This document shows positions 1 through 64,000 of a DNA stretch of 64,000 nt, piece after piece. Each line of letters starts with the position of its first letter. Position 1 is the first letter of the stretch. Source of the DNA: Patescibacteria group bacterium (lineage in GTDB: Bacteria > Patescibacteriota > Minisyncoccia > Phycocordibacterales > JAKAEA01); contig JAZKCY010000001.1 of the NCBI GenBank assembly GCA_040387855.1, positions 782,922-846,921 of the forward strand, written 5' to 3'. The notes below the pieces were generated by a model, which did no database searches, was not told where the DNA came from, and saw nothing but the letters and a program-made list of their open reading frames with translations. The position numbers and the translations under genes are program-made.

Positions 1-3000
1 CCATATAAAATGTCTGGTTTGCATCTGATGTAATACTAATTGGAGACGCAGCAATATGAGTAGCATTTGATGCACTTCCTGTCACTGTTAGGGATACGCC
101 TGAGACTGTACCAGTTGAAGTAATATTTGAATTAGTAAGACCGAAAGTTATTGTGTCATTGGTAACAATATTTGATACGGTAGCTTTAAGTATAAAATCA
201 TTTACTCCATTAGGTACCGTTGTTGCTGGAAACGTTATTGTTCCAGTAGCTCCTATAATAGAAGTTGTTGGTGAGGTAAAAATCTGAGGATCTCCTAGGA
301 ATCTTCTGTAAATTCTTCCAGAGGTACCGGTACTTATATAAAGAACTCCATTTTTAGAATCTAAAACCATTGAATATGCAGCCTCTTCACCAAACACAGT
401 AACATAAGTCCAATCTCCAGAAGCATCACATCCAGTAGTAATAACACATTTATATACATATGAACCTCCACCTGATGAACCATAATACAGCGTCTTTGTT
501 TCACTATCAAAAAGCAAAGATAAAATAGAAGTGTAAACCGTGTCATTACTTACTGTCCAGTCACCTGATGCATCACAACCTGTCGTTGTATCACAGCGAT
601 AAAGTATTCCATCTGTACCAGAACCTGCATAGAGAACACTACTGATAGAATCAAATACCATTGATCGAATTTGAAGTGCGGACGTATCATAGCTCGTTGT
701 CCAGTCACCTGATGCATCACAACCTGTCGTTGTATCACAGCGGAAAATAACACCCCCACTACCAGAACCCGCATATATAATATTATTGTTGGTATCCATG
801 GTAAAAGCATAGATAGTGGTTGCAGTAGTATCATAACTAGTTGTCCAATCTCCAGATTCATTACATCCAGTGGTTGCATCACAACGGAAAATTATGCCTC
901 CACTTCCTGAACCTGCATATATAATATTATTTACAGAGTCAACCATGAGAGAATCAATAGTAGTTGCGGACGTATCATAGCTCGTTGTCCAATCTCCAGA
1001 TGCATCACACCCTGTCGTTGTATCACAGCGGAAAATAATGCCTCCGCTTCCTGAACCTGCATATATAATATTATTTACAGAATCATATGTCAGAGAATTA
1101 ATAGTTGATTCGGATGTATCATAACTAACAGTCCAATCTCCAGATGCATCACACCCTGTTGAAATCATACAACGATAAATAATGCCATTTGTATCGGTCC
1201 CTGCATAAAGAACTTCGTTTTCGGTATCCTGAACAATTGCGTATATATTTGATTCGGTTCCATCAAATGAAGTTGTAACACTGCCAACACTTGAAACAGC
1301 CCCATCATTATTTTTATCGGCATAAACACTAGCATTGGTAATGTCACCACTCGATATCCCTGTTATAGAAGAAAGATCAAACGTCAATGCCACAGATGAA
1401 CTTTCACCTGCATTGGTGATTTGAAACCCATATAATTCTGTGGTAGTTGACGTGTCCTCACTTTGAAATTTATTAAGAACTTGACCCGCACTATTATTTG
1501 ATAAAGTACTTGATCCTTTAATAGTCACAGTGGCAGTATCAGTTGCATCAACTACCGTATCGGATACGCCATCAACGTATAATTTCAGTGCTCCAGTTCC
1601 TGTTTTTGCGGATCCACTAAACGATGTATATGAAAGTCCAGAAATTGCTATGGTTTCAGCATCAGCAAAATCTGAGGTGACATTTATGACAAGAATTCTA
1701 CCACTGTCTTCATAGCTTACAGTTCCTGAAACTTTAGAAGAACCTGTTCCGCTGATTGATGCTGTTGTATCAGATGTATCCCACAAGTAATTAAATCCAC
1801 TATCATTATCGATTGCAATTCGAATGTCGTTGGCTGCAGTTACATTTGTATTCCCCACTACACTAACCGCTGGAATGGCTGTAGTTCCCTGACCTAATTC
1901 GTATGTTTCATTAATTGCTGATTCAATAGTAATAAGAGAAGAAGCTGCATGTGTTACATTTGTAGCACTTCCTGTTACTGATAACGTCTGGCCAGAAACA
2001 TCTCCCGTTGAATCCATGTTAGTAGTAGAAAGACCAACAGTCATAGTATCACCTGGTCCAATGTTTGATACTGTGCCTTTAAGAATATAATCGTGAGTAC
2101 CAATTGGTAACGATGCACTCGTAAATGTAATTGAGCCGGTAGAACCAGTAACTTCAACAATCCCTGTTTGGGATGTTTCAGGATCACCAGCAAATTTGCG
2201 TAAAATGATTCCTTGATCGTTACCACTTGAATACATGATATTATTATTCACATCAACAACCATAGGGTACGAAAAGTTACTAGTTTCTAGAACTTGATCA
2301 TATACCAAGGTCCATTCTCCCGATGCATCACACGCAGTTGTTAGATCACATTCATAAAGATCAGCATTTTGACCAGTACCTGCATATATTTTGTTTGTAA
2401 CTGTATTTACAGTCACTGAGTACGTATAACCTGCGGCTGTATCAACTGCAATTGACCAATCCCCACTCGCATCACAATTAGTACTTGTATCACAACGATA
2501 AATAATGCCATTTGGATAGCTACCCGCATATAAAACATTATTTCGGGTATCAATACCTATCCCTCTATACCCAGTTTCTGTTGTATCAAGACTTACTGTC
2601 CAGTCTGCAGTATCGTCACAGTTGGTAGATGTTTCGCAACGATATATAATGCCTAAATTTTCAGAACTTACATACATTACCTCATTGGTTGGATCAAATG
2701 TAAGAGAAAACATATGCGTACCAGCAGAATCAAGACTGGTTGTCCAATCACTTTGTTCATTACATCCTGTTGAAGTCGCACATCGCATTACAACCCCATA
2801 GCTATCACCACCTGCATACAAAACATTATTTACTGAATCAAAACCAAGTGTGATTATATAAATAGAACTTGGGTCATCATAACTTGTCGTCCAATCTGAA
2901 CTCTCATTACATGAAGTTGTAGTATCACAACGATAAATAATTCCCGAACTTCCGGTACCTGCGTAAAGAACGCCACTATTAGAATCAAAAAGTATATCCC

Positions 3001-4525
3001 ACACGTCGACACCTGGTGAGTCCAAACTCAAGGTCCAGTCTGATTCGCTATCACACTCGGTAGAAAAATCACAGCGATAAATAATACCGCCCAGCTTACC
3101 ACCTGCATATAAAATATTATTAGTTGTATCTATTTCTAAAGATTGTAAATCAGATAATGGAGTATCATAACTTGTTGTCCATGAACCATCAGGAGCTACT
3201 ATTCCATCTCCGTTTATGTCTAAATGTAATTCTGCATTTGTAATGTCAGAAGTTGTGATTCCTGCAACTGAAGAAAGATCAAATGAAAGACTCGTTGAAG
3301 CACTTTCACCTGTATTGGTTAATGCAAATCTGTACAATTCAGTAGTAGTTGCGGTTTCTTCATTTTGAAATTTATCAGTGACTTGACTTAAGGTGTGATT
3401 GGCAAGAACTGCTGAACCCTTAATAGTCACAGTGGCAGTATCAGTTGCATCAACTACCGTATCGGATACGCCATCAACGTATAATTTCAGTGCTCCAGTT
3501 CCTGTTTTTGCGGATCCACTAAACGATGTATATGAAAGTCCAGAAATTGCTATGGTTTCAGCATCAGCAAAATCTGAGGTGACATTTATGACAAGAATTC
3601 TACCACTGTCTTCATAGCTTACAGTTCCTGAAACTTTAGAAGAACCTGTTCCGCTGATTGATGCTGTTGTATCAGATGTATCCCACAAGTAATTAAATCC
3701 ACTATCATTATCGATTGCAATTCGAATGTCGTTGGCTGCAGTTACATTTGTATTCCCCACTACAGTAATAGCAGGAATAGCCGTAGCTCCTTGGCCGATT
3801 GCATAGGTTTCATTACTTGCTGATGTAAGAGCAAGTGGCGTTTGATTTACAGTGTAATCTACTTCAACAGCAAGATAATCAAGTTCAGCATCACGCAATG
3901 TGTTTGCTACAAGAGTCATCACTCGCACACGAAAATTCGCATTACTTAATTCATCTGCTGTCCATGTACGCCCCCAGGTATCTGAGCTACCTCCGTATAT
4001 GGAAGTAACATCTGCAGTACCAATATCAGCTGAGTTTATACCTGTTGTCCAACTCGTTCCACCATCATGTGAAAGAAATACACAAAAATAATTAGCTCCG
4101 GAGTTACTGTCATAATTTCCGTTTGCAGTAACAGTAATGCCATCAATGGTTGAATTTGGAGTTACTCCCAATGTGAAATCATAGAAGTCATGTTGATCGG
4201 CTCCAACTGTTGTAAGGGCACACTCATCAATAGATGATGAACTGTTGGTATTTGTGCTACTCATGTACGAACCATCATCAGCACTAACAGCTGAAACGGC
4301 TCCCGTTTCAAATCCGTTATTATCTCCAGCATTAGAGGTTACCGCAGCCGCAGATGCGGGAACTTTATTTCCTGTGGTTTCAGCACGTGCAGTGTTTGGA
4401 GTTAAAAGTGGTAGGGTTAATGTGCTTGGCAAGCTTCCGAAAAGTGTTGCAACAATAAGCACAAACGTTAACGCTTTTACTAACCTTATTCTTATTTTTC
4501 TGTACACTTTTGTAAGCAGACTCAT
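1..4525 (-). CDS. Giant secreted/surface repeat protein, partial (C-terminus beyond window start). It has a signal peptide, an N-terminal domain, and two ~640-aa super-repeats that each contain seven 47-aa two-Cys modules (consensus NNIIYAGSGSGGIIFRCDTTTGCDASGDWTTSYDTS), predicted to be tandem 7-bladed beta-propeller-like units.
   Basis: ATG at 4525 is preceded by TATAAT, and the N-terminus MSLLTKVYRKIRIRLVKALTFVLIVATLFG...ARA is signal-peptide-like. The open frame is continuous to position 1 and is absent from the ORF track because no stop falls inside the window. I translated it by hand: 14 modules with the conserved LYAG, G-I-Y/F-R-C and CxxxxxC...SGDWT motifs. The plus-strand ORFs at 1530-1715, 3399-3617 and 4245-4547 are antisense artefacts. 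Confidence 0.8.
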   Translation of the reverse strand, partial: MSLLTKVYRKIRIRLVKALTFVLIVATLFGSLPSTLTLPLLTPNTARAETTGNKVPASAAAVTSNAGDNNGFETGAVSAVSADDGSYMSSTNTNSSSSIDECALTTVGADQHDFYDFTLGVTPNSTIDGITVTANGNYDSNSGANYFCVFLSHDGGTSWTTGINSADIGTADVTSIYGGSSDTWGRTWTADELSNANFRVRVMTLVANTLRDAELDYLAVEVDYTVNQTPLALTSASNETYAIGQGATAIPAITVVGNTNVTAANDIRIAIDNDSGFNYLWDTSDTTASISGTGSSKVSGTVSYEDSGRILVINVTSDFADAETIAISGLSYTSFSGSAKTGTGALKLYVDGVSDTVVDATDTATVTIKGSAVLANHTLSQVTDKFQNEETATTTELYRFALTNTGESASTSLSFDLSSVAGITTSDITNAELHLDINGDGIVAPDGSWTTSYDTPLSDLQSLEIDTTNNILYAGGKLGGIIYRCDFSTECDSESDWTLSLDSPGVDVWDILFDSNSGVLYAGTGSSGIIYRCDTTTSCNESSDWTTSYDDPSSIYIITLGFDSVNNVLYAGGDSYGVVMRCATSTGCNEQSDWTTSLDSAGTHMFSLTFDPTNEVMYVSSENLGIIYRCETSTNCDDTADWTVSLDTTETGYRGIGIDTRNNVLYAGSYPNGIIYRCDTSTNCDASGDWSIAVDTAAGYTYSVTVNTVTNKIYAGTGQNADLYECDLTTACDASGEWTLVYDQVLETSNFSYPMVVDVNNNIMYSSGNDQGIILRKFAGDPETSQTGIVEVTGSTGSITFTSASLPIGTHDYILKGTVSNIGPGDTMTVGLSTTNMDSTGDVSGQTLSVTGSATNVTHAASSLITIESAINETYELGQGTTAIPAVSVVGNTNVTAANDIRIAIDNDSGFNYLWDTSDTTASISGTGSSKVSGTVSYEDSGRILVINVTSDFADAETIAISGLSYTSFSGSAKTGTGALKLYVDGVSDTVVDATDTATVTIKGSSTLSNNSAGQVLNKFQSEDTSTTTELYGFQITNAGESSSVALTFDLSSITGISSGDITNASVYADKNNDGAVSSVGSVTTSFDGTESNIYAIVQDTENEVLYAGTDTNGIIYRCMISTGCDASGDWTVSYDTSESTINSLTYDSVNNIIYAGSGSGGIIFRCDTTTGCDASGDWTTSYDTSATTIDSLMVDSVNNIIYAGSGSGGIIFRCDATTGCNESGDWTTSYDTTATTIYAFTMDTNNNIIYAGSGSGGVIFRCDTTTGCDASGDWTTSYDTSALQIRSMVFDSISSVLYAGSGTDGILYRCDTTTGCDASGDWTVSNDTVYTSILSLLFDSETKTLYYGSSGGGSYVYKCVITTGCDASGDWTYVTVFGEEAAYSMVLDSKNGVLYISTGTSGRIYRRFLGDPQIFTSPTTSIIGATGTITFPATTVPNGVNDFILKATVSNIVTNDTITFGLTNSNITSTGTVSGVSLTVTGSASNATHIAASPISITSDANQTFYM

Positions 4526-4601
4526 TGTTATCCTTATTATAGGGTAAATATCCTGATAAACAAGGAAAGTTTTCAACGGTTGCTCTGCTATACTATATAT
4601 A

Positions 4602-5108
4602 ATGAAATCACAGAGAATTTTAGGTGCCTTAGCAACAACCCTTTATTTCGGTCACTATCTACTTACTGTTACGGATTGGCATTTTATAGATAACGCAAAT
4701 CTTATATTTCATGAAGCAGGACATACTATCTTTTTCTTTTTAGGAGAATTTATACAAGTAGCTATGGGTAGTGGATTTCAAATAGCAGTCCCCTTACTTT
4801 GCGCGGCATATTTTCTTAGCAGAAGAGATTTTTTCTCAGCATCAATCCTAGGCGCATGGGTAGGTCAAAATATCATTAATGTTTCTCTCTATGCAAAAGA
4901 TGCAGTAATAATGCAGCTTCCGCTTTTGGGCGGCGATGCAGCCGGCCATGACTGGAATTATCTTTTATCTGAAACAAATTTATTGCAGCACACTGATGCA
5001 ATTGCATACGGGATGCAAACACTTGGAGCGCTCGTCATTTTATTTTCTTTTGCAGTGATGTGGTATTGTGCCTTCAATCAAAAAGAGCAAACAAACAGTG
5101 CTACATAA
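4602..5108 (+). CDS. Small polytopic membrane protein with an HEAGH (HExxH) motif; function unknown.
   Basis: 168-aa ORF with several hydrophobic segments. The HEAGHTIFFF motif sits in a hydrophobic context. A TACTAT/TATATA -10-like element lies directly upstream of the ATG. It is transcribed divergently from the giant surface gene. Confidence 0.55.
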   Translation: MKSQRILGALATTLYFGHYLLTVTDWHFIDNANLIFHEAGHTIFFFLGEFIQVAMGSGFQIAVPLLCAAYFLSRRDFFSASILGAWVGQNIINVSLYAKDAVIMQLPLLGGDAAGHDWNYLLSETNLLQHTDAIAYGMQTLGALVILFSFAVMWYCAFNQKEQTNSAT

Positions 5109-6180
5109 TACTGTGAAATGGCCACGTCAAGAGTTCTAAAAACTTTTTTCTAAATGATCTCTTGACCCAACGATCATGTGTTACTTCTTCACACATAAGT
5201 AAGTCCTCATGGAAATGTCGTTTGATAGTATGTATAAAAGTTAGATCAGAACTTGAAATATTTATTTCGTGATTAAAATAAAAGCTTAAACTATCTAAAT
5301 TAAAGCTTCCTGCTGTACCCCAAGTGTCATCTACTACTGCAGTCTTTGCATGCATCATCACATCCTTATATCTGTAGATCTTAATTCCTGATTTTAAAGC
5401 CAAGGTAAAATATGATTCACGTGCATGATTTACGAATACGTGATCAGCAATATCTGGAACTATAAGGCGTACATCAACGCCCTTTTTTGCAGCCAAGCGT
5501 AGCACCCGATACAAGCGAATATCTGGAATAAAATACGGAGTGGTTAGATACACGTATTTTTTAGCAGAGCGAATATTAGCAATAAGCGCTTGATAGATAT
5601 ATCGCTGTCTGAAGCGCGGATAATTTACTTGAAGGTTGAATTGCTTAACAAATTGAACTACTTTCTTAAAACGAGCCAAATGCGGTTTATCCACGCTCGA
5701 CCACAATGCTTCAAAGCTCACGGTCATTTCTTCTGCTAGTGGCCCAATGACTCGCATGTGAGTATCACGCCAATCTGCCATATCAGCTTGAATACCCACA
5801 CCTCCAATGTGACCAATTTGATTATCTATTATCAATAACTTCCGATGGTCACGAAAAAAATTTGATGTAAAGTTTGTAATTCGCCAAGGGCTTATAGGAT
5901 TAAAAAACCGAATTCGAATTCCCAAGTGATTAAGCAAATCAGGCACAAGTGAACGATAAAAATTCCAGCTACCCACCGTATCGCACAACATTCGCACTAC
6001 TACACCCTCACGTGATTTCCGTTCTAACACCTCAATAAATCTTCGCCCAATAGAATCAATAGTAAAAATATATTGCTCAAGATCAATAGTTTTTGTTGCC
6101 TTTTCAAGGTCGGCCAGCATCGCCTCCCATGCATCAGACGTTTTTGTATAAAATTGTACGTTTACCTCAGACATTGACAC
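5101..6180 (-). CDS. Phospholipase D superfamily protein (cardiolipin synthase ClsB-like, two HKD motifs).
   Basis: Two HxKxxxxD motifs (HRKLLIIDN and HAKTAVVDD), each followed by G..N, are typical of PLD/Cls enzymes. The true start is probably the ATG at 6174 (MSEVNV) rather than the GTG at 6180. Confidence 0.8.
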   Translation of the reverse strand: MSMSEVNVQFYTKTSDAWEAMLADLEKATKTIDLEQYIFTIDSIGRRFIEVLERKSREGVVVRMLCDTVGSWNFYRSLVPDLLNHLGIRIRFFNPISPWRITNFTSNFFRDHRKLLIIDNQIGHIGGVGIQADMADWRDTHMRVIGPLAEEMTVSFEALWSSVDKPHLARFKKVVQFVKQFNLQVNYPRFRQRYIYQALIANIRSAKKYVYLTTPYFIPDIRLYRVLRLAAKKGVDVRLIVPDIADHVFVNHARESYFTLALKSGIKIYRYKDVMMHAKTAVVDDTWGTAGSFNLDSLSFYFNHEINISSSDLTFIHTIKRHFHEDLLMCEEVTHDRWVKRSFRKKFLELLTWPFHSIM

Positions 6181-6198
6181 TCGTACTATAGCATGGAT

Positions 6199-6444
6199 TT
6201 ATACAGCATCTACAAGTACGACAATTTTGCTTTCAGGTTGTATTTCTAGAAATCCTGAAGAAATCATAAATTCATGCTTTTTATCGTTCTCATCTATAAT
6301 TCTAAGATTACCAGATTCTAATTTTGAAATAAGAGGAATATGCTGAGGCAAAATTGTAATCTCACCGGCACTTGTACGCGCAATGATTTCTTTTACATTT
6401 CCATCAAATAGCGATTTTTCAATTGTAAGAATACTAAGATGCAT
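6199..6444 (-). CDS. atpC: F1 ATP synthase epsilon subunit (short form, N-terminal beta-sandwich only).
   Basis: GEITILPQHIPLIS matches the epsilon GILPGH region. The start is 1 nt after the atpD stop (TAG-T-ATG), and it is the last gene of the atp operon. Confidence 0.85.
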   Translation of the reverse strand: MHLSILTIEKSLFDGNVKEIIARTSAGEITILPQHIPLISKLESGNLRIIDENDKKHEFMISSGFLEIQPESKIVVLVDAV

Positions 6445-6445
6445 A

Positions 6446-7988
<1,543 letters not shown>

Positions 7989-7993
7989 ATATT

Positions 7994-8926
7994 TTATGAT
8001 AAGGCTTCTGCACCAGCTATAATCTCACTAATCTCAGATGTGATTCCCGCTTGACGTGCTTTATTCATTTCTAGCGTAAGGGTATCTTTCAATTCACTTG
8101 CATTATCTGTAGCACTTTTCATTGTTACCATACGAGCTGAATGTTCTGAAGCATTAGATTCAAGCATTATATGATGCAATGCAGTCTTTAAAATATTTTC
8201 TACTAACGGCACAACAATCTTCTCAGGACTTGGTTCAAAAGTATATGTGTAATTATAATGTGATTCTGGCAATGATTTGTCTCTAATATCACTATACTTT
8301 CCATACTCTGGAATAATTTCTTGAATAAACTCTGTAAGTGATTCTTCTGATGCAGGTAACAATTGCTTGTGAACCGTTTTTTGTTTAAGGGTTGTTTTAA
8401 AATGAGTATAGATAATTTCTACAGCTTGCCAGGAGTTTTTATGAAAACCGTTTACTATACTTTGTGCAACTTCTGTAGTCTCTGAAAACTGTGTAAAATC
8501 TCCAAATCCAATAAAGCTTTTTATCGGATGAATATGGCGATGCTCAAAATGATCTCGAGCTTTCTTACCTACTACCACAATATCTACTGGTGTATGCTTT
8601 TCATTATACTTTTGAAGTATATGATCAGCTTTATCGAGAACCGTATCATTAAATCCTCCCACCAAACCTTTATCCGCAGTAATTACAACAAGCAGTACTT
8701 TCTTTATTTCACGAGATTTCAGTAATAAAGGCACATTCTTTTGCGAAGACTTTTTCAAAATATGACCAAGCATTTTGAGTGATGCAAGAGCAAACGGCCG
8801 AGCTGCTAATGCAAAATGCTGACTGCGTCGCATTTTTGTCATTGAAACTACTTCCATTGCCTTTGTGATTTGCGCAATGTTTTTAACAGAGTGTATTCGT
8901 TTTTTTATGTCTCGAAGCGACTGCAT
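7994..8926 (-). CDS. atpG: F1 ATP synthase gamma subunit.
   Basis: N-terminus MQSLRDIKKRIHSVKNIAQITKAMEVVS and C-terminus ARQAGITSEISEIIAGAEAL are canonical gamma signatures. Confidence 0.95.
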   Translation of the reverse strand: MQSLRDIKKRIHSVKNIAQITKAMEVVSMTKMRRSQHFALAARPFALASLKMLGHILKKSSQKNVPLLLKSREIKKVLLVVITADKGLVGGFNDTVLDKADHILQKYNEKHTPVDIVVVGKKARDHFEHRHIHPIKSFIGFGDFTQFSETTEVAQSIVNGFHKNSWQAVEIIYTHFKTTLKQKTVHKQLLPASEESLTEFIQEIIPEYGKYSDIRDKSLPESHYNYTYTFEPSPEKIVVPLVENILKTALHHIMLESNASEHSARMVTMKSATDNASELKDTLTLEMNKARQAGITSEISEIIAGAEALS

Positions 8927-8928
8927 AA

Positions 8929-10458
8929 TTATTGTGGAGTGACTCGATTGAATTCTTCCAAAGCAGCTTTAAGTGTATCAATAGTTTCTTGAGATAACTC
9001 CCCCGTTTTTTCTATTGTTTCAAGAATTCCACGGTGCATCTTATGCAGGTACACAATTAAATCTTTAGCTCGTGCCTGAATGTTTTTTGCTGGAACAGCA
9101 TCGAAATACCCATTTGAAACAGCAAAGATTTCTACAACCTGATAATAAAACGGAAGCGGTTCTAATTCTGGCTGTTTCAAAATTTCACTTACTTTCTTAC
9201 CTTTTTCAAGAATCTTTTTTGTTGATTCGTCGAGGTCTGAAGCAAACTGAGAAAATGCAGCAAGCTCTCGATACTGAGCTAAATCCAATCGCATTTTACC
9301 AGCAATCTTTTTCATTGCTTTTGTTTGTGCAGCTCCTCCTACTCTCGACACAGAAAGTCCAGGGTTAATAGCGGGTCTCGTACCTTTATTAAACAACTCT
9401 GACTCAAGATAAATCTGACCATCAGTAATTGAAATAACATTTGTAGGAATATAGGCAGACACATCACTCAACTGAGTTTCAATAATTGGAAGTGCAGTCA
9501 TTGATCCCCCACCTTTTTCTTTTCGGAGACGAGCAGATCGTTCCAATAATCGTGAATGCAGGTAAAAAATATCTCCAGGAAATGCTTCTCTACCTGGAGG
9601 TCGTCGAAGCAACAATGAAATTTCTCGATAACTCACTGCATGTTTTGAAAGATCATCATAAATAATAACAACATCTTTTCCCTTATGCATAAAATACTCT
9701 CCCATTGCGGTAGCAGCATAGGGTGCAATATATCTCATCGATGCTGATGTCGATGCGGGTGCCGAAACTATAATCGAGTATTCTAATGCACCTGCTTCTT
9801 CAAGCTTAGCAATTAGCTTTGCTACTTTAGATTCTTTTTGACCAATAGCAACATAAATACAAATTGGAGTAGTAAATCGTGTGTCACTTTTTTGATTAAT
9901 AATAGTATCTATAGCTATAGATGTTTTGCCTGTTTGTCTATCACCAATAATAAGCTGACGCTGACCACGTCCAATAGGAATCATTGCATCTACAGCTTTA
10001 ATTCCTGTGTGAATTGGAGTGTTTACTGGTTCTCGATCTGTTACACCTGGAGCAACACGTTCAACAGGATACATGGTTATTTTTTGATGAGTATCAAATA
10101 ACGGGCCTTTCCCATCAAGAGGATTCCCAAGGGCGTCGACAACTCTTCCGATGAGATCTTCTCCTACAGGTACTGATAGTAAATTACCTTTATGAGTTAC
10201 CAAATCACCCTCACGAATAAATTCAGCATTACCCAACACAATTGCTCCAACAGTATCTTCTTCAAGATTAAATGCTACACCATCTACTTTCCCATGAGCA
10301 GTTTCAAATTGAATCATTTCTTGCATTGCAATATCACGCAATCCAGACACTCGAGCAATACCGTCTCCAACTTCAATAACAGTACCTATTTTTTGAGCGC
10401 GTACTTCGAGCTGTGCTCCTTCAATTTCTTTCTTTAAATTTTCTATGATGTCCGACAT
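8929..10458 (-). CDS. atpA: F1 ATP synthase alpha subunit.
   Basis: Walker [19 protein letters not shown] and full-length alpha collinearity. The start overlaps the atpH stop (TAATG). Confidence 0.95.
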
Positions 10459-10835
10459 TATACAAAGAGATTATTTATTCTAGTTTTTGCACTTGCATCG
10501 ATGAGTATCTCATCATCAATATATAGTTTAATTCCGGCTAGTAATTCTGGCATTACTTTTTCTTTCAATCTAATTCCGGTACCTAGAGCATTTTCAATAT
10601 CTTTTCTTATCTCTACACTTATGGGTGATGCTGATTCTACTGTTACCTTCTTTAGTTTTTCATCTTTCAAATATAACTTTTCAAAGCTCGTAAGTATCGC
10701 CGGTAAGAGCTTAGTATCTTTTCGAACTCGCACACTATGCATAAAATTGCTGATTAGATCTGCATGCTCACTCATAGGCTTATCTTTTAAAGCATAGTAC
10801 AAAGCATGTGCATACTGTCGAGATGAATATTTCAT
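10458..10835 (-). CDS. atpH: F1 ATP synthase delta (OSCP) subunit, short form.
   Basis: Lies between atpF and atpA. The C-terminal ...[20 protein letters not shown] resembles the delta C-terminus. At 125 aa it is shorter than typical delta subunits. Confidence 0.7.
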
Positions 10836-11347
10836 GATGATGATGAGATTGCTTTAAGTTCTCGCAAAGCTTCTTGTATGAGAGCTTTATCCCGTTCAGG
10901 TTGATCAAGCTTGCCTATCACTCGTGCCAAACCATTAGCAACAAGAAGTTGTGCAGACCTCTCTACCTCTTCATTAAGCTTCCTGTGCTCTTCTTCAAGT
11001 TTCTTCTGTCCTTGGGCAATAACGTGATCACTTTTCAAGTGTGCTGATTCAACTATTTGTTTTGCTTGGGTAGAAGCTATATTTTCTGCTTCTGAAACAA
11101 TATCAAGTGAAGTTTGTTCTGCCTTCAAAATAATTTGTTTCTCTATATTCTTTGCTTCAACAAGTTTTCTTTGTGATTCTTCACTTGCTTCAATACCTTC
11201 TTTAATTATTCTCTGTCTCTTCTTCAACATGCCTATAAGCGGAGCATATGCAAATTTCTTAAGAAGAATTAACAGTATCGTAAAATTAACTATCTGTGCT
11301 AACAGTAGTTTCCAATCAACTCCAAATTGTGTGAGGAGTTCATGCAT
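10832..11347 (-). CDS. atpF: Fo ATP synthase subunit b.
   Basis: N-terminal TM followed by a long charged coiled-coil (EEHRKLNEEVERSAQLL); located between the c and delta genes. Confidence 0.9.
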   Translation of the reverse strand: MHELLTQFGVDWKLLLAQIVNFTILLILLKKFAYAPLIGMLKKRQRIIKEGIEASEESQRKLVEAKNIEKQIILKAEQTSLDIVSEAENIASTQAKQIVESAHLKSDHVIAQGQKKLEEEHRKLNEEVERSAQLLVANGLARVIGKLDQPERDKALIQEALRELKAISSSS

Positions 11348-11352
11348 TCGTA

Positions 11353-11580
11353 TTAGACGAATTTAACGATAAGAGCAATAACCAATGCGTAAATTGCAAT
11401 AGCTTCGGCAAATGCAATTGAAAGGATCATGGCTGTTTGTACCTTTGGTGCTGCATCTGGATTTCGTCCAATTGCTGACACTCCTTTACTTCCAATCCAT
11501 CCAATAGCTATTGCTGGAGCAAAAGTTCCTCCGATAATAATGGCTGCGACTGCGATATTTTGAATTGATGCTGGATCCAT
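11353..11580 (-). CDS. atpE: Fo ATP synthase subunit c (proteolipid).
   Basis: 75-aa two-helix hairpin with the GRNPD loop and a conserved carboxylate helix (IAFAEAIAIYALV). Confidence 0.95.
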   Translation of the reverse strand: MDPASIQNIAVAAIIIGGTFAPAIAIGWIGSKGVSAIGRNPDAAPKVQTAMILSIAFAEAIAIYALVIALIVKFV

Positions 11581-11628
11581 GTGAACAAATTAACTACCTA
11601 GTAATATATAAATTCATTATACCAGCAC

Positions 11629-12369
11629 TTATGAGTGATGCTCTACCGCAATGGAAATAAAGACCAACGTCAAGGTTGCAAAGACCAACGCCTGTACAAA
11701 ACCAACAAATATTTCAAGGATCAAAAATGGTACTGGTACAAAATAGGGCACCAAAAATCCCGTGATAATGAGCAATACTTCTCCTGCAAATATGTTTCCA
11801 AACAATCGAAATGAATACGATATGAGCTTGGCAAATTCCCCTATCAACTCAAGAATTCCAACAAAGAAATTGATTGGGCTTGAAAAATTGAAAAATTTTG
11901 AAGCATGCGATTTAAAGCCCAAAGCGATAATACCAAACACATTTGTCATGACTACTGCAATGATAGCAATAGCCAGTGTAAAGTTGAGGTCGCTTGCTAC
12001 TGAGCGTAGCAAAGGGGCAAAAACCTCATGTCCGTCATGCACTTGATGGAGCCCAATAGAGCCCACGCCAGGGAGAATTCCAAACCAGTTTGAAAACAGA
12101 ATAAGCGTGAATATAGTAGCAATTAGGGGAAAATACTTTATTGCCTTATCTCGAGAATGGAGGATCTTTTCCATGAAACCGAGCAGACTTTCAACTCCCC
12201 ATTCCACAGCATTTTGCACTCCCAAAGGTACAAGCTGCATCCGTCGTACGGCCACTTGGCTCAAAATAATGATAAATAGAGCCACAATCCAGGTCATAAG
12301 GAGAGTATTCGTTATGGCAAAAGAGCCAATTGAGAACAGTTTTTCAGCACCAATCTGAATATGAAGCAT
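11629..12369 (-). CDS. atpB: Fo ATP synthase subunit a.
   Basis: Polytopic protein with the conserved FRLFGNIFAGE motif containing the essential Arg; it is the first gene of the operon. Confidence 0.95.
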   Translation of the reverse strand: MLHIQIGAEKLFSIGSFAITNTLLMTWIVALFIIILSQVAVRRMQLVPLGVQNAVEWGVESLLGFMEKILHSRDKAIKYFPLIATIFTLILFSNWFGILPGVGSIGLHQVHDGHEVFAPLLRSVASDLNFTLAIAIIAVVMTNVFGIIALGFKSHASKFFNFSSPINFFVGILELIGEFAKLISYSFRLFGNIFAGEVLLIITGFLVPYFVPVPFLILEIFVGFVQALVFATLTLVFISIAVEHHS

Positions 12370-12580
12370 GAATATATCATAACAGACCTGCTGCTGGGTC
12401 TGCTATTGACGAAGTCAACGTTATATAATCTAGTTTTAAAGACTGTAATAAAGTAGTCTGACAACGTCGTACATATATAGATAGTTGATCTAATCATCAA
12501 CTAAAATTAATTAAGTGCTGAACTTAAATAAATTTATTATGACAACATTTTTTGCAACTGAAGATCGAGGATTCGCAAGT

Positions 12581-12790
12581 ATGAATCCTGAGAAGCAGCG
12601 CGAAATCGCTTCACGAGGAGGCAAAGCAGCACATCAAGCTGGTACTGCCCATGAATTCACATCTGAAGAAGCACGAGCTGCTGGCCGCAAAGGTGGTCAA
12701 GCCGTAAGCCGAAATCGAGAACACATGGCAGCTATTGGCCGCAAGGGTGGAGAAAATTCACACAGCGGACGTGGCGAATCAACCGCGTAA
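12581..12790 (+). CDS. KGG-repeat general stress protein (YciG/Con7-like), likely horizontally acquired.
   Basis: MNPEKQREIASRGGKAAHQ...AAGRKGGQAVSRNREHMAAIGRKGGENSH carries KGG repeats. The local GC content is clearly higher than in flanking DNA. GAGGA lies 9 nt upstream of the ATG, whereas most host genes checked lack SD motifs. The GTG at 12515 gives a longer N-extended ORF but is less likely to be the start. Confidence 0.75.
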   Translation: MNPEKQREIASRGGKAAHQAGTAHEFTSEEARAAGRKGGQAVSRNREHMAAIGRKGGENSHSGRGESTA

Positions 12791-12810
12791 CATCATGTTT
12801 TTCATGAACT

Positions 12811-12847
12811 AAAAAATCCCCTTCGACTATGGTCAGGGGATTTTTTA
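12811..12847. terminator. Bidirectional rho-independent terminator shared by the KGG gene (+) and glmS (-).
   Basis: AAAAAATCCCCTT-loop-AGGGGATTTTTT: a GC stem flanked by an A-run and a T-run lies between the convergent stops at 12790 and 12852. Confidence 0.8.
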
Positions 12848-12851
12848 GTGT

Positions 12852-14672
12852 TTATTCAACTGTTACAGATTTTGCTAAATTACGAGGCCGATCCACATTT
12901 AACTCTTTTGCTTTTGCTATGTAATACGCAAACAGCTGTAATGGTACTATAGAAAGAATTGGCGAAACTATTTCATGAGCTTTTGGCACAAAAAAGATAT
13001 CTTGCACGAGAGTTGCCAGTTTTTGATTTCCTTCAGTTGCAATAGCAAGCACTCTCCCCTTTCGTGCTCGTATTTCCTGAACATTAGAAATCATTTTTTC
13101 ATACACACTATCATCAAGGCAAATCGCTAATGTTGGGAAATTTTCATCAATCATAGCAAGTGGCCCATGCTTCATTTCTCCTGCTCCATATCCTTCTGCA
13201 TGAATGTATGAAACTTCTTTCAACTTAAGTGCACCTTCAAGGGCAATCGGAAACTGAAGTTTTCTACCAACGTACAAAAAGTCCCTATGACTACTATATG
13301 TTTCAGCAAGCTTTTCAAGCTTTGAATGATCCTTCAAAATCTGCGCAATTTTATCTGGAAGGTTTTGCAGCTCTTTTACTATTTCCATACCCTGCTCAAG
13401 AGACATAGTACGCATTCGTCCAATATAAAGTGTAAGTAAAATTAATGCAGTGAGCTGAGAAATGAATGCTTTTGTTGAAGCCACTCCAATCTCTGGGCCT
13501 GCATGATTGTAGACTCCGGCATCTGTTTCTCGTGCAATAGTAGATCCAACAGTATTTACAATTCCCAGAGTAAGCGCACCTTGTCGTTTTGCTTCACGAA
13601 TTGCTTCTAACGTATCTGCGGTTTCACCAGATTGTGATACAGCAATAAGTACAGTACCCGGCTCTATGTGCGGATGCCGGTATCTAAATTCTGAACCCAC
13701 TTCTACTTCCACAGGAATTCCTGCATATTCTTCAAGCATATATTCACCTACAAGACCTGCATAATATGCAGTACCACATCCTACAATAATAATTCTTTTT
13801 ATAGATTTTAGTTCATGTTGCACAGACTCAAGGCCACCAAGCTTTGCTGTGCCTTGATCAAGAAGCAATCGTCCTCGAAGGGTATTCTTCACAACTTCAG
13901 GACCTTCCATAATTTCTTTCAACATGAAATGCTCGTAACCATTTTTCTGAATTTCTTCTACTGCCCACTCAATAGTTTCTAGATTTCTCTCCACACTGTT
14001 TTGTTCTAATGTGCAGATGCTATACATATCAGGAGTAAGTACGGCCACTTCCCCATCCTGCAAATAAAGCACTCGTTTAGTATGCTTTAAAATTGGTGAT
14101 GGATCTGATGCTACAAAGTATTCTTTATCTCCCACTCCAAGTACGACGGGTGCTCCCATTCGCGCAGCAATAATCATCTCAGGATGTGCTTCTGAAGCCA
14201 CCGTAAGACCATAGGTGCCCTTAATATCATTGAGTGCGTTTATCACAGCCTTTGTAAAATCTTTTTCGCTACGGGCATGTTCTTCAATAAGGTGGGCTAT
14301 AACTTCTGTATCAGTTTCAGATAGAAACGTATGTCCTTTTTTACTAAGATGTGCTTTTAATTCTTGAAAATTCTCAACGATACCATTGTGTACCACCCAA
14401 ATTTTTGAATCGCAATCATGATGAGGATGCGCATTTATTTTAGTAGGCTCACCATGTGTCGCCCATCGCAAATGTGCAATACCACTAGTCCCAGTAAAAT
14501 CCTTAGTAATTTTTGCTCTCAAATTTTCAACAGCACCTACTGATTTTATTGCTCCAGCTGTTGGAATATAAATACCAGCAGAATCATATCCTCGATATTC
14601 TAAAGAAGTTAATCCATCAACAAGAATTGGTAGAGCTTGTTGTTTTCCTGTGTACGCGTATATTCCACACAT
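12852..14672 (-). CDS. glmS: Glutamine--fructose-6-phosphate aminotransferase (isomerizing).
   Basis: MCGIYAYTG N-terminal nucleophile start and two SIS domains. The ORF-track N-extension (MCLLGL...) is spurious; the ATG at 14672 gives the canonical Met-Cys start. Confidence 0.95.
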   Translation of the reverse strand: MCGIYAYTGKQQALPILVDGLTSLEYRGYDSAGIYIPTAGAIKSVGAVENLRAKITKDFTGTSGIAHLRWATHGEPTKINAHPHHDCDSKIWVVHNGIVENFQELKAHLSKKGHTFLSETDTEVIAHLIEEHARSEKDFTKAVINALNDIKGTYGLTVASEAHPEMIIAARMGAPVVLGVGDKEYFVASDPSPILKHTKRVLYLQDGEVAVLTPDMYSICTLEQNSVERNLETIEWAVEEIQKNGYEHFMLKEIMEGPEVVKNTLRGRLLLDQGTAKLGGLESVQHELKSIKRIIIVGCGTAYYAGLVGEYMLEEYAGIPVEVEVGSEFRYRHPHIEPGTVLIAVSQSGETADTLEAIREAKRQGALTLGIVNTVGSTIARETDAGVYNHAGPEIGVASTKAFISQLTALILLTLYIGRMRTMSLEQGMEIVKELQNLPDKIAQILKDHSKLEKLAETYSSHRDFLYVGRKLQFPIALEGALKLKEVSYIHAEGYGAGEMKHGPLAMIDENFPTLAICLDDSVYEKMISNVQEIRARKGRVLAIATEGNQKLATLVQDIFFVPKAHEIVSPILSIVPLQLFAYYIAKAKELNVDRPRNLAKSVTVE

Positions 14673-14673
14673 G

Positions 14674-14973
14674 TTATTGGTAGTTAAAGATAAAGATATT
14701 TCTGATGCGACGTACGGTATCGTATACCATGGCACTAGCCCCAGCAAGCACAAGCAGAGATAATGCTTGGACTATTACTTGTGTGTGCGTAAAAGCTCCA
14801 ATAATAAATTTCCCGAAATCGACAATATTTGTAACACTTAAAGCATTTTGTAAAACATTTTGAAGAGAGACAAAAAACGCAACAGACATAATGAGTGCAG
14901 ATACAATTGCGAGTTCTATAATGAGCGGCCGTGCGACAGTCTTTAAGATATAGACCATATACACTCTGCGCAT
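14674..14973 (-). CDS. Putative anti-sigma factor / small membrane protein co-transcribed with the ECF sigma gene.
   Basis: ~99-aa ORF starting just after the sigma gene stop, with one clear TM segment (LIIELAIVSALIMSVAFFVSL), in the typical position for an anti-sigma. No sequence family recognised. The longer ORF-track version overlaps the sigma gene. Confidence 0.4.
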   Translation of the reverse strand: MRRVYMVYILKTVARPLIIELAIVSALIMSVAFFVSLQNVLQNALSVTNIVDFGKFIIGAFTHTQVIVQALSLLVLAGASAMVYDTVRRIRNIFIFNYQ

Positions 14974-14992
14974 AATATTCTTTTTAATATAA

Positions 14993-15547
14993 TTATTCTG
15001 CATATAATTTTGATACTTTTTTAAACTCATTTTTTGCTCGGTGTATTCGTGTGCGAATTGCACCTTCACTTACCTTTTCTTCTACTGCTATATCTTCATA
15101 GCTTTTACCCTGCACAATATTAAGTGTGAGAATTCTACCCAACGCCTGAGGAATTTTCGAAATGACCATAAGCACTCGATCGAGGTCCATCTTCTTTTCA
15201 AATTCATCCTGGGCACTAAATAAATCAAGATCCTCACCTGCCATACTATTTAAAAACTGCTTTTCTCTTTTTTGCTTGAGACAATGCGTGTAGCATGTAT
15301 TGAGCAAAATTTTGTATGCCCATGATTTAAAGCTCGCGCCTTCCATGACTTTAAACTTCTTGGCATTTATATAGATCTTCACAAAGGCCTCCTGGACGAT
15401 GTCCTCAGCCTCTACTTTGTTCTTGAGCATAAAGGTCACCTTTGCCAAGAACTCTTTCTGGTAGCGGTTTACAAGCACACCAAAAGCCGATGGATGGTCA
15501 ATCGACAACGCAAGCCATTCTGCATCTGTTTTTAGTGGCGGTTCCAT
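14993..15547 (-). CDS. ECF-type sigma-70 family RNA polymerase sigma factor.
   Basis: Region-2-like segment (AEDIVQEAFVKIY) and a region-4 HTH (SYEDIAVEEKVSEGAIRTRIHRAKNEFKK); the size is typical of ECF sigmas. TATACT lies 14 nt upstream of the ATG. Confidence 0.8.
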   Translation of the reverse strand: MEPPLKTDAEWLALSIDHPSAFGVLVNRYQKEFLAKVTFMLKNKVEAEDIVQEAFVKIYINAKKFKVMEGASFKSWAYKILLNTCYTHCLKQKREKQFLNSMAGEDLDLFSAQDEFEKKMDLDRVLMVISKIPQALGRILTLNIVQGKSYEDIAVEEKVSEGAIRTRIHRAKNEFKKVSKLYAE

Positions 15548-15594
15548 GTCTGTATATCTAGTATAACTCTGATTAATGGGAATATGTTACAGGT

Positions 15595-15629
15595 ATATAA
15601 AAAAGCCATGGTTTTGTCCACCATGGCTT
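15595..15629 (-). terminator. Rho-independent terminator after the oxygenase-like gene.
   Basis: AAGCCATGG / CCATGGCTT 9-bp stem followed on the minus strand by TTTTTATATA. Confidence 0.7.
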
Positions 15630-15635
15630 ACTAAC

Positions 15636-16502
15636 CTACTTGAAGAGTTTGGCGAAGGTCTTCGGCTTCATGCCGTAGTTGAACCCTGGCTTTTTCAGCT
15701 GCAATCGCCCACACCTTTCCTTGTCGTACTTTGGTGTGTTCTTCAACTGCACGAAGCATACTGCAGAGTAGCGGCCGGTTTTTGCTGTTTTCTTTGTAGC
15801 AACAACTCGGTGCGCAAGTGCTGTAAGCTTCCCTTCTGATCGCAGCTGCAACTGCATTGCAGGAATGATGACAGTTGTGCCTTTGTGCACTGGCATATCC
15901 ATCCACTCCGGCTCTGCAGTCTCATGATCTTCCCACAAGCACTGGAGTCCGGGGGCACTTTCAAAAAGGTGCAAGGTGAAGCCACTCTGATCCACATGAG
16001 CCGTGGCAGTTGGATCGCCTGGTTTTACAGCGTCTTCATCCGTTCTCTCATCAGGTAAATAATGAATGAACCGAACGAAAAACTTCGCCTCGCTTGCATC
16101 CACCTCTTCAGCGAATCCTGAGATTCCATACTGCTCCTCCACAGCATCTGCAAATCTCATAATGAGAGGCTTCATGAGACGCACGAGCTGAACCGAGTCA
16201 GTGACAAAGTCGAGTGTTCCCGAATCTCGGAGAAGTTCGGTGCGATCGCGAAGCCAGTCTTGGCCAGCAATCGTTACATCGAAGTTCTCCTTCCGATCAT
16301 CTGTGAGTCCTTCCCCCGGCTTAAACTCGTATCCCACTCCATCAGCACCATTGCTGTATGGAAGACTCATCTTCACATCCAACGGCAAGTCACAGAATCC
16401 CTTCCATGACTCCATTGCCTTCACCACAGCTTCTCGCAAAACTTTGGGATACGTGAGCTTCACAAACCCAGTCCTACCAAAGTTAACGTCTACCTTCTTC
16501 AT
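15636..16502 (-). CDS. 2-oxoglutarate/Fe(II)-dependent oxygenase superfamily protein (isopenicillin N synthase-like), probably horizontally acquired.
   Basis: HVDQSGFTLHL has an HxD...H facial triad and an IPNS-like N-terminal region. The segment 15600-16560 has markedly higher GC than its surroundings. AGGAG lies 3 nt upstream of the ATG at 16502 (MKKVDVNF); the TTG at 16535 is less likely. Overlapping ORFs at 15576-15997 are GC-driven artefacts. Confidence 0.7.
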   Translation of the reverse strand: MKKVDVNFGRTGFVKLTYPKVLREAVVKAMESWKGFCDLPLDVKMSLPYSNGADGVGYEFKPGEGLTDDRKENFDVTIAGQDWLRDRTELLRDSGTLDFVTDSVQLVRLMKPLIMRFADAVEEQYGISGFAEEVDASEAKFFVRFIHYLPDERTDEDAVKPGDPTATAHVDQSGFTLHLFESAPGLQCLWEDHETAEPEWMDMPVHKGTTVIIPAMQLQLRSEGKLTALAHRVVATKKTAKTGRYSAVCFVQLKNTPKYDKERCGRLQLKKPGFNYGMKPKTFAKLFK

Positions 16503-16561
16503 ATGCTCCTTTCGGTTAGCGAATAAATCGAACAACCTTGCTCGAGCATAAGAAAATATGA

Positions 16562-16589
16562 AATATAAAAAAAGCGAGGATGTCCTCGG
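16562..16589 (-). terminator. Rho-independent terminator after the Nudix-domain regulator gene.
   Basis: Minus strand reads CCGAGG-ACAT-CCTCG followed by CTTTTTTTATATTT. Confidence 0.65.
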
Positions 16590-16617
16590 TAGAAATACCG
16601 CCTATTAAACGGTGATT

Positions 16618-17337
16618 TTACTCGTCAGTTTTAATTACTTCTGTATAGAAAAATGGCAAGGTTTTAATCGAACCATCTTTAATTGCTTCTAATACTTTAG
16701 TTATAGAATCAATGCAGTCATATGAATCAGACAACTGATGTTTGAGAGATTCATCAATTGAAAGCCACATATTTTCACCAAATTCTGTATTAGTTAATTC
16801 TCCGGAGTATGAATCTGCATATGCTATTGGAAATACGACATCAGAAAAGAGATCGCCTTCCTTATACATAATTCTGCGTTCAGATGCTACTGTTTTAAAT
16901 TCTGCCTCAAGACCTGTTTCTGCTTTTAATTTTCGAGTAGCAGCTGCTTCCATAAGTTCGCCTTTTAGTACGACTCCTCCCATCACACCAATTTTTCCAT
17001 ATGAAGGATTTGATTTTCGAAGTTGATTTAAAATTTCAAGCTTTCCATCTACAACTCTTGAAACAATAGTAATAACATTTATCTTAAAAAGACTTGTAAT
17101 AGAATTAAAAGTAGCTACAGGAATCGGATCTGCAACATGTTTAATACCTGTATCAGATAATGAGTACCCTTCTTCTGATTTTAAGAGCAGACCTTTCTTT
17201 ACTAAAAACTGTAGATGATAATTGAATAAATCATTTGGAATAGAATGATCTTGTAGTTCACTATACCTAAGTGATTTGGCATTCTTTAACTTCGAAAGGA
17301 TGTTATTTTGAATGGGAGAAAATTGAGTTGTCATAGT
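16618..17337 (-). CDS. Winged-helix DNA-binding domain fused to a Nudix hydrolase-fold domain (NrtR-like domain content, reversed order). The Nudix box is partly degenerate.
   Basis: The N-terminal ~70 aa look wHTH-like. The C-terminal GGVVLKGELMEAAATRKLKAETGLE matches Gx5Ex7R(E/K)UxEExGU with RE changed to RK and EE changed to AE. The start is probably the ATG at 17337 (MTTQF), 4 nt after the upstream stop. Confidence 0.65.
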   Translation of the reverse strand, partial: TMTTQFSPIQNNILSKLKNAKSLRYSELQDHSIPNDLFNYHLQFLVKKGLLLKSEEGYSLSDTGIKHVADPIPVATFNSITSLFKINVITIVSRVVDGKLEILNQLRKSNPSYGKIGVMGGVVLKGELMEAAATRKLKAETGLEAEFKTVASERRIMYKEGDLFSDVVFPIAYADSYSGELTNTEFGENMWLSIDESLKHQLSDSYDCIDSITKVLEAIKDGSIKTLPFFYTEVIKTDE

Positions 17338-17341
17338 GTAA

Positions 17342-17929
17342 TTAACCAAAATACTCTTTCTCGTTTTTCCTAACGATCTCATTAAGTTCATCAAAATACT
17401 TTTTGAGAAGTGGTGACTTTGCTATTTTTGATGATTTCTTCTCAATAATGTCTTCTAGAGTCATTTTGTTTTTTCGCCAAGAATATCCTCTATCAAGATA
17501 TGTTACAAAATATGGGAGTAATTTATCAAGACAATATACAAAGACACTTTCTTCATCTTGTCTTTTTTCATACTGAGAAATTTTTTCCCACATGTCAGGA
17601 GATTCTGAGAATGTAAGCTTAATTTGTTCCAGAGCATTTGCTTCCCTTTCCTCCTTTGACTCAAAATACTCCTGGGTTGAGTTAAACACAGGAGTATCAC
17701 CTGAATAGACTTCAATTAAATCATGTACGAGGGCATACATTACAACTTTTTGAATATCGAGATCTAGTTTGTGACTAGAAATAATATACCAAGCAACCAC
17801 AGCAAGCTGAAAACAATGTTCAGAATCATTCTCACCTCTTTTCTCATGCAAAAGATGAACCCCTCGTTCTATCCTCCTAAATTCATTAGTAAATTCAACA
17901 AACTTTAAGATATTCTGGAGATTGCTCAT
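17342..17929 (-). CDS. HD-domain phosphohydrolase (YfbR-like 5'-deoxynucleotidase family).
   Basis: H..HD motif region (NDSEHCFQLAVVAWYI...ALVHDLIEVYSGD) and the size are typical of the YfbR/HDDC2 family. Confidence 0.7.
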   Translation of the reverse strand: MSNLQNILKFVEFTNEFRRIERGVHLLHEKRGENDSEHCFQLAVVAWYIISSHKLDLDIQKVVMYALVHDLIEVYSGDTPVFNSTQEYFESKEEREANALEQIKLTFSESPDMWEKISQYEKRQDEESVFVYCLDKLLPYFVTYLDRGYSWRKNKMTLEDIIEKKSSKIAKSPLLKKYFDELNEIVRKNEKEYFG

Positions 17930-17940
17930 GGAATGCTAGA

Positions 17941-20475
17941 TTATTTCTTCTCTACCCATCCTTCCTTTAGATACTGTTGGAGTTTTTTGAATTTGATTTC
18001 TTTCTCTTCACCATTCTTAGTTACAACAACTCGTTCGTTGCGGCCTTTTTCATCATCTGAGCCAGTCATAACAACAGCTCCTGATGTACCTGCGGTGACA
18101 GAAATATCAGATCCTCCAATGAGTTGTGCTTGTCGCTGAACTTCTCGAAGTTTTTGTTCTTCTGCCTGAAATGCACCTGCTCCAATAGTTGGAAGCAATG
18201 ACATTACTTGGTCATTAATAGCAATTTCCATATCTTTAAAAATTCGCAACCCATCTCGCTTGTATTCAATAAGCGGATCTCGCTGGCCGTATGCTCGAAG
18301 ATTTACTGATGAACGGAGGTATTCCATTGCTTCAAGGTGATCGATCCAATAAAGATCGATAGTCTGGAGCAATAATCGTCGCACGGTTCGGTAAAACTCT
18401 TCTTCTCCAAGAAGACTTTTCTTTTCTTCAATAAGCTTTTTAGTTTCTTCGTTTGCGTTTTCGAAGGTAAGGATTTCTTCAACGAGAGCTTTGAGATCTT
18501 CACCTTGTCCAAGAACAACTTTTCGTCGGCGTTCATAGATAATCTTTCGTTGGTAGTTGAGAACATCATCGTATTCCAAAGTATGCTTTCGAGAATCAAA
18601 GTGGAATCCTTCGATCTTAGTTTGAGCTGTTTCAAGTGCTCGAGTAATAATTCGGTTTTGAATTGCTTCATCATCTGCGATGCCAAGTCGTCCAATGAGA
18701 CCCTTGATCATATCAGAAGCAAATACTCTCATGAGTGAATCTTCAAGAGACACAAAGAATTGAGTTGTTCCTGGATCTCCTTGTCGTCCAGAACGTCCTC
18801 GAAGCTGGTTGTCGATTCGTCGAGCTTCATGTCGCTCTGTACCAAGCACAAAGAGGCCACCAAGGCTTCGGATCTCATCTCGCTCAGCATCAGTAGCTTC
18901 TGGACCTCCAAGCTTAATGTCGACACCTCGGCCGGCCATGTTGGTAGCAATGGTTACTCCTCCTTTCTTTCCAGCAAGAGCAACAATCTCTCCTTCTTTT
19001 TCGTGATTCTTCGCATTCAATACTTGATGAGGAATTCCTTCTTTAGACAAAAACTGACTAAGAAGTTCGTTCTTCTCAATAGATACAGTACCCACAAGTA
19101 CAGGCTGACCAGTTTCATGAACTTTTTTAATTTCTCGAGCAACAGCAATAAACTTACCCATTTCTGTTTGGTAAATATTGTCTTGTCGATCAATTCGGGC
19201 AATTGGTTTGTTTGTAGGCACTTCAACTACATCAAGTCCGTATACTTTTCTAAATTCTTCTTTTGAAGTGAGCGCTGTACCAGTCATACCAGCAAGCTTC
19301 TTGTAGAGTCGGAAATAATTTTGGAATGTGATAGAAGCGTAGGTTCGAGTTTCTTTTTGTACAGCTACACCTTCTTTAGCCTCCATAGCCTGATGAAGAC
19401 CATCAGACCATCGTCGTCCTGGCTGCATTCGTCCGGTAAATTCATCAACGATGATAACCTCTCCGTCACGAACAACATATTCTTTTTCTCGTTTAAAGAG
19501 AGCTTGAGCACGCACTGCTGTTTCTAGATGGTGAACATACTTAACTCCCTTCTCAGTATAAATATTATCAACACCTAAAAGCTGCTCTGCTTTTGAGATT
19601 CCATCATCAGTAAGAGTTATAGCACGAAGCTTTTCATCAACTTCGTAATCACTTCCTTCTTTAAGCTTCTTTGCAATATCAGCAAATACTGCATAAAGAT
19701 TTTCTGATTCTACGGTTGGAGCAGAAATAATAAGTGGAGTTCGTGCTTCATCGATAAGAATAGAGTCAATTTCGTCGACAATAGCATAATTGAATTCTCG
19801 CTGACGAAGATTCTTTACATCGTATTCAATATTGTCTCGGAGATAATCAAATCCAAACTCATTGTTTGTTCCGTAGGTAATATCCGCCATATATGCTTCA
19901 TGTCGTGTAGATGGTCGGAGAAATTCGTAAGCAATCTTAAATGAAGCAACAGCTTCTTCTTCAGGAGTTTCTTTTTGTGTAGCATCGTACAAGAAAGAAG
20001 AATCGTGATTGATAACTCCCACACTCAATCCTAAGAATGCATGGATTTGTCCCATCCACACAGCATCTCGTCGTGAAAGGTAATCGTTCACAGTGACAAT
20101 ATGCACGCCTTTACCCGTAAGAGCATTGAGATATGTCGGTAGTGTAGCAACAAGAGTCTTTCCTTCTCCTGTTTTCATTTCAGCAATAGTCTTTTTGTGC
20201 AACAACATACCTCCAATGAGCTGAACATCAAAATGTCTTTGCCCCAAGGTTCGTCGTGATGCCTCTCGTACAACAGCAAAAGCTTCAGGTAAAATGTCAT
20301 CTAATGATTCGCCTTTAGCCAGTCGATCCTTAAATTCACCAGTCTTTGCCTTAAGTACCTCATCAGTAAGGGCTTTAATAGTTTCTTCTAAACCATTAAT
20401 CTTTTCTACTATCGGCATCAAGGGCTTTACCGCACGTGTATTTTCATCTCCGAAGAGGGTTTTTAATCCAAACAT
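17941..20475 (-). CDS. secA: Preprotein translocase ATPase SecA.
   Basis: DEAD-like motor with Walker A GEGKT and full-length SecA collinearity (~845 aa). The start is probably MFGLKTLFGDEN (ATG 20475) or MRPMFG (20485); the ORF-track N-extension is spurious. Confidence 0.95.
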   Translation of the reverse strand: MFGLKTLFGDENTRAVKPLMPIVEKINGLEETIKALTDEVLKAKTGEFKDRLAKGESLDDILPEAFAVVREASRRTLGQRHFDVQLIGGMLLHKKTIAEMKTGEGKTLVATLPTYLNALTGKGVHIVTVNDYLSRRDAVWMGQIHAFLGLSVGVINHDSSFLYDATQKETPEEEAVASFKIAYEFLRPSTRHEAYMADITYGTNNEFGFDYLRDNIEYDVKNLRQREFNYAIVDEIDSILIDEARTPLIISAPTVESENLYAVFADIAKKLKEGSDYEVDEKLRAITLTDDGISKAEQLLGVDNIYTEKGVKYVHHLETAVRAQALFKREKEYVVRDGEVIIVDEFTGRMQPGRRWSDGLHQAMEAKEGVAVQKETRTYASITFQNYFRLYKKLAGMTGTALTSKEEFRKVYGLDVVEVPTNKPIARIDRQDNIYQTEMGKFIAVAREIKKVHETGQPVLVGTVSIEKNELLSQFLSKEGIPHQVLNAKNHEKEGEIVALAGKKGGVTIATNMAGRGVDIKLGGPEATDAERDEIRSLGGLFVLGTERHEARRIDNQLRGRSGRQGDPGTTQFFVSLEDSLMRVFASDMIKGLIGRLGIADDEAIQNRIITRALETAQTKIEGFHFDSRKHTLEYDDVLNYQRKIIYERRRKVVLGQGEDLKALVEEILTFENANEETKKLIEEKKSLLGEEEFYRTVRRLLLQTIDLYWIDHLEAMEYLRSSVNLRAYGQRDPLIEYKRDGLRIFKDMEIAINDQVMSLLPTIGAGAFQAEEQKLREVQRQAQLIGGSDISVTAGTSGAVVMTGSDDEKGRNERVVVTKNGEEKEIKFKKLQQYLKEGWVEKK

Positions 20476-20551
20476 AGGCCTCATACTATCACAAAATAAG
20501 ACATACAAAAACCCCTTCACCATTTTAGTGAGAGGGGCTTTTGCGAATAGA

Positions 20552-20641
20552 CTATGCTCGCTTAGCTGTCTTCTTCTTTGCTACTTTCTTAGTAGTCTTT
20601 TTTGCAACCTTCTTCTTTGTTGCCTTCTTTTTTGCTGCCAT
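20552..20641 (-). CDS. 29-aa Lys/Ala-rich basic peptide (MAAKKKATKKKVAKKTTKKVAKKKTAKRA); histone H1 / HU-tail-like composition.
   Basis: Found by manual translation; it is below the ORF-track size cutoff. Clean ATG to TAG frame. A bulged hairpin plus T-run follows at about 20522-20550. A 320-bp AT-rich putative promoter region precedes it. Confidence 0.4.
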   Translation of the reverse strand: MAAKKKATKKKVAKKTTKKVAKKKTAKRA

Positions 20642-20965
20642 AATAGTATAAGATGTTATGAGTAATAAACTTTCACCATCATCATTCAAACAATTACCGA
20701 CTTTTATTTTTACAAAAATTATTTTTAAAATACTTTTTGTAAAATATTATTTAAAAAAATAATTGATGAATGAGTACATGAGTAATTATCATACACAAAA
20801 AATATTTTCACAATGATTTTTTTATTTATTTTGTGGATAACTTTTTTTATTTTTATTTATTTTTTTCAAAAAGTTTTGCAAAAATATTTTTCTAAATTAA
20901 TTATTTTATATTTTTATTAAAAAACTATTAATTTATTTTTATTTTTTAGTTTTTAAAAAACTTTT

Positions 20966-21988
20966 TTATATATACTGCACTTCTTTTTCTAAAACTATTT
21001 TTGTTTTTTCTTTTACACAAGCAATCATCTTTTCAGCAAGTTCTGCAACTTGATCTGCATTCCCACCTCCAAAATTAACAAGCACTAATGCTTGATTTTG
21101 ATACACTCCTACTTCCCCATCACGATAGCCTTTAAAGCCGCAAAGGTTATCTAAAATCCAAGCAGCTGGCACTTTAACAGTCTCAGTATCTAAGACGTAA
21201 TGTGGCATTGTAGGATAGAGTTCTAGCAAATCTTTATAGTGCTGAATTGGAACTATCGGGTTTTTAAAAAATGATCCCGCTGTTCCTATAAGCTTTACAT
21301 CAGGAAGTTTTTTAATTCGAATAGCTGTAATTATTTCACGAACTTTCTGTAATGTGAGATCAAATATATTGTTTGTAGCTATATAATCCTTTACATCTTT
21401 ATAATCAGTGCTTAATTTTCCATTTCTAGAAAGTAAAAATGCAACGCGAATGATTATATATTTTTTCCCTTCTGACTTTTTAAAATAACTATCACGATAT
21501 GCAAACTTGCATTGTTCATTAGTAAACTTTTCTAACTCATTTGATTCAGAATTAAAAACTTCAACCCAAGAAATAGTATCTTTCACTTCACTACCATATG
21601 CGCCAATATTTTGAACTGGTGTTGCTCCCACACTTCCAGGTATGTATGATAAATTTTCTAAACCAAATAAATTTTGATCAACAACAAAACCAACAAACGC
21701 GTCCCACTCTTCTCCAGCACCTGCAACAACTTCTACTTTTCCTTCACCCAATTCTTTAAGTTCTCTTCCCTTAATTACAATTTTAATTACAAGTCCTTCG
21801 AATCCTGAATCTGATACTAAAACGTTTGATCCTCCTCCAAGGATAAATATTTTAAGTTTTTTTTCTTTAGCAAAAGAAACTGCTTTTTGTAGTTCGTCTA
21901 TAGTAGAAACTTCAACAAAATATGTTGCGGCACCTCCAATATGAAAAGTTGTATGTTCTTTAAGCAGAATGTTTTCTTGAATTGTCAT
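20966..21988 (-). CDS. murB: UDP-N-acetylenolpyruvoylglucosamine reductase.
   Basis: FAD-binding N-terminal domain (TTFHIGGAATYFVEV...ILGGGSNVLV) and a MurB C-terminal domain. ATG 21988 is preferred; the track start at 22006 is a TTG that overlaps an upstream hairpin. Confidence 0.9.
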   Translation of the reverse strand: MTIQENILLKEHTTFHIGGAATYFVEVSTIDELQKAVSFAKEKKLKIFILGGGSNVLVSDSGFEGLVIKIVIKGRELKELGEGKVEVVAGAGEEWDAFVGFVVDQNLFGLENLSYIPGSVGATPVQNIGAYGSEVKDTISWVEVFNSESNELEKFTNEQCKFAYRDSYFKKSEGKKYIIIRVAFLLSRNGKLSTDYKDVKDYIATNNIFDLTLQKVREIITAIRIKKLPDVKLIGTAGSFFKNPIVPIQHYKDLLELYPTMPHYVLDTETVKVPAAWILDNLCGFKGYRDGEVGVYQNQALVLVNFGGGNADQVAELAEKMIACVKEKTKIVLEKEVQYI

Positions 21989-22293
21989 ATATTTACATGA
22001 TAGCAAAAAGCAGGATTTTATTCCTGCTTTAAGTTTGTATAGTTTTGGTTGCGTCCACGAATGGCCGACGGGGCTAGCTCCATATAAACAAATGTATTGT
22101 GAGTGCGGCCATCAGCCATTCCTAGAAACAACTCTCAGTATTGTATCTGATCATATGGAAATGTACAATATGTATTTCCCCAAAAACACAAAATCCTGCC
22201 GAAGCAGGACAATGTGACATTTGTTTATCAGAGCTAACACTTGTTAGCACTCACCCATGTAGTATAGCACTCGGATATTTTCAGTCAAGAAAA

Positions 22294-24522
22294 TTATGGC
22301 TTCACAGGATTTTTTCCTGCCCGAATATCTTTAATGTAGAGATCACCTTGTTCTTTAAATGTAGGATCAAGTTCTACGGCTTTTTGAATTTCAATAACAG
22401 CACTCTTTGTATCATTTAAGTAGAGATGTGCAGCTGCTAATGAAAGACGAGCTTTTGCATTCATTGGGTCTTTTGCAACACGTGTCTTCCATATTTCTAA
22501 GATCTTATCGAATTTCTGTTTTTCAAAATAAGCTTGAAGTAAGGTATCATTCCCTGCAATAAATTCTGGTGTGAATGTGCTAATCAGTTCTTGTGTCAAT
22601 TTTTCTTCGCCTGCATATATTGCTGCAGCTGCGTATGTTAGTCGAGCATCATCAAATTGCGGTGCCAATTCGTATGCCTGTTTGAAAAGAGGTAATGCTT
22701 TCTCGTAATCTTTTTTTGCAATATATGTAGCTCCAAGCTGGAATAATATTACTTGTTTACGTGGAGATAGTTTTTGTGCTTCTGTGAGGTATACAATCGC
22801 ATCATCATGTCGAGCTACACGATCACTAAAGCCTCCCATAATTACATATGCTCGTGCATCCTTTGGTGTTTCAGCAATCTGATTCTTTCCTTCTGCAAAG
22901 GCTAGTGCAAAAATATCAGTATTTCCTTTTATTTGATAAGGAGACATATGAATCCGTTCTGCAGTAGTTAACAATTGTTCTCGTACTTCTTGAGTACCAA
23001 TTGAACGATATGCGAGTGCTTTCCTAAAATATTCAATGTTTGGTGCTACATCACCGTTAAATGGCACAACATCATTTCCATTACGTACGGTTGCTCCTTG
23101 CTGTGAAATAGCTTGAATTAAATTAAGGTTTGTTCTAATAGATGGAACATTCACAAAGTAAATCATTGCAATTGTTGCAACAAGAGCTACTGGAGCAATA
23201 ATTCTATTTTTCTCAAATACATCATGTGTCTGCTTTGGTAGACTCTTTTGAGTTATATATGCAGCAAGAGTGAAAAAGAAAATATAACTAATCAAATTAT
23301 CGAATACAGCAATATTGTGAATAAAGTATGCGGTAAGCAATCCTGTAAGCACACTCTTCTCAGCAACAGTAAACACTGATTCTTTTCGCCATATGTACCA
23401 TAGTAAGGCTGCATATATTCCTAAGTATGATAGAAGTCCCAATATACCTCCAGCAATAAGCCAATCAAAAATCACATTGTGAGTACGATCAAACCACTGT
23501 TCCTGACCGTAGAGTTCCGGATTGTAATTTGTGTTGAACACATAATTAAAATTTTCTTGACCCCATCCAAAAACTGGTCGTTCTTTAAAGCCCTCGATCG
23601 CCATATTCCAAAGTAACAGTCGAGATTTTGTCGTAGTGTCACTGAGTGAAATTGAGGCAAAACGCTGAAGCTGTGGGTTATTTTGAACAAATGAAGTATT
23701 ACGAACGAGAATAAATCCACCGACAATAACTATTGTTGCAATGAGAATACCTCCAGCAGTTCTTCGGAGTAGTGATTTTCGTGCACCTAAGATAAGGAGC
23801 AATATACAGGTAAATAACACTCCTACAACAAGACCAATCAACGCACCTCGAGTCTCAGTTCTATAAAGAATAAAACTTTGCACGAGAATAATTGCTGCTC
23901 CAACAAGTATCTTAGCCTGACGATTGATCCATGTTATACCAAAAAGATTATATCGTCTTGATACTACAAGGTACGCGGTTATAAAAATATGAATTAAAAG
24001 ATATACGGCTAGATATGAAGCATTACCAAGTGTTGCATCAAGTCGATCACCTTGGTGAGTCTCATACATACCAGTAAGCTGCATTACGCCGTAAAAACAC
24101 ATCAGAACACTTGCAGCTATAGTCGTATTCCAAAACCAATTCCAAATTTTCTCGCTCTGAATTACAGTACTTACAACAAGAAAATAGGCCCCAAGATGGA
24201 GAAGTCCAATCAATCCTTCCATTCGTTCAAAGTTTGACCAAAAACTTTTAAATGGATTCAGCCCGGTTGCATCAGCAATAGCCATTACTCCGAGAAGTGC
24301 TCCCACTGCAATAAGTGTAAATGATTTTTGTGGGCGATACCGTTTATCTGTTACCGCTAGAATAAGCCATGCTCCAAAAAGAATTTCTACGAGAATTCTA
24401 AATACGAAACCTTTCCCTGTAATAAATGGGAAGAATAATGAGTTAGTAACTATGAATGGAATAATCAACACCAAAAAGATACCACCAATAATGCTATTCC
24501 GAAGTATTGTATTAATAGTCAT
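22294..24522 (-). CDS. O-antigen ligase/polymerase-like (Wzy_C family) polytopic membrane protein with C-terminal TPR repeats.
   Basis: About 12 TM helices with a Wzy_C-like central region and a C-terminal ~300 aa of TPR-like repeats (AYELAPQFDDARLTYAAAAIYAGE...). It is the first gene of the glycan cluster. Confidence 0.75.
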   Translation of the reverse strand: MTINTILRNSIIGGIFLVLIIPFIVTNSLFFPFITGKGFVFRILVEILFGAWLILAVTDKRYRPQKSFTLIAVGALLGVMAIADATGLNPFKSFWSNFERMEGLIGLLHLGAYFLVVSTVIQSEKIWNWFWNTTIAASVLMCFYGVMQLTGMYETHQGDRLDATLGNASYLAVYLLIHIFITAYLVVSRRYNLFGITWINRQAKILVGAAIILVQSFILYRTETRGALIGLVVGVLFTCILLLILGARKSLLRRTAGGILIATIVIVGGFILVRNTSFVQNNPQLQRFASISLSDTTTKSRLLLWNMAIEGFKERPVFGWGQENFNYVFNTNYNPELYGQEQWFDRTHNVIFDWLIAGGILGLLSYLGIYAALLWYIWRKESVFTVAEKSVLTGLLTAYFIHNIAVFDNLISYIFFFTLAAYITQKSLPKQTHDVFEKNRIIAPVALVATIAMIYFVNVPSIRTNLNLIQAISQQGATVRNGNDVVPFNGDVAPNIEYFRKALAYRSIGTQEVREQLLTTAERIHMSPYQIKGNTDIFALAFAEGKNQIAETPKDARAYVIMGGFSDRVARHDDAIVYLTEAQKLSPRKQVILFQLGATYIAKKDYEKALPLFKQAYELAPQFDDARLTYAAAAIYAGEEKLTQELISTFTPEFIAGNDTLLQAYFEKQKFDKILEIWKTRVAKDPMNAKARLSLAAAHLYLNDTKSAVIEIQKAVELDPTFKEQGDLYIKDIRAGKNPVKP

Positions 24523-24599
24523 AATAGTGAGACTATATCAGATAACACTATACAGAGCTACTTCAAATAATGGAATAACAACACTATTTACTATATAGT

Positions 24600-25859
24600 A
24601 TGATCATGAATACTTTTCTCGATTGGCTCCAACGAAGACTCAAAACTGATGTACGATACCTTGCTTCAGGTAGCTTTTGGCTCAACCTCAATTTTGTTAT
24701 AACTTCGCTCTTCTCATTTTTACTTTCAATAGCCTTTGCACACTTTGTTCCAAAAGATGTGTACGGTACGTTTCATTACATTATTTCTCTTGGAGGAATC
24801 ATCACTGCCCTCACCCTTTCAGGGATGAACTCTGCAGTTGTACTTGCTGTTGCACAAAATAATGAAGGTACTTTTAAACGCTCAATAATTGCTCAAGCAA
24901 AATGGAGTGTTGTTCCATTTATAGTAGCACTCTGTATGAGTGGGTATTATTTTTATAACAATAATACTATTCTTGCCATCTCTTTAATTATTATTTCTGT
25001 ACTAGTGCCTATTTCTTCTGTTGCAAATACTTACTCTGCCTTTCTCCATGGAAAAAAAGATTTCCGATCTAGTTTCTACTATGGGTTAATCATTAATGCT
25101 ATCTATTACGGAATTCTTTTTATTACTATTCTCTTTACCAACAATGTTCTCCTTATTTCGCTTGCATTCTTTATTGCTACAACTTTAGGAAATGTAGTTT
25201 CATATATTCTTACCTTTATTAAATATAAACCCAACAATCTTGTTGATGAAAAAAGTATTACCTATGGTAAGCATATGAGTGTGATGGGAGGATTTGGAAT
25301 GATTGCTAGTAAAATAGATAGTGTTCTTGTTTTCCATTATACGGGTGCCGTTGATCTCGCTATCTATACCTTTGCAAAAATCATTCCAGAGCGAGTTACC
25401 GGATTGTTTAAATCTGTAGGCTCAGTTGCATTGCCAAAATTCGCACAAAGGAATGAACAAGAAATACGAGCGACAGTCCTTCCTAAGACCATTCTGTTTG
25501 CTATTTTTATCTTTGTCTCATGTCTTTTCTATATACTTATTGCCCCATTTGTATTTAGAACATTTCTACCAAACTATGTAGATGCGATCGTATATACCCA
25601 AGTATTCTCACTTACTATTTTAATTGCAGCAGCAAACCTTCCAGTGTCAGCACTTATCGCTCACCGTTTGCAATCTCGACTCTATATATTCAATATAATA
25701 AATACGATCGTTCAAATCAGTGTTCTCTTTGTCCTTATCGTTCCCTTTGGAATTTGGGGAGCTGTCTATGCAAAGATAATCTTTAGTATCTTCTATGTAC
25801 TATTTGCCCTTGTGTTGTTTTTGATTCCTCACAAATCACAAGATCTAACTCTCAAATAG
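24600..25859 (+). CDS. Wzx-like polysaccharide/O-unit flippase (MOP superfamily).
   Basis: 419 aa with ~12 TM helices and the typical polysaccharide-biosynthesis-protein topology; it sits next to the Wzy-like gene. Confidence 0.75.
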   Translation: MIMNTFLDWLQRRLKTDVRYLASGSFWLNLNFVITSLFSFLLSIAFAHFVPKDVYGTFHYIISLGGIITALTLSGMNSAVVLAVAQNNEGTFKRSIIAQAKWSVVPFIVALCMSGYYFYNNNTILAISLIIISVLVPISSVANTYSAFLHGKKDFRSSFYYGLIINAIYYGILFITILFTNNVLLISLAFFIATTLGNVVSYILTFIKYKPNNLVDEKSITYGKHMSVMGGFGMIASKIDSVLVFHYTGAVDLAIYTFAKIIPERVTGLFKSVGSVALPKFAQRNEQEIRATVLPKTILFAIFIFVSCLFYILIAPFVFRTFLPNYVDAIVYTQVFSLTILIAAANLPVSALIAHRLQSRLYIFNIINTIVQISVLFVLIVPFGIWGAVYAKIIFSIFYVLFALVLFLIPHKSQDLTLK

Positions 25860-26825
25860 AATTTCTGACCCTGTATCAGTAAAGGTAAATGGAATCTCAC
25901 GAAGCTTAGAAAGTGCAGCTCGTAGTTTTTTATGATTTTTCTTTTCAGAATAGAATAAGAGGAACCCTCCACCACCTGCACCTAAAAGTTTTCCACCTAT
26001 CGCTCCGTTGTTTATACCAAGAGAATAATATTTATTTATAAGTTTATTGGAAATTGTATTTGCTAATGACTGCTTAAGTTCCCAACCAGTATGAAGCAGC
26101 TTTCCAAAAGCATGCAGATTTCCAGCTTCAAGGACAGCTTTGGTTTCATATGCAATTTCCACCATTCGTTTTGTAGCATCTATTGCATGAAAACTTGTCT
26201 GTAAATTTTCTTTTTGTTTTTCTAATATGGTATTAGCAGAACGAGTAATTCCTGTATAAAATAATAAGAGATTCTCTTCTAATTCTTTTTTTATTTTAGG
26301 CTGTATCCTTACGGGTTCAACAGTTACTTTCCCGTTCTTTAAAAACTTGTAGAGATTTAGCCCTCCATACGCTGCAGCATATTGGTCTTGCTTACCAATA
26401 GGTGAACCAAGCTTTTTAATTTCAGTCTCGCACGCTTTTTGTGCAAGCTGTTCTGGAGTTAGATGCTTTCCAAATTTGTATGTATGCAAAATATTGTGAA
26501 GTCCTACAGCAAAGGCACTTGAAGAACCTAGCCCAGTTTTACCAGGAATATCACCCATTGTTTCTATCCCAATTCCTGTGATCTTTAAATCAGTAATAAT
26601 TGATCGAGCTATACTATTCTTTATTTTTAAAACATTCTTTACGTTCTCGGTTTTACTATACTTAAGCAAAATTTTATCCTGCTCAAAGTTTTGATGCGCA
26701 GTTATATGAATGAATTTATCAATAGAAGTACTCACAACAGCTCCACCATATTTTTTGTAAAAATCTGGTAGATCAGATCCCCCACCAGCAAAACTAATTC
26801 TATAGGGTGTTCGGCTGAGTATCAT
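25845..26825 (-). CDS. hddA: GHMP sugar kinase, D-glycero-D-manno-heptose 7-phosphate kinase (HddA)-like.
   Basis: N-terminal RTPYRISFAGGGSDLPDFY is characteristic of HddA-type heptose-7-P kinases. A GHMP ATP-binding loop (PGKTGLGSSSAFAVG) is also present. Confidence 0.75.
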   Translation of the reverse strand: MILSRTPYRISFAGGGSDLPDFYKKYGGAVVSTSIDKFIHITAHQNFEQDKILLKYSKTENVKNVLKIKNSIARSIITDLKITGIGIETMGDIPGKTGLGSSSAFAVGLHNILHTYKFGKHLTPEQLAQKACETEIKKLGSPIGKQDQYAAAYGGLNLYKFLKNGKVTVEPVRIQPKIKKELEENLLLFYTGITRSANTILEKQKENLQTSFHAIDATKRMVEIAYETKAVLEAGNLHAFGKLLHTGWELKQSLANTISNKLINKYYSLGINNGAIGGKLLGAGGGGFLLFYSEKKNHKKLRAALSKLREIPFTFTDTGSEILFES

Positions 26826-26892
26826 AGTGGATTACACATTACCACACTTAGTATTTTAGGGGTAGATGTGCTACATTAGCCATATAATTCAT

Positions 26893-27825
26893 ATGACATC
26901 TGATAAAAAAACAATCCTTGTAACAGGTGGTGCAGGTTTTATTGGTTCAAATACCGTAAATCTTTTATGTGATCAAGGTCATGCTGTTAGAGTAATTGAT
27001 GACCTCTCTTTTGGATACGAAGAATTCTTAGACCCACGAGCTACTTTTTTCAAAGGTTCACTTGCTAATAATGATGTGCTTGATAAAGCATTGTCGGGTG
27101 TGGATGTGGTTATGCACTTTGCAGCATCAAGTATTATTAAATTTTCTATAGATAATCCCCTCACCTATATTGAAAATAATATTGTAAACAGCACAAAACT
27201 TCTTGAAGGTATGCGACGAAATAATGTAAAAAAGATTGTATTCTCTTCTTCTGCATCTGTCTATGGTGAACCTTTAGAAATTCCTATTACTGAAAGTCAT
27301 CAAAAAAAGCCTCTGCAACCTTATGGCGCAAGTAAGATGGCATTTGAAGATATTTTGAGTGGCTATCATCACAGCTTTGGCATTGAGAGCGTTTCACTTA
27401 GATTTTTTAATGTGTATGGGCCTCGCGATGAGCAACAGCCGGCTACACGTGCAGTACCACTATGGATTAAAGCAATTCTTAGGAATGAGCCAGTTGGAGT
27501 CTACTGGAACGGTGATCAACTTCGTGATTATATTTTTGTGCGCGATGTAGCTCAAGCTCACAGTGATGTTATGAATCTGCCAGGTTGCAATGCATTTAAT
27601 ATTGGATCCGGCTCTGGAATTATAATGCGCGATCTTTTGGAAGAAATCGTAAAACTCACAGGCAGTACCTCTGAAATAAAAGATCTTGGAGAGCGCTTGG
27701 GAGACCCTGCAAAGCTTGTAGCTGATACGTCAGCAATACATAAAGCTGTTGGATGGAAACCCAAAGTTTCTCTTACTGAAGGTCTTCAAGAAGCAATAGC
27801 GTTTTACAAAAGCAGAATGAAATAA
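26893..27825 (+). CDS. NAD-dependent epimerase/dehydratase (extended SDR).
   Basis: TGGAGFIGS Rossmann motif and a YGASK catalytic YxxxK. The start is probably MTSDKK at 26893 rather than the track start at 26866. Confidence 0.8.
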   Translation: MTSDKKTILVTGGAGFIGSNTVNLLCDQGHAVRVIDDLSFGYEEFLDPRATFFKGSLANNDVLDKALSGVDVVMHFAASSIIKFSIDNPLTYIENNIVNSTKLLEGMRRNNVKKIVFSSSASVYGEPLEIPITESHQKKPLQPYGASKMAFEDILSGYHHSFGIESVSLRFFNVYGPRDEQQPATRAVPLWIKAILRNEPVGVYWNGDQLRDYIFVRDVAQAHSDVMNLPGCNAFNIGSGSGIIMRDLLEEIVKLTGSTSEIKDLGERLGDPAKLVADTSAIHKAVGWKPKVSLTEGLQEAIAFYKSRMK

Positions 27826-27826
27826 T

Positions 27827-29035
27827 ATGAAAGCAGTTATTCTGTGTGGAGGATTGGGTACACGACTACGACCTCTTACCGATACAATTCCAAAAGTCAT
27901 GGTACCTATAGGCGGCAAACCGCTTATTCAACGTCATATAGAATGGCTTGTGGGGAATGGCATTCAAGATATTGGTATTAATCTTTTTTATTTACCTCAA
28001 GTTGTAAAAGATCATGTGAAAGATGGATCTCAGTGGGGAGCACGAATTCATTACTCTCATCAAGATACACTCTCAGGAACAGCTGGAGACTTTCGAGCTT
28101 TTAAAGATTTTGTGGGTGATCAACAGTGTCTTGTGATTTATGGTGATAATTTATTTTCTTTAGACCTGAATCATTTCAAAGAATTTCACGAAGCAAAAAA
28201 AGGAACAGCAACAATTGCCCTGCGTGAATGGGAAGATCCCACATCGAAAGGTATCGTTGGATTAGATAACGAGCAGAAAATTCTATGGTTTAAAGAAAAA
28301 CCAAAGCCTGAAGAAGTAACGAGTACTATTGGCAATGCTGCTATTTATATTCTCGAACCCGAATTATTTTCACATATTCCAGATACAGGAGAAGTAGACT
28401 TTGGTATGCATACCTTCCCTTCTCTATTAGAAAAAAATAAACATATCTATGGATATGTACTTTCTACGTATCACAAAGATATTGGTACGCATGAAGCATT
28501 ACAAGAGGCTCGAGAAGATATACAAAAAATATATCCACACAAAGCAGTATTTCTTGACCGCGATGGAGTATTAAATAAAAAACCTGCAGTATATGATTAT
28601 GTGAAAAGCTTTGAAGAATTTGAATGGAATCCTGGAGCGAAAGAACTTGTTAAGCAGATAAAAGAGCTTGGTTTTTTAGCTGTAGTCATTAGCAATCAAC
28701 AAGGCGTGGGACGTGGAAAAATGTCTGCTCAATTTGTGAACGAGCTTCATCAAAAGATGCAGCAAGATCTAGTAGAATATGGAACTTCAATAGATGGCTT
28801 CTATTTTTGTGGGCACTTACGATCAGATGGATGCACATGTCGGAAACCGCAGCCAGGAATGCTTTTTCGTGCAGCAGAGCAACATGGTATCAATCTTGAA
28901 AAGAGCTTTATGATTGGAGACACTATTACAGATATGGAAGCAGCCCGAAAAGCAGGCTGTACAGAAATCTTTATAGAAAGTGATACTATTAATAACGAAT
29001 TAGAAAAAATCCTAGAGATTCTAAAAAAGTCATAA
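27827..29035 (+). CDS. Bifunctional fusion: sugar-1-phosphate nucleotidyltransferase (HddC/GDP-heptose guanylyltransferase-like) at the N-terminus plus D,D-heptose 1,7-bisphosphate phosphatase (GmhB, HAD family) at the C-terminus.
   Basis: N-terminal ILCGGLGTRLRPLT nucleotidyltransferase motif. C-terminal FLDRDGVLN HAD motif I plus the GmhB-specific CGHLRSDGCTCRKPQPGM zinc/cysteine motif. Confidence 0.8.
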   Translation: MKAVILCGGLGTRLRPLTDTIPKVMVPIGGKPLIQRHIEWLVGNGIQDIGINLFYLPQVVKDHVKDGSQWGARIHYSHQDTLSGTAGDFRAFKDFVGDQQCLVIYGDNLFSLDLNHFKEFHEAKKGTATIALREWEDPTSKGIVGLDNEQKILWFKEKPKPEEVTSTIGNAAIYILEPELFSHIPDTGEVDFGMHTFPSLLEKNKHIYGYVLSTYHKDIGTHEALQEAREDIQKIYPHKAVFLDRDGVLNKKPAVYDYVKSFEEFEWNPGAKELVKQIKELGFLAVVISNQQGVGRGKMSAQFVNELHQKMQQDLVEYGTSIDGFYFCGHLRSDGCTCRKPQPGMLFRAAEQHGINLEKSFMIGDTITDMEAARKAGCTEIFIESDTINNELEKILEILKKS

Positions 29036-29036
29036 T

Positions 29037-30116
29037 ATGATTATTCACATTGTATCTACTGTTCCCCAGGGTAATTCACTTTTTCGTAGAGCTTTAGACA
29101 AAGCAATTCGAATTACAGGAATTATACCTCCGCTTCATCGATATGGGATTGATGCTTTGATTCCTTGGAAAAAACCACTGCGCTCTCCTCATGCATCATC
29201 TCGAAATCTTTTGCATCATTTTAAAAAGCTTGGAAAAGTAAAATATTATAGTCTGTATGAAAAAGGAGTTATCAAGCTTGCACCTGATGATATTTTTCTA
29301 GGACAAATAGTGCCCGATGGCGGATTTACCTATGATTCACGACCACAGACAGATGATCACGCATCTATTACTTCTCGCACATTAAGAGAAAATCCGGACA
29401 ACCACAATAAATATCTCATAATTCCTTTTGCAAATGATAAAGCACTCTGGGGATGGTCAAAAGATATAGTAGAAAACCATGCTGATAAAGTAGTACTCAT
29501 TGCTGGGGAAATTTGGACTCGCAATTGGAAAGATGGAGTATATCCAAGTCTTGATCTAAAAAATGTTGTGCGCATAGATAACGGAATTGATCCATTAGAA
29601 TATCCCATAATTAAAAAGTCATTCAACAAACCTGAAAACAGAAAGTTCTTATATATTGGACATACTGCATTTTATAAGAATACTAAAGAACTTGAACGTA
29701 TAGCAGAACAAATGCCTGGATTTGTGGGAGGACACATTGGTCTAGGTAATGTAAAAGGCTGGAAAAAAATTGCAGACTTTGCAGATCTCACTCCAGAGTT
29801 CATGACAAAGATCGCAGAGGAATATGATATATTCGTGACAACGAGCTCAGCAGACGCTCAAGCTACTACTATTATGGAAAATATGTGTTTTGGCTTCCCT
29901 ATTGCTTGCACTCCAGAAACAGGATATGAATACCCATCAATTGTGAAGCTTGACACAACCAATACTGAAGCTAATATTAAGGCACTTACCATGTTAAAAA
30001 ACATGAGTGAGCCTGAATTAAAGGCACTCGTAGATGAAAACTTAAAAGTGATACAAAAATTCCATACATGGAATACCTACGTTACAACAATTTCAGATTT
30101 TATGAATTTAAAATAA
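29037..30116 (+). CDS. Putative GT-B fold glycosyltransferase.
   Basis: The C-terminal half resembles GT4-type nucleotide-sugar binding domains (RKFLYIGH... TIMENMCFGFPIACTPETG). The N-terminal half is divergent. Confidence 0.5.
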   Translation: MIIHIVSTVPQGNSLFRRALDKAIRITGIIPPLHRYGIDALIPWKKPLRSPHASSRNLLHHFKKLGKVKYYSLYEKGVIKLAPDDIFLGQIVPDGGFTYDSRPQTDDHASITSRTLRENPDNHNKYLIIPFANDKALWGWSKDIVENHADKVVLIAGEIWTRNWKDGVYPSLDLKNVVRIDNGIDPLEYPIIKKSFNKPENRKFLYIGHTAFYKNTKELERIAEQMPGFVGGHIGLGNVKGWKKIADFADLTPEFMTKIAEEYDIFVTTSSADAQATTIMENMCFGFPIACTPETGYEYPSIVKLDTTNTEANIKALTMLKNMSEPELKALVDENLKVIQKFHTWNTYVTTISDFMNLK

Positions 30117-30120
30117 TACA

Positions 30121-30726
30121 ATGGAAAAGAAATCCCTAGCCCTTGAAAGACAGTTGGTAAGTAAAGAACAGTTGAGAGAAATTGAACTGAGTATGATTCG
30201 ACAAGAGCATATCAAACGGTATGCGTCTATCAGACGTTTCTGCTACGGAAAAGTACTAGATTGCGCATGTGGATCAGGGTATGGTTCATTTCTTATTTCT
30301 GGAAATCCTGACGTAGAACACGTAACTGGTGCTGATATTAATGCAGAAGCAGTTGTGTGGGCACAAAAAGAATATGGTGACAAGAAAAATAAATTTATTG
30401 CTGCATCTGCTGACACAGTGAAAGGCAAATTTGATACCCTCGTAACCATTGAAACAATTGAACACATCAAAGATTCAAGTACAATCCCAACTCTTGTTGA
30501 GCGATGCAAAATAGATAATCTTATAATCTCATTCCCCGACAAAAAGACCATGCACTACAATACCCATCATATGCATGATTTTGTACGACAAGAAATTGTT
30601 GATCTTTTTCCTAATCATGTGGTCTATCACGTAATGCGATTTACTGATAGTACAACTCTGATGATGATCCGTCTTCCAAAAAAAGCCCCGCATGATCTGT
30701 TTAAGAATATCCGGGACATACACTAG
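30121..30726 (+). CDS. Class I SAM-dependent methyltransferase.
   Basis: Motif I VLDCACGSGYG, an acidic loop and a motif II-like region (LVTIETIEHI). Confidence 0.75.
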   Translation: MEKKSLALERQLVSKEQLREIELSMIRQEHIKRYASIRRFCYGKVLDCACGSGYGSFLISGNPDVEHVTGADINAEAVVWAQKEYGDKKNKFIAASADTVKGKFDTLVTIETIEHIKDSSTIPTLVERCKIDNLIISFPDKKTMHYNTHHMHDFVRQEIVDLFPNHVVYHVMRFTDSTTLMMIRLPKKAPHDLFKNIRDIH

Positions 30727-30744
30727 TCGAGAGTGTTTTAGTGA

Positions 30745-31392
30745 TTATTTAACAGCCTGAATATTGAGACTGATTAGGATATCTTTTCCACCTGCTTTCA
30801 TTACACGTGATGCTTTATCATCAAAATCTCGATGCTCTACTTTTGTGTAATCCCAAAGTGAAACATCTTTATATCCTAGTTCTTTAAGCAACGATCGCGC
30901 ATATGCTTCATTCCAAATAGTATGATGATCATCATACTCTCCATCTTGGCCCAATAATTGATTTACAATTGATTCCGTATTTTTACCTGACAAGGTATAC
31001 ACTTCTACTAAGGCATCAAAATTTGGCACTCCAAATCGTAATATTCCTCCAGGTTTTAATACACGCTTCCATTCTAAAAGTGTCTTCTTAAGATTTTTTC
31101 GTGGAAGATGTTCAACAACATGACTTGCATAGAGAAGATCTACTGAGTTATTTGGCAGCATTCCTAAGTCCTGAATATTTGCTATGTGGTGAATATGAGG
31201 TAAATAAATCGCATCAACATTTATATATTCTTCACTTGTGTTGATTCCTGCTCCCAAGTTTACATATACTTTACCATCTGCATTCTTAGGCAATTTTGGA
31301 CTTATAAGTCTTCGATAAAGATAGTGATATTTTCTCAATACTGATTTCTTTGTATTTCGGACAATTCGGGCAATTAATTTAAGTGTTTTCAT
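30745..31392 (-). CDS. Class I SAM-dependent methyltransferase (Methyltransf_11-like).
   Basis: VNLGAGINT motif I, VDLLYASHVVEHL and LKPGGILRFGVPN. Confidence 0.75.
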   Translation of the reverse strand: MKTLKLIARIVRNTKKSVLRKYHYLYRRLISPKLPKNADGKVYVNLGAGINTSEEYINVDAIYLPHIHHIANIQDLGMLPNNSVDLLYASHVVEHLPRKNLKKTLLEWKRVLKPGGILRFGVPNFDALVEVYTLSGKNTESIVNQLLGQDGEYDDHHTIWNEAYARSLLKELGYKDVSLWDYTKVEHRDFDDKASRVMKAGGKDILISLNIQAVK

Positions 31393-31396
31393 AATA

Positions 31397-32485
31397 TTAT
31401 TTTGCTTGATTATAACACTCAGCCACTAACTGCGAAAGCTCTTTTCCCAGTACATCCGGTGTAAACGTTGATTGGCATAGAGCATACCCATTTTCGGCTA
31501 ATGATGCCTGTAATTGTGCATCCGATTTCAAATCGAGGATCTTATTAGCAAGATCATTAGGATCAGCCTTGTTACAAAACAGTACATTTTCTTTATCTGT
31601 AAATACATCTTGTACTCCAGTAGCTTGAGCTGTTATATACGGCAATCTCATCGCAAGAGACTCATACGATTTATGAGGTATGGTTCTTTCAAGTCGCACA
31701 TGATCAGCAAATTGACCCAAGCTCACATGACAACTCTGCATAAGCATTCGCAACTCTTCAAAAGAAAGGTACTTAGCGATGAATGTAATAGTAGAAATAT
31801 TTTGAGATTTTATATATTCTTCAATCCCTGTAGCACGAGCATCACTATTGGAAGTTGCAATAATTACATCAACATCATGAGCTTCTAAAATTCGCGCAGC
31901 ATCAACGATATGAGCAATCCCCGCTTCTTCCATAACTGTTCCTCTAAAAACTGCTGTAAACTTTTTTCTTTTTGAAGTTTCAATTGGATAGAAAACAGAA
32001 GTATCAACTCCAGTTAATACTCTAATAACTTTTTTCTGATCAAGATTAAATCGCTTAACAAAGAAATCTTTTTGAGGATTACTTTCAACTAAAACTTTAT
32101 GAGCACATTTTACGGCAAGCCAATCTATACATTTAATACTAGTCTTTTTAAACCACGACATTGGACGTGCAGTACGTGAGAGTACTTCAGCTTCATACAA
32201 GCTGCACAACGCATCAAATATGATAGGTTTTGAGCTTATGAGTCGTGCAAAGGGCACGGTTATGTATCCTGTGTACCCCACGATCAACACATCATAGTCA
32301 TTTCTTATTTTCCAATGTTTTTTAAATAACCTGAAAAATTTAAGTATGCCTCTACTATCATCTTGGCATTCAATAATATGAATTCCCTGTGCACGCAGAC
32401 CGTCTTGATAGATTTTATTACGAGAAAACTGGGATTTATAAATCCCAAAATAGCACACAGTAATTTTCTGAGATGATCCTTCCAT
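31397..32485 (-). CDS. Glycosyltransferase, GT-B fold (family 4-like).
   Basis: The size and the C-terminal domain pattern match retaining GT4 enzymes; it sits in a run of glycosyltransferase genes. Confidence 0.65.
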   Translation of the reverse strand: MEGSSQKITVCYFGIYKSQFSRNKIYQDGLRAQGIHIIECQDDSRGILKFFRLFKKHWKIRNDYDVLIVGYTGYITVPFARLISSKPIIFDALCSLYEAEVLSRTARPMSWFKKTSIKCIDWLAVKCAHKVLVESNPQKDFFVKRFNLDQKKVIRVLTGVDTSVFYPIETSKRKKFTAVFRGTVMEEAGIAHIVDAARILEAHDVDVIIATSNSDARATGIEEYIKSQNISTITFIAKYLSFEELRMLMQSCHVSLGQFADHVRLERTIPHKSYESLAMRLPYITAQATGVQDVFTDKENVLFCNKADPNDLANKILDLKSDAQLQASLAENGYALCQSTFTPDVLGKELSQLVAECYNQAK

Positions 32486-32486
32486 A

Positions 32487-33128
32487 TTATTTTTGTGCTG
32501 TCACATAATATCCTAATGCATAGTCTTCAGTACTGTACTGCTTTCGGAGTATTTTTGAGACTACATTAAATAGGCTATCCAATAGATATGTTATGTATCT
32601 TCCTGTGTAAAAATTAATAAATCGAATAGGCCATGGCATCAAGCGATCAATAAAAAGGTATTGTGCACTAAAAACTCCGGTACCCAAAGATTTTATTTTG
32701 ATATTTTTTAATGACAGAAGCTCCAGCTCTGCTTTCAATGTCATTTGTGTAAATCTCCTAAAATCTAACGGTGAGGGATGAACTGGAAATAGAAATGGAA
32801 CCACGATTACGAGCATTCCTTTAGGTTTTATTATTCGAACAGATTCTTTCAAGAGCTCTTTATAAGCAAAAATATGTTCTAACACATTTATGAGAATAGC
32901 ATGATCATACTGAGCATCTTTACAGGGCAAGCTTTTTTCTAAATCATGAAAAATATCAGGAGCGACCTTGTCATTAAGGTTAATAGTTGTAATCGTATGA
33001 GATCCTTTTATAACTGATGCATACTTTGAATTTTTATCACCACCAATATCTACAATACTGCCGTTAAGTGTGAGTCCGGCTAATACTTTATCCTCTTCAA
33101 TTCGTAAAAGTGATGGAATTGATTTCAT
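32487..33128 (-). CDS. Class I SAM-dependent methyltransferase.
   Basis: VDIGGDKNS motif I and HAILINVLEHI motif II region; the start overlaps the downstream glycosyltransferase stop by 4 nt. Confidence 0.7.
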   Translation of the reverse strand: MKSIPSLLRIEEDKVLAGLTLNGSIVDIGGDKNSKYASVIKGSHTITTINLNDKVAPDIFHDLEKSLPCKDAQYDHAILINVLEHIFAYKELLKESVRIIKPKGMLVIVVPFLFPVHPSPLDFRRFTQMTLKAELELLSLKNIKIKSLGTGVFSAQYLFIDRLMPWPIRFINFYTGRYITYLLDSLFNVVSKILRKQYSTEDYALGYYVTAQK

Positions 33129-34153
33129 ATAGATGCATATAATTTTTCTGACAATTTTGTGAGACTGTGATTATCACACACATAGTTTCGTAAGACTGTT
33201 CCGTATTGTGCTTTTTGATCATTACTTAAATTAATAAGCCACTCTAACTTTCGTGCAAGATCAGTGCTATCACCTTCCCTAAAAATAAAGGAGTCATCAA
33301 CTTCTCCCTTTAAATTATCATTTGAAGCAATAGATAGACTCTCACATGCCATTGCTTCAAAAATGGTTTTATCATACATACCACTTGAGCTTAAATTCAC
33401 AAATATTTCATGTTTATTGTATACAGGAACTGTGTCAGTATTTGGTATTCCCTTATGAAATGAAACATTGTGCTTTAAATTATATGCATCTGTTTTTTCC
33501 ACCAGACTTGTATAATACTCTTTATCTTTAACTAAAGGATCACCATAAAAACTAACTGTAGCACTTATATTTCTATCTTTGAGCTGTTTAACGGCCTCAA
33601 GAAGTATATGCGGCTTTTTCGCAGGAGCAATACGAGCAAGAAATAATAATGTTTTTTCTTTTTGAATATTTGAATCTCTTTTGAAAATATCCACATCAAT
33701 ACCCACTGGCATAAATTTTACTTTTTTGTATTTTGCAGTATAAGAAAATTTTGAAGTACAAAAGACATTGGTGCAAAAAGCTGCAGCTATATCTGTGAGC
33801 ATAGATCCTGCATGATGATTTCTCCACATGTAAATCTTCTTACCAAAAAGCTTCCACAGTAATCCCCCCATAAGGATATACTCTTGATTCATATGAACAA
33901 AGACAGCATCATAATTTTTTCTAAACTTAAAAAGATATATATAAAAATTACGTATATATTTAAACCGTGATGGGCCTATTTCTTTACCCAAAGATACAAC
34001 TGTTACATTAGAAGGAAGATTTACGGACCCTTTATATAGACAGACTACAGTAATGTGTTCATACTTGTGTGAAAAAACTTCAATCCATCGATGAAAAAAC
34101 CCCAATATTGGATCATTACTATCTACCTTTTGAGTATAAATAAGAAGTTTCAT
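33125..34153 (-). CDS. Glycosyltransferase family 4-like.
   Basis: C-terminal E-x7-E-like region (TIFEAMACESLSIASN) typical of GT4 enzymes. Confidence 0.7.
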   Translation of the reverse strand: MKLLIYTQKVDSNDPILGFFHRWIEVFSHKYEHITVVCLYKGSVNLPSNVTVVSLGKEIGPSRFKYIRNFYIYLFKFRKNYDAVFVHMNQEYILMGGLLWKLFGKKIYMWRNHHAGSMLTDIAAAFCTNVFCTSKFSYTAKYKKVKFMPVGIDVDIFKRDSNIQKEKTLLFLARIAPAKKPHILLEAVKQLKDRNISATVSFYGDPLVKDKEYYTSLVEKTDAYNLKHNVSFHKGIPNTDTVPVYNKHEIFVNLSSSGMYDKTIFEAMACESLSIASNDNLKGEVDDSFIFREGDSTDLARKLEWLINLSNDQKAQYGTVLRNYVCDNHSLTKLSEKLYASI

Positions 34154-34524
34154 GAACGGAAAATAAAATGTTTATAGATGAAGTAACTAAGTACAGCTAT
34201 AAGTAAACTAGCAATAATTTGGGCTACTAAATAATAAGCATGAAGTATATCAACTAAAATGTAAAGGATGAGCGTATTTAAAACTACATTAATAAGTGCA
34301 TTAGCTAGATACAGCCCAATCTCAACATTAATTTTGTTTAGAGGATCATGTGAGAATGTCCACCACTTTTGAAGTATAAAACTCACTACAATTGATAGAG
34401 CAAACGCATAGATACCAGACTGTAGGTACCATATATGGAAAACATCGGTAAACAGATATAAAAAGAAAAGCTGTGTTCCCGCCCCAATACTACCTGCCAA
34501 ACAAAATTTTAGAATCCTATGCAT
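34150..34524 (-). CDS. GtrA family membrane protein (polysaccharide-synthesis accessory, 4 TM).
   Basis: 124 aa with four TM helices and a GtrA-like N-terminus (FCLAGSIGAGTQLFFLYLFTDVF). Confidence 0.7.
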   Translation of the reverse strand: MHRILKFCLAGSIGAGTQLFFLYLFTDVFHIWYLQSGIYAFALSIVVSFILQKWWTFSHDPLNKINVEIGLYLANALINVVLNTLILYILVDILHAYYLVAQIIASLLIAVLSYFIYKHFIFRS

Positions 34525-35668
34525 TTGGCGGAAAAGCTTTCTCTAAGTATGCTTTATACTTTGCAACATAATCTTCATGACTTTGTGGAAGTGATGCGGC
34601 AACATCTTGCGCCACATTTTTTCTGATTCGGTCTCGTAATAAGGGATCTTCAACCAATGCGGATAGCTTTTGCACAAAGCATGAATGATCACCTACTGGA
34701 CACACCATAGCGTTTTTATTATCAATTAAAACATCTCCCGCTATTCCCACATCGGACGTTACAATTGGTAAGTCAGAAAGTCCCGCTTCTACAAGAGTCA
34801 TGCCATAACCTTCAAACGACGAAACCTGGAAAAAAGCTTGTGCTGATTTGTAGTACGGTGCCAAATTTGATTGCCATGGTTCAAAAACTACAGAATCGCT
34901 AATTCCAAGTTTTGCAATTTTCTTTTTTAAGGCAGCTTCTTCTGGACCCTCTCCCACAATCACAAGACCACACTGTGGAAATCGAATAACAACATCTTTA
35001 AACACATCCAATGCAAAAGATATATTTTTCTCAGGAGCTAAACGTGATGCCATCAAAATAATAAAATTATATTGAGGATACTTTTGAATGAGCTCACGTG
35101 AGACGACTGGCATATATTTTGTCTTATCAACGTATATTGGCAAAACATCAATAATTTGTTCGGGAATCTTGAGTTCTTTTATAATAGACTGCTTGATCTT
35201 ATTTGAAACCACTCTAATTTCCTGAGCATAAGGTAAAATACTTCGAGCCATTTTTACTCTATGTTTATTGAGAAAAGACTGCTTTAGAAACTGTGGGTTA
35301 AACAATTCTGTATGAACCTGCAGTTGCATTGGAAAACCAAATTTTTTTCTTAATCCAAATGCCACACTTCCTGTCTCAAATGGGTCTTGAGCTGTTACTA
35401 CAGTATTGTGAGCAGTTAGATTTCGCTGTTTGACAATTGTTTGCGCTAGACCTCCAGCATCACGCATGTACAACAATTTAGTAAACGAATTTGTCGGATA
35501 CACCCATACATTATTTGAGATTCTCCATGCTTCTAATCCCAACGATGACTGAGCAAAAACAATGATATGTAGTTGATCAAACAATGCACCGTACTCGATC
35601 ATTCGCTGTCGCACAGCGCTTCCTTCTTCAAATATCTTTCTATCAGTACCTATTGATATAACATTCAT
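34517..35668 (-). CDS. Glycosyltransferase family 4-like.
   Basis: GT-B C-terminal motif (EGYGMTLVEAGLSDLPIVTSDVG). The start is probably MNVISIGTD at 35668, which removes the overlap with the upstream gene. Confidence 0.7.
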   Translation of the reverse strand: MNVISIGTDRKIFEEGSAVRQRMIEYGALFDQLHIIVFAQSSLGLEAWRISNNVWVYPTNSFTKLLYMRDAGGLAQTIVKQRNLTAHNTVVTAQDPFETGSVAFGLRKKFGFPMQLQVHTELFNPQFLKQSFLNKHRVKMARSILPYAQEIRVVSNKIKQSIIKELKIPEQIIDVLPIYVDKTKYMPVVSRELIQKYPQYNFIILMASRLAPEKNISFALDVFKDVVIRFPQCGLVIVGEGPEEAALKKKIAKLGISDSVVFEPWQSNLAPYYKSAQAFFQVSSFEGYGMTLVEAGLSDLPIVTSDVGIAGDVLIDNKNAMVCPVGDHSCFVQKLSALVEDPLLRDRIRKNVAQDVAASLPQSHEDYVAKYKAYLEKAFPPNA

Positions 35669-35678
35669 ATATGTATGA

Positions 35679-36824
35679 TTAAAAGTATTTTTTATAGAGT
35701 CGTAAATGTTCAACAAGGACATGATTCCATGTATTATCTACATGCAACTCACTCAAAGAAGCAACGAATCTTTCATATTCGTGAGGAATAGTAAGCTTGT
35801 TCATTTTTTCAGCAATGTCATCCACTGATGCTGGATCTACTTTAAGGAAGTCGTTTTTATTGAGTTTTAAATAATGCTCTTTTGTTAGCAAAAACGGTAT
35901 ACCCAGAGACATACATTCATAAATTTGATTGGGTGAAATATCTGTCCAACTTGGTAATATCACATAATAGCAATTCGCAATTCTTCGGTATAAATCAGCT
36001 TGTCCCATAGTAGGAAGGAATTGCACTCTTGATTCAAGATGTAATGATCGAACTAGTTCTCTTAATTCATTTTCTATTGGGCCACTTCCGATAAGTGTAA
36101 AGACAAAACTTTTATCTTTAAGCAATGCAAATGCTTTGAGTGCAGAATCAATATTCTTCATACGAATAAATCTTCCAACAAATACTATTTCTTTATCTCT
36201 ATCGGCATATGACGTTTTATATGTTTGCACGAGATTAGCAAATCTGTTTTCAGGAACTGGATTATTTATCGTGGTTATCTTTTCTGGTTTTAGGCCGTAG
36301 TGTTTTTGATATAATTCCCGTTGTTGATCAGAATTGAATACTACAAAGCTTGCAGATTTTAGCACTCGTTTAATAAAGAAATAGAGAACTTTATATTCTT
36401 TGTACAAACGATCTTCATAAAACTTTTTAAGTGTCATAGGAGGACGCCCTTCTGAAAGATATTTCTCCCAAATATATCCACCCCCAACTCGCACAGCATA
36501 TTTCTTACGGGTAAGCCACGACACAAACATTACTGGTACTCCTGCAGAAAACCAGTCCATTGAGTATATAAAGTTATATGCTCGAGCTTCTTTAAATACA
36601 GCACTGAAATATGCTATATAGTTGAGCAATTTATTTTTTCTCCGCACAACTCGCGTGAGATGAAATTGAAATTCTTTATCAAAAACATATTCCGACTGAT
36701 CAGAATATGTGATTACACGCACGGTATGCCCTGCAGAAGAAAGACGTCGAGCTAGCTCAACCGTATACGTTGCAGGACCTCCTGGTTCTGGTTTAAAAAT
36801 TCCGGTTGTAATAAGAATTCTCAT
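35679..36824 (-). CDS. Glycosyltransferase family 4-like.
   Basis: MRILITTGIFKPEPGGPATY N-terminal GT4 signature and a C-terminal YECMSLGIPFLLT. Confidence 0.75.
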   Translation of the reverse strand: MRILITTGIFKPEPGGPATYTVELARRLSSAGHTVRVITYSDQSEYVFDKEFQFHLTRVVRRKNKLLNYIAYFSAVFKEARAYNFIYSMDWFSAGVPVMFVSWLTRKKYAVRVGGGYIWEKYLSEGRPPMTLKKFYEDRLYKEYKVLYFFIKRVLKSASFVVFNSDQQRELYQKHYGLKPEKITTINNPVPENRFANLVQTYKTSYADRDKEIVFVGRFIRMKNIDSALKAFALLKDKSFVFTLIGSGPIENELRELVRSLHLESRVQFLPTMGQADLYRRIANCYYVILPSWTDISPNQIYECMSLGIPFLLTKEHYLKLNKNDFLKVDPASVDDIAEKMNKLTIPHEYERFVASLSELHVDNTWNHVLVEHLRLYKKYF

Positions 36825-36854
36825 TACCCTCTATAATAGCTTACTTACCAACAA

Positions 36855-37988
36855 TTATGAAGAAAGAAATTCCTTATCAATTCGCTTTACTATGAGTGGC
36901 CAGCTGTACTTATTTTTGGCCATATCTTGAGCATTTTGTACTATTTGTTCTTTTAACTCATGATTATCCAAAATCTCAGTAACAGACTCAACTATACTTT
37001 GAGGATCATTTACTCTACAGAATAATCCTGTTTTTCTATCTTCCAAGAAATCTGGGATTCCTCCTACTGGTGTAGCAATCACAGGAATACCAGCTGCCAT
37101 TGCTTCAATAAACGATATCCCCTGTCCTTCTGATAGTGAAGGTCGTATAAAAATATCTGAAACAGCAAGATATTTTGGAAGATCTACATTTTCTTTTTGA
37201 CCTAAAAATAATACTCTTTCTGTAAGTTTTAGATCTGCAACTTGCTTGCGCAGTGTATCTTCAAGTGGACCGATACCAATAACAGCAAATTTTATTGAGT
37301 GTGGTAGTAAAGCCATCGCCGCTATAACATCACCAATGCCATTTTTGGCAACAAGACGTGATGTTGTAATGAGCAGCCTTTCCCCTTTTTCTTTTCCCAA
37401 TTCTTTAAAAACTAACTCTAACTGTGCATCGGAAAATGTTTTCATGAAAACTGTGGTATCAACACCATTTGGAATAACTACTATCGGACATGTTGCCCCC
37501 ATATCTTTTCCAAATGTAGCTAAGAACTGTGATATAGCATGAATACGATCTGCTTTCTTAAAAATTTTCTTAAACAAAAAGTACAAGATTCCTACTTGTC
37601 TTTTTATATGCTGCAGTGAATCACCTTCTTGAAGTGTTAAAAAGAATGGTATTTTAGGATGAATTAGTTTAAAAAAAAGTGCTGCAAATCCACTAAAACT
37701 AGCCATGATACTCCACGTGGCATCATACTTTTCAGTTCTATGACGCCTATTTGCAAAATAGTATGCAGTAAAAGGAAATAATAATTTTGATAATCTACCT
37801 TTCATTCCCACTCTAAAGACATCGATGTTGCCTATTCGTTCATACGGCAATTGTTTACCATCAAGATTGAGAGTAACCATATCAAACTCATATTCGTGAA
37901 GTCTGTCGGTAATCTCTTTAACAGCAACTTCTGCTCCCCCAATAAATGGATGATATGCAACTGAAAAAATCAGAATTTTCTTTTTCAT
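36855..37988 (-). CDS. Glycosyltransferase family 4-like.
   Basis: MKKKILIFSVAYHPFIGGAEVAV start and C-terminal EGQGISFIEAMAAGIPVIATPVGGIPDF. Confidence 0.8.
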   Translation of the reverse strand: MKKKILIFSVAYHPFIGGAEVAVKEITDRLHEYEFDMVTLNLDGKQLPYERIGNIDVFRVGMKGRLSKLLFPFTAYYFANRRHRTEKYDATWSIMASFSGFAALFFKLIHPKIPFFLTLQEGDSLQHIKRQVGILYFLFKKIFKKADRIHAISQFLATFGKDMGATCPIVVIPNGVDTTVFMKTFSDAQLELVFKELGKEKGERLLITTSRLVAKNGIGDVIAAMALLPHSIKFAVIGIGPLEDTLRKQVADLKLTERVLFLGQKENVDLPKYLAVSDIFIRPSLSEGQGISFIEAMAAGIPVIATPVGGIPDFLEDRKTGLFCRVNDPQSIVESVTEILDNHELKEQIVQNAQDMAKNKYSWPLIVKRIDKEFLSS

Positions 37989-37996
37989 GAGTAAGA

Positions 37997-39823
37997 CTAT
38001 TTATCGAGTTCTAGAATTCGTCGCAATACATCTTCTGGAATCTCTTTTGGTTTTGCAGAAACAAACGGTGTTGGCTCTGGTTTTCGTTCAGCTTTTGGTT
38101 GTTCTTTGGGTATTTCTTTTGGTACTTCCTTAGGCGCCTCTCGCTTTTGCTCAGGTTGTTGTGAGACTGGCTTTGGTTGTTCTTTACGTTCTTCTACTAT
38201 TCTGATAGGCGCAGGAGTAGGTGCAGGAGCTTCAGCAGGCTGAGTTTGCACTGTTATAGTAGTGCCAAGAACTGATGAAAGCGCATCTCGAAGTGCTGAC
38301 ATATTTTGAGGAGTTGGACCCTTCTTTGGCTTTTCTTTTTTCTCAGGCTTAGGTTCGTTCTTGAGATAATTTAACCGAATAGCATTTCGCAATTCTGTTT
38401 CTCGAGAATTTATAGCTGTAACAGAATTTGGATTTGAAGATTTAGGTTGAGATTGAGCTTTAGGTGCATTATCAAGACGCTTTAGCTCATTGGTTTTAAT
38501 TTCTGCGGTAGAAAGTTTTTTACGATCATCAGCAATAATTGGTTCATGCCATTTCCTAATTGCCTCTTCAACTTCAGCTCGTGGCCGAGCAAAGGTAGTA
38601 CGTGAATATTTGATAATATCTTCCTTAAACGTAATAACTGGCTTTTCTATGGGAGGCAGACCGGTAGCTGAAAATGGCTGCGATGATACTCCATCAATCA
38701 TAAGTTTTAAGTACATTTGGAATTGACCAATGCTCACCAAATCCTCTTTTGTAAACGTCGGAAAGAATTCTTTTTCTAAGACTTCAGCATCAAATGATCC
38801 AATTCGAAAGACGATCATGGTACCCACGTTACCAATTACTGCGGCTCGTACTTCCTCACTCATTTGTTCTATGTATTGGTGAGCAATAGTAAGATTCAAT
38901 TTATATTTTCGAGCTTCGGATAGAATATCTGCAAATGACTCGTTGGCAAAAGATTGAAATTCATCAACATACAAATAGAAATTTGGCATTCGTTTGAGCA
39001 TTGATGGCGATGCATCAGCGCGGCTCATTGCTGCAAGATAAATCTTGGTAATAAGCATACTACCAAGAAGATTTGCATTTGCTTCTCCCACTCTACCCTT
39101 TGAAAGGTTAACGATAAGAATTTTCTTATCATCCATACACTTTCGAATATCAAAAGTTGATTTAGACTGACCAATAATATTTCGCACCACTGGATTTGAA
39201 ATAAACTGACCAATTTTATTCTGAATTGCAGCTCCTGCTTCTTGCATGTATCGTTCACCGTATTTTGCAAACTCATCAAGCCAAAATGCCTTTACTGATG
39301 GGTCAGATACATTTTCAACTACCTTCTTTCGATAGTCTTTGTCGGCAAGCATTCGGTTAACTCCAATAAGTGTAGAATCAGGATATTCCAACAGAGCAAG
39401 AATAATATTGTTCAAAATATATTCCATACGAGCACTCCATGCATCCACCCAAATCTTTTTGAAGGCACTCATGAGACCGTTGGCAACAAGATGTCGACGA
39501 TCATGCCCAACATCTTCCATTACATTAAAAGAAATTGGGTGTTCTAAATCAAACGGCGCAAAGTAAATAATATCTTTTATACGTTCTTGAGGAATATATT
39601 CCAAAAGCAAATCTGCAGTTTTACCGTGAGGATCAATGAAAGCAATACCTTCACCATTCTTAATATCTTGAATAGCCATGTTTTCAAGAAGCGTAGATTT
39701 ACCCATACCAGTTTTTCCAATGGTATACACATGACGAGTTCTATCGCTGGCTTTGATACCAAACGGAACTCGCTTATTGCGCATATCTGTTTCTGCAAAA
39801 TATGTGATTGGATCAGGGTTCAT
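37997..39823 (-). CDS. Soluble P-loop ATPase of the type IV secretion coupling protein (VirD4/TraD/TrwB)-like family with a C-terminal Pro/Lys/Glu-rich disordered tail.
   Basis: Walker A TIGKTGMGKST, IAFIDPHGK (a DPKG-like box), Walker B LYVDEFQ and a downstream NLTIAHQYIEQM (Q..Q motif). No N-terminal TM helices. The last ~150 aa are low-complexity (PKPEKKEKPKKGP...EVPKEIPKEQPKAERKPEP). Confidence 0.6.
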   Translation of the reverse strand: MNPDPITYFAETDMRNKRVPFGIKASDRTRHVYTIGKTGMGKSTLLENMAIQDIKNGEGIAFIDPHGKTADLLLEYIPQERIKDIIYFAPFDLEHPISFNVMEDVGHDRRHLVANGLMSAFKKIWVDAWSARMEYILNNIILALLEYPDSTLIGVNRMLADKDYRKKVVENVSDPSVKAFWLDEFAKYGERYMQEAGAAIQNKIGQFISNPVVRNIIGQSKSTFDIRKCMDDKKILIVNLSKGRVGEANANLLGSMLITKIYLAAMSRADASPSMLKRMPNFYLYVDEFQSFANESFADILSEARKYKLNLTIAHQYIEQMSEEVRAAVIGNVGTMIVFRIGSFDAEVLEKEFFPTFTKEDLVSIGQFQMYLKLMIDGVSSQPFSATGLPPIEKPVITFKEDIIKYSRTTFARPRAEVEEAIRKWHEPIIADDRKKLSTAEIKTNELKRLDNAPKAQSQPKSSNPNSVTAINSRETELRNAIRLNYLKNEPKPEKKEKPKKGPTPQNMSALRDALSSVLGTTITVQTQPAEAPAPTPAPIRIVEERKEQPKPVSQQPEQKREAPKEVPKEIPKEQPKAERKPEPTPFVSAKPKEIPEDVLRRILELDK

Positions 39824-39936
39824 AGAGCTATGTATGTATATAGTATACGTTGAACTCTGTTAAAATAAAAGTAATAAAAAAGCTGACGCATGCGCCAGCC
39901 GTGAAGAGATTGAAAGCATTGCTTTAGCGACTGTCA

Positions 39937-40161
39937 TTAGCCGCTGTTTGCTGCTGCTTTAATCATCTCCATCATCCTTTCCCGATCAGCATCCGAGGGA
40001 ACCGCGAGCGACACAGTGTGGCTCGGCACGATTACGCGGCCATCAAGGCCGATCTCGTTTGTGCCACACTGCACCATCCGCACTCCGCCTTGTTGTGGTT
40101 GATCCACGTGCATTCCTCCATAAAACGTTTGGCAAGTTTCCAACTCACCAAGCCCAGGCAT
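39937..40161 (-). CDS. GC-rich ORFan (74 aa). The C-terminal half resembles an AbrB/MazE/VapB-type swapped-hairpin segment.
   Basis: Sits in a ~300-bp islet whose GC is far above the flanks. The segment GTNEIGLDGRVIVPSHTVSLAVPSDAD resembles the G.S.avRiPk core of SpoVT/AbrB domains. It has its own terminator (39888-39910). Confidence 0.3.
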   Translation of the reverse strand: MPGLGELETCQTFYGGMHVDQPQQGGVRMVQCGTNEIGLDGRVIVPSHTVSLAVPSDADRERMMEMIKAAANSG

Positions 40162-40211
40162 TAATGTATCTTATTAAAATTGCATTAGGAAGTGGATAAC
40201 CTACTACACAA

Positions 40212-41480
40212 CTATTCTGGGAGAAGTGCGCCTTGAGTGTAGCGATTTGAAGGTGCCCAGAGCATCCAAGAATTGAGCCCAGCTGCATAGGTGGCTTCTA
40301 TTTGAGCCTTTACCTCTTTTACATCATAATCCCCTCCATAATCGAAATCCTGAAGCCAAGGACGCATTTTGTTCTTATCATAAGCAGGCTTTGTATAGAG
40401 CTGTGGTGATGTTGAAGCTATTGGAGTTGAACCTTTTATATTAAAGATACTTGAAGTGGCAATTGTTCTTTGTACGGCAGCATCCATTACGTATTTAATA
40501 AGTTCACCGGGATAATCATTGGGGTTTTTCCAGCCATTAAATGTTGCTGGATAATGTGATGGATAGACCATAGGTGCAATATAATCAAAATAGGGCATCG
40601 CTCGTTCTAAAATCTGGCCAATATTTAAATCATCAGTATTGTTGGTAGTCATCCCAAAAAGATCAGCAGATGTTACAACTCCCGTTGGCTTCATTTTGTC
40701 ATGCAAATACGAGAAAAAACTCTCAAGTACTTCTTGCTTTGGTTTATTCTGGCTAAACGGAAATGCAATATCTTTCATGTTTCCATCTGAGGGGAAACGA
40801 ATGTAATCATAATTTAATTCATCAAATCCAATAGCATATGATGCATTACTAATTGCAACAATATGATCCCATGCTTTTTGAGACCCTGGATCAAGATAGT
40901 GAATTCCCTTTTGATCAGCCCAGATTCCCCCATCACTCGCTCGCTTTACGGCAAGCTCAGGATAAAGCTTTGCATAATGAGGATCTTGAAACACTGTGAT
41001 TCTGCCGATAACATAAATATTTTTATCATGCAGTGTTTTAATAAACTCTTTCATATCAGAGACACTGCATCGATCTGATACAAAATCTGCAAGCATAGGA
41101 TCTTCAGGTTTGAAGGAAAGTAAGCCTGTGTAATCTTTGATATCTATAATAATAGAATTAATTTCAGTTTCATCAGCAATCTTTACTAAATCATTTCGAA
41201 AGTTTCGTGTACCAGCCACACAACTCGACATATAGATAGTTTTTACAGCTTTTGGAATTGACACATGTGATACTTTCTCTACTTCAACCTCATCAACAAC
41301 TTCTGGTTCCGGTAGTTTTTTAAGAGTCTCAGCTTCTACAGAATTTGTAGCAGCAACACCTCCTATGTTGTATGTATCACGTGCAAAGAAAGGCACAATT
41401 ATGTATACGAGCATAAAGAAACTTAGACCTAAAGCAATGAGTCCAATGACTGCATAATTTCTTTTCCCCGAGCCATTCAT
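40212..41480 (-). CDS. Membrane-anchored putative glycoside hydrolase-like TIM-barrel protein (DUF4015/GHL-like family, YngK-type).
   Basis: N-terminal TM helix followed by an extracytoplasmic domain with motifs (YIRFPSDG, WMLWAP) reminiscent of hypothetical glycosyl-hydrolase-like families. Assignment is tentative. Confidence 0.45.
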   Translation of the reverse strand: MNGSGKRNYAVIGLIALGLSFFMLVYIIVPFFARDTYNIGGVAATNSVEAETLKKLPEPEVVDEVEVEKVSHVSIPKAVKTIYMSSCVAGTRNFRNDLVKIADETEINSIIIDIKDYTGLLSFKPEDPMLADFVSDRCSVSDMKEFIKTLHDKNIYVIGRITVFQDPHYAKLYPELAVKRASDGGIWADQKGIHYLDPGSQKAWDHIVAISNASYAIGFDELNYDYIRFPSDGNMKDIAFPFSQNKPKQEVLESFFSYLHDKMKPTGVVTSADLFGMTTNNTDDLNIGQILERAMPYFDYIAPMVYPSHYPATFNGWKNPNDYPGELIKYVMDAAVQRTIATSSIFNIKGSTPIASTSPQLYTKPAYDKNKMRPWLQDFDYGGDYDVKEVKAQIEATYAAGLNSWMLWAPSNRYTQGALLPE

Positions 41481-41671
41481 GAAATACTATCTTTATCTAT
41501 TGTAGATGTAATGGTGTGGGTCCGACGATGCATGTGTCCAATGATTGATATAAGGATGAGTAGACCACCAATTGCACAAAAGATACTAGTTTTATATATA
41601 GTAGGTAATCCAGTAAAAGGCGTAATTAAAATAAGTATACCTAAAAAAAGATGTAATTTATTTCGAGACAT
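41477..41671 (-). CDS. Hypothetical small membrane protein (2 TM).
   Basis: 64 aa with two hydrophobic helices. Its stop overlaps the downstream start in an ATGA arrangement, suggesting translational coupling. Confidence 0.35.
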   Translation of the reverse strand: MSRNKLHLFLGILILITPFTGLPTIYKTSIFCAIGGLLILISIIGHMHRRTHTITSTIDKDSIS

Positions 41672-41695
41672 AATGGTAGTATACCGAACTCAACA

Positions 41696-42991
41696 TTAAT
41701 GCGCTAGGATTTTTTCTCCAACCTTGTAGATATCTCCTGCACCCATAGTCATAATAACATCACCTTTTTTTAACGTATTAAGATGCTTCTCAATTTCATC
41801 AAATGAGTTCATAGCTTGTGCCGATACTCCACTCTTAGAAATCTCTTGAGCTAAAAGTTCTGAAGAAATACTTGGGTCCACTGGTTCACGAGCTGCATAG
41901 ATAGGAGCTATGATTACATTTGTTACATTCTTAAACGATGTGCCAAAGTGAGTGAGATGTTGCTTTGTTCTGCTATAGAGGTGGGGCTGAAAAACAACTG
42001 TTATATTTTTATCAGGAAATAAATCTCGGGCTCCTGAAAGTGTAGCTTCTACCTCTGTAGGATGATGACCATAATCATCATAGACTAAAGCACCATTTTT
42101 AGTCTCTCCTTTAAATTCGAATCGTCGCCATGTACCTGAAAATCCTTCGAGAGATTTTTTAGCATCAGCACGTGGGATCTTCAACACATCTGCTACTGCA
42201 AGTACTGCCGCAGCATTTGCAAGATTGTGTTCTCCTGGCACTTTGAGCTCTAAATTGATATCACCAAAAAGTTCATAATCGATAACTTCAGCCTTTGCTT
42301 TTTTTGCAACATCACCAATGTGAGGAAGTTCCAAATCGCATATTACCTGTCCTTGTGAGTCTACTTGACCAATTAGCTCAATAAAAGCAGATTTAATATC
42401 TTCTATATCTTTATAGTAATCAAGATGATCATCATCTATATTTGTAATTACTAAAATATTTGGATGTAAATTTAAAAATGATCTTTTATATTCACAAGCT
42501 TCAACAACAAGATACTTACTTTTCCCTGCAATAAAATTACTTTTTTGATCTTTCAAAATACTTCCCACAATAACAGTTGGATCCATTCCAGCATCAATGA
42601 GCATCTTCGCTATCATCGCTGTTGTTGTAGTCTTTCCATGAGTCCCGGATACAGCAATTGTAAATTTATCTTTTGAAATGATTGCAAGTGCCTGCGGATA
42701 TGTAATGCATTCTATACCCAATTCTCGTGCTTTCATCAACTCTGCATTATTTTCTGGAATAGCCACTGTGTAAATAACAAGATCTATCCCTGCAACAATA
42801 TTTTCAGCTTTTTGACCTATAGTGACTGAAATCCTTTCTTTTTTAAGTTCCTGAGTTACTTCTGATTCATCGCGATCTGAACCGGTTATTTCTTTTCCTT
42901 CGAGACTCATCATTCGTGCCACGGCAGAAATTCCGATACCTCCAATACCTATAAAGTGGACTTTTTTTATTTTTGAAAAATCAGATATCAT
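41696..42991 (-). CDS. murC: UDP-N-acetylmuramate--L-alanine ligase.
   Basis: VHFIGIGGIGISAVA N-terminus and Mur ligase central and C-terminal domains (GTHGKTTTTAMIA). Confidence 0.9.
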   Translation of the reverse strand: MISDFSKIKKVHFIGIGGIGISAVARMMSLEGKEITGSDRDESEVTQELKKERISVTIGQKAENIVAGIDLVIYTVAIPENNAELMKARELGIECITYPQALAIISKDKFTIAVSGTHGKTTTTAMIAKMLIDAGMDPTVIVGSILKDQKSNFIAGKSKYLVVEACEYKRSFLNLHPNILVITNIDDDHLDYYKDIEDIKSAFIELIGQVDSQGQVICDLELPHIGDVAKKAKAEVIDYELFGDINLELKVPGEHNLANAAAVLAVADVLKIPRADAKKSLEGFSGTWRRFEFKGETKNGALVYDDYGHHPTEVEATLSGARDLFPDKNITVVFQPHLYSRTKQHLTHFGTSFKNVTNVIIAPIYAAREPVDPSISSELLAQEISKSGVSAQAMNSFDEIEKHLNTLKKGDVIMTMGAGDIYKVGEKILAH

Positions 42992-43650
42992 TATTGTTCA
43001 AAGCTGATACTCATAACTAATTGTGCGATTACTTGCATTTCAGCATATGAATAATTTACTTGGTCATATGAGAATACAAATGCTTGATTTCCCTTTAGGA
43101 AAATATACTCTACAGTCTTTAAATTTGGATCATATACAGAAAGTAATTTCTGGCTTTTACTATTTTCATACACCACTTGATACTCACGAGGCTGTACAGA
43201 GGCACCAAACTTATTAATTGCCTCAACATCAGCTTTCATATTTGAAACCTCAATATCATCAAGACTGTTCCATGTTCCTGGATACGTAGACAACCTCAAC
43301 AAACCAGCTCTTTCAGCATTGTCTGTTTTACGAACAAAAGTCCCAACTGTTGTTTGTTTATTAGAAGCTTCAGGAGATGTTGAAGCACCAATTACTGTAA
43401 ATAATCGTGGTGAAGAAAACATAATACCGTAGGCCTTACTCTTATGCATATCCCATTCATATGCCTCTTTAGGTAAATCGGGGCTAATAACTCGAGCTTC
43501 AGCTTCTTTTATTTGACGTGCTATATGTGGAATTTTAATAAAATAAATATATCCAGCAAAAAGTGCCAATCCCAACATAATAAATGCTAATGTTTGGCGT
43601 ACCCAAATGATATGTTCGTGATACCAATGTTCACTAGATTTTAAATTCAT
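42991..43650 (-). CDS. Hypothetical membrane-anchored protein between murD and murC.
   Basis: One N-terminal TM helix plus a ~180-aa extracytoplasmic domain. No recognisable family. A division/cell-wall accessory role is possible from context only. Confidence 0.5.
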   Translation of the reverse strand: MNLKSSEHWYHEHIIWVRQTLAFIMLGLALFAGYIYFIKIPHIARQIKEAEARVISPDLPKEAYEWDMHKSKAYGIMFSSPRLFTVIGASTSPEASNKQTTVGTFVRKTDNAERAGLLRLSTYPGTWNSLDDIEVSNMKADVEAINKFGASVQPREYQVVYENSKSQKLLSVYDPNLKTVEYIFLKGNQAFVFSYDQVNYSYAEMQVIAQLVMSISFEQ

Positions 43651-43719
43651 AGTACTAGTATACCGAGAAATTAATTTTGATGCTATATAAAAAATAAAAA
43701 ACCGCCCAAATAGGCAGCA

Positions 43720-43911
43720 TCAGATTTTGCGGTCGATCGCATCGGTGAGCGATTCCAAAGTCATCCTCCCGTCCTTTGTGGCATACTTTAGTGCGGCCGC
43801 CACACCAGGCTCGAGAGCGATCACCGAGCTATCAATGACCACCGTCACGACCTGATGTAGATCAAGAACACGATCAGGTGTGGCAGGAGGTGCCACTGTC
43901 TCTACAACCAT
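43720..43911 (-). CDS. GC-rich ORFan (63 aa); possible fragment with a PIN-like VIDSSVIAL motif.
   Basis: Lies in a ~230-bp GC-rich islet in the murD-murC spacer. The composition is alien to the host. Function unknown. Confidence 0.25.
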   Translation of the reverse strand: MVVETVAPPATPDRVLDLHQVVTVVIDSSVIALEPGVAAALKYATKDGRMTLESLTDAIDRKI

Positions 43912-43972
43912 ATAAAATCTCCAAACGAACTATCCCCCGCGATTACCTTACTATATTTTGCTCACAATGCAA

Positions 43973-45316
43973 CTATAAAAACCGAATAAGTTTGTTGAAG
44001 CTTTCCCCTCGTTCAAATTCGTTTGTAAACATACCAAATGAAGCGAATGCTGGGCTTAAAAGAATAGTATTGCCTGGTTGCGCACATTGAACGGCTAATT
44101 TCACAGCATGCTGAAGTGAATCTGATGACACAAGCTTGTCACCCAAAGCATTTTTAAGATCTTCAGCTATTCGTGAACTCCCAGTGCCTGATAAAAGTAT
44201 TACTTTTTTTGTGAGCGCTGAAATTTCTTGAACGAGCTTACTCATATCCAGATTTTTATCTGCACCACCCATAATTAAAATTGTAGATGGATCATTAGTT
44301 GATGACCGTAATGCTTGAAGCCCTACAATGGTGGCATCAGGAGTGGTAGCAGTAGTATCATTGTAAATCTTTACACCATTATATTCACGTATAAATTCTA
44401 GTCGTCCAGAAATACCTTTAAAATCCTCAATCGCTTTTTTTATAACATCATTAGGAATTTGTAATGCACGCGCGGCTGCTACAACTATAGCTGCATTATA
44501 TTTATTATGCTCCCCTGGCATATATATTTGCCAATCTTGTGGAATATCGTCTACACGTGCAATGATAGTTTGTGCATGGATATCTTCTTTGTATTTTTGT
44601 GTAAGTATATCTGACACACGATCGCCCATAATAAAAATATCTTTCTCAGTTTGATACTTAAAAATGTATGACTTATCATTGAGATATGCAACCATATCGC
44701 CTTTGTAATAATTGAGATGATCAGCATAAAATGTAGTAAATATTGCGAGATGTGGACTAATCTTTCGCTCTCCAAATCCTTGCAGCTGCCATGAATCCAA
44801 TTCAAGTACTGCTATATCCCCTTCTTTAGCTTCCCGTAGGAACTGAAGTGTTGAAACACCTTTAACATTGCCTCCCAAAAAGACTTTTGAAGTGTTTGCC
44901 TTTTGTAGTACTTCGTACAATAAATGGGTAACCGTTGATTTACCTCGTGTACCTGTGATACCAATAATTGTAGCTGGGGTAAGAGCAGCAAACAAAGCTG
45001 TACTCATCTCAATTGGAATATTATTTTTTCGCGCTTCGGTTATATATTCAGAATCAAGAGGTACACTTGCAGCCTTCAAAATAAAATCCCGATTGCGAAA
45101 ATCTTCGAGCCGGTGTTCACCCAATACATATGTAATATTTTTGAAATGCTTGAGTTCGATCAAACTTGCTCGCAACTCTGATTCAGGTTTAAGATCGGTA
45201 ACAATAAGTTCTGCACCCTCTTCTGCAAAGAATCTTATATCTCCAACACCCCGGCCCAAGAGTCCGAGCCCCATTACAGTAATCTTCTTTCCTTTGAAAT
45301 ATCCCGGAGTATACAT
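43973..45316 (-). CDS. murD: UDP-N-acetylmuramoylalanine--D-glutamate ligase.
   Basis: N-terminal Rossmann KKITVMGLGLLGRGV and Mur ligase domains (GITGTRGKSTVT). Confidence 0.9.
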   Translation of the reverse strand: MYTPGYFKGKKITVMGLGLLGRGVGDIRFFAEEGAELIVTDLKPESELRASLIELKHFKNITYVLGEHRLEDFRNRDFILKAASVPLDSEYITEARKNNIPIEMSTALFAALTPATIIGITGTRGKSTVTHLLYEVLQKANTSKVFLGGNVKGVSTLQFLREAKEGDIAVLELDSWQLQGFGERKISPHLAIFTTFYADHLNYYKGDMVAYLNDKSYIFKYQTEKDIFIMGDRVSDILTQKYKEDIHAQTIIARVDDIPQDWQIYMPGEHNKYNAAIVVAAARALQIPNDVIKKAIEDFKGISGRLEFIREYNGVKIYNDTTATTPDATIVGLQALRSSTNDPSTILIMGGADKNLDMSKLVQEISALTKKVILLSGTGSSRIAEDLKNALGDKLVSSDSLQHAVKLAVQCAQPGNTILLSPAFASFGMFTNEFERGESFNKLIRFL

Positions 45317-45340
45317 GTGGTTATACTAGCATAAAATTAA

Positions 45341-45973
45341 TTAACTAATAGCCGAACACCAAAGCTTCGTAAGTTGCGCTTCGGTAAGTCGCAATTCCAT
45401 CTGCTGAGCAAAATAGTCTTTGATCTCGCCTTTTAATACATGTGTATACGAATATTTCTCAAGCCAGCGTTTTGTTTTTACATAGTTTAAAATCTTTTCA
45501 TAATCATATGAAAGCTCTCCTCCAAAGTCTATTTGTATTACTTGTCCATTCTCTCGCACACCATTATTTCGTGTGAGATTAAATACAACATCTGAGAATC
45601 CAAACTGCCACATATACAGCAGCAAATCAATGTAGCTATCTATAAGCTTTTTATTTTCTTCCAAGCTATGCTTAGGAAAATAATCTTCAAATACAAATAC
45701 TTTATCTTGAGTATAGTTAATTCCTTGTTGATTAGTAAAATCTGGATTCCCAAATTTTGTGAGATCAACTTTATCTTTAATTGTTTTAAACTGATCATAG
45801 GCGCTTTTGCCGGCAGAACGAGTAGATCTAATTTGTTTAAAAGCTTTGAAATATAATTTACATACCCAACCAATATAATAAAGCTGACTCAGGTATGTTT
45901 GCTCGCGCTTAAGAACTCTGCCGTTGCCGAGATCATATACTTTGTATTCCCACCCTTGGCCAATAAATTTCAT
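45341..45973 (-). CDS. Small protein-kinase-like fold protein (Kdo/WaaP/RIO-like lipopolysaccharide-kinase family).
   Basis: Gly-rich loop IGQGWEYKVY, a VLK (VAIK-like) lysine and an IQIDFGG DFG motif, all in 210 aa. Confidence 0.55.
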   Translation of the reverse strand: MKFIGQGWEYKVYDLGNGRVLKREQTYLSQLYYIGWVCKLYFKAFKQIRSTRSAGKSAYDQFKTIKDKVDLTKFGNPDFTNQQGINYTQDKVFVFEDYFPKHSLEENKKLIDSYIDLLLYMWQFGFSDVVFNLTRNNGVRENGQVIQIDFGGELSYDYEKILNYVKTKRWLEKYSYTHVLKGEIKDYFAQQMELRLTEAQLTKLWCSAIS

Positions 45974-45979
45974 AAATAA

Positions 45980-46456
45980 TTATAAAGTATAAAGATAAAG
46001 AATACTTAAAGAAAAGATAAACACTGCTGCTTCAGATACGGAGACAATAGTTGCTCTTCCGTAAAAGAATTTAATCCATCCCATACCAGGAATCATTTTG
46101 TAATCTTGAGCATAAAATTTGTATCGTTTATCAGAATGCGGCCATAGCCACGCAATACCGTGTCCTATCCAAAAAGTATCGTGAATAAGATGTGTAGCAA
46201 CTCCTAATGCAAGCATAAGCGTCCATACCAGTCCTCCAATGAGAAATGCGGTTAAGATAATAGGTACATACACTAAAGGCTGGTGAGTTAATCCCCTGTG
46301 CCCACCAAAGAGTTTTGATAATCCAGGAATTAAATCAATGTCAGGTAATAAGGCAAAAAATATTCCGGCAGCAATATGCCAGGCGGTAAGATCAACTCCG
46401 AAAAGCCATGTGACGAAAATAGAGATTAAAATGCCAATGCCAATATCTGCGTGCAT
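45980..46456 (-). CDS. YdjM-family membrane-bound metal-dependent hydrolase.
   Basis: LLPDIDL and HRGLTHQ motifs match the YdjM family. The start is probably MHADIG (46456); the longer track ORF overlaps the pyk 3' end. Confidence 0.7.
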   Translation of the reverse strand: MHADIGIGILISIFVTWLFGVDLTAWHIAAGIFFALLPDIDLIPGLSKLFGGHRGLTHQPLVYVPIILTAFLIGGLVWTLMLALGVATHLIHDTFWIGHGIAWLWPHSDKRYKFYAQDYKMIPGMGWIKFFYGRATIVSVSEAAVFIFSLSILYLYTL

Positions 46457-46538
46457 ATGTGCATAGTAGTACAAAACCCAACAAAAAACACCCTTTGCAA
46501 TGCTTGGGGTGTTTTTTGATCTAGATAATAGCGAGAGC

Positions 46539-47978
46539 TTAGATAGTCTCAACCATCAACATATTTGTATCTACTTTCTTTCCAAATGGCATTCCTAGAG
46601 CGATAACAATCTTATCTCCCTTCTCTGCCAATTTGTTCTTTGCGATATGAGCTTTCACTGCCTTTAATGCATCATTAAGCATCATTGTCTTCTTCATAAG
46701 AACTGGTGTAACACCGTAGCTCATAAGAAGCTGCTTTTCTGTTCGCTCACTTGGAGTAAATGCAAGAATAGGCTGGATTGGCTTGTATCGTGAAATCATT
46801 CGAGCGGTAAAGCCTGTCTGAGTAAGAGCGACGATAAGAGTTGCATCAAGAGAATTTGCAATATCAACTACTTCATTTGTAATTGCATCTGCTACTCGAG
46901 CATCCATTGATTCGTGCTTGTACTGCTGCCAATCGAGAACCTGACTCTGATAGAGAGAATCATTTTCAATTTTAAGCGCAACTCGAGTCATCAACTGTAC
47001 TGATTCAACAGGATAATCTCCAAGAGTTGTTTCTTCTGAAAGCATGATTGCGTCTGTTCCATCGATAATTGCATTTGCAATGTCTGAAACTTCAGCTCGT
47101 GTAGGTACTGGGCTCTTAATCATAGATTCGAGCATGTGTGTAGCGGTAATAACCATCTTACCCACTTCATTACATTTTCGAATAAGATCCTTTTGCACCA
47201 TAGGTACATTTTCTGCTCCAATTTCAATTGCCATATCTCCTCGAGCGACCATCACACCGTCAACTACTTCGAGAAGTTCATCAAAGTTTTCAAGTCCTTC
47301 AACATCTTCGATCTTTGCAATAATCTTGGTATCAGGAAGCTTTGCTTTCTCCAAGATTGCTCGTAATTCTCGTACATCATCTGCTCGTCGTACGAATGAA
47401 AACGCAACAAAGTCTACTTTGTTCTTAATTCCAAAAGCGATATCTTTCTTATCCTTGTCAGTAAGAGAACTGATTGAAAGATGTGCTCCAGGAAGATTGA
47501 TCCCTCGTCGATTCTTAATTTCACCTCCAACAATTACTTTACAAATAAGTTCATTGCCTTTGATTTCAACAACTTCAAGTCGCTTCTTTCCGTCATGGAG
47601 AAGTACCGGTGAACCAACCTGCAATTCACGTGGAAGTGGTTCGTAGTTTACTGATACTCGTTCTTCGTTTCCTACTACTGATTTGTCTGTTGTAAGAGTA
47701 AAGAGCTGACCTTCCTTAAGAGTGATTACTCCATTTTCAAAATCTCCAATTCGAATTTTTGGTCCTCCAAGGTCCTGCAAGATTGCAGCCTGAATTCCAG
47801 TCTTCTTCATCGCCTTTCGGAGATTATCTACTTTCTTTTGGTGCTCAGCAAAATCTCCATGAGAGAAGTTGAGTCGCATAATATTTAAACCTTCTTTAAG
47901 AAGCTTGCTCAACATTTCTTCCGATTCTGTAACCGGTCCGATGGTGGCAACAATCTTTGTTTTCTTGTTTTCGATCAT
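46539..47978 (-). CDS. pyk: Pyruvate kinase.
   Basis: KIVATIGP, MRLNFSHG and full-length pyruvate-kinase barrel plus C-terminal domain. Confidence 0.95.
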   Translation of the reverse strand: MIENKKTKIVATIGPVTESEEMLSKLLKEGLNIMRLNFSHGDFAEHQKKVDNLRKAMKKTGIQAAILQDLGGPKIRIGDFENGVITLKEGQLFTLTTDKSVVGNEERVSVNYEPLPRELQVGSPVLLHDGKKRLEVVEIKGNELICKVIVGGEIKNRRGINLPGAHLSISSLTDKDKKDIAFGIKNKVDFVAFSFVRRADDVRELRAILEKAKLPDTKIIAKIEDVEGLENFDELLEVVDGVMVARGDMAIEIGAENVPMVQKDLIRKCNEVGKMVITATHMLESMIKSPVPTRAEVSDIANAIIDGTDAIMLSEETTLGDYPVESVQLMTRVALKIENDSLYQSQVLDWQQYKHESMDARVADAITNEVVDIANSLDATLIVALTQTGFTARMISRYKPIQPILAFTPSERTEKQLLMSYGVTPVLMKKTMMLNDALKAVKAHIAKNKLAEKGDKIVIALGMPFGKKVDTNMLMVETI

Positions 47979-48514
47979 ATATTTTGTGAATAATAATTAG
48001 TCCTTTTAGAGAGACAATGTAGACAATCATACTCATTTTTAGCCAAAATGCAATAAATGAGGCAACGAACCGCCGGCACTATTGTTAGAGATATAAAAAA
48101 AGTCCTTAACACCGATCGTGGTGCTAGGACTGCTTATTTGCCGCTCGCTCAGCGGCGCGGAGCTCTTCGAGCTTCAACGTCTGGACTCCAGCCCACTCTC
48201 GGGCCGTGAATCCTCGAGCACTTGGACACGTGAGCAGATGAGGACGCCCCCGATAGTTGACACTGCTCGTTCGGGTCCGTGGACCATCGGCTTGGGCCTG
48301 GGCCCTTTCGGTAGTTGATAGAGACATGCAAACACCTCGAGATGAAAACATCGTAATCCCTTACGACGGTAGGTACTTTGACCTACGAACTAACATGAAC
48401 TCAGATACTGGTTAAAAAACCTCCCTTCTACATACATATATGCAAAATGAGACCAGACTAAATGGTACTACGAATATATAATGTGTCAACCCATGTATTA
48501 AGTCCCGACTTGTG

Positions 48515-48587
48515 TGCGCCAGCCAGGATTCGAACCTGGGACCCCATCAGTATCAGTGATGTGCTCTACCAACTGAGCTACTAGCGC
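48515..48587 (-). tRNA. tRNA-Ile (anticodon GAU), 73 nt, no encoded CCA.
   Basis: Manual fold: a 7-bp acceptor stem (GCGCTAG/CTGGCGC), a D-arm (GCTCAGTTGGTAGAGC), an anticodon stem CATCA/TGATG with loop CTGATAC (anticodon GAT), and a T-arm (CCAGGTTCGAATCCTGG). A TTGCCT-N17-TATATT promoter lies at 48615-48643. Confidence 0.9.
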
Positions 48588-48722
48588 ATTTACATTTCCC
48601 TGAAATGTAAGTGGAATATATCAGAAAACAGCAAAACAGGCAATATATAATAATGAGGACCCCAGGCACAGTGTGCTGGGGTCCAGAGGATGGGAACGGT
48701 ACTGTATGACGCGTGGGCTTGA

Positions 48723-49004
48723 TCAGGCGGCTTCGTTGAGGCCGAGATCGCCGAGGTAGTCCTTGTCGGACTGGGCCTCGATGTTCTTGATGCCGATGAC
48801 GAGCAGGACTCGGTCGACGACCGTGTCCATGACGGGATCCGACGGCTTGTCGTACTTCCCTGCTCGAACCTGCATTGCCACTACCATCTGGTTGATCAGA
48901 GCCAACCTTGCAGAGCTCTCCTTGAGCCTATCTGCGATGGACATGGTGCCCGGCGTCTGCGTGGTCGGCTTGGGGTTGCCAGCCGACATGTCTCTCTCGA
49001 TCAT
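48723..49004 (-). CDS. GC-rich hypothetical protein (93 aa).
   Basis: ORF in a ~700-bp GC-rich islet next to tRNA-Ile. A strong 12-bp GC hairpin (about 48655-48685) lies downstream. No family recognised. Confidence 0.35.
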   Translation of the reverse strand: MIERDMSAGNPKPTTQTPGTMSIADRLKESSARLALINQMVVAMQVRAGKYDKPSDPVMDTVVDRVLLVIGIKNIEAQSDKDYLGDLGLNEAA

Positions 49005-49066
49005 CTAACAATCTCCTTTTCGGCGAAATAGTAAGGTTTTCCGAGTCTAGCCAGGGTCAGTGGCTA

Positions 49067-49321
49067 TTACAGCAAACACGATGCAATGCACGTCCCGAGC
49101 AGCAACCCTGCGAGCAGGGTCATCACAACAGGAAGTTTCCGTCGAGCGATAAACGTAGTGATGGAAACAAAGAAAATCATTACACAGGCAATGACCTCAC
49201 AAAGGTCATCGACAGTGTTCCAATTATCTTTTGGCGTCCGTCCTTGGCCGCCTTCAACGAGTGGAGCATGCTTCGACATATCCGTAAATCCATTCACGGC
49301 GAGGTACGAGTGATCGAACAC
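49067..49321 (-). CDS. GC-rich hypothetical small membrane protein (84 aa, C-terminal TM segments).
   Basis: Lies in the same GC-rich islet as the 93-aa ORF. Its hydrophobic C-terminus (ACVMIFFVSITTFIA...LLAGLLLGTCIA) gives a holin-like topology, but there is no further support. Confidence 0.3.
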   Translation of the reverse strand: MFDHSYLAVNGFTDMSKHAPLVEGGQGRTPKDNWNTVDDLCEVIACVMIFFVSITTFIARRKLPVVMTLLAGLLLGTCIASCLL

Positions 49322-49459
49322 AAAACGCGAGGGTCAAGTCGCGTACAGTATGAACTGTGTATAATAATAGCATATATAACAACAAAAGTCAAGTAACTAT
49401 GCATACTAAAAAACCCTTTAGGTAAGGGCTTTTTAATGGCTATTTATTCGAAATTTAGG

Positions 49460-50002
49460 CTAGAAAATTTCCTCGGAAGCCATCTCTTCCTCACTCGTTT
49501 CTGTTTCTAAAGATGTGTTTACATCTTGTGACAAGCTCTTTCCGTCCTTTTCTACCCATCCGTAAGCTGACTTAGAAAACTTTGAAAGTGCAGGTGGATT
49601 ACCAGGTAAAATTGCTCGTACTTTATAGTAATACACAAGATCAGGAACGACAGTAACATCTTCATATGAAGTAACGTCAGTGCCAACTCTTACTACATAG
49701 GTTGTATCAGGAATAAAATCAAATGTAGTTGATCGATGAATTTCAAATCCAAGCTCATCCCCTGTCCGATCAAGCCAAGAAACAATAAGCGATGTATCGG
49801 TTGCAAATACTTTTGATCCCTCGCGAGTTAGATACTCTTGTGGAGATGGCGCTTTTGCACGTGGTTCGGGTGTTGCAACTGATGTACTTGTGATAACAGC
49901 AGCGGTAGTACTGTGTGGTACCAACCCAGCAAAATCACTCAAGGTATATCCTCCCCATGCAACAGCGATAGAAACAGCAGCTATAGTAATACTATTCTTC
50001 AT
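49460..50002 (-). CDS. Secreted protein with a fibronectin type III domain.
   Basis: Signal/anchor N-terminus and an FN3 signature (SLIVSWLDRTGDELGFEIHRS...YYYKVRA). Confidence 0.65.
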   Translation of the reverse strand: MKNSITIAAVSIAVAWGGYTLSDFAGLVPHSTTAAVITSTSVATPEPRAKAPSPQEYLTREGSKVFATDTSLIVSWLDRTGDELGFEIHRSTTFDFIPDTTYVVRVGTDVTSYEDVTVVPDLVYYYKVRAILPGNPPALSKFSKSAYGWVEKDGKSLSQDVNTSLETETSEEEMASEEIF

Positions 50003-50070
50003 AGTACTAGTATAGTCTTTTATTGCTTAGACTGCTTAGTATTTATCCACAGGCTAATAATTAATTTTAA

Positions 50071-51423
50071 TTAAAACGTAAATATATCGGTAACACTTCT
50101 GTAAATATATTGGAAAAAGGTTTCCTTTGGTGGAATAACAATCTCAGGAGTAGGTACATGTGCAGAAATCTGAAAATCAAAATAATTTTCTACTCCATAA
50201 TCTTCGATACTAAATTCTATTGTATTTTTACCACCTGGGGTAAATGTTCCTGCAGCAAGTGTAAGTATATGATCACGAGGCGTTGCGCATCCATGATTGA
50301 TACTTTCTTCTTTAGAAGCACTATTGGTCCACACTACACTACCGTTAAGTAAAATCTCATTTACTCTATTATCAATAGCGGATTTAACGATGAGAGTTCG
50401 CGCATCAGATGGCACAGATACAGTTGTGCTAACTTTCATTCGACTACTTGTTTTTTCTAACGGCCATGTAACATATGCACTTGAGAGAGCTTGTATAGCT
50501 AATGGGCAGCCGGCAACAGTACTTACAAATGGTCGTTTTGTAACCTCAATACTCTCAGAATTTTTAGTAACGTTTTGATAATCAATAGCATGATCAGAGG
50601 TAAATCCAAACGGAATGAGAACAGTTTCTGTTAATGAAGGATCATATGTTTCATCTACTTTTGACGGAGCGAGAGAAATAGTAGGTCCTTTAATTGATGT
50701 AGTCCCGGTTACTTTGCCATGTCGAAATGGCACAACTTTACGCATTCGTCCTTGGATTGCATCTATAGAACCAATTGTATGAACTTCTTTCGATAATACA
50801 TTCACTCGTGCAATACCAGTTTTAGGATCCGTATCACCTTCTCCAAGAAGTGAACCGTTTAAAGATCTCACGATTACATGCGCTGCCAAGTTTGCTCCAG
50901 ATACTTCTTCTTTAACTATTACATTGAGTGACGTTAAGATCGCGGGAGCAGCAGGTTTTGGAGTTGTGGGTCTAACTACTGGAGTAGAATTATTTGATTG
51001 TGGGACTTGTGGTACTGGTACATATTGTGTAGGTGTAGGAACATCTGGTGTTGGAACAATATTTGTAGATTGTGCTGGAGTCTCAGTATTATTTGAAACA
51101 GGTTGTTGAGCTGGTGTTTGCTGACTTCCCGCCTCACCAAAAGTCATCCATCCTTCTTCACTAAAAGATTCTGGTTGGTAATATTCCCCATATTCTCCTT
51201 CTGAAGGTTCTCCACCTGAGGAATCATCAAATCCATCAAGAGCATTTGCAGTAAGTACTTTCTGTGACATATCGAGTGACAGTGAATATGGTGAAGCACT
51301 AATGTATTCTTTTACATTTGAAATACCACAACGAGTCGTCTCAATGACAACAATTACGAGTAGGATAATGCCAATAGAAATTCCAATTTTAATATATCTA
51401 TCGTGGTAAATTCGTTTCTTCAT
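50071..51423 (-). CDS. Membrane-anchored extracellular protein with a Pro/Thr-rich linker; hypothetical.
   Basis: N-terminal TM helix, a PT-rich low-complexity region and a ~300-aa C-terminal domain with no recognised family. Confidence 0.55.
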   Translation of the reverse strand: MKKRIYHDRYIKIGISIGIILLVIVVIETTRCGISNVKEYISASPYSLSLDMSQKVLTANALDGFDDSSGGEPSEGEYGEYYQPESFSEEGWMTFGEAGSQQTPAQQPVSNNTETPAQSTNIVPTPDVPTPTQYVPVPQVPQSNNSTPVVRPTTPKPAAPAILTSLNVIVKEEVSGANLAAHVIVRSLNGSLLGEGDTDPKTGIARVNVLSKEVHTIGSIDAIQGRMRKVVPFRHGKVTGTTSIKGPTISLAPSKVDETYDPSLTETVLIPFGFTSDHAIDYQNVTKNSESIEVTKRPFVSTVAGCPLAIQALSSAYVTWPLEKTSSRMKVSTTVSVPSDARTLIVKSAIDNRVNEILLNGSVVWTNSASKEESINHGCATPRDHILTLAAGTFTPGGKNTIEFSIEDYGVENYFDFQISAHVPTPEIVIPPKETFFQYIYRSVTDIFTF

Positions 51424-51491
51424 AATTGAAATTAATTGTTATTCTATTTTACACCTGAATTGATTAGACTGCTCACCTTTTATCCCCAAAC

Positions 51492-51517
51492 AAAAACCAC
51501 CCGAAGGTGGTTTTTTT
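51492..51517. terminator. Strong bidirectional-looking rho-independent terminator.
   Basis: AAAAACCACC-CGAA-GGTGG followed by TTTTTTT; on the minus strand it terminates the gene 51524-52684. Confidence 0.8.
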
Positions 51518-51523
51518 GTTTTA

Positions 51524-52684
51524 CTATTTTTTCTCTCTTAAGAGATCAATAACATTTGAAGTCTTAATTACGTTTCCACTACTATCGAGTGCCATAATCA
51601 TATAATGATAATGAGTATCTACACTAGGGCTTTTAGCAATCTTTGCATCTTTATATGTCTTAACACTGTGGTTTACCTTTGCTAGTGTTAGGTTGGTTTT
51701 TGACATATCTCTTAATAACTGCTCATTAGCTGCGCGACCAGCTTCACTACTTGGACCTGTTGAAACGGCTCGGCGGATCAAGTATGACTTAGCTGGCACT
51801 TGTGTAGCATTGTTATCAGTCCATGTGAGCTCAAATCGAGGTGCACCAAGCCATGAATGACTGATTTTCCAATTGAGAGCGAGATTGCTACTTGGTGTAG
51901 GAGTAGTTGGAGTTGAAGGAGCTGTTACAGCAGTAGCTGTAAAGGTTACAGAAACAGGATCACTATATCGTGAAAATCCCCTGCTGTTCTTTACTCGTGC
52001 TTTATAGGTATATGTTTTTCCAGCTACAACTTCCTTGTCGTTATAATCAATGGTACCAACAGCATCAGTTGCATTAAGTGTAAATTTCTTTGTTCCCGTT
52101 CCACCAGTTCGTTCGATTTCAAATCCTGTTTCATTTCTAGAAGGACTTGTAAATTGTACGAGCACTCCACCATTTGCGACTCGAGCAGTGATACTTGTAA
52201 CTCGTGGAGGGGTTCCTTTTGATACCCATGCAGAATCTACATTTGAGTATGTTGAGAATGTTGACATAACATATGCTCGCACTCGATACCATTTCTGCTG
52301 ATCTGGAGTATGTGCTTCAGTATCACAATACCCTTTCTTTGGTTTATATTGATCATAGGTAACTCGCTTTATGACACTCCATGTTGCTCCACCGTCAGTT
52401 GATCTCTCAATATCAAATCCTCCGTTCACTAAAGCGACACTGTTCCAAGTAAGACAAATTTTATCACTACTACTTGGTACTGAACTTGTACTACCATCAA
52501 TTACATCCAAGTTTGTTGGAGCCGGTGTTGCACTATTTTGTACAGGACCATAGACTGCAGCAGCAGTTGAATCACCATCTAATTTGAATGGACCAATTTT
52601 TGCAAGATACAATCCTCCAATAATAAGTGCTGCGATAACCAAAACTATTAGTATGGGAGCAAATCCCTTCTTCTGGTGTTTCAT
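51524..52684 (-). CDS. Membrane-anchored surface protein with two or three fibronectin type III domains.
   Basis: N-terminal TM helix and repeated FN3 signatures (LTWNSV...GFDIERSTDGGATWS...YRVRA; GFEIERTGGTG...TYKARV). Confidence 0.65.
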   Translation of the reverse strand: MKHQKKGFAPILIVLVIAALIIGGLYLAKIGPFKLDGDSTAAAVYGPVQNSATPAPTNLDVIDGSTSSVPSSSDKICLTWNSVALVNGGFDIERSTDGGATWSVIKRVTYDQYKPKKGYCDTEAHTPDQQKWYRVRAYVMSTFSTYSNVDSAWVSKGTPPRVTSITARVANGGVLVQFTSPSRNETGFEIERTGGTGTKKFTLNATDAVGTIDYNDKEVVAGKTYTYKARVKNSRGFSRYSDPVSVTFTATAVTAPSTPTTPTPSSNLALNWKISHSWLGAPRFELTWTDNNATQVPAKSYLIRRAVSTGPSSEAGRAANEQLLRDMSKTNLTLAKVNHSVKTYKDAKIAKSPSVDTHYHYMIMALDSSGNVIKTSNVIDLLREKK

Positions 52685-52759
52685 AAAAGTAATTAATTCT
52701 TAATGAAGTAAGTATACCTTTATTTTCTCATTCTCACTGAAGAGTTATCCCCAGAGATA

Positions 52760-54670
52760 TTAATATCCGTCAAATTCTCGCATTTGTTTAAGTAGATCAG
52801 ATTCAGTATCTCTTATTGTTCCAGAGCAATTAAATCCATCTGTGAGACTACTTGAGAAAAATCCTGCCATACTTCCTTCGAGATCATTCTTAGTATAAGA
52901 ATTTTTTGTGGCATTATACCAATCTAGAGGATTAATCGTTTTTTTAGGAACACCTTTAGGACTTTTTGCCGCAGTTTCAGCTTGTTTTTGTTTCTGAGCA
53001 CTTGCAGAGGCACTCATTTCATTACGCATCTTACTTAATTGTGTCCCTGAAGTACCATTGGATTTAGCAAATGCATCAAATTCATTTTCTGAAAGTGCAC
53101 CATTACTATTCTGGTCAAACTTCTTCATATCATCCCAAAGCTTATCTGTATTTACTCCACCTTTATCGTAGTGCTTTTTCTTCATAGCATATTCAAGCAA
53201 AATCTTGTAGTACTCAGGAAGACCATCTGGGAACACAGGATTGTTTGGATCAATAACATGCACCAATGTTTCTTTTCCAGCCTCTTTTTCAGTATCATTT
53301 TTATTGTAAGCTACAAGTGTCTTCACCTTTTGCGGACCAGCTTTTGTAAATGTACAAATTGGAGAGGTTAAAACTCGTCTTTCTGTTGTTACAGTTACAA
53401 AGTCTGCCTTATTCGAGTTTGGACATAGTGCAGAATAAGTTAATGGAACAGGACCACCGATACTAGTAGCTGATTGGTTTACATCGATGGCTCGAACCTC
53501 GGCTTCTATAGAAAGGCACAGACTTGGCTCAGACGATTTAATTATATAGAGCGGCATTGGAGTTGGAAAATGTATAGTGAATGCATCATCTCTATCAAAA
53601 ATATAAAATTTAACCTTTCCACTTTTCGTATTTTGACTACTTGGATTTGTAGTTGCATTAAATTCAAGAGTGAAATCTTGGGGTAATACAGAATTATCAG
53701 CTGTAAATGTTACGGGAATAGTGCATTTTGAATCAGGAGTGCATGTATTACCTCCAGGATATGTAACTGTTACTCCCTTTGGTGGAGTAGTAAGTGCCGA
53801 TACATTAACGCTAATAGGACTTGGCTTACCTTCAAGAAGTTCTATTATTATAGTATCCGTAAATGCTTGTCCTCGAACAAGACCAATGACTTGGGCTGGA
53901 ATATACATTTCATAATCAAACTCTTCATCAATAACATTTAATGTTGTGAGGACATAGGTAAATCCACCAAAAATTAAGTCTAAGAAATCTTCAATTTTTT
54001 CAATAATATATTCAAATAATGATTGAGATTCTGCTGGAGGTGTTGTATCACCTTCAGTATATCCAACAATAGCAATATCATCGCGATTATTTGATTCTTG
54101 TTGTCCAACAGGCTGTGAACCTTCAGACGTTATAGAACTATTCACTCGTGATGGAGATGGATTTGATGTTGGTGTTGTATTCCCTGACGTTGGTATATGC
54201 TTAGGTGCAGTTGTTTGCTGTTGTTGTGAAGACTGTGTAGGTGATGGTTCCCGAATTGTTTGAGGTGCAGTATAGGTAGGATTAGGTGTAGAAGTTACAG
54301 GAAAATTGCTTATGTTCTGGGCAGGCACTTCAGATTGTGATTCTGAATCTGGATTAGTGTCTATAGGTGAAGTGTCAGAACCTGATGAATCAGAATCAAT
54401 AGGATTATTATTTTCTGATTCACTTTCGGATGGTTCTTGTTGTTCAGATGGACTATCAGACCCATTTGATTCTTCTATTACTGATTGTGAATCACTGACT
54501 GAAGGCTCATATGATGTACCACTTCCACTACCCAAGGCTAAATATCCTGTTGCACTATTTTTTTGTGTTGAAGCACTAGTGTCAAGATTAATAATACTAT
54601 TGGAAACAATGCTTAATACAATAGCTGAAGCTAAAATTCCACCAACTATTATTTTAGAACGAAAGTCCAT
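52760..54670 (-). CDS. Membrane-anchored extracellular protein with a long acidic Ser/Pro/Thr/Glu-rich linker and a C-terminal domain containing an EF-hand/dockerin-like calcium-binding loop.
   Basis: N-terminal TM helix, ~200 aa of low complexity, and a DQNSNGALSENE 12-residue EF-hand loop (D-x-N-x-N-G-x-L-x-x-x-E) near the C-terminus. Confidence 0.6.
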   Translation of the reverse strand: MDFRSKIIVGGILASAIVLSIVSNSIINLDTSASTQKNSATGYLALGSGSGTSYEPSVSDSQSVIEESNGSDSPSEQQEPSESESENNNPIDSDSSGSDTSPIDTNPDSESQSEVPAQNISNFPVTSTPNPTYTAPQTIREPSPTQSSQQQQTTAPKHIPTSGNTTPTSNPSPSRVNSSITSEGSQPVGQQESNNRDDIAIVGYTEGDTTPPAESQSLFEYIIEKIEDFLDLIFGGFTYVLTTLNVIDEEFDYEMYIPAQVIGLVRGQAFTDTIIIELLEGKPSPISVNVSALTTPPKGVTVTYPGGNTCTPDSKCTIPVTFTADNSVLPQDFTLEFNATTNPSSQNTKSGKVKFYIFDRDDAFTIHFPTPMPLYIIKSSEPSLCLSIEAEVRAIDVNQSATSIGGPVPLTYSALCPNSNKADFVTVTTERRVLTSPICTFTKAGPQKVKTLVAYNKNDTEKEAGKETLVHVIDPNNPVFPDGLPEYYKILLEYAMKKKHYDKGGVNTDKLWDDMKKFDQNSNGALSENEFDAFAKSNGTSGTQLSKMRNEMSASASAQKQKQAETAAKSPKGVPKKTINPLDWYNATKNSYTKNDLEGSMAGFFSSSLTDGFNCSGTIRDTESDLLKQMREFDGY

Positions 54671-54745
54671 ATAGTTTTACATTAAGATACTATTAGTATT
54701 GAAGCAAATCCCTTTTTTGTGATGGTTCATAAAGGTTATCTGCAC

Positions 54746-57700
54746 TTAGTAAGATCCACTTCCGCTTCCGCTTCCGCTTCCGTTACCACTACCAGAACTA
54801 TCGTCAGTAGTATCATCTGAACCACTACCACTACCAGAATTATCGTCGGTAGTATCATCTGAATCAGAACCCGAACCACTTCCGCTTCCCGTTTCTGGTT
54901 CTGGTTGATTGTATGTTGGACTTTGATATATAGGTGAAGTGGGATTACTTTGATTAGAAGGATTTGTAGGAGTTGTAGGAGTTGTAGGAGTTGTAGGAGT
55001 TGTAGGAGTTGTAGGAGTTGTAGGCACTGTCTGAGTTTTCAATGGTGTAATATTAGACGTTGAATTTAGTGATTTGTTAGGAGATATTGGAGTAGTAGGT
55101 GTCTCTAGTGGAGTAATTTCAGTAGGTTTTTGAGGCACGTCAGATATTGAGGCTTTTACTAATGGAATTGATTGTTTATAGACTCCTCCAGTATAAGTCT
55201 CTACTATCTGAATTCTCTTAGAAGGATTTGCATAACCAGGAGAAGTAATATTACTTATAAGAACTTGAAGCGTCCCAGGTACATTCGTTATAAATGGGCC
55301 TATGGTAGTTTTTTCACCAACTACTGTGTAGCTTTTCTGAGCGTTATTAGTTGGAACATAACTTATTGTAAATGCACCTTTGGTAAGAATCTGTCCAGTA
55401 TCTTTATCTGTTAAAATAATTTCAAGAAATGCCGGTTTTACGACTTGATTTATTGTTGGAATTTTCTGGGTAATCAAAGGAACCTTTGGAGCATCTATAG
55501 TAGTAACATTAGGATCAATTGGATATGACACTGGAAAATCTAAAGGTGTTGTAGGAGGTGGTGTTGGATTATCAGATCCCCCAAAAAGGTCATCAATCCA
55601 ATCAAGGATCTTTTCTATAATTTTAATAATGAAATCGATAAGCCCTCCTGATTCAGAAGTTGAATCCATACCATCACGCGTGAGTTGTATAGTAAGAAAA
55701 TTTGCCCCTCGAATAAGTGATGTCTCTTTCGAACCAAAATCATAAGAAATCTTTGACGCATTAACGACTACAGTACTTTTTGTTTTGAGAACTACTGCAT
55801 TTTTGTTAAACAATGCATTTCCAGAAGCATCAGTACTTAAAGTCGTCATAACTGAAGGAGTACTCTTTTGTCGAACATCAACATACGCACTTTCTAACTT
55901 TTCTCCCTTAGTGTTTGTTACGGTGACTTGCAATGTCGTACATACGTCGGCTCGTTGATTTATACGATCTTTAAGACTTGAAAGTTGAGCAAGACTTTTA
56001 TCATCAGTATATCCAAATGGACTGTGGGCTCGGACTAATTCTGGAGTACCGTTTACTTCACCTCCTGTCCAATCGATATAATTTGAATTGTTGGTAATTG
56101 AATCTTCGGCAGCAATAATTTGTTGAGCATCACCACTAAAGAGCGCACTAAAAGCCCGGATTATAGGATCATTAATCGCTCCCCCCTTTAAAGCGCTCCA
56201 TAGAGGTGGATCAACGGGAATAAGTTCAACACACTTATCGTTAAGCTCTTTTACAATGTTATGTGAAATCACTGCCCCAAGTGAAGTGGATACCACAAGT
56301 ACTTTATGATTCTTTGCTCGAGATGCTTGTATGACAGCCTTGATTTCTTGTATCTTAGCAGCTGATACGGTGCCTCTTCCATTCTCCAATGGAATGTATT
56401 TAGTATAAGCAGGATCATTGGCAAAGGTTTTATCTACCCATGCTTTATACTGATCTTTATCATCTCCAGCACTACTCCATCCTCCAACAAAAATTATATC
56501 TACTGGACAATCATTGCAAATAGAAGAAACTAATTGCGCAGCGGTACCTGGGACACCTTTTTCTCCCAGTGTACCCTTTTCACCCATTGCACCTTCTAAT
56601 TTATTTAGAGGTACCTCAGTTGCAGGAGTAGGATCATAGCTACCAGTACCTAAGTTAGAAGGTAGTTCTGGCTGATGTACAGGTGGTGGTACGTATGGCT
56701 TGTATTCTGGAATATCAGATGAAGGTGTAAAAAATGATTCTATTACATCTAATATTTGTTTAAAAATAGAAACAAACTTATTTAAAATAGATATAAACAA
56801 ACGTGGTTCGGGACAATCCAATTCATTTTTATCTTGTTCAAAAGTTACGCAAATATCAGCATGAAATTCATCACTTGATGGTAATACTTTTATTCTAATG
56901 TTGTTTGCTTTATCAATGAAACTATTGTTACTGTCCAAAACTTTAAGTAACACCGCATCAGGATTAGCGCCATTTTCTTGTTTTGCAAACGACTTCTTTG
57001 TTTCAGCATCAAAACCAAATCCTGAATAATCAGTTGAAACCCAAACATTATATTTAAAATGGGAGCCACCAGTTTCCATTGGAAATTCCAATACTTTAGA
57101 CTGATCTACTACAGGAAAACCATTGTTACTCTGACTTCGTAGTTCGACAAAAAGATGAGTATCATTATCCCCCACAATATCAAGGCCAACCTTATCTGAA
57201 TTATCTGCTTGAAAGGTCATACTTGCTATGGAATATGTACCTGTTTTTTTTACTGTTTCAACTTTTGTAGGGCCTGGATTATCTATCTTAAATTTTTTAC
57301 TTAAAATATCACTAATTTTTAACTTATGAATAAGTGACAATTTCCCATCTTCTATACCCATTATTGTGGAACCATAATTTTGCCCATTACAACTTGTAAC
57401 TGGATATACAATGTCTTCCGTACCACAATCAACACTCCCAAAATGGCCCAATCCCAATACATGATAAGCTTCATGCATATAGGTTTCAAATGAACTGATA
57501 CTGCTACCCGAGACATATACCTCATTTTCATTGATCAGTTCTGGCTGATTTATGAATGCACAACCACTTATCTCACACAATATTCCATATTGCTTTGCTG
57601 GTGGAGATACAAAAAACACAATGTCATAATCACTGGAGTTTAATAGTGGGTCATATTTGTAAACACCTTTATAAGCATCACTCATCCATCTTTTAATGGT

Positions 57701-58054
57701 TGAATAATCTATAGTTTTATCTTCTAAAATACTCCCCGTATCAGTTGCTGGTATCTTTTTATTCTTAACCTGGATCGGTTCAGTAAATGAATTCGAATTT
57801 ATAAAGAACTCCAACTTACTTACAGTATTCGTTATACTCGCAGCATCTGTATCTGATAACTTTATATCCGAAAAAGACATCGGTATTGTTAAGGTTTTTA
57901 ACTGAGGAGAATCTTTATTTGGAACGCCGCTTACTCCCGCTATACCTGCAATATTATTCTCTCTATGCTGAAGCAAACTATTAACTTCAAAAGTAGAAAA
58001 AAAACTTACTATAAAAACTATAGCTGCTGTTGCGAGTATTTGATAATCTTTCAC
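54746..58054 (-). CDS. 1102-aa multidomain extracellular protein: N-terminal anchor, metzincin-type zinc metalloprotease domain (HEAYHVLGLGH), collagen-like GxK stretch, alpha/beta-hydrolase-like domain (VSTSLGA nucleophile elbow), (TPT)n linker and a C-terminal GS/D-rich low-complexity tail.
   Basis: GTG start at 58054 preceded by an extended -10 (TGATATTAT) only ~6 nt upstream. The HExxHxxGxxH motif is intact. In-frame microsatellites lie at 54958-55024 and 54758-54783. Confidence 0.7.
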   Translation of the reverse strand: MKDYQILATAAIVFIVSFFSTFEVNSLLQHRENNIAGIAGVSGVPNKDSPQLKTLTIPMSFSDIKLSDTDAASITNTVSKLEFFINSNSFTEPIQVKNKKIPATDTGSILEDKTIDYSTIKRWMSDAYKGVYKYDPLLNSSDYDIVFFVSPPAKQYGILCEISGCAFINQPELINENEVYVSGSSISSFETYMHEAYHVLGLGHFGSVDCGTEDIVYPVTSCNGQNYGSTIMGIEDGKLSLIHKLKISDILSKKFKIDNPGPTKVETVKKTGTYSIASMTFQADNSDKVGLDIVGDNDTHLFVELRSQSNNGFPVVDQSKVLEFPMETGGSHFKYNVWVSTDYSGFGFDAETKKSFAKQENGANPDAVLLKVLDSNNSFIDKANNIRIKVLPSSDEFHADICVTFEQDKNELDCPEPRLFISILNKFVSIFKQILDVIESFFTPSSDIPEYKPYVPPPVHQPELPSNLGTGSYDPTPATEVPLNKLEGAMGEKGTLGEKGVPGTAAQLVSSICNDCPVDIIFVGGWSSAGDDKDQYKAWVDKTFANDPAYTKYIPLENGRGTVSAAKIQEIKAVIQASRAKNHKVLVVSTSLGAVISHNIVKELNDKCVELIPVDPPLWSALKGGAINDPIIRAFSALFSGDAQQIIAAEDSITNNSNYIDWTGGEVNGTPELVRAHSPFGYTDDKSLAQLSSLKDRINQRADVCTTLQVTVTNTKGEKLESAYVDVRQKSTPSVMTTLSTDASGNALFNKNAVVLKTKSTVVVNASKISYDFGSKETSLIRGANFLTIQLTRDGMDSTSESGGLIDFIIKIIEKILDWIDDLFGGSDNPTPPPTTPLDFPVSYPIDPNVTTIDAPKVPLITQKIPTINQVVKPAFLEIILTDKDTGQILTKGAFTISYVPTNNAQKSYTVVGEKTTIGPFITNVPGTLQVLISNITSPGYANPSKRIQIVETYTGGVYKQSIPLVKASISDVPQKPTEITPLETPTTPISPNKSLNSTSNITPLKTQTVPTTPTTPTTPTTPTTPTTPTNPSNQSNPTSPIYQSPTYNQPEPETGSGSGSGSDSDDTTDDNSGSGSGSDDTTDDSSGSGNGSGSGSGSGSY

Positions 58055-58117
58055 ACTCTCTATAATATCACGGCTCTACTATATACTTTTTTTTGTTTTC
58101 CCCATAAAAAATATGAG

Positions 58118-58146
58118 CAACACAAAAGCCACTCTTTCGAGTGGCC
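58118..58146 (-). terminator. Rho-independent terminator downstream of the 16S rRNA gene.
   Basis: Minus strand reads GGCCACTC-GAAA-GAGTGGC followed by TTTTGTGTT. The GNRA-looped hairpin lies ~15 nt after the 16S trailer stem strand. Confidence 0.7.
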
Positions 58147-58159
58147 TTTGCGACGTATC

Positions 58160-58180
58160 ATTCTTTATTTTGTTCCGTTC
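58160..58180. other. 3' (trailer) strand of the 16S precursor processing stem; it pairs with 59890-59910.
   Basis: ATTCTTTATTTTGTTCCGTTC is the exact reverse complement of GAACGGAACAAAATAAAGAAT at 59890-59910, about 1.7 kb away across the 16S gene. Confidence 0.8.
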
Positions 58181-58289
58181 AGTTGTGTTCTTTCACACCG
58201 TCTGATGCTTTAGGAAATCATCGTTCCATTGCGAACCCTTAAGGAGCCCACAATATCGACTCAATAAGCTAACATACTTCCGAAGAAGG

Positions 58290-59826
<1,537 letters not shown>

Positions 59827-59889
59827 AATTATAAGATTATACTCATAAGTTCTCTACTGACCGAAGTCTGTAGAGAAATGTTTGGAGTC

Positions 59890-59910
59890 GAACGGAACAA
59901 AATAAAGAAT
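59890..59910. other. 5' (leader) strand of the 16S precursor processing stem (RNase III-type helix).
   Basis: Perfect 21-bp complement of 58160-58180; located ~65 nt upstream of the 16S 5' end. Confidence 0.8.
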
Positions 59911-60094
59911 AATATACTCTCGCATTTATACGCTCGTCAATCTTAACTCAGTAATGTGCCTCTCGCATTGCTATTTGAGAGGCTTCTGGAATTATTTATA
60001 AAAGAATTTTCTTGGAACTTGCTGTTCTCAAGTATTCATATTTCAAAGTACCTGCCCCGCTTGAAACATTGCTATTTCTAGTGAGGTAAGTACC

Positions 60095-60122
60095 AGTATA
60101 CGGATATATAAAAGGAAGTCAA
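60095..60122 (-). promoter_or_regulatory. Sigma70-like rRNA promoter P1 (TTGACT-N16-TATACT).
   Basis: Read on the minus strand: -35 TTGACT (60117-60122), a 16-nt spacer and -10 TATACT (60095-60100), ~270 nt upstream of the 16S 5' end. A second candidate (TTGACG-N18-TATATT, 59911-59940) abuts the leader stem. Confidence 0.6.
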
Positions 60123-60174
60123 GACGAAATTATAATTATGCCTTTAAACCCAAAATATGGCTCTAAATATGAGC

Positions 60175-60810
60175 CTATTTTACAAAGATACTGGAACCGA
60201 CTACAGATTCAAACAACTTCTCCATATTTTCTATATCTTTAGAGTGCTGAGCATCCACTTTTTTGATTTGTGAGACCTTATCTGTATAAAGTGCCTCCCC
60301 ATTAGTACTATGAAGAAATAAGCTTATTTCATAACATTTTGCATCTTTTAACACTGCATACTCAGTAGTTTTATAGGCATTACCAGCCCCAGCATCTTCA
60401 AAGATACTTTTAGTAAAAGCTGTGCCATTTAGAACTACGTCTGTTGTTGATACAGCTCGGTTTTCAGGATTGCTTGGAATAGCAGTACATTTGTCATGAA
60501 AGACCACATCTATTCGAGCCTCTTTAATTAAGTGAGTTTCAAAGTATGGTTTTGTTTCAGGAATGTTGAGACTGAAAACTTCTTCCCCATCTTCGGGTAT
60601 AAAGTCAGTAGGTGCCTTAAATGTAATAGTCCCCTCACCGGCTTGAAATGTTTTCCAGCTATCTGTATTGAGTATCGTACTTTGGAGTGAATTTCCATCA
60701 GGACTATTCGATCCTCTTGTGAAAACGACAAAACCAACAGCTACAATAATAACTACAATTAAAGTTATGAGTATCCTTATATTCTTCTTATCCTTATTCC
60801 TCTTCTTCAT
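60175..60810 (-). CDS. Membrane-anchored hypothetical extracytoplasmic protein.
   Basis: Lys-rich N-terminus with a TM helix (ILITLIVVIIVAVGFVVF) and a ~180-aa domain with no recognised family. Confidence 0.55.
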   Translation of the reverse strand: MKKRNKDKKNIRILITLIVVIIVAVGFVVFTRGSNSPDGNSLQSTILNTDSWKTFQAGEGTITFKAPTDFIPEDGEEVFSLNIPETKPYFETHLIKEARIDVVFHDKCTAIPSNPENRAVSTTDVVLNGTAFTKSIFEDAGAGNAYKTTEYAVLKDAKCYEISLFLHSTNGEALYTDKVSQIKKVDAQHSKDIENMEKLFESVVGSSIFVK

Positions 60811-60828
60811 ACCTAAATTGTACTCTTT

Positions 60829-61974
60829 TTATCGAGTTTTAATAGGAGTTGGAGTTTTTGAAGGAGTAGCTGGTGCAGACACACTTGGTCCTAGCAAGCC
60901 ACCAAATGCCTCTTCAATAATAGTTTCAAGCTCTACTGCATCTTTTGGAGCCTCTACAGTTACTGGCTTATTGTAATCCTTAATAACCATTTCTCCCTGC
61001 ATAGTTATAGTTGTCTTTGTTTCAATATCATCAACAACAGCGGGATTTAATACTACTTTATAAATATTAAAATCACTTTTTCCAATCCACACTTCTACTA
61101 CAGGATTTTGCTTATCTGTTCCTCGCACAATATACTCTTCCATTTTCTTTTGCACTTCAGCATCTTTTTCTGCCTTTGCTAAAATTTTGAAAAGCATATC
61201 AGTATTTACTCGAATTTTGTAGTGATACGAATTCACTCCATTTATTTTTTCATCTCCCATGTTTTCAATAGATTCGATATATTCAAATTTATTGAGTTCA
61301 TCTTTTACTTCTTGAGGAATATCATTTGTTGTTACTGTTGATGTGGCCTCTTCTGTAATAATCCACTTTCCTTTAAATCCAGAAACCATACCTTCCACAA
61401 ATCCAATGATTCCTGCTGTTAATGGATCAGGAGTTACTGGAGTATATGAAACAGAAAAATCATTAAGCTTGATATAAATCTGATCATCTATCCCTCGAGC
61501 TGAAAGATCAATCTTTCCTGATATGTCACCTTTTTCTGTTTTTGCACTAATATCACCTCCCATAGTTAAATCTACTTTTGGACTGTCGGGATTTGTTACA
61601 TCAGATGAACCTTCCATTTTTAGGGTGAATTCGGCACTCTCAGCTGCAATTATATTATTTGCAGTATCCTTCTCTGCTTGGACATTAAATTTTGCATTTG
61701 CAGAAAAATAAGCAGATTTTGTTGTCTGTGCTTTTTCGTATGCTTTCAATAACACCTGCTTTGGCTCAAGCTTTTGTTCTGCAAATTTATATGCAGCTGC
61801 AGCAACTCCAGCAACGAGAAGTAAGAGCACAATTATTGCAATCCATTTTGATGCTGGAGATTTTGGTGATGGTGCTGAATCGTATGATTGTACTGGAGGA
61901 GTATTTTGTACTGGAGTTGAATTTGATTCAACTGCTGGAGTTTGTGGCACAGGTGTAGGTTGAGTAGGTTCCAT
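60829..61974 (-). CDS. Membrane-anchored hypothetical extracytoplasmic protein with a Pro/Thr/Gln-rich N-terminal linker.
   Basis: The start is probably MEPTQPTPVPQ (ATG 61974). It has a TM helix (WIAIIVLLLLVAGVAAAAY). The ORF-track N-extension runs into the GC-rich islet and terminator and is unlikely to be real. Confidence 0.55.
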   Translation of the reverse strand: MEPTQPTPVPQTPAVESNSTPVQNTPPVQSYDSAPSPKSPASKWIAIIVLLLLVAGVAAAAYKFAEQKLEPKQVLLKAYEKAQTTKSAYFSANAKFNVQAEKDTANNIIAAESAEFTLKMEGSSDVTNPDSPKVDLTMGGDISAKTEKGDISGKIDLSARGIDDQIYIKLNDFSVSYTPVTPDPLTAGIIGFVEGMVSGFKGKWIITEEATSTVTTNDIPQEVKDELNKFEYIESIENMGDEKINGVNSYHYKIRVNTDMLFKILAKAEKDAEVQKKMEEYIVRGTDKQNPVVEVWIGKSDFNIYKVVLNPAVVDDIETKTTITMQGEMVIKDYNKPVTVEAPKDAVELETIIEEAFGGLLGPSVSAPATPSKTPTPIKTR

Positions 61975-62020
61975 AAAAATATATAATAATATGCTCATCA
62001 TTATACTATGTAAATAAAAA

Positions 62021-62045
62021 ATCGTCTTGCACAAGGCGTGCAAGA
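62021..62045 (-). terminator. Rho-independent terminator (perfect 10-bp stem).
   Basis: CGTCTTGCAC-AAGGC-GTGCAAGACG with TTTTTTATTT on the minus strand; it would terminate secDF/islet transcripts. Confidence 0.65.
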
Positions 62046-62541
62046 CGTTATCCCAAAGAACATCAGTCGATTCTCTCGTCACCCTCTTTCCGACCACGGG
62101 CATCTACCGTACGAGGTACCAGTACCGTCGCACGAGCCCTCCGATGCGGATGAAGATGCATCGTGGCAGGCACAGGCTGATCATGCATCGAAGCCGCAGA
62201 CAGCGCTCCATTGAGCCCACAAGCCGGACCTTCTTCACGCGTAGCCCCGCGATAACGAGGTTGCCGACCATGAGACCCACCAAACATGTCAATTCTATCT
62301 TGCCGCATAACAGACCTCCGTGCGAGTAAGAACTGTAAACGAAAAACGAGCCCCGATTCATCGAGGGCTCGCTTTTGGCTATATTGAGAGAATGAATTCT
62401 TCTATCTAGACACAAGCGAAACCTCGACCGTTGTTGTAATGGTCTTAATGAGGGTCTGAAGGTTTCGCTTAATGAAATTCATGATTATTTTACGATACTA
62501 AATTCTTTTTGATGAGTCAATTATCTTTTTCCACACGGACA

Positions 62542-63456
62542 TTATTTCTTTGCCTTTCGATTCTGAAGTTTTTCAAGAGTAACGAGTAATGGTGATGCTA
62601 CGAAGATAGAAGAATATGTTCCGGCAACTACTCCCATGAGCAACACGAATGCGAAGTCTTTTGTTGTAGATCCTCCAACATAGTAGAGCACCACAAGCAC
62701 GAGAAAAATAGTAAGTGAAGTATTGATAGAACGGCCAAAAGTTTCTGATACACTCTTACCTACTGTAATATCAAAGCTTTCTTTTCTATTTGCTTCTTTG
62801 TTATCTCGAAGATGTTCTCGAATTCGATCGAATACCACAATAGTATCGTGAACAGAATATCCAAGAACCGCGAGCAATGCCGATACGAAGAGCACGTCGA
62901 TTTCCCCGCCTGTGTAATGAGAATAAATCACAAAAATTCCAGTTGGAATAATCACATCGTGAATGAGTGAGATAATTGTTGCAAAACCGAACTTCCAACT
63001 TGCTACAGGTTCTGATACTTTTCGGAATGCATAGGTAATAAACAACACGATACATAGAATCACAACTGCAATAGCTGCAAATGCTTTGTTTTTGAGTTCA
63101 TTTCCTACCACTGGGCCAATTGAGTCATATCGCTCTACGGTGGTTGATGCAGTATTGTTTAACGAAAGTGTTGAAAGTAATGCCTGCTTTTCTGTATCAT
63201 TCAACTCTTTAGTTTTAACGACATATGAAGTATCGCCTGTTGGTTGCAGAATGAAGTTACCGAGATTCAGTTTCTCTACATTACTATTGAGCGCTGACTG
63301 TTCAGGTCGGCCGTTTGAGTATGAAACCTCGGTGATTGTTCCTCCCTTAAAGTCAATACCGATATTAAATCCATACTGGTACATTGCCCATGCAGATACC
63401 AAAAGAAGTATAGCTGAGAGCGCGAAGAATATTTTTCTGTAGGTTACAACAAACAT
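62542..63456 (-). CDS. secF: Protein-export membrane protein SecF.
   Basis: Six TM helices, a DFKGGT periplasmic start and a C-terminal region conserved in SecF. Confidence 0.9.
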   Translation of the reverse strand: MFVVTYRKIFFALSAILLLVSAWAMYQYGFNIGIDFKGGTITEVSYSNGRPEQSALNSNVEKLNLGNFILQPTGDTSYVVKTKELNDTEKQALLSTLSLNNTASTTVERYDSIGPVVGNELKNKAFAAIAVVILCIVLFITYAFRKVSEPVASWKFGFATIISLIHDVIIPTGIFVIYSHYTGGEIDVLFVSALLAVLGYSVHDTIVVFDRIREHLRDNKEANRKESFDITVGKSVSETFGRSINTSLTIFLVLVVLYYVGGSTTKDFAFVLLMGVVAGTYSSIFVASPLLVTLEKLQNRKAKK

Positions 63457-63457
63457 A

Positions 63458-64000
63458 TTATTTTGAATTAGGGGTGGTTAGATTGCGTGCTCGTAAACCT
63501 GAACCAAAGAGGAATCCACTGACCTTTCCTGGATTCTTTGTGCTTAGTGCAAACAAGAATGTTCGAGATACAGTAATTGCAGTAAACATACTTATGAGTA
63601 CTCCAAGACCAAGTGTGAGCGCAAAACCTTTTACTGATGATGTTCCAAGCCAGAAGAGCACTACTGATGTGATAAGACTTGAAACGTTTGAATCTCGAAT
63701 TGATAGCCAAGCTCGATGGAATCCTTCATGCATTGCATCATGTAGATTCTTGCCTTTTCGCAATTCTTCTTTCATTCGTTCAAAGATAAGAACATTGGCA
63801 TCAACGGCCATACCTATAGAAAGAATAAATCCAGCAATACCTGCAGCAGTAAGAGTTACAGGAATAAACTTAAATGCAAGCAATGAAAGAATTACATACA
63901 TCACCAAAGCGACAGTAGCGACAAATCCTGGTAACCGGTACCAAAGAATCAAAAATAGAGCAATGATTGCAAAGCCCCAAATTCCCGCTCGAATTCCAGC
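63458..64000 (-). CDS. secD: Protein-export membrane protein SecD, C-terminal part (5' end beyond window).
   Basis: Conserved SecD TM7-12 region (GIAGFILSIGMAVDANVLIFERMKEE). The frame stays open to the window edge, so the first in-window Met is not the true start. Confidence 0.85.
   Translation of the reverse strand, partial: AGIRAGIWGFAIIALFLILWYRLPGFVATVALVMYVILSLLAFKFIPVTLTAAGIAGFILSIGMAVDANVLIFERMKEELRKGKNLHDAMHEGFHRAWLSIRDSNVSSLITSVVLFWLGTSSVKGFALTLGLGVLISMFTAITVSRTFLFALSTKNPGKVSGFLFGSGLRARNLTTPNSK

Follow-up and report, generated by a model that had tools for sequence, protein, structure and literature searches.

The known systems closest to the locus studied here are clusters for the synthesis of heptose-containing and other surface glycans. 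In the heptose pathway of Campylobacter, a surface-glycan locus encodes an HddA GHMP kinase, a GmhB HAD phosphatase and a nucleotidyltransferase, with neighbouring genes that may modify the nucleotide-heptose, among them an SDR. The heptose system of Aneurinibacillus is comparable, with an HddA kinase, a GmhB phosphatase and a nucleotidyltransferase in a surface-glycan locus. Wzx/Wzy clusters for O-antigen and capsule, as in E. coli, unite a Wzx flippase, a Wzy_C-family protein, several glycosyltransferases and nucleotide-sugar genes in one variable island; the initiating enzyme of the E. coli O-antigen, WecA, is encoded outside the O-antigen locus. Protein O-glycosylation loci encode Wzy_C oligosaccharyltransferases of the PglL/WsaB type (Neisseria; Geobacillus S-layer), and the O-glycan locus of Tannerella forsythia includes Wzx, several glycosyltransferases and methyltransferases. 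Patescibacteria are regarded as having no outer membrane and no LPS, and because their cells live attached to hosts, surface chemistry is probably important for attachment. A literature search found no experimentally characterised surface glycan of any Patescibacteria (CPR) bacterium. Heptose genes of Paceibacteria have been noted before: in a metagenomic survey, heptose biosynthesis was confined to this group among freshwater CPR (PMC9166423).

The locus described here shares features with all of these systems. We consider it probable that it is one example of a variable envelope-glycan island that recurs beside secA-murB in Patescibacteria of Paceibacteria type, here with an accessory nucleotide-heptose cassette.

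A cluster of fifteen glycan genes

The window (the whole 64-kb stretch of DNA that was analysed) lies on a 981,549-bp contig of a MAG from a tiny, uncultured Patescibacteria (CPR) bacterium. Gene families were assigned with Pfam and NCBIfam profiles across the window ORFs and, for one gene, with a predicted structure. Fifteen consecutive genes stand at 22294-37988, every one glycan-related:

22294..24522, minus strand: Wzy_C-TPR, membrane protein of the Wzy_C (O-antigen ligase/polymerase) family with C-terminal TPR, 742 aa (Pfam)
24600..25859, plus strand: Wzx-type (MOP superfamily) flippase, 419 aa (Pfam Polysacc_synt)
25845..26825, minus strand: HddA-like GHMP sugar kinase, 326 aa, predicted D-glycero-D-manno-heptose-7-P 1-kinase of the alpha route (NCBIfam, PDB matches)
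26866..27825, plus strand: GalE-like extended SDR, epimerase type, 319 aa (NCBIfam, PDB matches, motif)
27827..29035, plus strand: fusion protein with an N-terminal sugar-1-P nucleotidyltransferase and a C-terminal GmhB-like HAD-IIIA phosphatase, 402 aa, MES2437243.1 (Pfam, NCBIfam)
29037..30116, plus strand: U359, divergent GT-B glycosyltransferase, MES2437244.1, annotated as hypothetical (predicted structure)
30121..30726, plus strand: MT1, class I SAM methyltransferase, conserved partner of U359 (Pfam Methyltransf_31/25/11)
30745..31392, minus strand: MT2, class I SAM methyltransferase (Pfam Methyltransf_11, 43.8 bits)
31397..32485, minus strand: GT_a, GT4 glycosyltransferase (Pfam Glycos_transf_1, 46 bits)
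32487..33128, minus strand: MT3, class I SAM methyltransferase (Pfam Methyltransf_11/23)
33125..34153, minus strand: GT_b, GT4 glycosyltransferase (Pfam Glycos_transf_1, 64.5 bits)
34150..34524, minus strand: GtrA-family small membrane protein (Pfam GtrA_DPMS_TM, 78.5 bits)
34517..35722, minus strand: GT_c, GT4 glycosyltransferase (Pfam Glycos_transf_1, 113.8 bits)
35679..36824, minus strand: GT_d, GT4 glycosyltransferase (Pfam Glycos_transf_1, 69.8 bits; Glyco_transf_4, 60.1 bits)
36855..37988, minus strand: GT_e, GT4 glycosyltransferase (Pfam Glycos_transf_1, 134.5 bits)

By ORF calling the limits are exact, 22294 being the stop of the minus-strand Wzy_C-TPR gene and 37988 the start of the last GT4 gene. 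The gene identities and limits proposed in the original prediction were borne out by the ORF, Pfam and NCBIfam results. As fifteen adjacent genes all belong to glycan families and the gene set recurs in relatives, the cluster is not a chance pattern; in kind, it belongs with the ordinary clusters for polysaccharide or glycoprotein biosynthesis.

Six GT-B glycosyltransferases had been predicted. Five were recognised by Pfam and the sixth, U359, by its predicted structure only. U359 had no Pfam or NCBIfam match at normal thresholds (14.6 bits, E=0.024, against Glycos_transf_1, whose cutoff is 26.4), and hhalign aligned its residues 145-346, including E281...E294, with the GT4 genes of the cluster at 70% probability. 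The count of six is correct, since the AF2 (AlphaFold) model of U359 (pLDDT 95.6) matches GT-B/GT4 enzymes at Foldseek probability 1.0; the top matches were GlgM, SenB, WaaG, methylmannose-polysaccharide mannosyltransferase and BshA. In this model U359 is a two-Rossmann-domain GT-B fold with a C-terminal E-x7-E region, and it represents a previously unrecognised GT-B family. The family is small and mostly patescibacterial, with about 122 relatives in a word-indexed search of 5.8 billion sequences and only 473 representatives found with its profile among 1.84 billion.

Proposed export and transfer of the glycan

The flippase scored 49.2 bits with PF01943 Polysacc_synt (cutoff 28.2). Hydropathy scans counted at least 9 hydrophobic segments in it, 3 in the GtrA protein and about 11-13 in Wzy_C-TPR, where they also outlined a 77-residue loop (274-350). 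In Wzy_C-TPR the Wzy_C domain covers residues 211-367 (77.1 bits, cutoff 31.7) and TPR families match at residues 550-725 (Pfam). Among 13 members of its family R225, R287, R301, G319, G321, D345, R346 and H348 are invariant, and an FDRTHN motif (344-349) ends the large loop. Enzymes of the WaaL/PglL/WsaB type likewise combine the Wzy_C domain with Arg and His conserved in a large external loop, and by motif resemblance the loop residues may correspond to the catalytic residues of WaaL and PglL. Sequence search identified no solved structure related to the protein. The Wzy_C domain, matched here at 77.1 bits, does not separate polymerases from ligases and oligosaccharyltransferases, and the protein could equally be a ligase or an O-oligosaccharyltransferase.

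With substrates, nucleotide, acceptor and step order as we infer them, the six soluble GT-B glycosyltransferases would assemble a lipid-carried hetero-oligosaccharide on the cytoplasmic side, the three SAM methyltransferases would O-methylate it, and the Wzx-type flippase would carry it across the membrane. Wzy_C-TPR would then either polymerise it or attach it to an acceptor at the surface, be it a protein, a wall anchor or a lipid anchor. The initiating enzyme would be encoded elsewhere in the genome: the Pfam scan of the window ORFs gave no match to PF02397 or PF00953, and PglC and MraY probes matched non-CPR loci but neither the window nor any of about 60 Patescibacteria loci. Neither the window nor any of the related islands gave an initiating transferase of the Bac_transf or MraY/WecA type, and the window ORFs scanned gave no Wzz-type Pfam match, indicative of a chain-length regulator (Wzz/PCP). 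The Wzx/Wzy dependence proposed originally is incomplete, in that the initiating transferase and chain-length regulator are absent from the window.

It is possible, though on balance we doubt it, that Wzy_C-TPR is the repeat-unit polymerase of a classical Wzx/Wzy system, and that it yields a long heteropolysaccharide, capsule-like or of the secondary cell wall, and not a short oligosaccharide transferred en bloc. The Wzx and Wzy_C-family genes do stand side by side, the island is set among the cell-wall genes murB, Mur ligases and glmS, and three related loci (L096, L097 and L098) have two tandem Wzy_C-TPR paralogues, which would fit a polymerase and a ligase. However, compared with the E. coli O-antigen loci, the cluster has no chain-length regulator, its one Wzy_C protein in the window leaves no separate ligase visible, and that protein has at its C-terminus a TPR domain, of a kind that usually binds proteins. 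Moreover, the Pfam Wzy_C model comprises mainly proteins of the ligase/oligosaccharyltransferase type, which the conserved Arg/His loop fits equally. With protein O-glycosylation loci the cluster shares the flippase, about five or six glycosyltransferases, several methyltransferases and a Wzy_C enzyme with an Arg/His loop for en bloc transfer. To our knowledge, none of the characterised PglL/WsaB-type enzymes is fused to TPR.

The kinase, SDR and fusion genes

For the kinase, the top NCBIfam model was HddA (181.6 bits, under the equivalog cutoff of 600). Its best PDB matches, 3k85, 4n3o and 4usk/4usm, are all heptose kinases (1e-47 to 1e-39), far ahead of fucokinase (1e-15) and galactokinase (1e-12), which upholds the HddA-like assignment made originally and rules out a galactokinase. 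The motifs AGGGSD, GLGSSS, GKQDQYAAAYGG and GAGGGGF are common to the kinase and the solved heptose kinases, as are QDQY and the GHMP motifs, and the protein is 62-67% identical to the products of syntenic genes in four related loci (L001, L002, L084 and L085).

The fusion protein consists of an NTP_transferase domain (residues 2-233; 154.6 bits) and a HAD-IIIA/GmhB domain (residues 238-388), the latter also matched by Pfam HAD families. The GmhB models scored below their cutoffs in the C-terminal half (PRK08942, 156.2 bits against 178; TIGR00213, 127.3 against 149.6), while the phosphatase domain models TIGR01656 (144.4 bits, cutoff 84.15) and TIGR01662 (108.4 bits, cutoff 44.6) passed. The GmhB entries 3l8h, 4pnh, 3l8e and 2gmw of the PDB matched at about 1e-25, and DRDG, RKP, GD...D and the zinc loop C328-x-H330-x5-C336-x-C338 are invariant in relatives. 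The other half scored 96.3 bits with the NCBIfam HddC model (cutoff 300), so that, like the kinase, both halves of the fusion (GmhB and HddC) are under their equivalog cutoffs; mannose-1-P guanylyltransferase (148.4 bits) and long RmlA (glucose-1-P; 136 bits) scored higher, and Yersinia HddC structures matched at 1e-16 only. Of the HddC-GmhB fusion that had been predicted, the phosphatase half is GmhB-like, and the nucleotidyltransferase half, at 96 bits with HddC against 148 and 136 for generic transferases, is closer by score to the latter. The heptose assignment of this putative nucleotidyltransferase is supported by the fusion and the gene neighbourhood. In the predicted GDP-heptose pathway, the kinase and the neighbourhood of the fusion point to heptose, but GDP is assumed by analogy only (HddC score of 96 against 300).

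The SDR gene probably starts at its second Met (26893). Its product scored 234.8 bits with galE (cutoff 262.3) and 130.7 bits with heptose_epim (NCBIfam), and in the PDB two 4-epimerases, 6dnt and 4zrm, matched it best. The epimerase-type motif SSSAS...YGASK, in which the TDE of dehydratases is missing, rules out a 4,6-dehydratase and narrows the original epimerase/dehydratase call to an epimerase. In 8/8 Patescibacteria loci the SDR gene lies directly upstream of the nucleotidyltransferase gene (1 bp apart, or overlapping it by 4 bp), and the order kinase | SDR-nucleotidyltransferase is fixed. We suggest that the GmhB half strips the 7-phosphate, that the nucleotidyltransferase half produces NDP-heptose, and that the translationally coupled SDR probably epimerises it. 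Campylobacter has a dehydrogenase, a cupin epimerase and a reductase instead of this coupled GalE-like SDR. The cassette further differs from known heptose pathways in joining phosphatase and nucleotidyltransferase in one protein, in the low HddC score of the latter (96 bits, cutoff 300) and in the absence of GmhA from the window.

That GmhA would be absent from the window had been foreseen, and tblastn with a relative's GmhA and the Pfam scans, which found no SIS_2/GmhA gene, agree; the sole SIS protein in the 64 kb is GlmS (12852-14753). Nor did the 981,549-bp contig encode any protein among the best 120 relatives of the nearest available GmhA, that of L002. GmhA is encoded immediately downstream of the cassette in 3/8 Patescibacteria loci (L002, L086 and L087), and none was found in the available flanks of L001, L084, L085 and the P0017 contig. 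On the P0017 contig the nucleotidyltransferase and GmhB halves are separate adjacent genes. In other phyla, 20 loci with a full-length fusion (from Saccharibacteria, Firmicutes, Bacteroidota, Spirochaetes, Mollicutes and others) had the kinase alongside in 18/20 cases and GmhA in 17/20. Fusions annotated as 'HAD-IIIA family hydrolase' (Bacteroidota, Firmicutes, Planctomycetota, archaea) share the two-domain architecture at 30-45% identity, with an HddA-like kinase and GmhA as neighbours of the family; in the patescibacterial version, by contrast, the SDR always lies between kinase and fusion, and an adjacent GmhA is often absent.

The missing GmhA, in the window, in those flanks and among the contig proteins compared with the L002 enzyme, is one reason to ask whether the cassette makes no heptose here and activates another sugar, such as a hexose scavenged from the host, with a different phosphatase role for the HAD domain. 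The likeness of the nucleotidyltransferase half to generic mannose-1-P/glucose-1-P transferases, and of the SDR to UDP-hexose 4-epimerases, would also fit. We nevertheless regard this as improbable: a 1-kinase together with a GmhB-type phosphatase is sensible only if the pathway runs through a bisphosphate, which is the hallmark of heptose activation; the nearest characterised relatives of the kinase are all heptose kinases; and three close Patescibacteria relatives, like 17/20 of the distant fusion loci, have GmhA alongside. Pathway genes can also sit elsewhere; in C. jejuni one of them, gmhB, lies outside the glycan cluster, a precedent for a dispersed heptose-pathway gene (PMC10680097). A literature search found no biochemical study of any member of the nucleotidyltransferase-GmhB fusion family. 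Together with the SDR to which it is coupled, the uncharacterised fusion offers enzymologists a convenient target.

Recurrence of the island in related loci

U359 was found in 56 other loci from metagenomes, usually beside a methyltransferase gene, and across these loci it keeps recurring with methyltransferases, Wzx, GT_a and Wzy_C-TPR. In 22 loci the next gene downstream of U359 is a homologue of MT1; homologues of Wzx and of GT_a occur in 15 related loci each, those of MT2 in 11 and those of MT3 in 10. Heptose genes were found in 0/56, and the cassette is present within the island in this genome and two relatives. The heptose genes therefore form an accessory cassette, to which methylation is not bound: the conserved core of the island is Wzy_C-TPR, Wzx, the U359-methyltransferase pair and further methyltransferases, and the heptose module is swappable. 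The methylated heptose of the original prediction found no specific support, as the 56 related loci in which the methyltransferases and U359 recur are devoid of heptose genes. The recurrent secA-murB island can usefully guide the analysis of glycans in co-cultures.

A more elaborate scenario, to which we give little credence, is that these ultra-small episymbionts display a lineage-specific O-methylated heptose glycan, set by Wzy_C-TPR on pili or surface proteins for host recognition, and that the cassette, without its own GmhA, draws on heptose-7-phosphate, or on sedoheptulose-7-phosphate isomerised by a different enzyme, with the host as the ultimate source. An intracellular polymethylated polysaccharide like the mycobacterial methylmannose/methylglucose polysaccharides, which the many methyltransferases of the islands, the U359-methyltransferase pair as their most conserved unit and the resemblance of U359 to, among others, the methylmannose-polysaccharide mannosyltransferase 7qsg could suggest, is very improbable, because Wzx, Wzy_C-TPR and GtrA are consistently in the island, serving export or outer-face transfer, and the Foldseek match to 7qsg was no better than many other GT4 matches.

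In L084 and L085 the genes between Wzx and MT1, both included, stand in the order seen here; the five genes from the kinase to MT1 are 60-72% identical and Wzx is 38-40% identical. L085 has in addition a GT_a copy (45% identical) and Wzy_C-TPR, MurB and SecA alongside, and the Wzy_C-TPR gene adjoins murB and secA both here and in L085, L094, L109, L110 and L111.

A recurrent envelope-glycan island beside secA and murB

ORF calls and family scans placed fifteen contiguous genes at 22294-37988, every one of a glycan-related family, and the limits and gene list of the surface-glycan cluster in the original prediction were thus right. All components belong to known superfamilies, and the locus follows the logic of O-antigen, capsule, S-layer-glycan or general O-glycosylation loci. 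The window is AT-rich (GC about 37%), with a single tRNA-Ile and, on the minus strand at 58308-59833, a bacterial 16S rRNA gene; its nearest relatives carry the labels Paceibacterota, Pacebacteria or Parcubacteria.

Genes of the island and the adjacent secA and murB in the window
17941-20523: SecA
20966-22006: MurB
22294-24522, minus: Wzy_C plus TPR protein
24600-25859, plus: Wzx-type flippase (Polysacc_synt)
25845-26825, minus: GHMP kinase
26866-27825, plus: extended SDR
27827-29035, plus: NTP_transferase and HAD-IIIA phosphatase fusion (MES2437243.1)
29037-30116, plus: U359, 359 aa, without family match (MES2437244.1)
30121-30726, plus: class I methyltransferase MT1
30745-31392, minus: class I methyltransferase MT2
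31397-32485, minus: GT4 glycosyltransferase GT_a
32487-33128, minus: class I methyltransferase MT3
33125-34153, minus: GT4 glycosyltransferase
34150-34524, minus: GtrA
34517-35722, minus: GT4 glycosyltransferase
35679-36824, minus: GT4 glycosyltransferase
36855-37988, minus: GT4 glycosyltransferase

The Wzx and kinase genes converge with a 15-bp overlap (25845-25859), and the kinase and SDR genes diverge across a gap of 40 bp (26826-26865), which a start of the SDR at its second Met would widen to 67 bp. A promoter and terminator scan gave fewer promoter-like sites than in shuffled sequences and was uninformative.

U359 scored below the Pfam threshold (14.6 bits versus a cutoff of 26.4). Its profile aligned with the other GT4 genes of the cluster over 195 columns (70% probability), and its AlphaFold model, built with 46 homologues (pLDDT 95.6), matched the GT-B/GT4 enzymes GlgM, SenB, WaaG, methylmannose-polysaccharide mannosyltransferase and BshA with a Foldseek probability of 1.0. 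Together these results identify U359 as the sixth of the six GT-B enzymes predicted for the cluster. The family is small, as the profile finds just 473 representatives among 1.84 billion (E ≤ 1e-3), and Pfam domains are missing from all members listed by a word-indexed search but one partial protein. In the representative library, a U359-type GT-B domain is also part of very long proteins (1400-3200 aa; P0420, P0455, P0471, P0437 and P0438).

A metagenome scan with the U359 profile yielded 56 further loci, of which all neighbouring ORFs were clustered. A methyltransferase adjoins U359 almost always: in 22 loci the gene immediately downstream is of the MT1 type, and in 15 a Methyltransf_24 gene lies upstream. 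Other partners are Wzx (15 loci), the GT_a type of GT4 (15), Wzy_C-TPR (13), MT2 (11) and MT3 (10), as well as more GT4 enzymes, methyltransferases of the FkbM and other types and, in some cases, NeuB. Because U359, methyltransferases, Wzx, GT_a and Wzy_C-TPR recur together, the region is one copy of a recurrent envelope-glycan island of this lineage, variable in composition. SecA and MurB lie beside it in the window and in five related loci (L085, L094, L109, L110 and L111). This conserved position is a point of modest interest, as is the pairing of an unrecognised GT-B family with a methyltransferase.

Within this island the heptose genes form an accessory cassette, which the window shares with two related loci (L084 and L085). 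U359 is co-transcribed with these genes; a role as the dedicated heptosyltransferase we reject, since the kinase or fusion was nearby in none of the 56 further loci. The methyltransferases accompany U359 in those same loci, so the methylated heptose of the original prediction gained no specific support; methylation is a general feature of the island, with no demonstrated tie to heptose.

The predicted heptose cassette

The closest solved relatives of the kinase are heptose kinases (Bacteroides 3k85, Campylobacter 4n3o and Burkholderia WcbL 4usk, 1e-47 to 1e-39), compared with 1e-15 for fucokinase and 1e-12 for galactokinase, and it has the GKQDQYAAA and GHMP motifs in common with the heptose-kinase family. 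On the basis of these relatives and motifs it is classed by sequence as HddA-like, at 181.6 bits against the NCBIfam HddA model, far under the equivalog cutoff of 600. The C-terminal half of the 402-aa fusion appears GmhB-like: it obtained 156 bits against PRK08942 (GmhB; cutoff 178) and about 1e-25 against PDB GmhB entries, and its catalytic Asp motifs and Cys-x-His-x5-Cys-x-Cys loop are invariant among relatives. The N-terminal half, with 148 bits to mannose-1-P guanylyltransferase, 136 to long RmlA and 96 to HddC, is best described as a generic sugar-1-phosphate nucleotidyltransferase, whose sequence alone fixes neither sugar nor nucleotide. A literature search found no biochemical study of a nucleotidyltransferase-GmhB fusion enzyme.

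Scanning one genome per GTDB species with the fusion profile, we obtained 20 full-length fusion loci among the matches listed, at identities of at most 45%, from Saccharibacteria, Lachnospiraceae, Holdemanella, Mollicutes, Bacteroidales, Prevotella, Spirochaetaceae, Acidobacteriota and others. An HddA-like kinase was found in the flanks of 18 of these 20 and GmhA, the sedoheptulose-7-P isomerase, in 17, so the fusion family belongs to a widespread kinase, phosphatase-nucleotidyltransferase and isomerase module. This gene context supports heptose as the sugar of the cassette. Hence, of the GDP-heptose pathway originally proposed, heptose stood, by the kinase and GmhB likeness and the 20-locus context, and GDP was not established, HddC ranking below the other two nucleotidyltransferase models. 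To our knowledge every characterised case uses GDP, and for this cassette it would be an analogy, not a result.

The pairing of a 1-kinase with a 7-phosphatase makes chemical sense only with a 1,7-bisphosphate intermediate. Such a route from sedoheptulose-7-P is known and has been described for C. jejuni (PMC10680097). A kinase of the GHMP (HddA) type points to the HddA-type route, and we therefore expect the alpha-anomer. A metagenomic survey reported that among freshwater CPR heptose biosynthesis is encoded by Paceibacteria only (PMC9166423).

We compared the cassette in eight Patescibacteria loci (the window, L001, L002/L003, L084, L085, L086, L087 and the P0017 contig). Its order is kept in all eight, with the kinase on one strand and the SDR followed by the nucleotidyltransferase on the other, and in each the SDR stop meets the transferase start with a 1-bp gap or a 4-bp overlap. 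Transferase and phosphatase are separate adjacent genes in the P0017 contig, which makes the window protein a simple fusion of two genes. The SDR scored 234.8 bits against the galE model (cutoff 262) and far less against the heptose_epim and dehydratase models; the solved structures that match it best are 4-epimerases of UDP-hexose and UDP-GlcNAc, and its active site reads SSSAS...YGASK, the Thr-Asp-Glu of 4,6-dehydratases not being there. The GalE-type motif and the model scores disfavour a 4,6-dehydratase or an HldD-type 6-epimerase. The fixed coupling to the transferase suggests instead that the SDR is a putative nucleotide-heptose epimerase; some Firmicutes and Chloroflexi likewise have GalE-like SDRs within their heptose modules (L014, L017, L023 and L078).

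A GmhA-like SIS_2 gene lies at the transferase end of the cassette in L086 and L087, immediately after the transferase gene, and in L002, one methyltransferase gene further. The same place is occupied by U359 and a methyltransferase in the window, L084 and L085, and no GmhA was found in the available sequence of these three. The sole SIS protein in the 64 kb is GlmS, in agreement with the original observation that the window has no GmhA. An orthologue at 60-70% identity, as for other module proteins, should rank near the top of a search with the L002 GmhA, and the window's 981,549-bp contig was absent among the best 120 listed matches, where a divergent GmhA would rank lower; this is only suggestive of a contig lacking a close GmhA orthologue. 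The C. jejuni gmhB, located outside its glycan cluster, is a precedent for a displaced pathway gene (PMC10680097). An SDR-coupled, fused cassette with no linked GmhA is itself of modest interest.

In relatives without U359 (L001, L002, L086 and L087) the gene immediately downstream of the heptose kinase is a conserved GT2 of 341 aa, and L001 has PMT_2 (GT-C) genes in addition (1229-3418 and 4808-5893 in L001 coordinates). These genes are candidates for heptose transfer there; the window has no GT2.

Proposed assembly and transfer of the glycan

Where checked, the GT-B enzymes had no hydrophobic segments. The six of them would act, together with the three methyltransferases, on a lipid-linked intermediate at the cytoplasmic face, and the Wzx-type protein would then flip the product. 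A hydropathy scan of the Wzy_C-TPR protein showed about 11-13 hydrophobic segments and one loop of 77 residues; its invariant R287, R301, G319, G321, R346 and H348 resemble O-antigen ligase and O-oligosaccharyltransferase motifs. Its charge distribution weakly suggests that an extra helix may put the TPR domain outside the cell. Compared with solved structures, the Wzy_C and Wzx sequences gave TPR matches only, or none.

Polymerisation by the Wzy_C-TPR protein is slightly less favoured: the island has a single Wzy_C gene and no chain-length regulator, and the TPR is of a protein-binding kind. For these reasons we slightly favour a short methylated hetero-oligosaccharide that would be transferred en bloc to a surface acceptor. 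Two tandem Wzy_C-TPR paralogues occur in L096 (12329-16940), L098 (12329-16940) and L097 (about 4663-6864), and might be a polymerase plus a ligase.

Family scans of the ORFs found no initiating phosphoglycosyltransferase encoded in the window; this enzyme would be encoded elsewhere in the genome, as WecA is for most E. coli O-antigen clusters. PglC-type and MraY/WecA-type genes were found in none of about 60 Patescibacteria loci with probe sequences that did detect such genes in non-CPR loci. The predicted Wzx/Wzy dependence stands as far as the flippase is concerned; the Wzy_C protein may as well be a ligase or an O-oligosaccharyltransferase as a polymerase, and the initiator and chain-length regulator are missing from the window. 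A literature search found no experimental work on CPR glycans, and a Saccharibacteria pilus study merely predicted pilin O-glycosylation (PMC12206443).

Other features of the window

The gene at 37997-39823 (minus strand) encodes a 608-aa VirD4/TraD/HerA-like P-loop ATPase without hydrophobic segments. A 9-bp gap without a terminator-like site separates it from the GT4 gene at 36855-37988, which follows downstream on the same strand. Between the island and the Mur ligase genes is a DUF4015 protein, a putative glycoside hydrolase (40212-41480, minus strand; 289.6 bits), with one N-terminal hydrophobic segment. Neither gene is kept in related islands.

A 1.5-kb stretch at 47978-49460 has no ORF of at least 100 aa and a GC reaching 0.58-0.63 in 100-bp bins, versus about 0.37 elsewhere. 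It contains the tRNA-Ile(GAT) (48514-48587, minus strand), with nothing else found by Rfam, and small GC-rich ORFs such as 48723-49004 (minus strand, 93 aa), whose ribosome-binding site is good, and 48124-48351 (minus strand, 75 aa); the stretch resembles foreign DNA next to a tRNA gene. No 23S gene follows the 16S rRNA gene within the window, and none of the five ORFs between the 16S gene and the tRNA-Ile (180, 450, 386, 636 and 1102 aa; 49460-59833) has a Pfam match. At the window start, an ORF of more than 1533 codons (2-4600, minus strand), which runs off the edge and has no Pfam match, may encode a large surface protein.

Follow-up and report, generated by a model that had tools for sequence, protein, structure and literature searches.

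The locus examined here raises a double question: does a Patescibacteria gene that reads a sugar-1-phosphate nucleotidyltransferase and a GmhB-like HAD phosphatase in one frame represent a genuine fusion, and which reactions would the joined halves catalyse? We analysed the gene within its window, the whole stretch of 64,000 nt under study, and in related genomes. Positions 27827..29035 (+) hold one uninterrupted ORF of 402 aa with an ATG start and no internal stop (Table 1). An identical protein, encoded on a 981,549-bp contig of a Patescibacteria group MAG, is deposited at NCBI as MES2437243.1 and is labelled "HAD-IIIA family hydrolase".

Table 1. Features of the fusion gene and its neighbourhood (positions in the 64,000-nt window) and of comparable genes in other assemblies (positions in the contig or locus named)
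Feature	Contig or locus	Coordinates	Strand	Evidence or remark
Surface-glycan cluster	window	22294..37988		Pfam scans
GHMP-family sugar kinase, HddA-like (predicted heptose-7-phosphate 1-kinase, step 2)	window	25845..26825	-	Pfam GHMP_kinases_N, GHMP_kinases_C
NAD-dependent NDP-sugar epimerase/dehydratase (SDR)	window	26866..27825	+	Pfam Epimerase, E 2.5e-60
N-terminal sugar-1-phosphate nucleotidyltransferase domain	window	27827..28525	+	residues 1-233; Pfam PF00483
Junction KIYPHK	window	28526..28543	+	residues 234-239; start-codon scan, AlphaFold2, alignment
C-terminal HAD-IIIA GmhB-like phosphatase domain	window	28544..29035	+	residues 240-402; Pfam, NCBIfam, PDB matches
359-aa ORF, candidate glycan-cluster protein	window	29037..30116	+	starts 1 nt after fusion stop
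Split pair, transferase / HAD	Taylorbacteria contig	8001-8720 / 8704-9219
Split pair, transferase / HAD	L008, GCA_900206355.1	8001-8756 / 8740-9252
NT-HAD-PRK fusion P0118	L006, GCA_040961665.1	8001-9887		GHMP kinase and SIS genes downstream

The initial annotation had read the frame as a single 402-aa protein carrying both domains, and the intact frame together with Pfam and NCBIfam models above cut-off bears this out. PF00483 NTP_transferase matches residues 2-233 over model positions 1-243 of 245 (E 4e-45, 154.6 bits versus a cut-off of 21.2), and Hydrolase_like, Hydrolase and HAD_2 match residues 236-388 (E 3e-13 to 2e-11, all above cut-offs). The quoted motifs are likewise present, with GGLGTRL at residues 8-14, DRDGV at 244-248 and CTCRKPQPGM at 336-345. 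We assessed conservation in an alignment of 27 full-length fusion relatives. In the transferase half K23 and D107 are invariant, and within the signature loop (G8-G9-x-G11-T12-R13-L14) residues G9, G11, T12, R13 and L14 are invariant or nearly so. No solved structure spanning both domains was found in the PDB, where a fold search matched one domain only.

The HAD half contains the expected motifs I (D244-R-D246-G-V), II (S289-N-Q), III (R339-K340-P) and IV (G364-D365...D369). Residues D244, D246, N290, Q291, K340, D365 and D369 are invariant in the same alignment, and S289-N-Q is conserved. In E. coli GmhB, zinc is bound by a Cys-x-His...Cys-x-Cys loop. The corresponding loop C328-x-H330...C336-x-C338 is present here and nearly invariant among the relatives, with the CxC pair missing from two Planctomycetota-type members. 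General HAD-IIIA models score above cut-off (TIGR01656, 144.4 versus 84.15 bits; TIGR01662, 108.4 versus 44.6 bits). The best specific model is that of GmhB, NF006506 (beta type), at 156.2 bits, below its cut-off of 178; the other GmhB models also stay below theirs (TIGR00213, 127.3 versus 149.6; NF050049, alpha type, 106.9 versus 250). The HisB N-terminal model scores lower than GmhB (82.6 versus 156.2 bits), and the top PDB matches are the GmhB structures 3l8h, 4pnh, 3l8e and 2gmw (E about 1e-25). The motifs that had been called GmhB-specific are indeed present, but they are common to the HAD-IIIA histidinol-phosphatase-type domain (TIGR01656), and all three GmhB models fall short of their cut-offs.

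The fusion had also been described as unusual. A search of other genomes showed that it is not, since the same architecture is abundant in many bacterial and archaeal phyla. In a database of 5.8 billion proteins, 103 of the 120 best matches are fusions in the same order, and their source names include Paceibacterota, Isosphaeraceae, Bacteroidales and an archaeon. We also scanned one genome per GTDB species, obtained at least 600 pattern matches and examined the best 80 loci. An in-frame fusion is present in 41 of these 80, from more than 12 phyla. The 41 loci include Flavobacteriales, Bacteroidales, Muribaculaceae, Prevotella, Planctomycetaceae, Ruminococcaceae, Lachnospiraceae, Caproiciproducens and the cultured Holdemanella biformis DSM 3989. 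Saccharibacteria, Nitrospiraceae, Gastranaerophilales, Gemmatimonadales, Phenylobacterium, Rhizobium, Thioploca and Pseudomonadales are also among them, as are Spirochaetaceae, Verrucomicrobia, Thermoanaerobaculia (Acidobacteriota) and Actinomycetota. A full-text literature search found no published description of the NT-GmhB fusion and no biochemistry of any member. The architecture is very widespread and under-annotated and, as far as this search showed, uncharacterised.

Genes around the fusion offer clues to its function. Besides the heptose genes, the cluster in which it lies encodes a Wzy_C/TPR protein, a Wzx-type flippase, GtrA, four methyltransferases and five glycosyltransferases of the GT1/GT4 type. 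The stop codon of the SDR epimerase lies 1 nt 5' of the fusion start codon, indicating a tight operon, and the GHMP kinase is divergent from this epimerase-fusion operon. When the operon was scanned for promoters and terminators, the counts were not above those of shuffled sequence. Of the NCBIfam models, HddA NF049969 matches the kinase best; its 181.6 bits fall short of the curated cut-off (600) but far exceed the scores for fucokinase, mevalonate kinase and galactokinase. The SDR is matched best by GalE (234.8 bits versus a cut-off of 262.3). Neither Pfam nor NCBIfam assigns a family to the ORF downstream of the fusion, and the PDB gave no meaningful match for it; its product may be an unclassified glycosyltransferase or modifying enzyme. 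Beside the glycan cluster, a 608-aa protein (37997..39823, -) shows weak T4SS-DNA_transf, TrwB_AAD_bind and DUF87/HerA-like matches (type IV secretion coupling). Elsewhere in the window we noted a 299-aa 2OG-Fe(II) oxygenase family protein (15636..16535, -; 2OG-FeII_Oxy, DIOX_N), which seems unexpected for a small Patescibacteria genome.

The neighbourhood is conserved. The closest relatives (L001, L002, L003) keep the triad of kinase (-), epimerase (+) and fusion (+), and an HddA-like GHMP kinase adjoins the fusion in all of L001-L006. Gene order varies: GHMP, fusion, epimerase in Isosphaeraceae (L004); GHMP, SIS, epimerase, fusion in an archaeon (L005); and, in GCA_040961665.1 (L006), a fusion with an added PRK-type domain followed by GHMP and then SIS. 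The fusion occurs together with both GHMP and SIS/GmhA genes in Pacebacteria L002 and in the L005 and L006 loci. Within 6 kb of the 41 in-frame fusions we found an HddA-like kinase in 34, a GmhA-like SIS gene in 28 and both in 26, several of the remaining loci being on truncated contigs. No GmhA was detected in the 64-kb window by tblastn (best E 0.7 with E. coli GmhA and the L002 SIS protein as queries), and there is no GmhA gene within 10 kb of the fusion in the closest large-contig relative, L001. The 120 best homologues of the L002 SIS protein in the database of 5.8 billion proteins, a list that ends at about 53% identity within a huge family, include no recognisable GmhA of the same genome.

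A four-step heptose pathway has been described for C. jejuni together with its enzyme order, in which the phosphatase and the nucleotidyltransferase carry out the consecutive steps 3 and 4 (PMC10680097). Because the conserved neighbourhood points to the GHMP-kinase heptose pathway, a fusion of these two steps is most likely. We therefore read the gene, with a probability of about 0.68, as coding for a bifunctional enzyme in heptose activation by the GHMP-kinase (alpha-anomer) pathway, and its predicted activity is most likely that of a heptose-1,7-bisphosphate 7-phosphatase / heptose-1-phosphate nucleotidyltransferase. The initial annotation had assigned the fusion to steps 3 and 4 of the GDP-heptose pathway. 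The choice of steps remains the most likely one, given the HddA-like neighbour and the GmhA-like genes of relatives; the GDP part does not hold equally well, in view of a glutamine at the base-reading position (Gln79, see below).

In the proposed sequence of reactions, the HddA-like GHMP kinase would perform step 2 by phosphorylating heptose-7-phosphate at position 1. The HAD domain would then remove the 7-phosphate, with Asp244 as the putative nucleophile and Asp246 as acid/base, and the N-terminal transferase would form a nucleotide-heptose from the resulting heptose-1-phosphate. The analysis shows the identities of the domains, their catalytic residues, the in-frame fusion and the conservation of its neighbourhood; from these we infer the substrate, the order of the two steps and the use of a nucleotide, and channelling between the two halves, as had been suggested, would be conceivable. 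The co-transcribed SDR epimerase would probably modify the nucleotide-heptose product, and the glycosyltransferases of the Wzx/Wzy-type cluster would use the modified sugar. Most likely, the sugar ends up in a surface polysaccharide or a glycoprotein glycan. Consistent with the heptose reading, fusions elsewhere join the same type of HAD domain with SIS, with SIS plus NT, or with a GT9 heptosyltransferase.

Which nucleotide the transferase half would use is less clear. It had been labelled HddC, a name that would imply GTP as substrate and GDP-heptose as product. The label does not survive comparison with the HddC equivalog NF049965, which scores 96.3 bits on this half versus a cut-off of 300. 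With the same model, six further fusion proteins reach only 86-110 bits, and for a seventh, P0084, it is not listed at E <= 1e-20. The best NCBIfam match of the N-terminal half is a mannose-1-phosphate guanylyltransferase model (148 bits), and among solved structures the nearest are those of the CugP-type UGPase tlr0611 (8x7s), of GDP-mannose pyrophosphorylases and of RmlA. Yersinia HddC matches only distantly. In HddC the first Glu of the motif EXEPLGTGGA (Glu80 in Yersinia) is the key guanine contact, and enzymes using UTP have Gln there (PMC6981941). The corresponding stretch here reads Q79-D-T-L-S-G-T-A-G-D and departs from the HddC motif. In HMMER alignments Gln79 stands opposite the Gln83-equivalent of two RmlA structures (a dTTP enzyme) and also opposite the first Glu of 'ETEPLG' in Arabidopsis VTC1, i.e. 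the Glu of GDP-mannose pyrophosphorylase.

Among the 120 best matches, Gln occupies the base-reading position in 22 proteins, all from this Patescibacteria clade (8 fused and 14 transferase-only). Glu is found there in 54 other fusions, and Ser, Thr or Gly in 40 fusions of a divergent 'DETGxR' type. Within the clade itself, 22 of the 25 members surveyed have Gln; the exceptions include P0013 (Glu) and P0016 (Leu). In the large divergent group with Ser, Thr or Gly (P0028, P0029, P0114 and about 40 others of the 120), the nucleotide-binding loop 'DETG[RT]R' replaces the usual LGTAG.

The strongest competing view is that the transferase half nevertheless uses GTP and gives GDP-heptose. No nucleotide other than GDP has been documented for heptose activation by the GHMP-kinase (alpha) route (PMC10680097), and both the guanylyltransferase match and the Glu of the 54 other fusions agree with it. 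We consider it unlikely, although it deserves weight: GDP is not established here, because Gln79 takes the place of the guanine-reading Glu and the HddC equivalog remains below cut-off, and the substitution is shared with the fused and transferase-only relatives, P0013 and P0016 apart. The ambiguous alignment of Gln79 with both RmlA and GDP-mannose pyrophosphorylase also counts against a firm GDP assignment, as does the lowered GTP preference of the HddC variant E80Q (PMC6981941). GTP as substrate of the transferase half thus appears doubtful. On the other hand, Gln79 does not indicate which nucleotide is used instead, because the E80Q variant shifted toward ATP rather than UTP (PMC6981941). 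Tentatively, the Gln-type clade might make a nucleotide-heptose of the alpha (GHMP-kinase) route that has not been described so far, a possibility that we rate well short of even odds. The type of the neighbouring SDR (GalE-like or GMD-like) was considered as an indicator of the nucleotide and rejected, as Glu-type Planctomycetota fusions adjoin true GalE genes.

Could the enzyme pair act on a hexose rather than a heptose? In that case the kinase would convert a 6-phosphate to mannose or glucose 1,6-bisphosphate, the HAD domain would remove the 6-phosphate and the transferase would yield an NDP-hexose, bypassing phosphomannomutase or phosphoglucomutase in a reduced genome. Some points weigh against heptose and in part toward this alternative. 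Specific curated models score below cut-off throughout (156/178 and 107/250 for GmhB, 96/300 for HddC, 182/600 for HddA), a GmhA/SIS gene is lacking both in the 64-kb window and within 10 kb of L001, and the transferase half is nearer to CugP-type UGPase, GDP-mannose pyrophosphorylases and RmlA, i.e. more like hexose-1-phosphate enzymes, than to HddC. Some relatives have been auto-named 'mannose-1-phosphate guanylyltransferase/phosphomannomutase' by JGI. However, most other genomes have GmhA-like genes next to the fusion, also within the clade (L002 and the P0006 contig), SIS-NT-HAD triple fusions exist, and the best match of the kinase is by far HddA. We thus regard the hexose alternative as improbable and retain the heptose pathway as the preferred reading.

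All of this presupposes that the two halves are truly one gene. A start-codon scan found no in-frame ATG, GTG or TTG at residues 200-258, and the first candidate start inside the HAD half is a GTG at residue 259, 3' of the catalytic DRDG. Therefore, the HAD half could not be translated alone with its catalytic motif. The fused frame recurs, without a gap at the junction, in seven relatives encoded on other contigs (P0002-P0008, 59-66% identity). The AlphaFold2 model is compact (mean pLDDT 95.2, pTM 0.91); pLDDT across the very short junction is about 93-97, with no predicted disorder and no low-confidence linker, and the helix at 222-235 passes almost directly into the HAD strand at 240-244. 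The only plausible site of a sequencing error is an A6 run at 28524-28529, just 5' of the junction. That a frameshift or assembly error merged two neighbouring genes is very improbable. In favour of this view, the halves are encoded separately in close relatives, with a 17-nt overlap and in different frames, and the homopolymer directly precedes the junction. Against it, the HAD half has no start ahead of its DRDG, the gapless frame recurs in the seven relatives, 41 species-representative genomes have in-frame fusions, and the model folds compactly and is ordered across the junction. To the extent that sequence can tell, the gene is a genuine single-gene fusion.

Fused and split forms coexist in this clade. 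The closest transferase-only relatives are 60-68% identical, and in some relatives a separate HAD gene lies directly 3' of the transferase gene in the +1 frame with the 17-nt overlap (Table 1). The halves of the L008 pair are 63% (transferase) and 53% (HAD) identical to those of our gene; in L007 no HAD gene is found beside the transferase gene. That the overlap is exactly the same in two assemblies fits a single fission (or pre-fusion) state inherited within a subclade. In a neighbour-joining tree of the transferase domain, the Gln clade (99% bootstrap) is placed beside Glu-type fusions. Fused and split members are interleaved within it, with fused monophyly in 0 of 100 replicates, which indicates that fusion or fission occurred more than once in this clade. 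As to an independent origin of the clade's fusion, the transferase tree puts the clade beside the Glu-type fusions, and the tree of the HAD domain gives little resolution (support 12); gain or loss of the fusion would both fit. The presence of fused and split forms at about 60% identity in one clade offers a natural test of what the fusion contributes.

The main use of recognising the fusion lies in annotation. Genes of this kind number in the thousands and carry no label beyond "HAD-IIIA family hydrolase" or "gmhB", so that many genomes seem to lack the nucleotidyltransferase step of heptose activation. For example, a Muribaculaceae capsule locus has been annotated with gmhA, gmhB and hddA but without hddC (PMC8636109). 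With the fusion recognised, this apparent gap closes, and surface glycans that contain heptose would be predicted for Patescibacteria, for archaea and for many Bacillota and Bacteroidota of the gut. Points of biochemical interest are the nucleotide of the Gln-type and 'DETG'-type transferases and a possible kinetic advantage of joining phosphatase and transferase.

We compared the fusion with known systems. Separate GmhB and HddC of the alpha route perform the same consecutive chemistries (7-phosphatase, then heptose-1-phosphate nucleotidyltransferase), have the same partners (GHMP kinase HddA and, in relatives of our gene, GmhA) and also make a product for a surface glycan. The system described here differs in combining both activities in one polypeptide and in a transferase half that is not an HddC orthologue (equivalog below cut-off, Gln79), so that its nucleotide may differ from that of the alpha route. 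HldE, the heptose-7-phosphate kinase / heptose-1-phosphate adenylyltransferase of the ADP-heptose pathway, is likewise a fused two-step nucleotide-heptose enzyme. However, its folds are a ribokinase-type kinase and a cytidylyltransferase-type transferase, and it joins steps 2 and 4 with the beta anomer, whereas here steps 3 and 4 would be joined. HldE/HldC-type transferases, which have been surveyed across kingdoms (commentary PMC11461863), belong to a family other than PF00483. HisB (HisN-HisB) of gamma-proteobacteria and Bacteroidota joins a HAD-IIIA phosphatase with the same DxDGT/V, CxH...CxC and RKP motifs to imidazoleglycerol-phosphate dehydratase, and thus differs in partner and pathway.

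HldE had been cited as the known bifunctional heptose enzyme, yet our searches returned several other fusions. They comprise SIS-HAD (P0242, 351 aa), SIS-NT-HAD (P0272, 665 aa, with three of four pathway steps in one protein), HAD-GT9 heptosyltransferase (P0307, 561 aa), SDR epimerase-HAD (P0247, 481 aa) and GT4-HAD (P0248 and P0251, the latter with an added methyltransferase). A further group of about 620-630 aa combines NT, a GmhB-like HAD domain and a PRK/uridine-kinase-type P-loop domain (P0118, P0105, P0052, P0068, P0094, P0104, P0109). P0242, P0272, P0118 and P0307 share the GmhB-like HAD domain of our gene (43-52% identity) and differ in partners or domain order; as far as we found, these four are known as database sequences only. 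We also observed the reverse arrangement, with HAD 5' of the transferase, in a Saccharibacteria locus (L057, 6061-7322) and a Geobacter locus (L059, 6001-7173).
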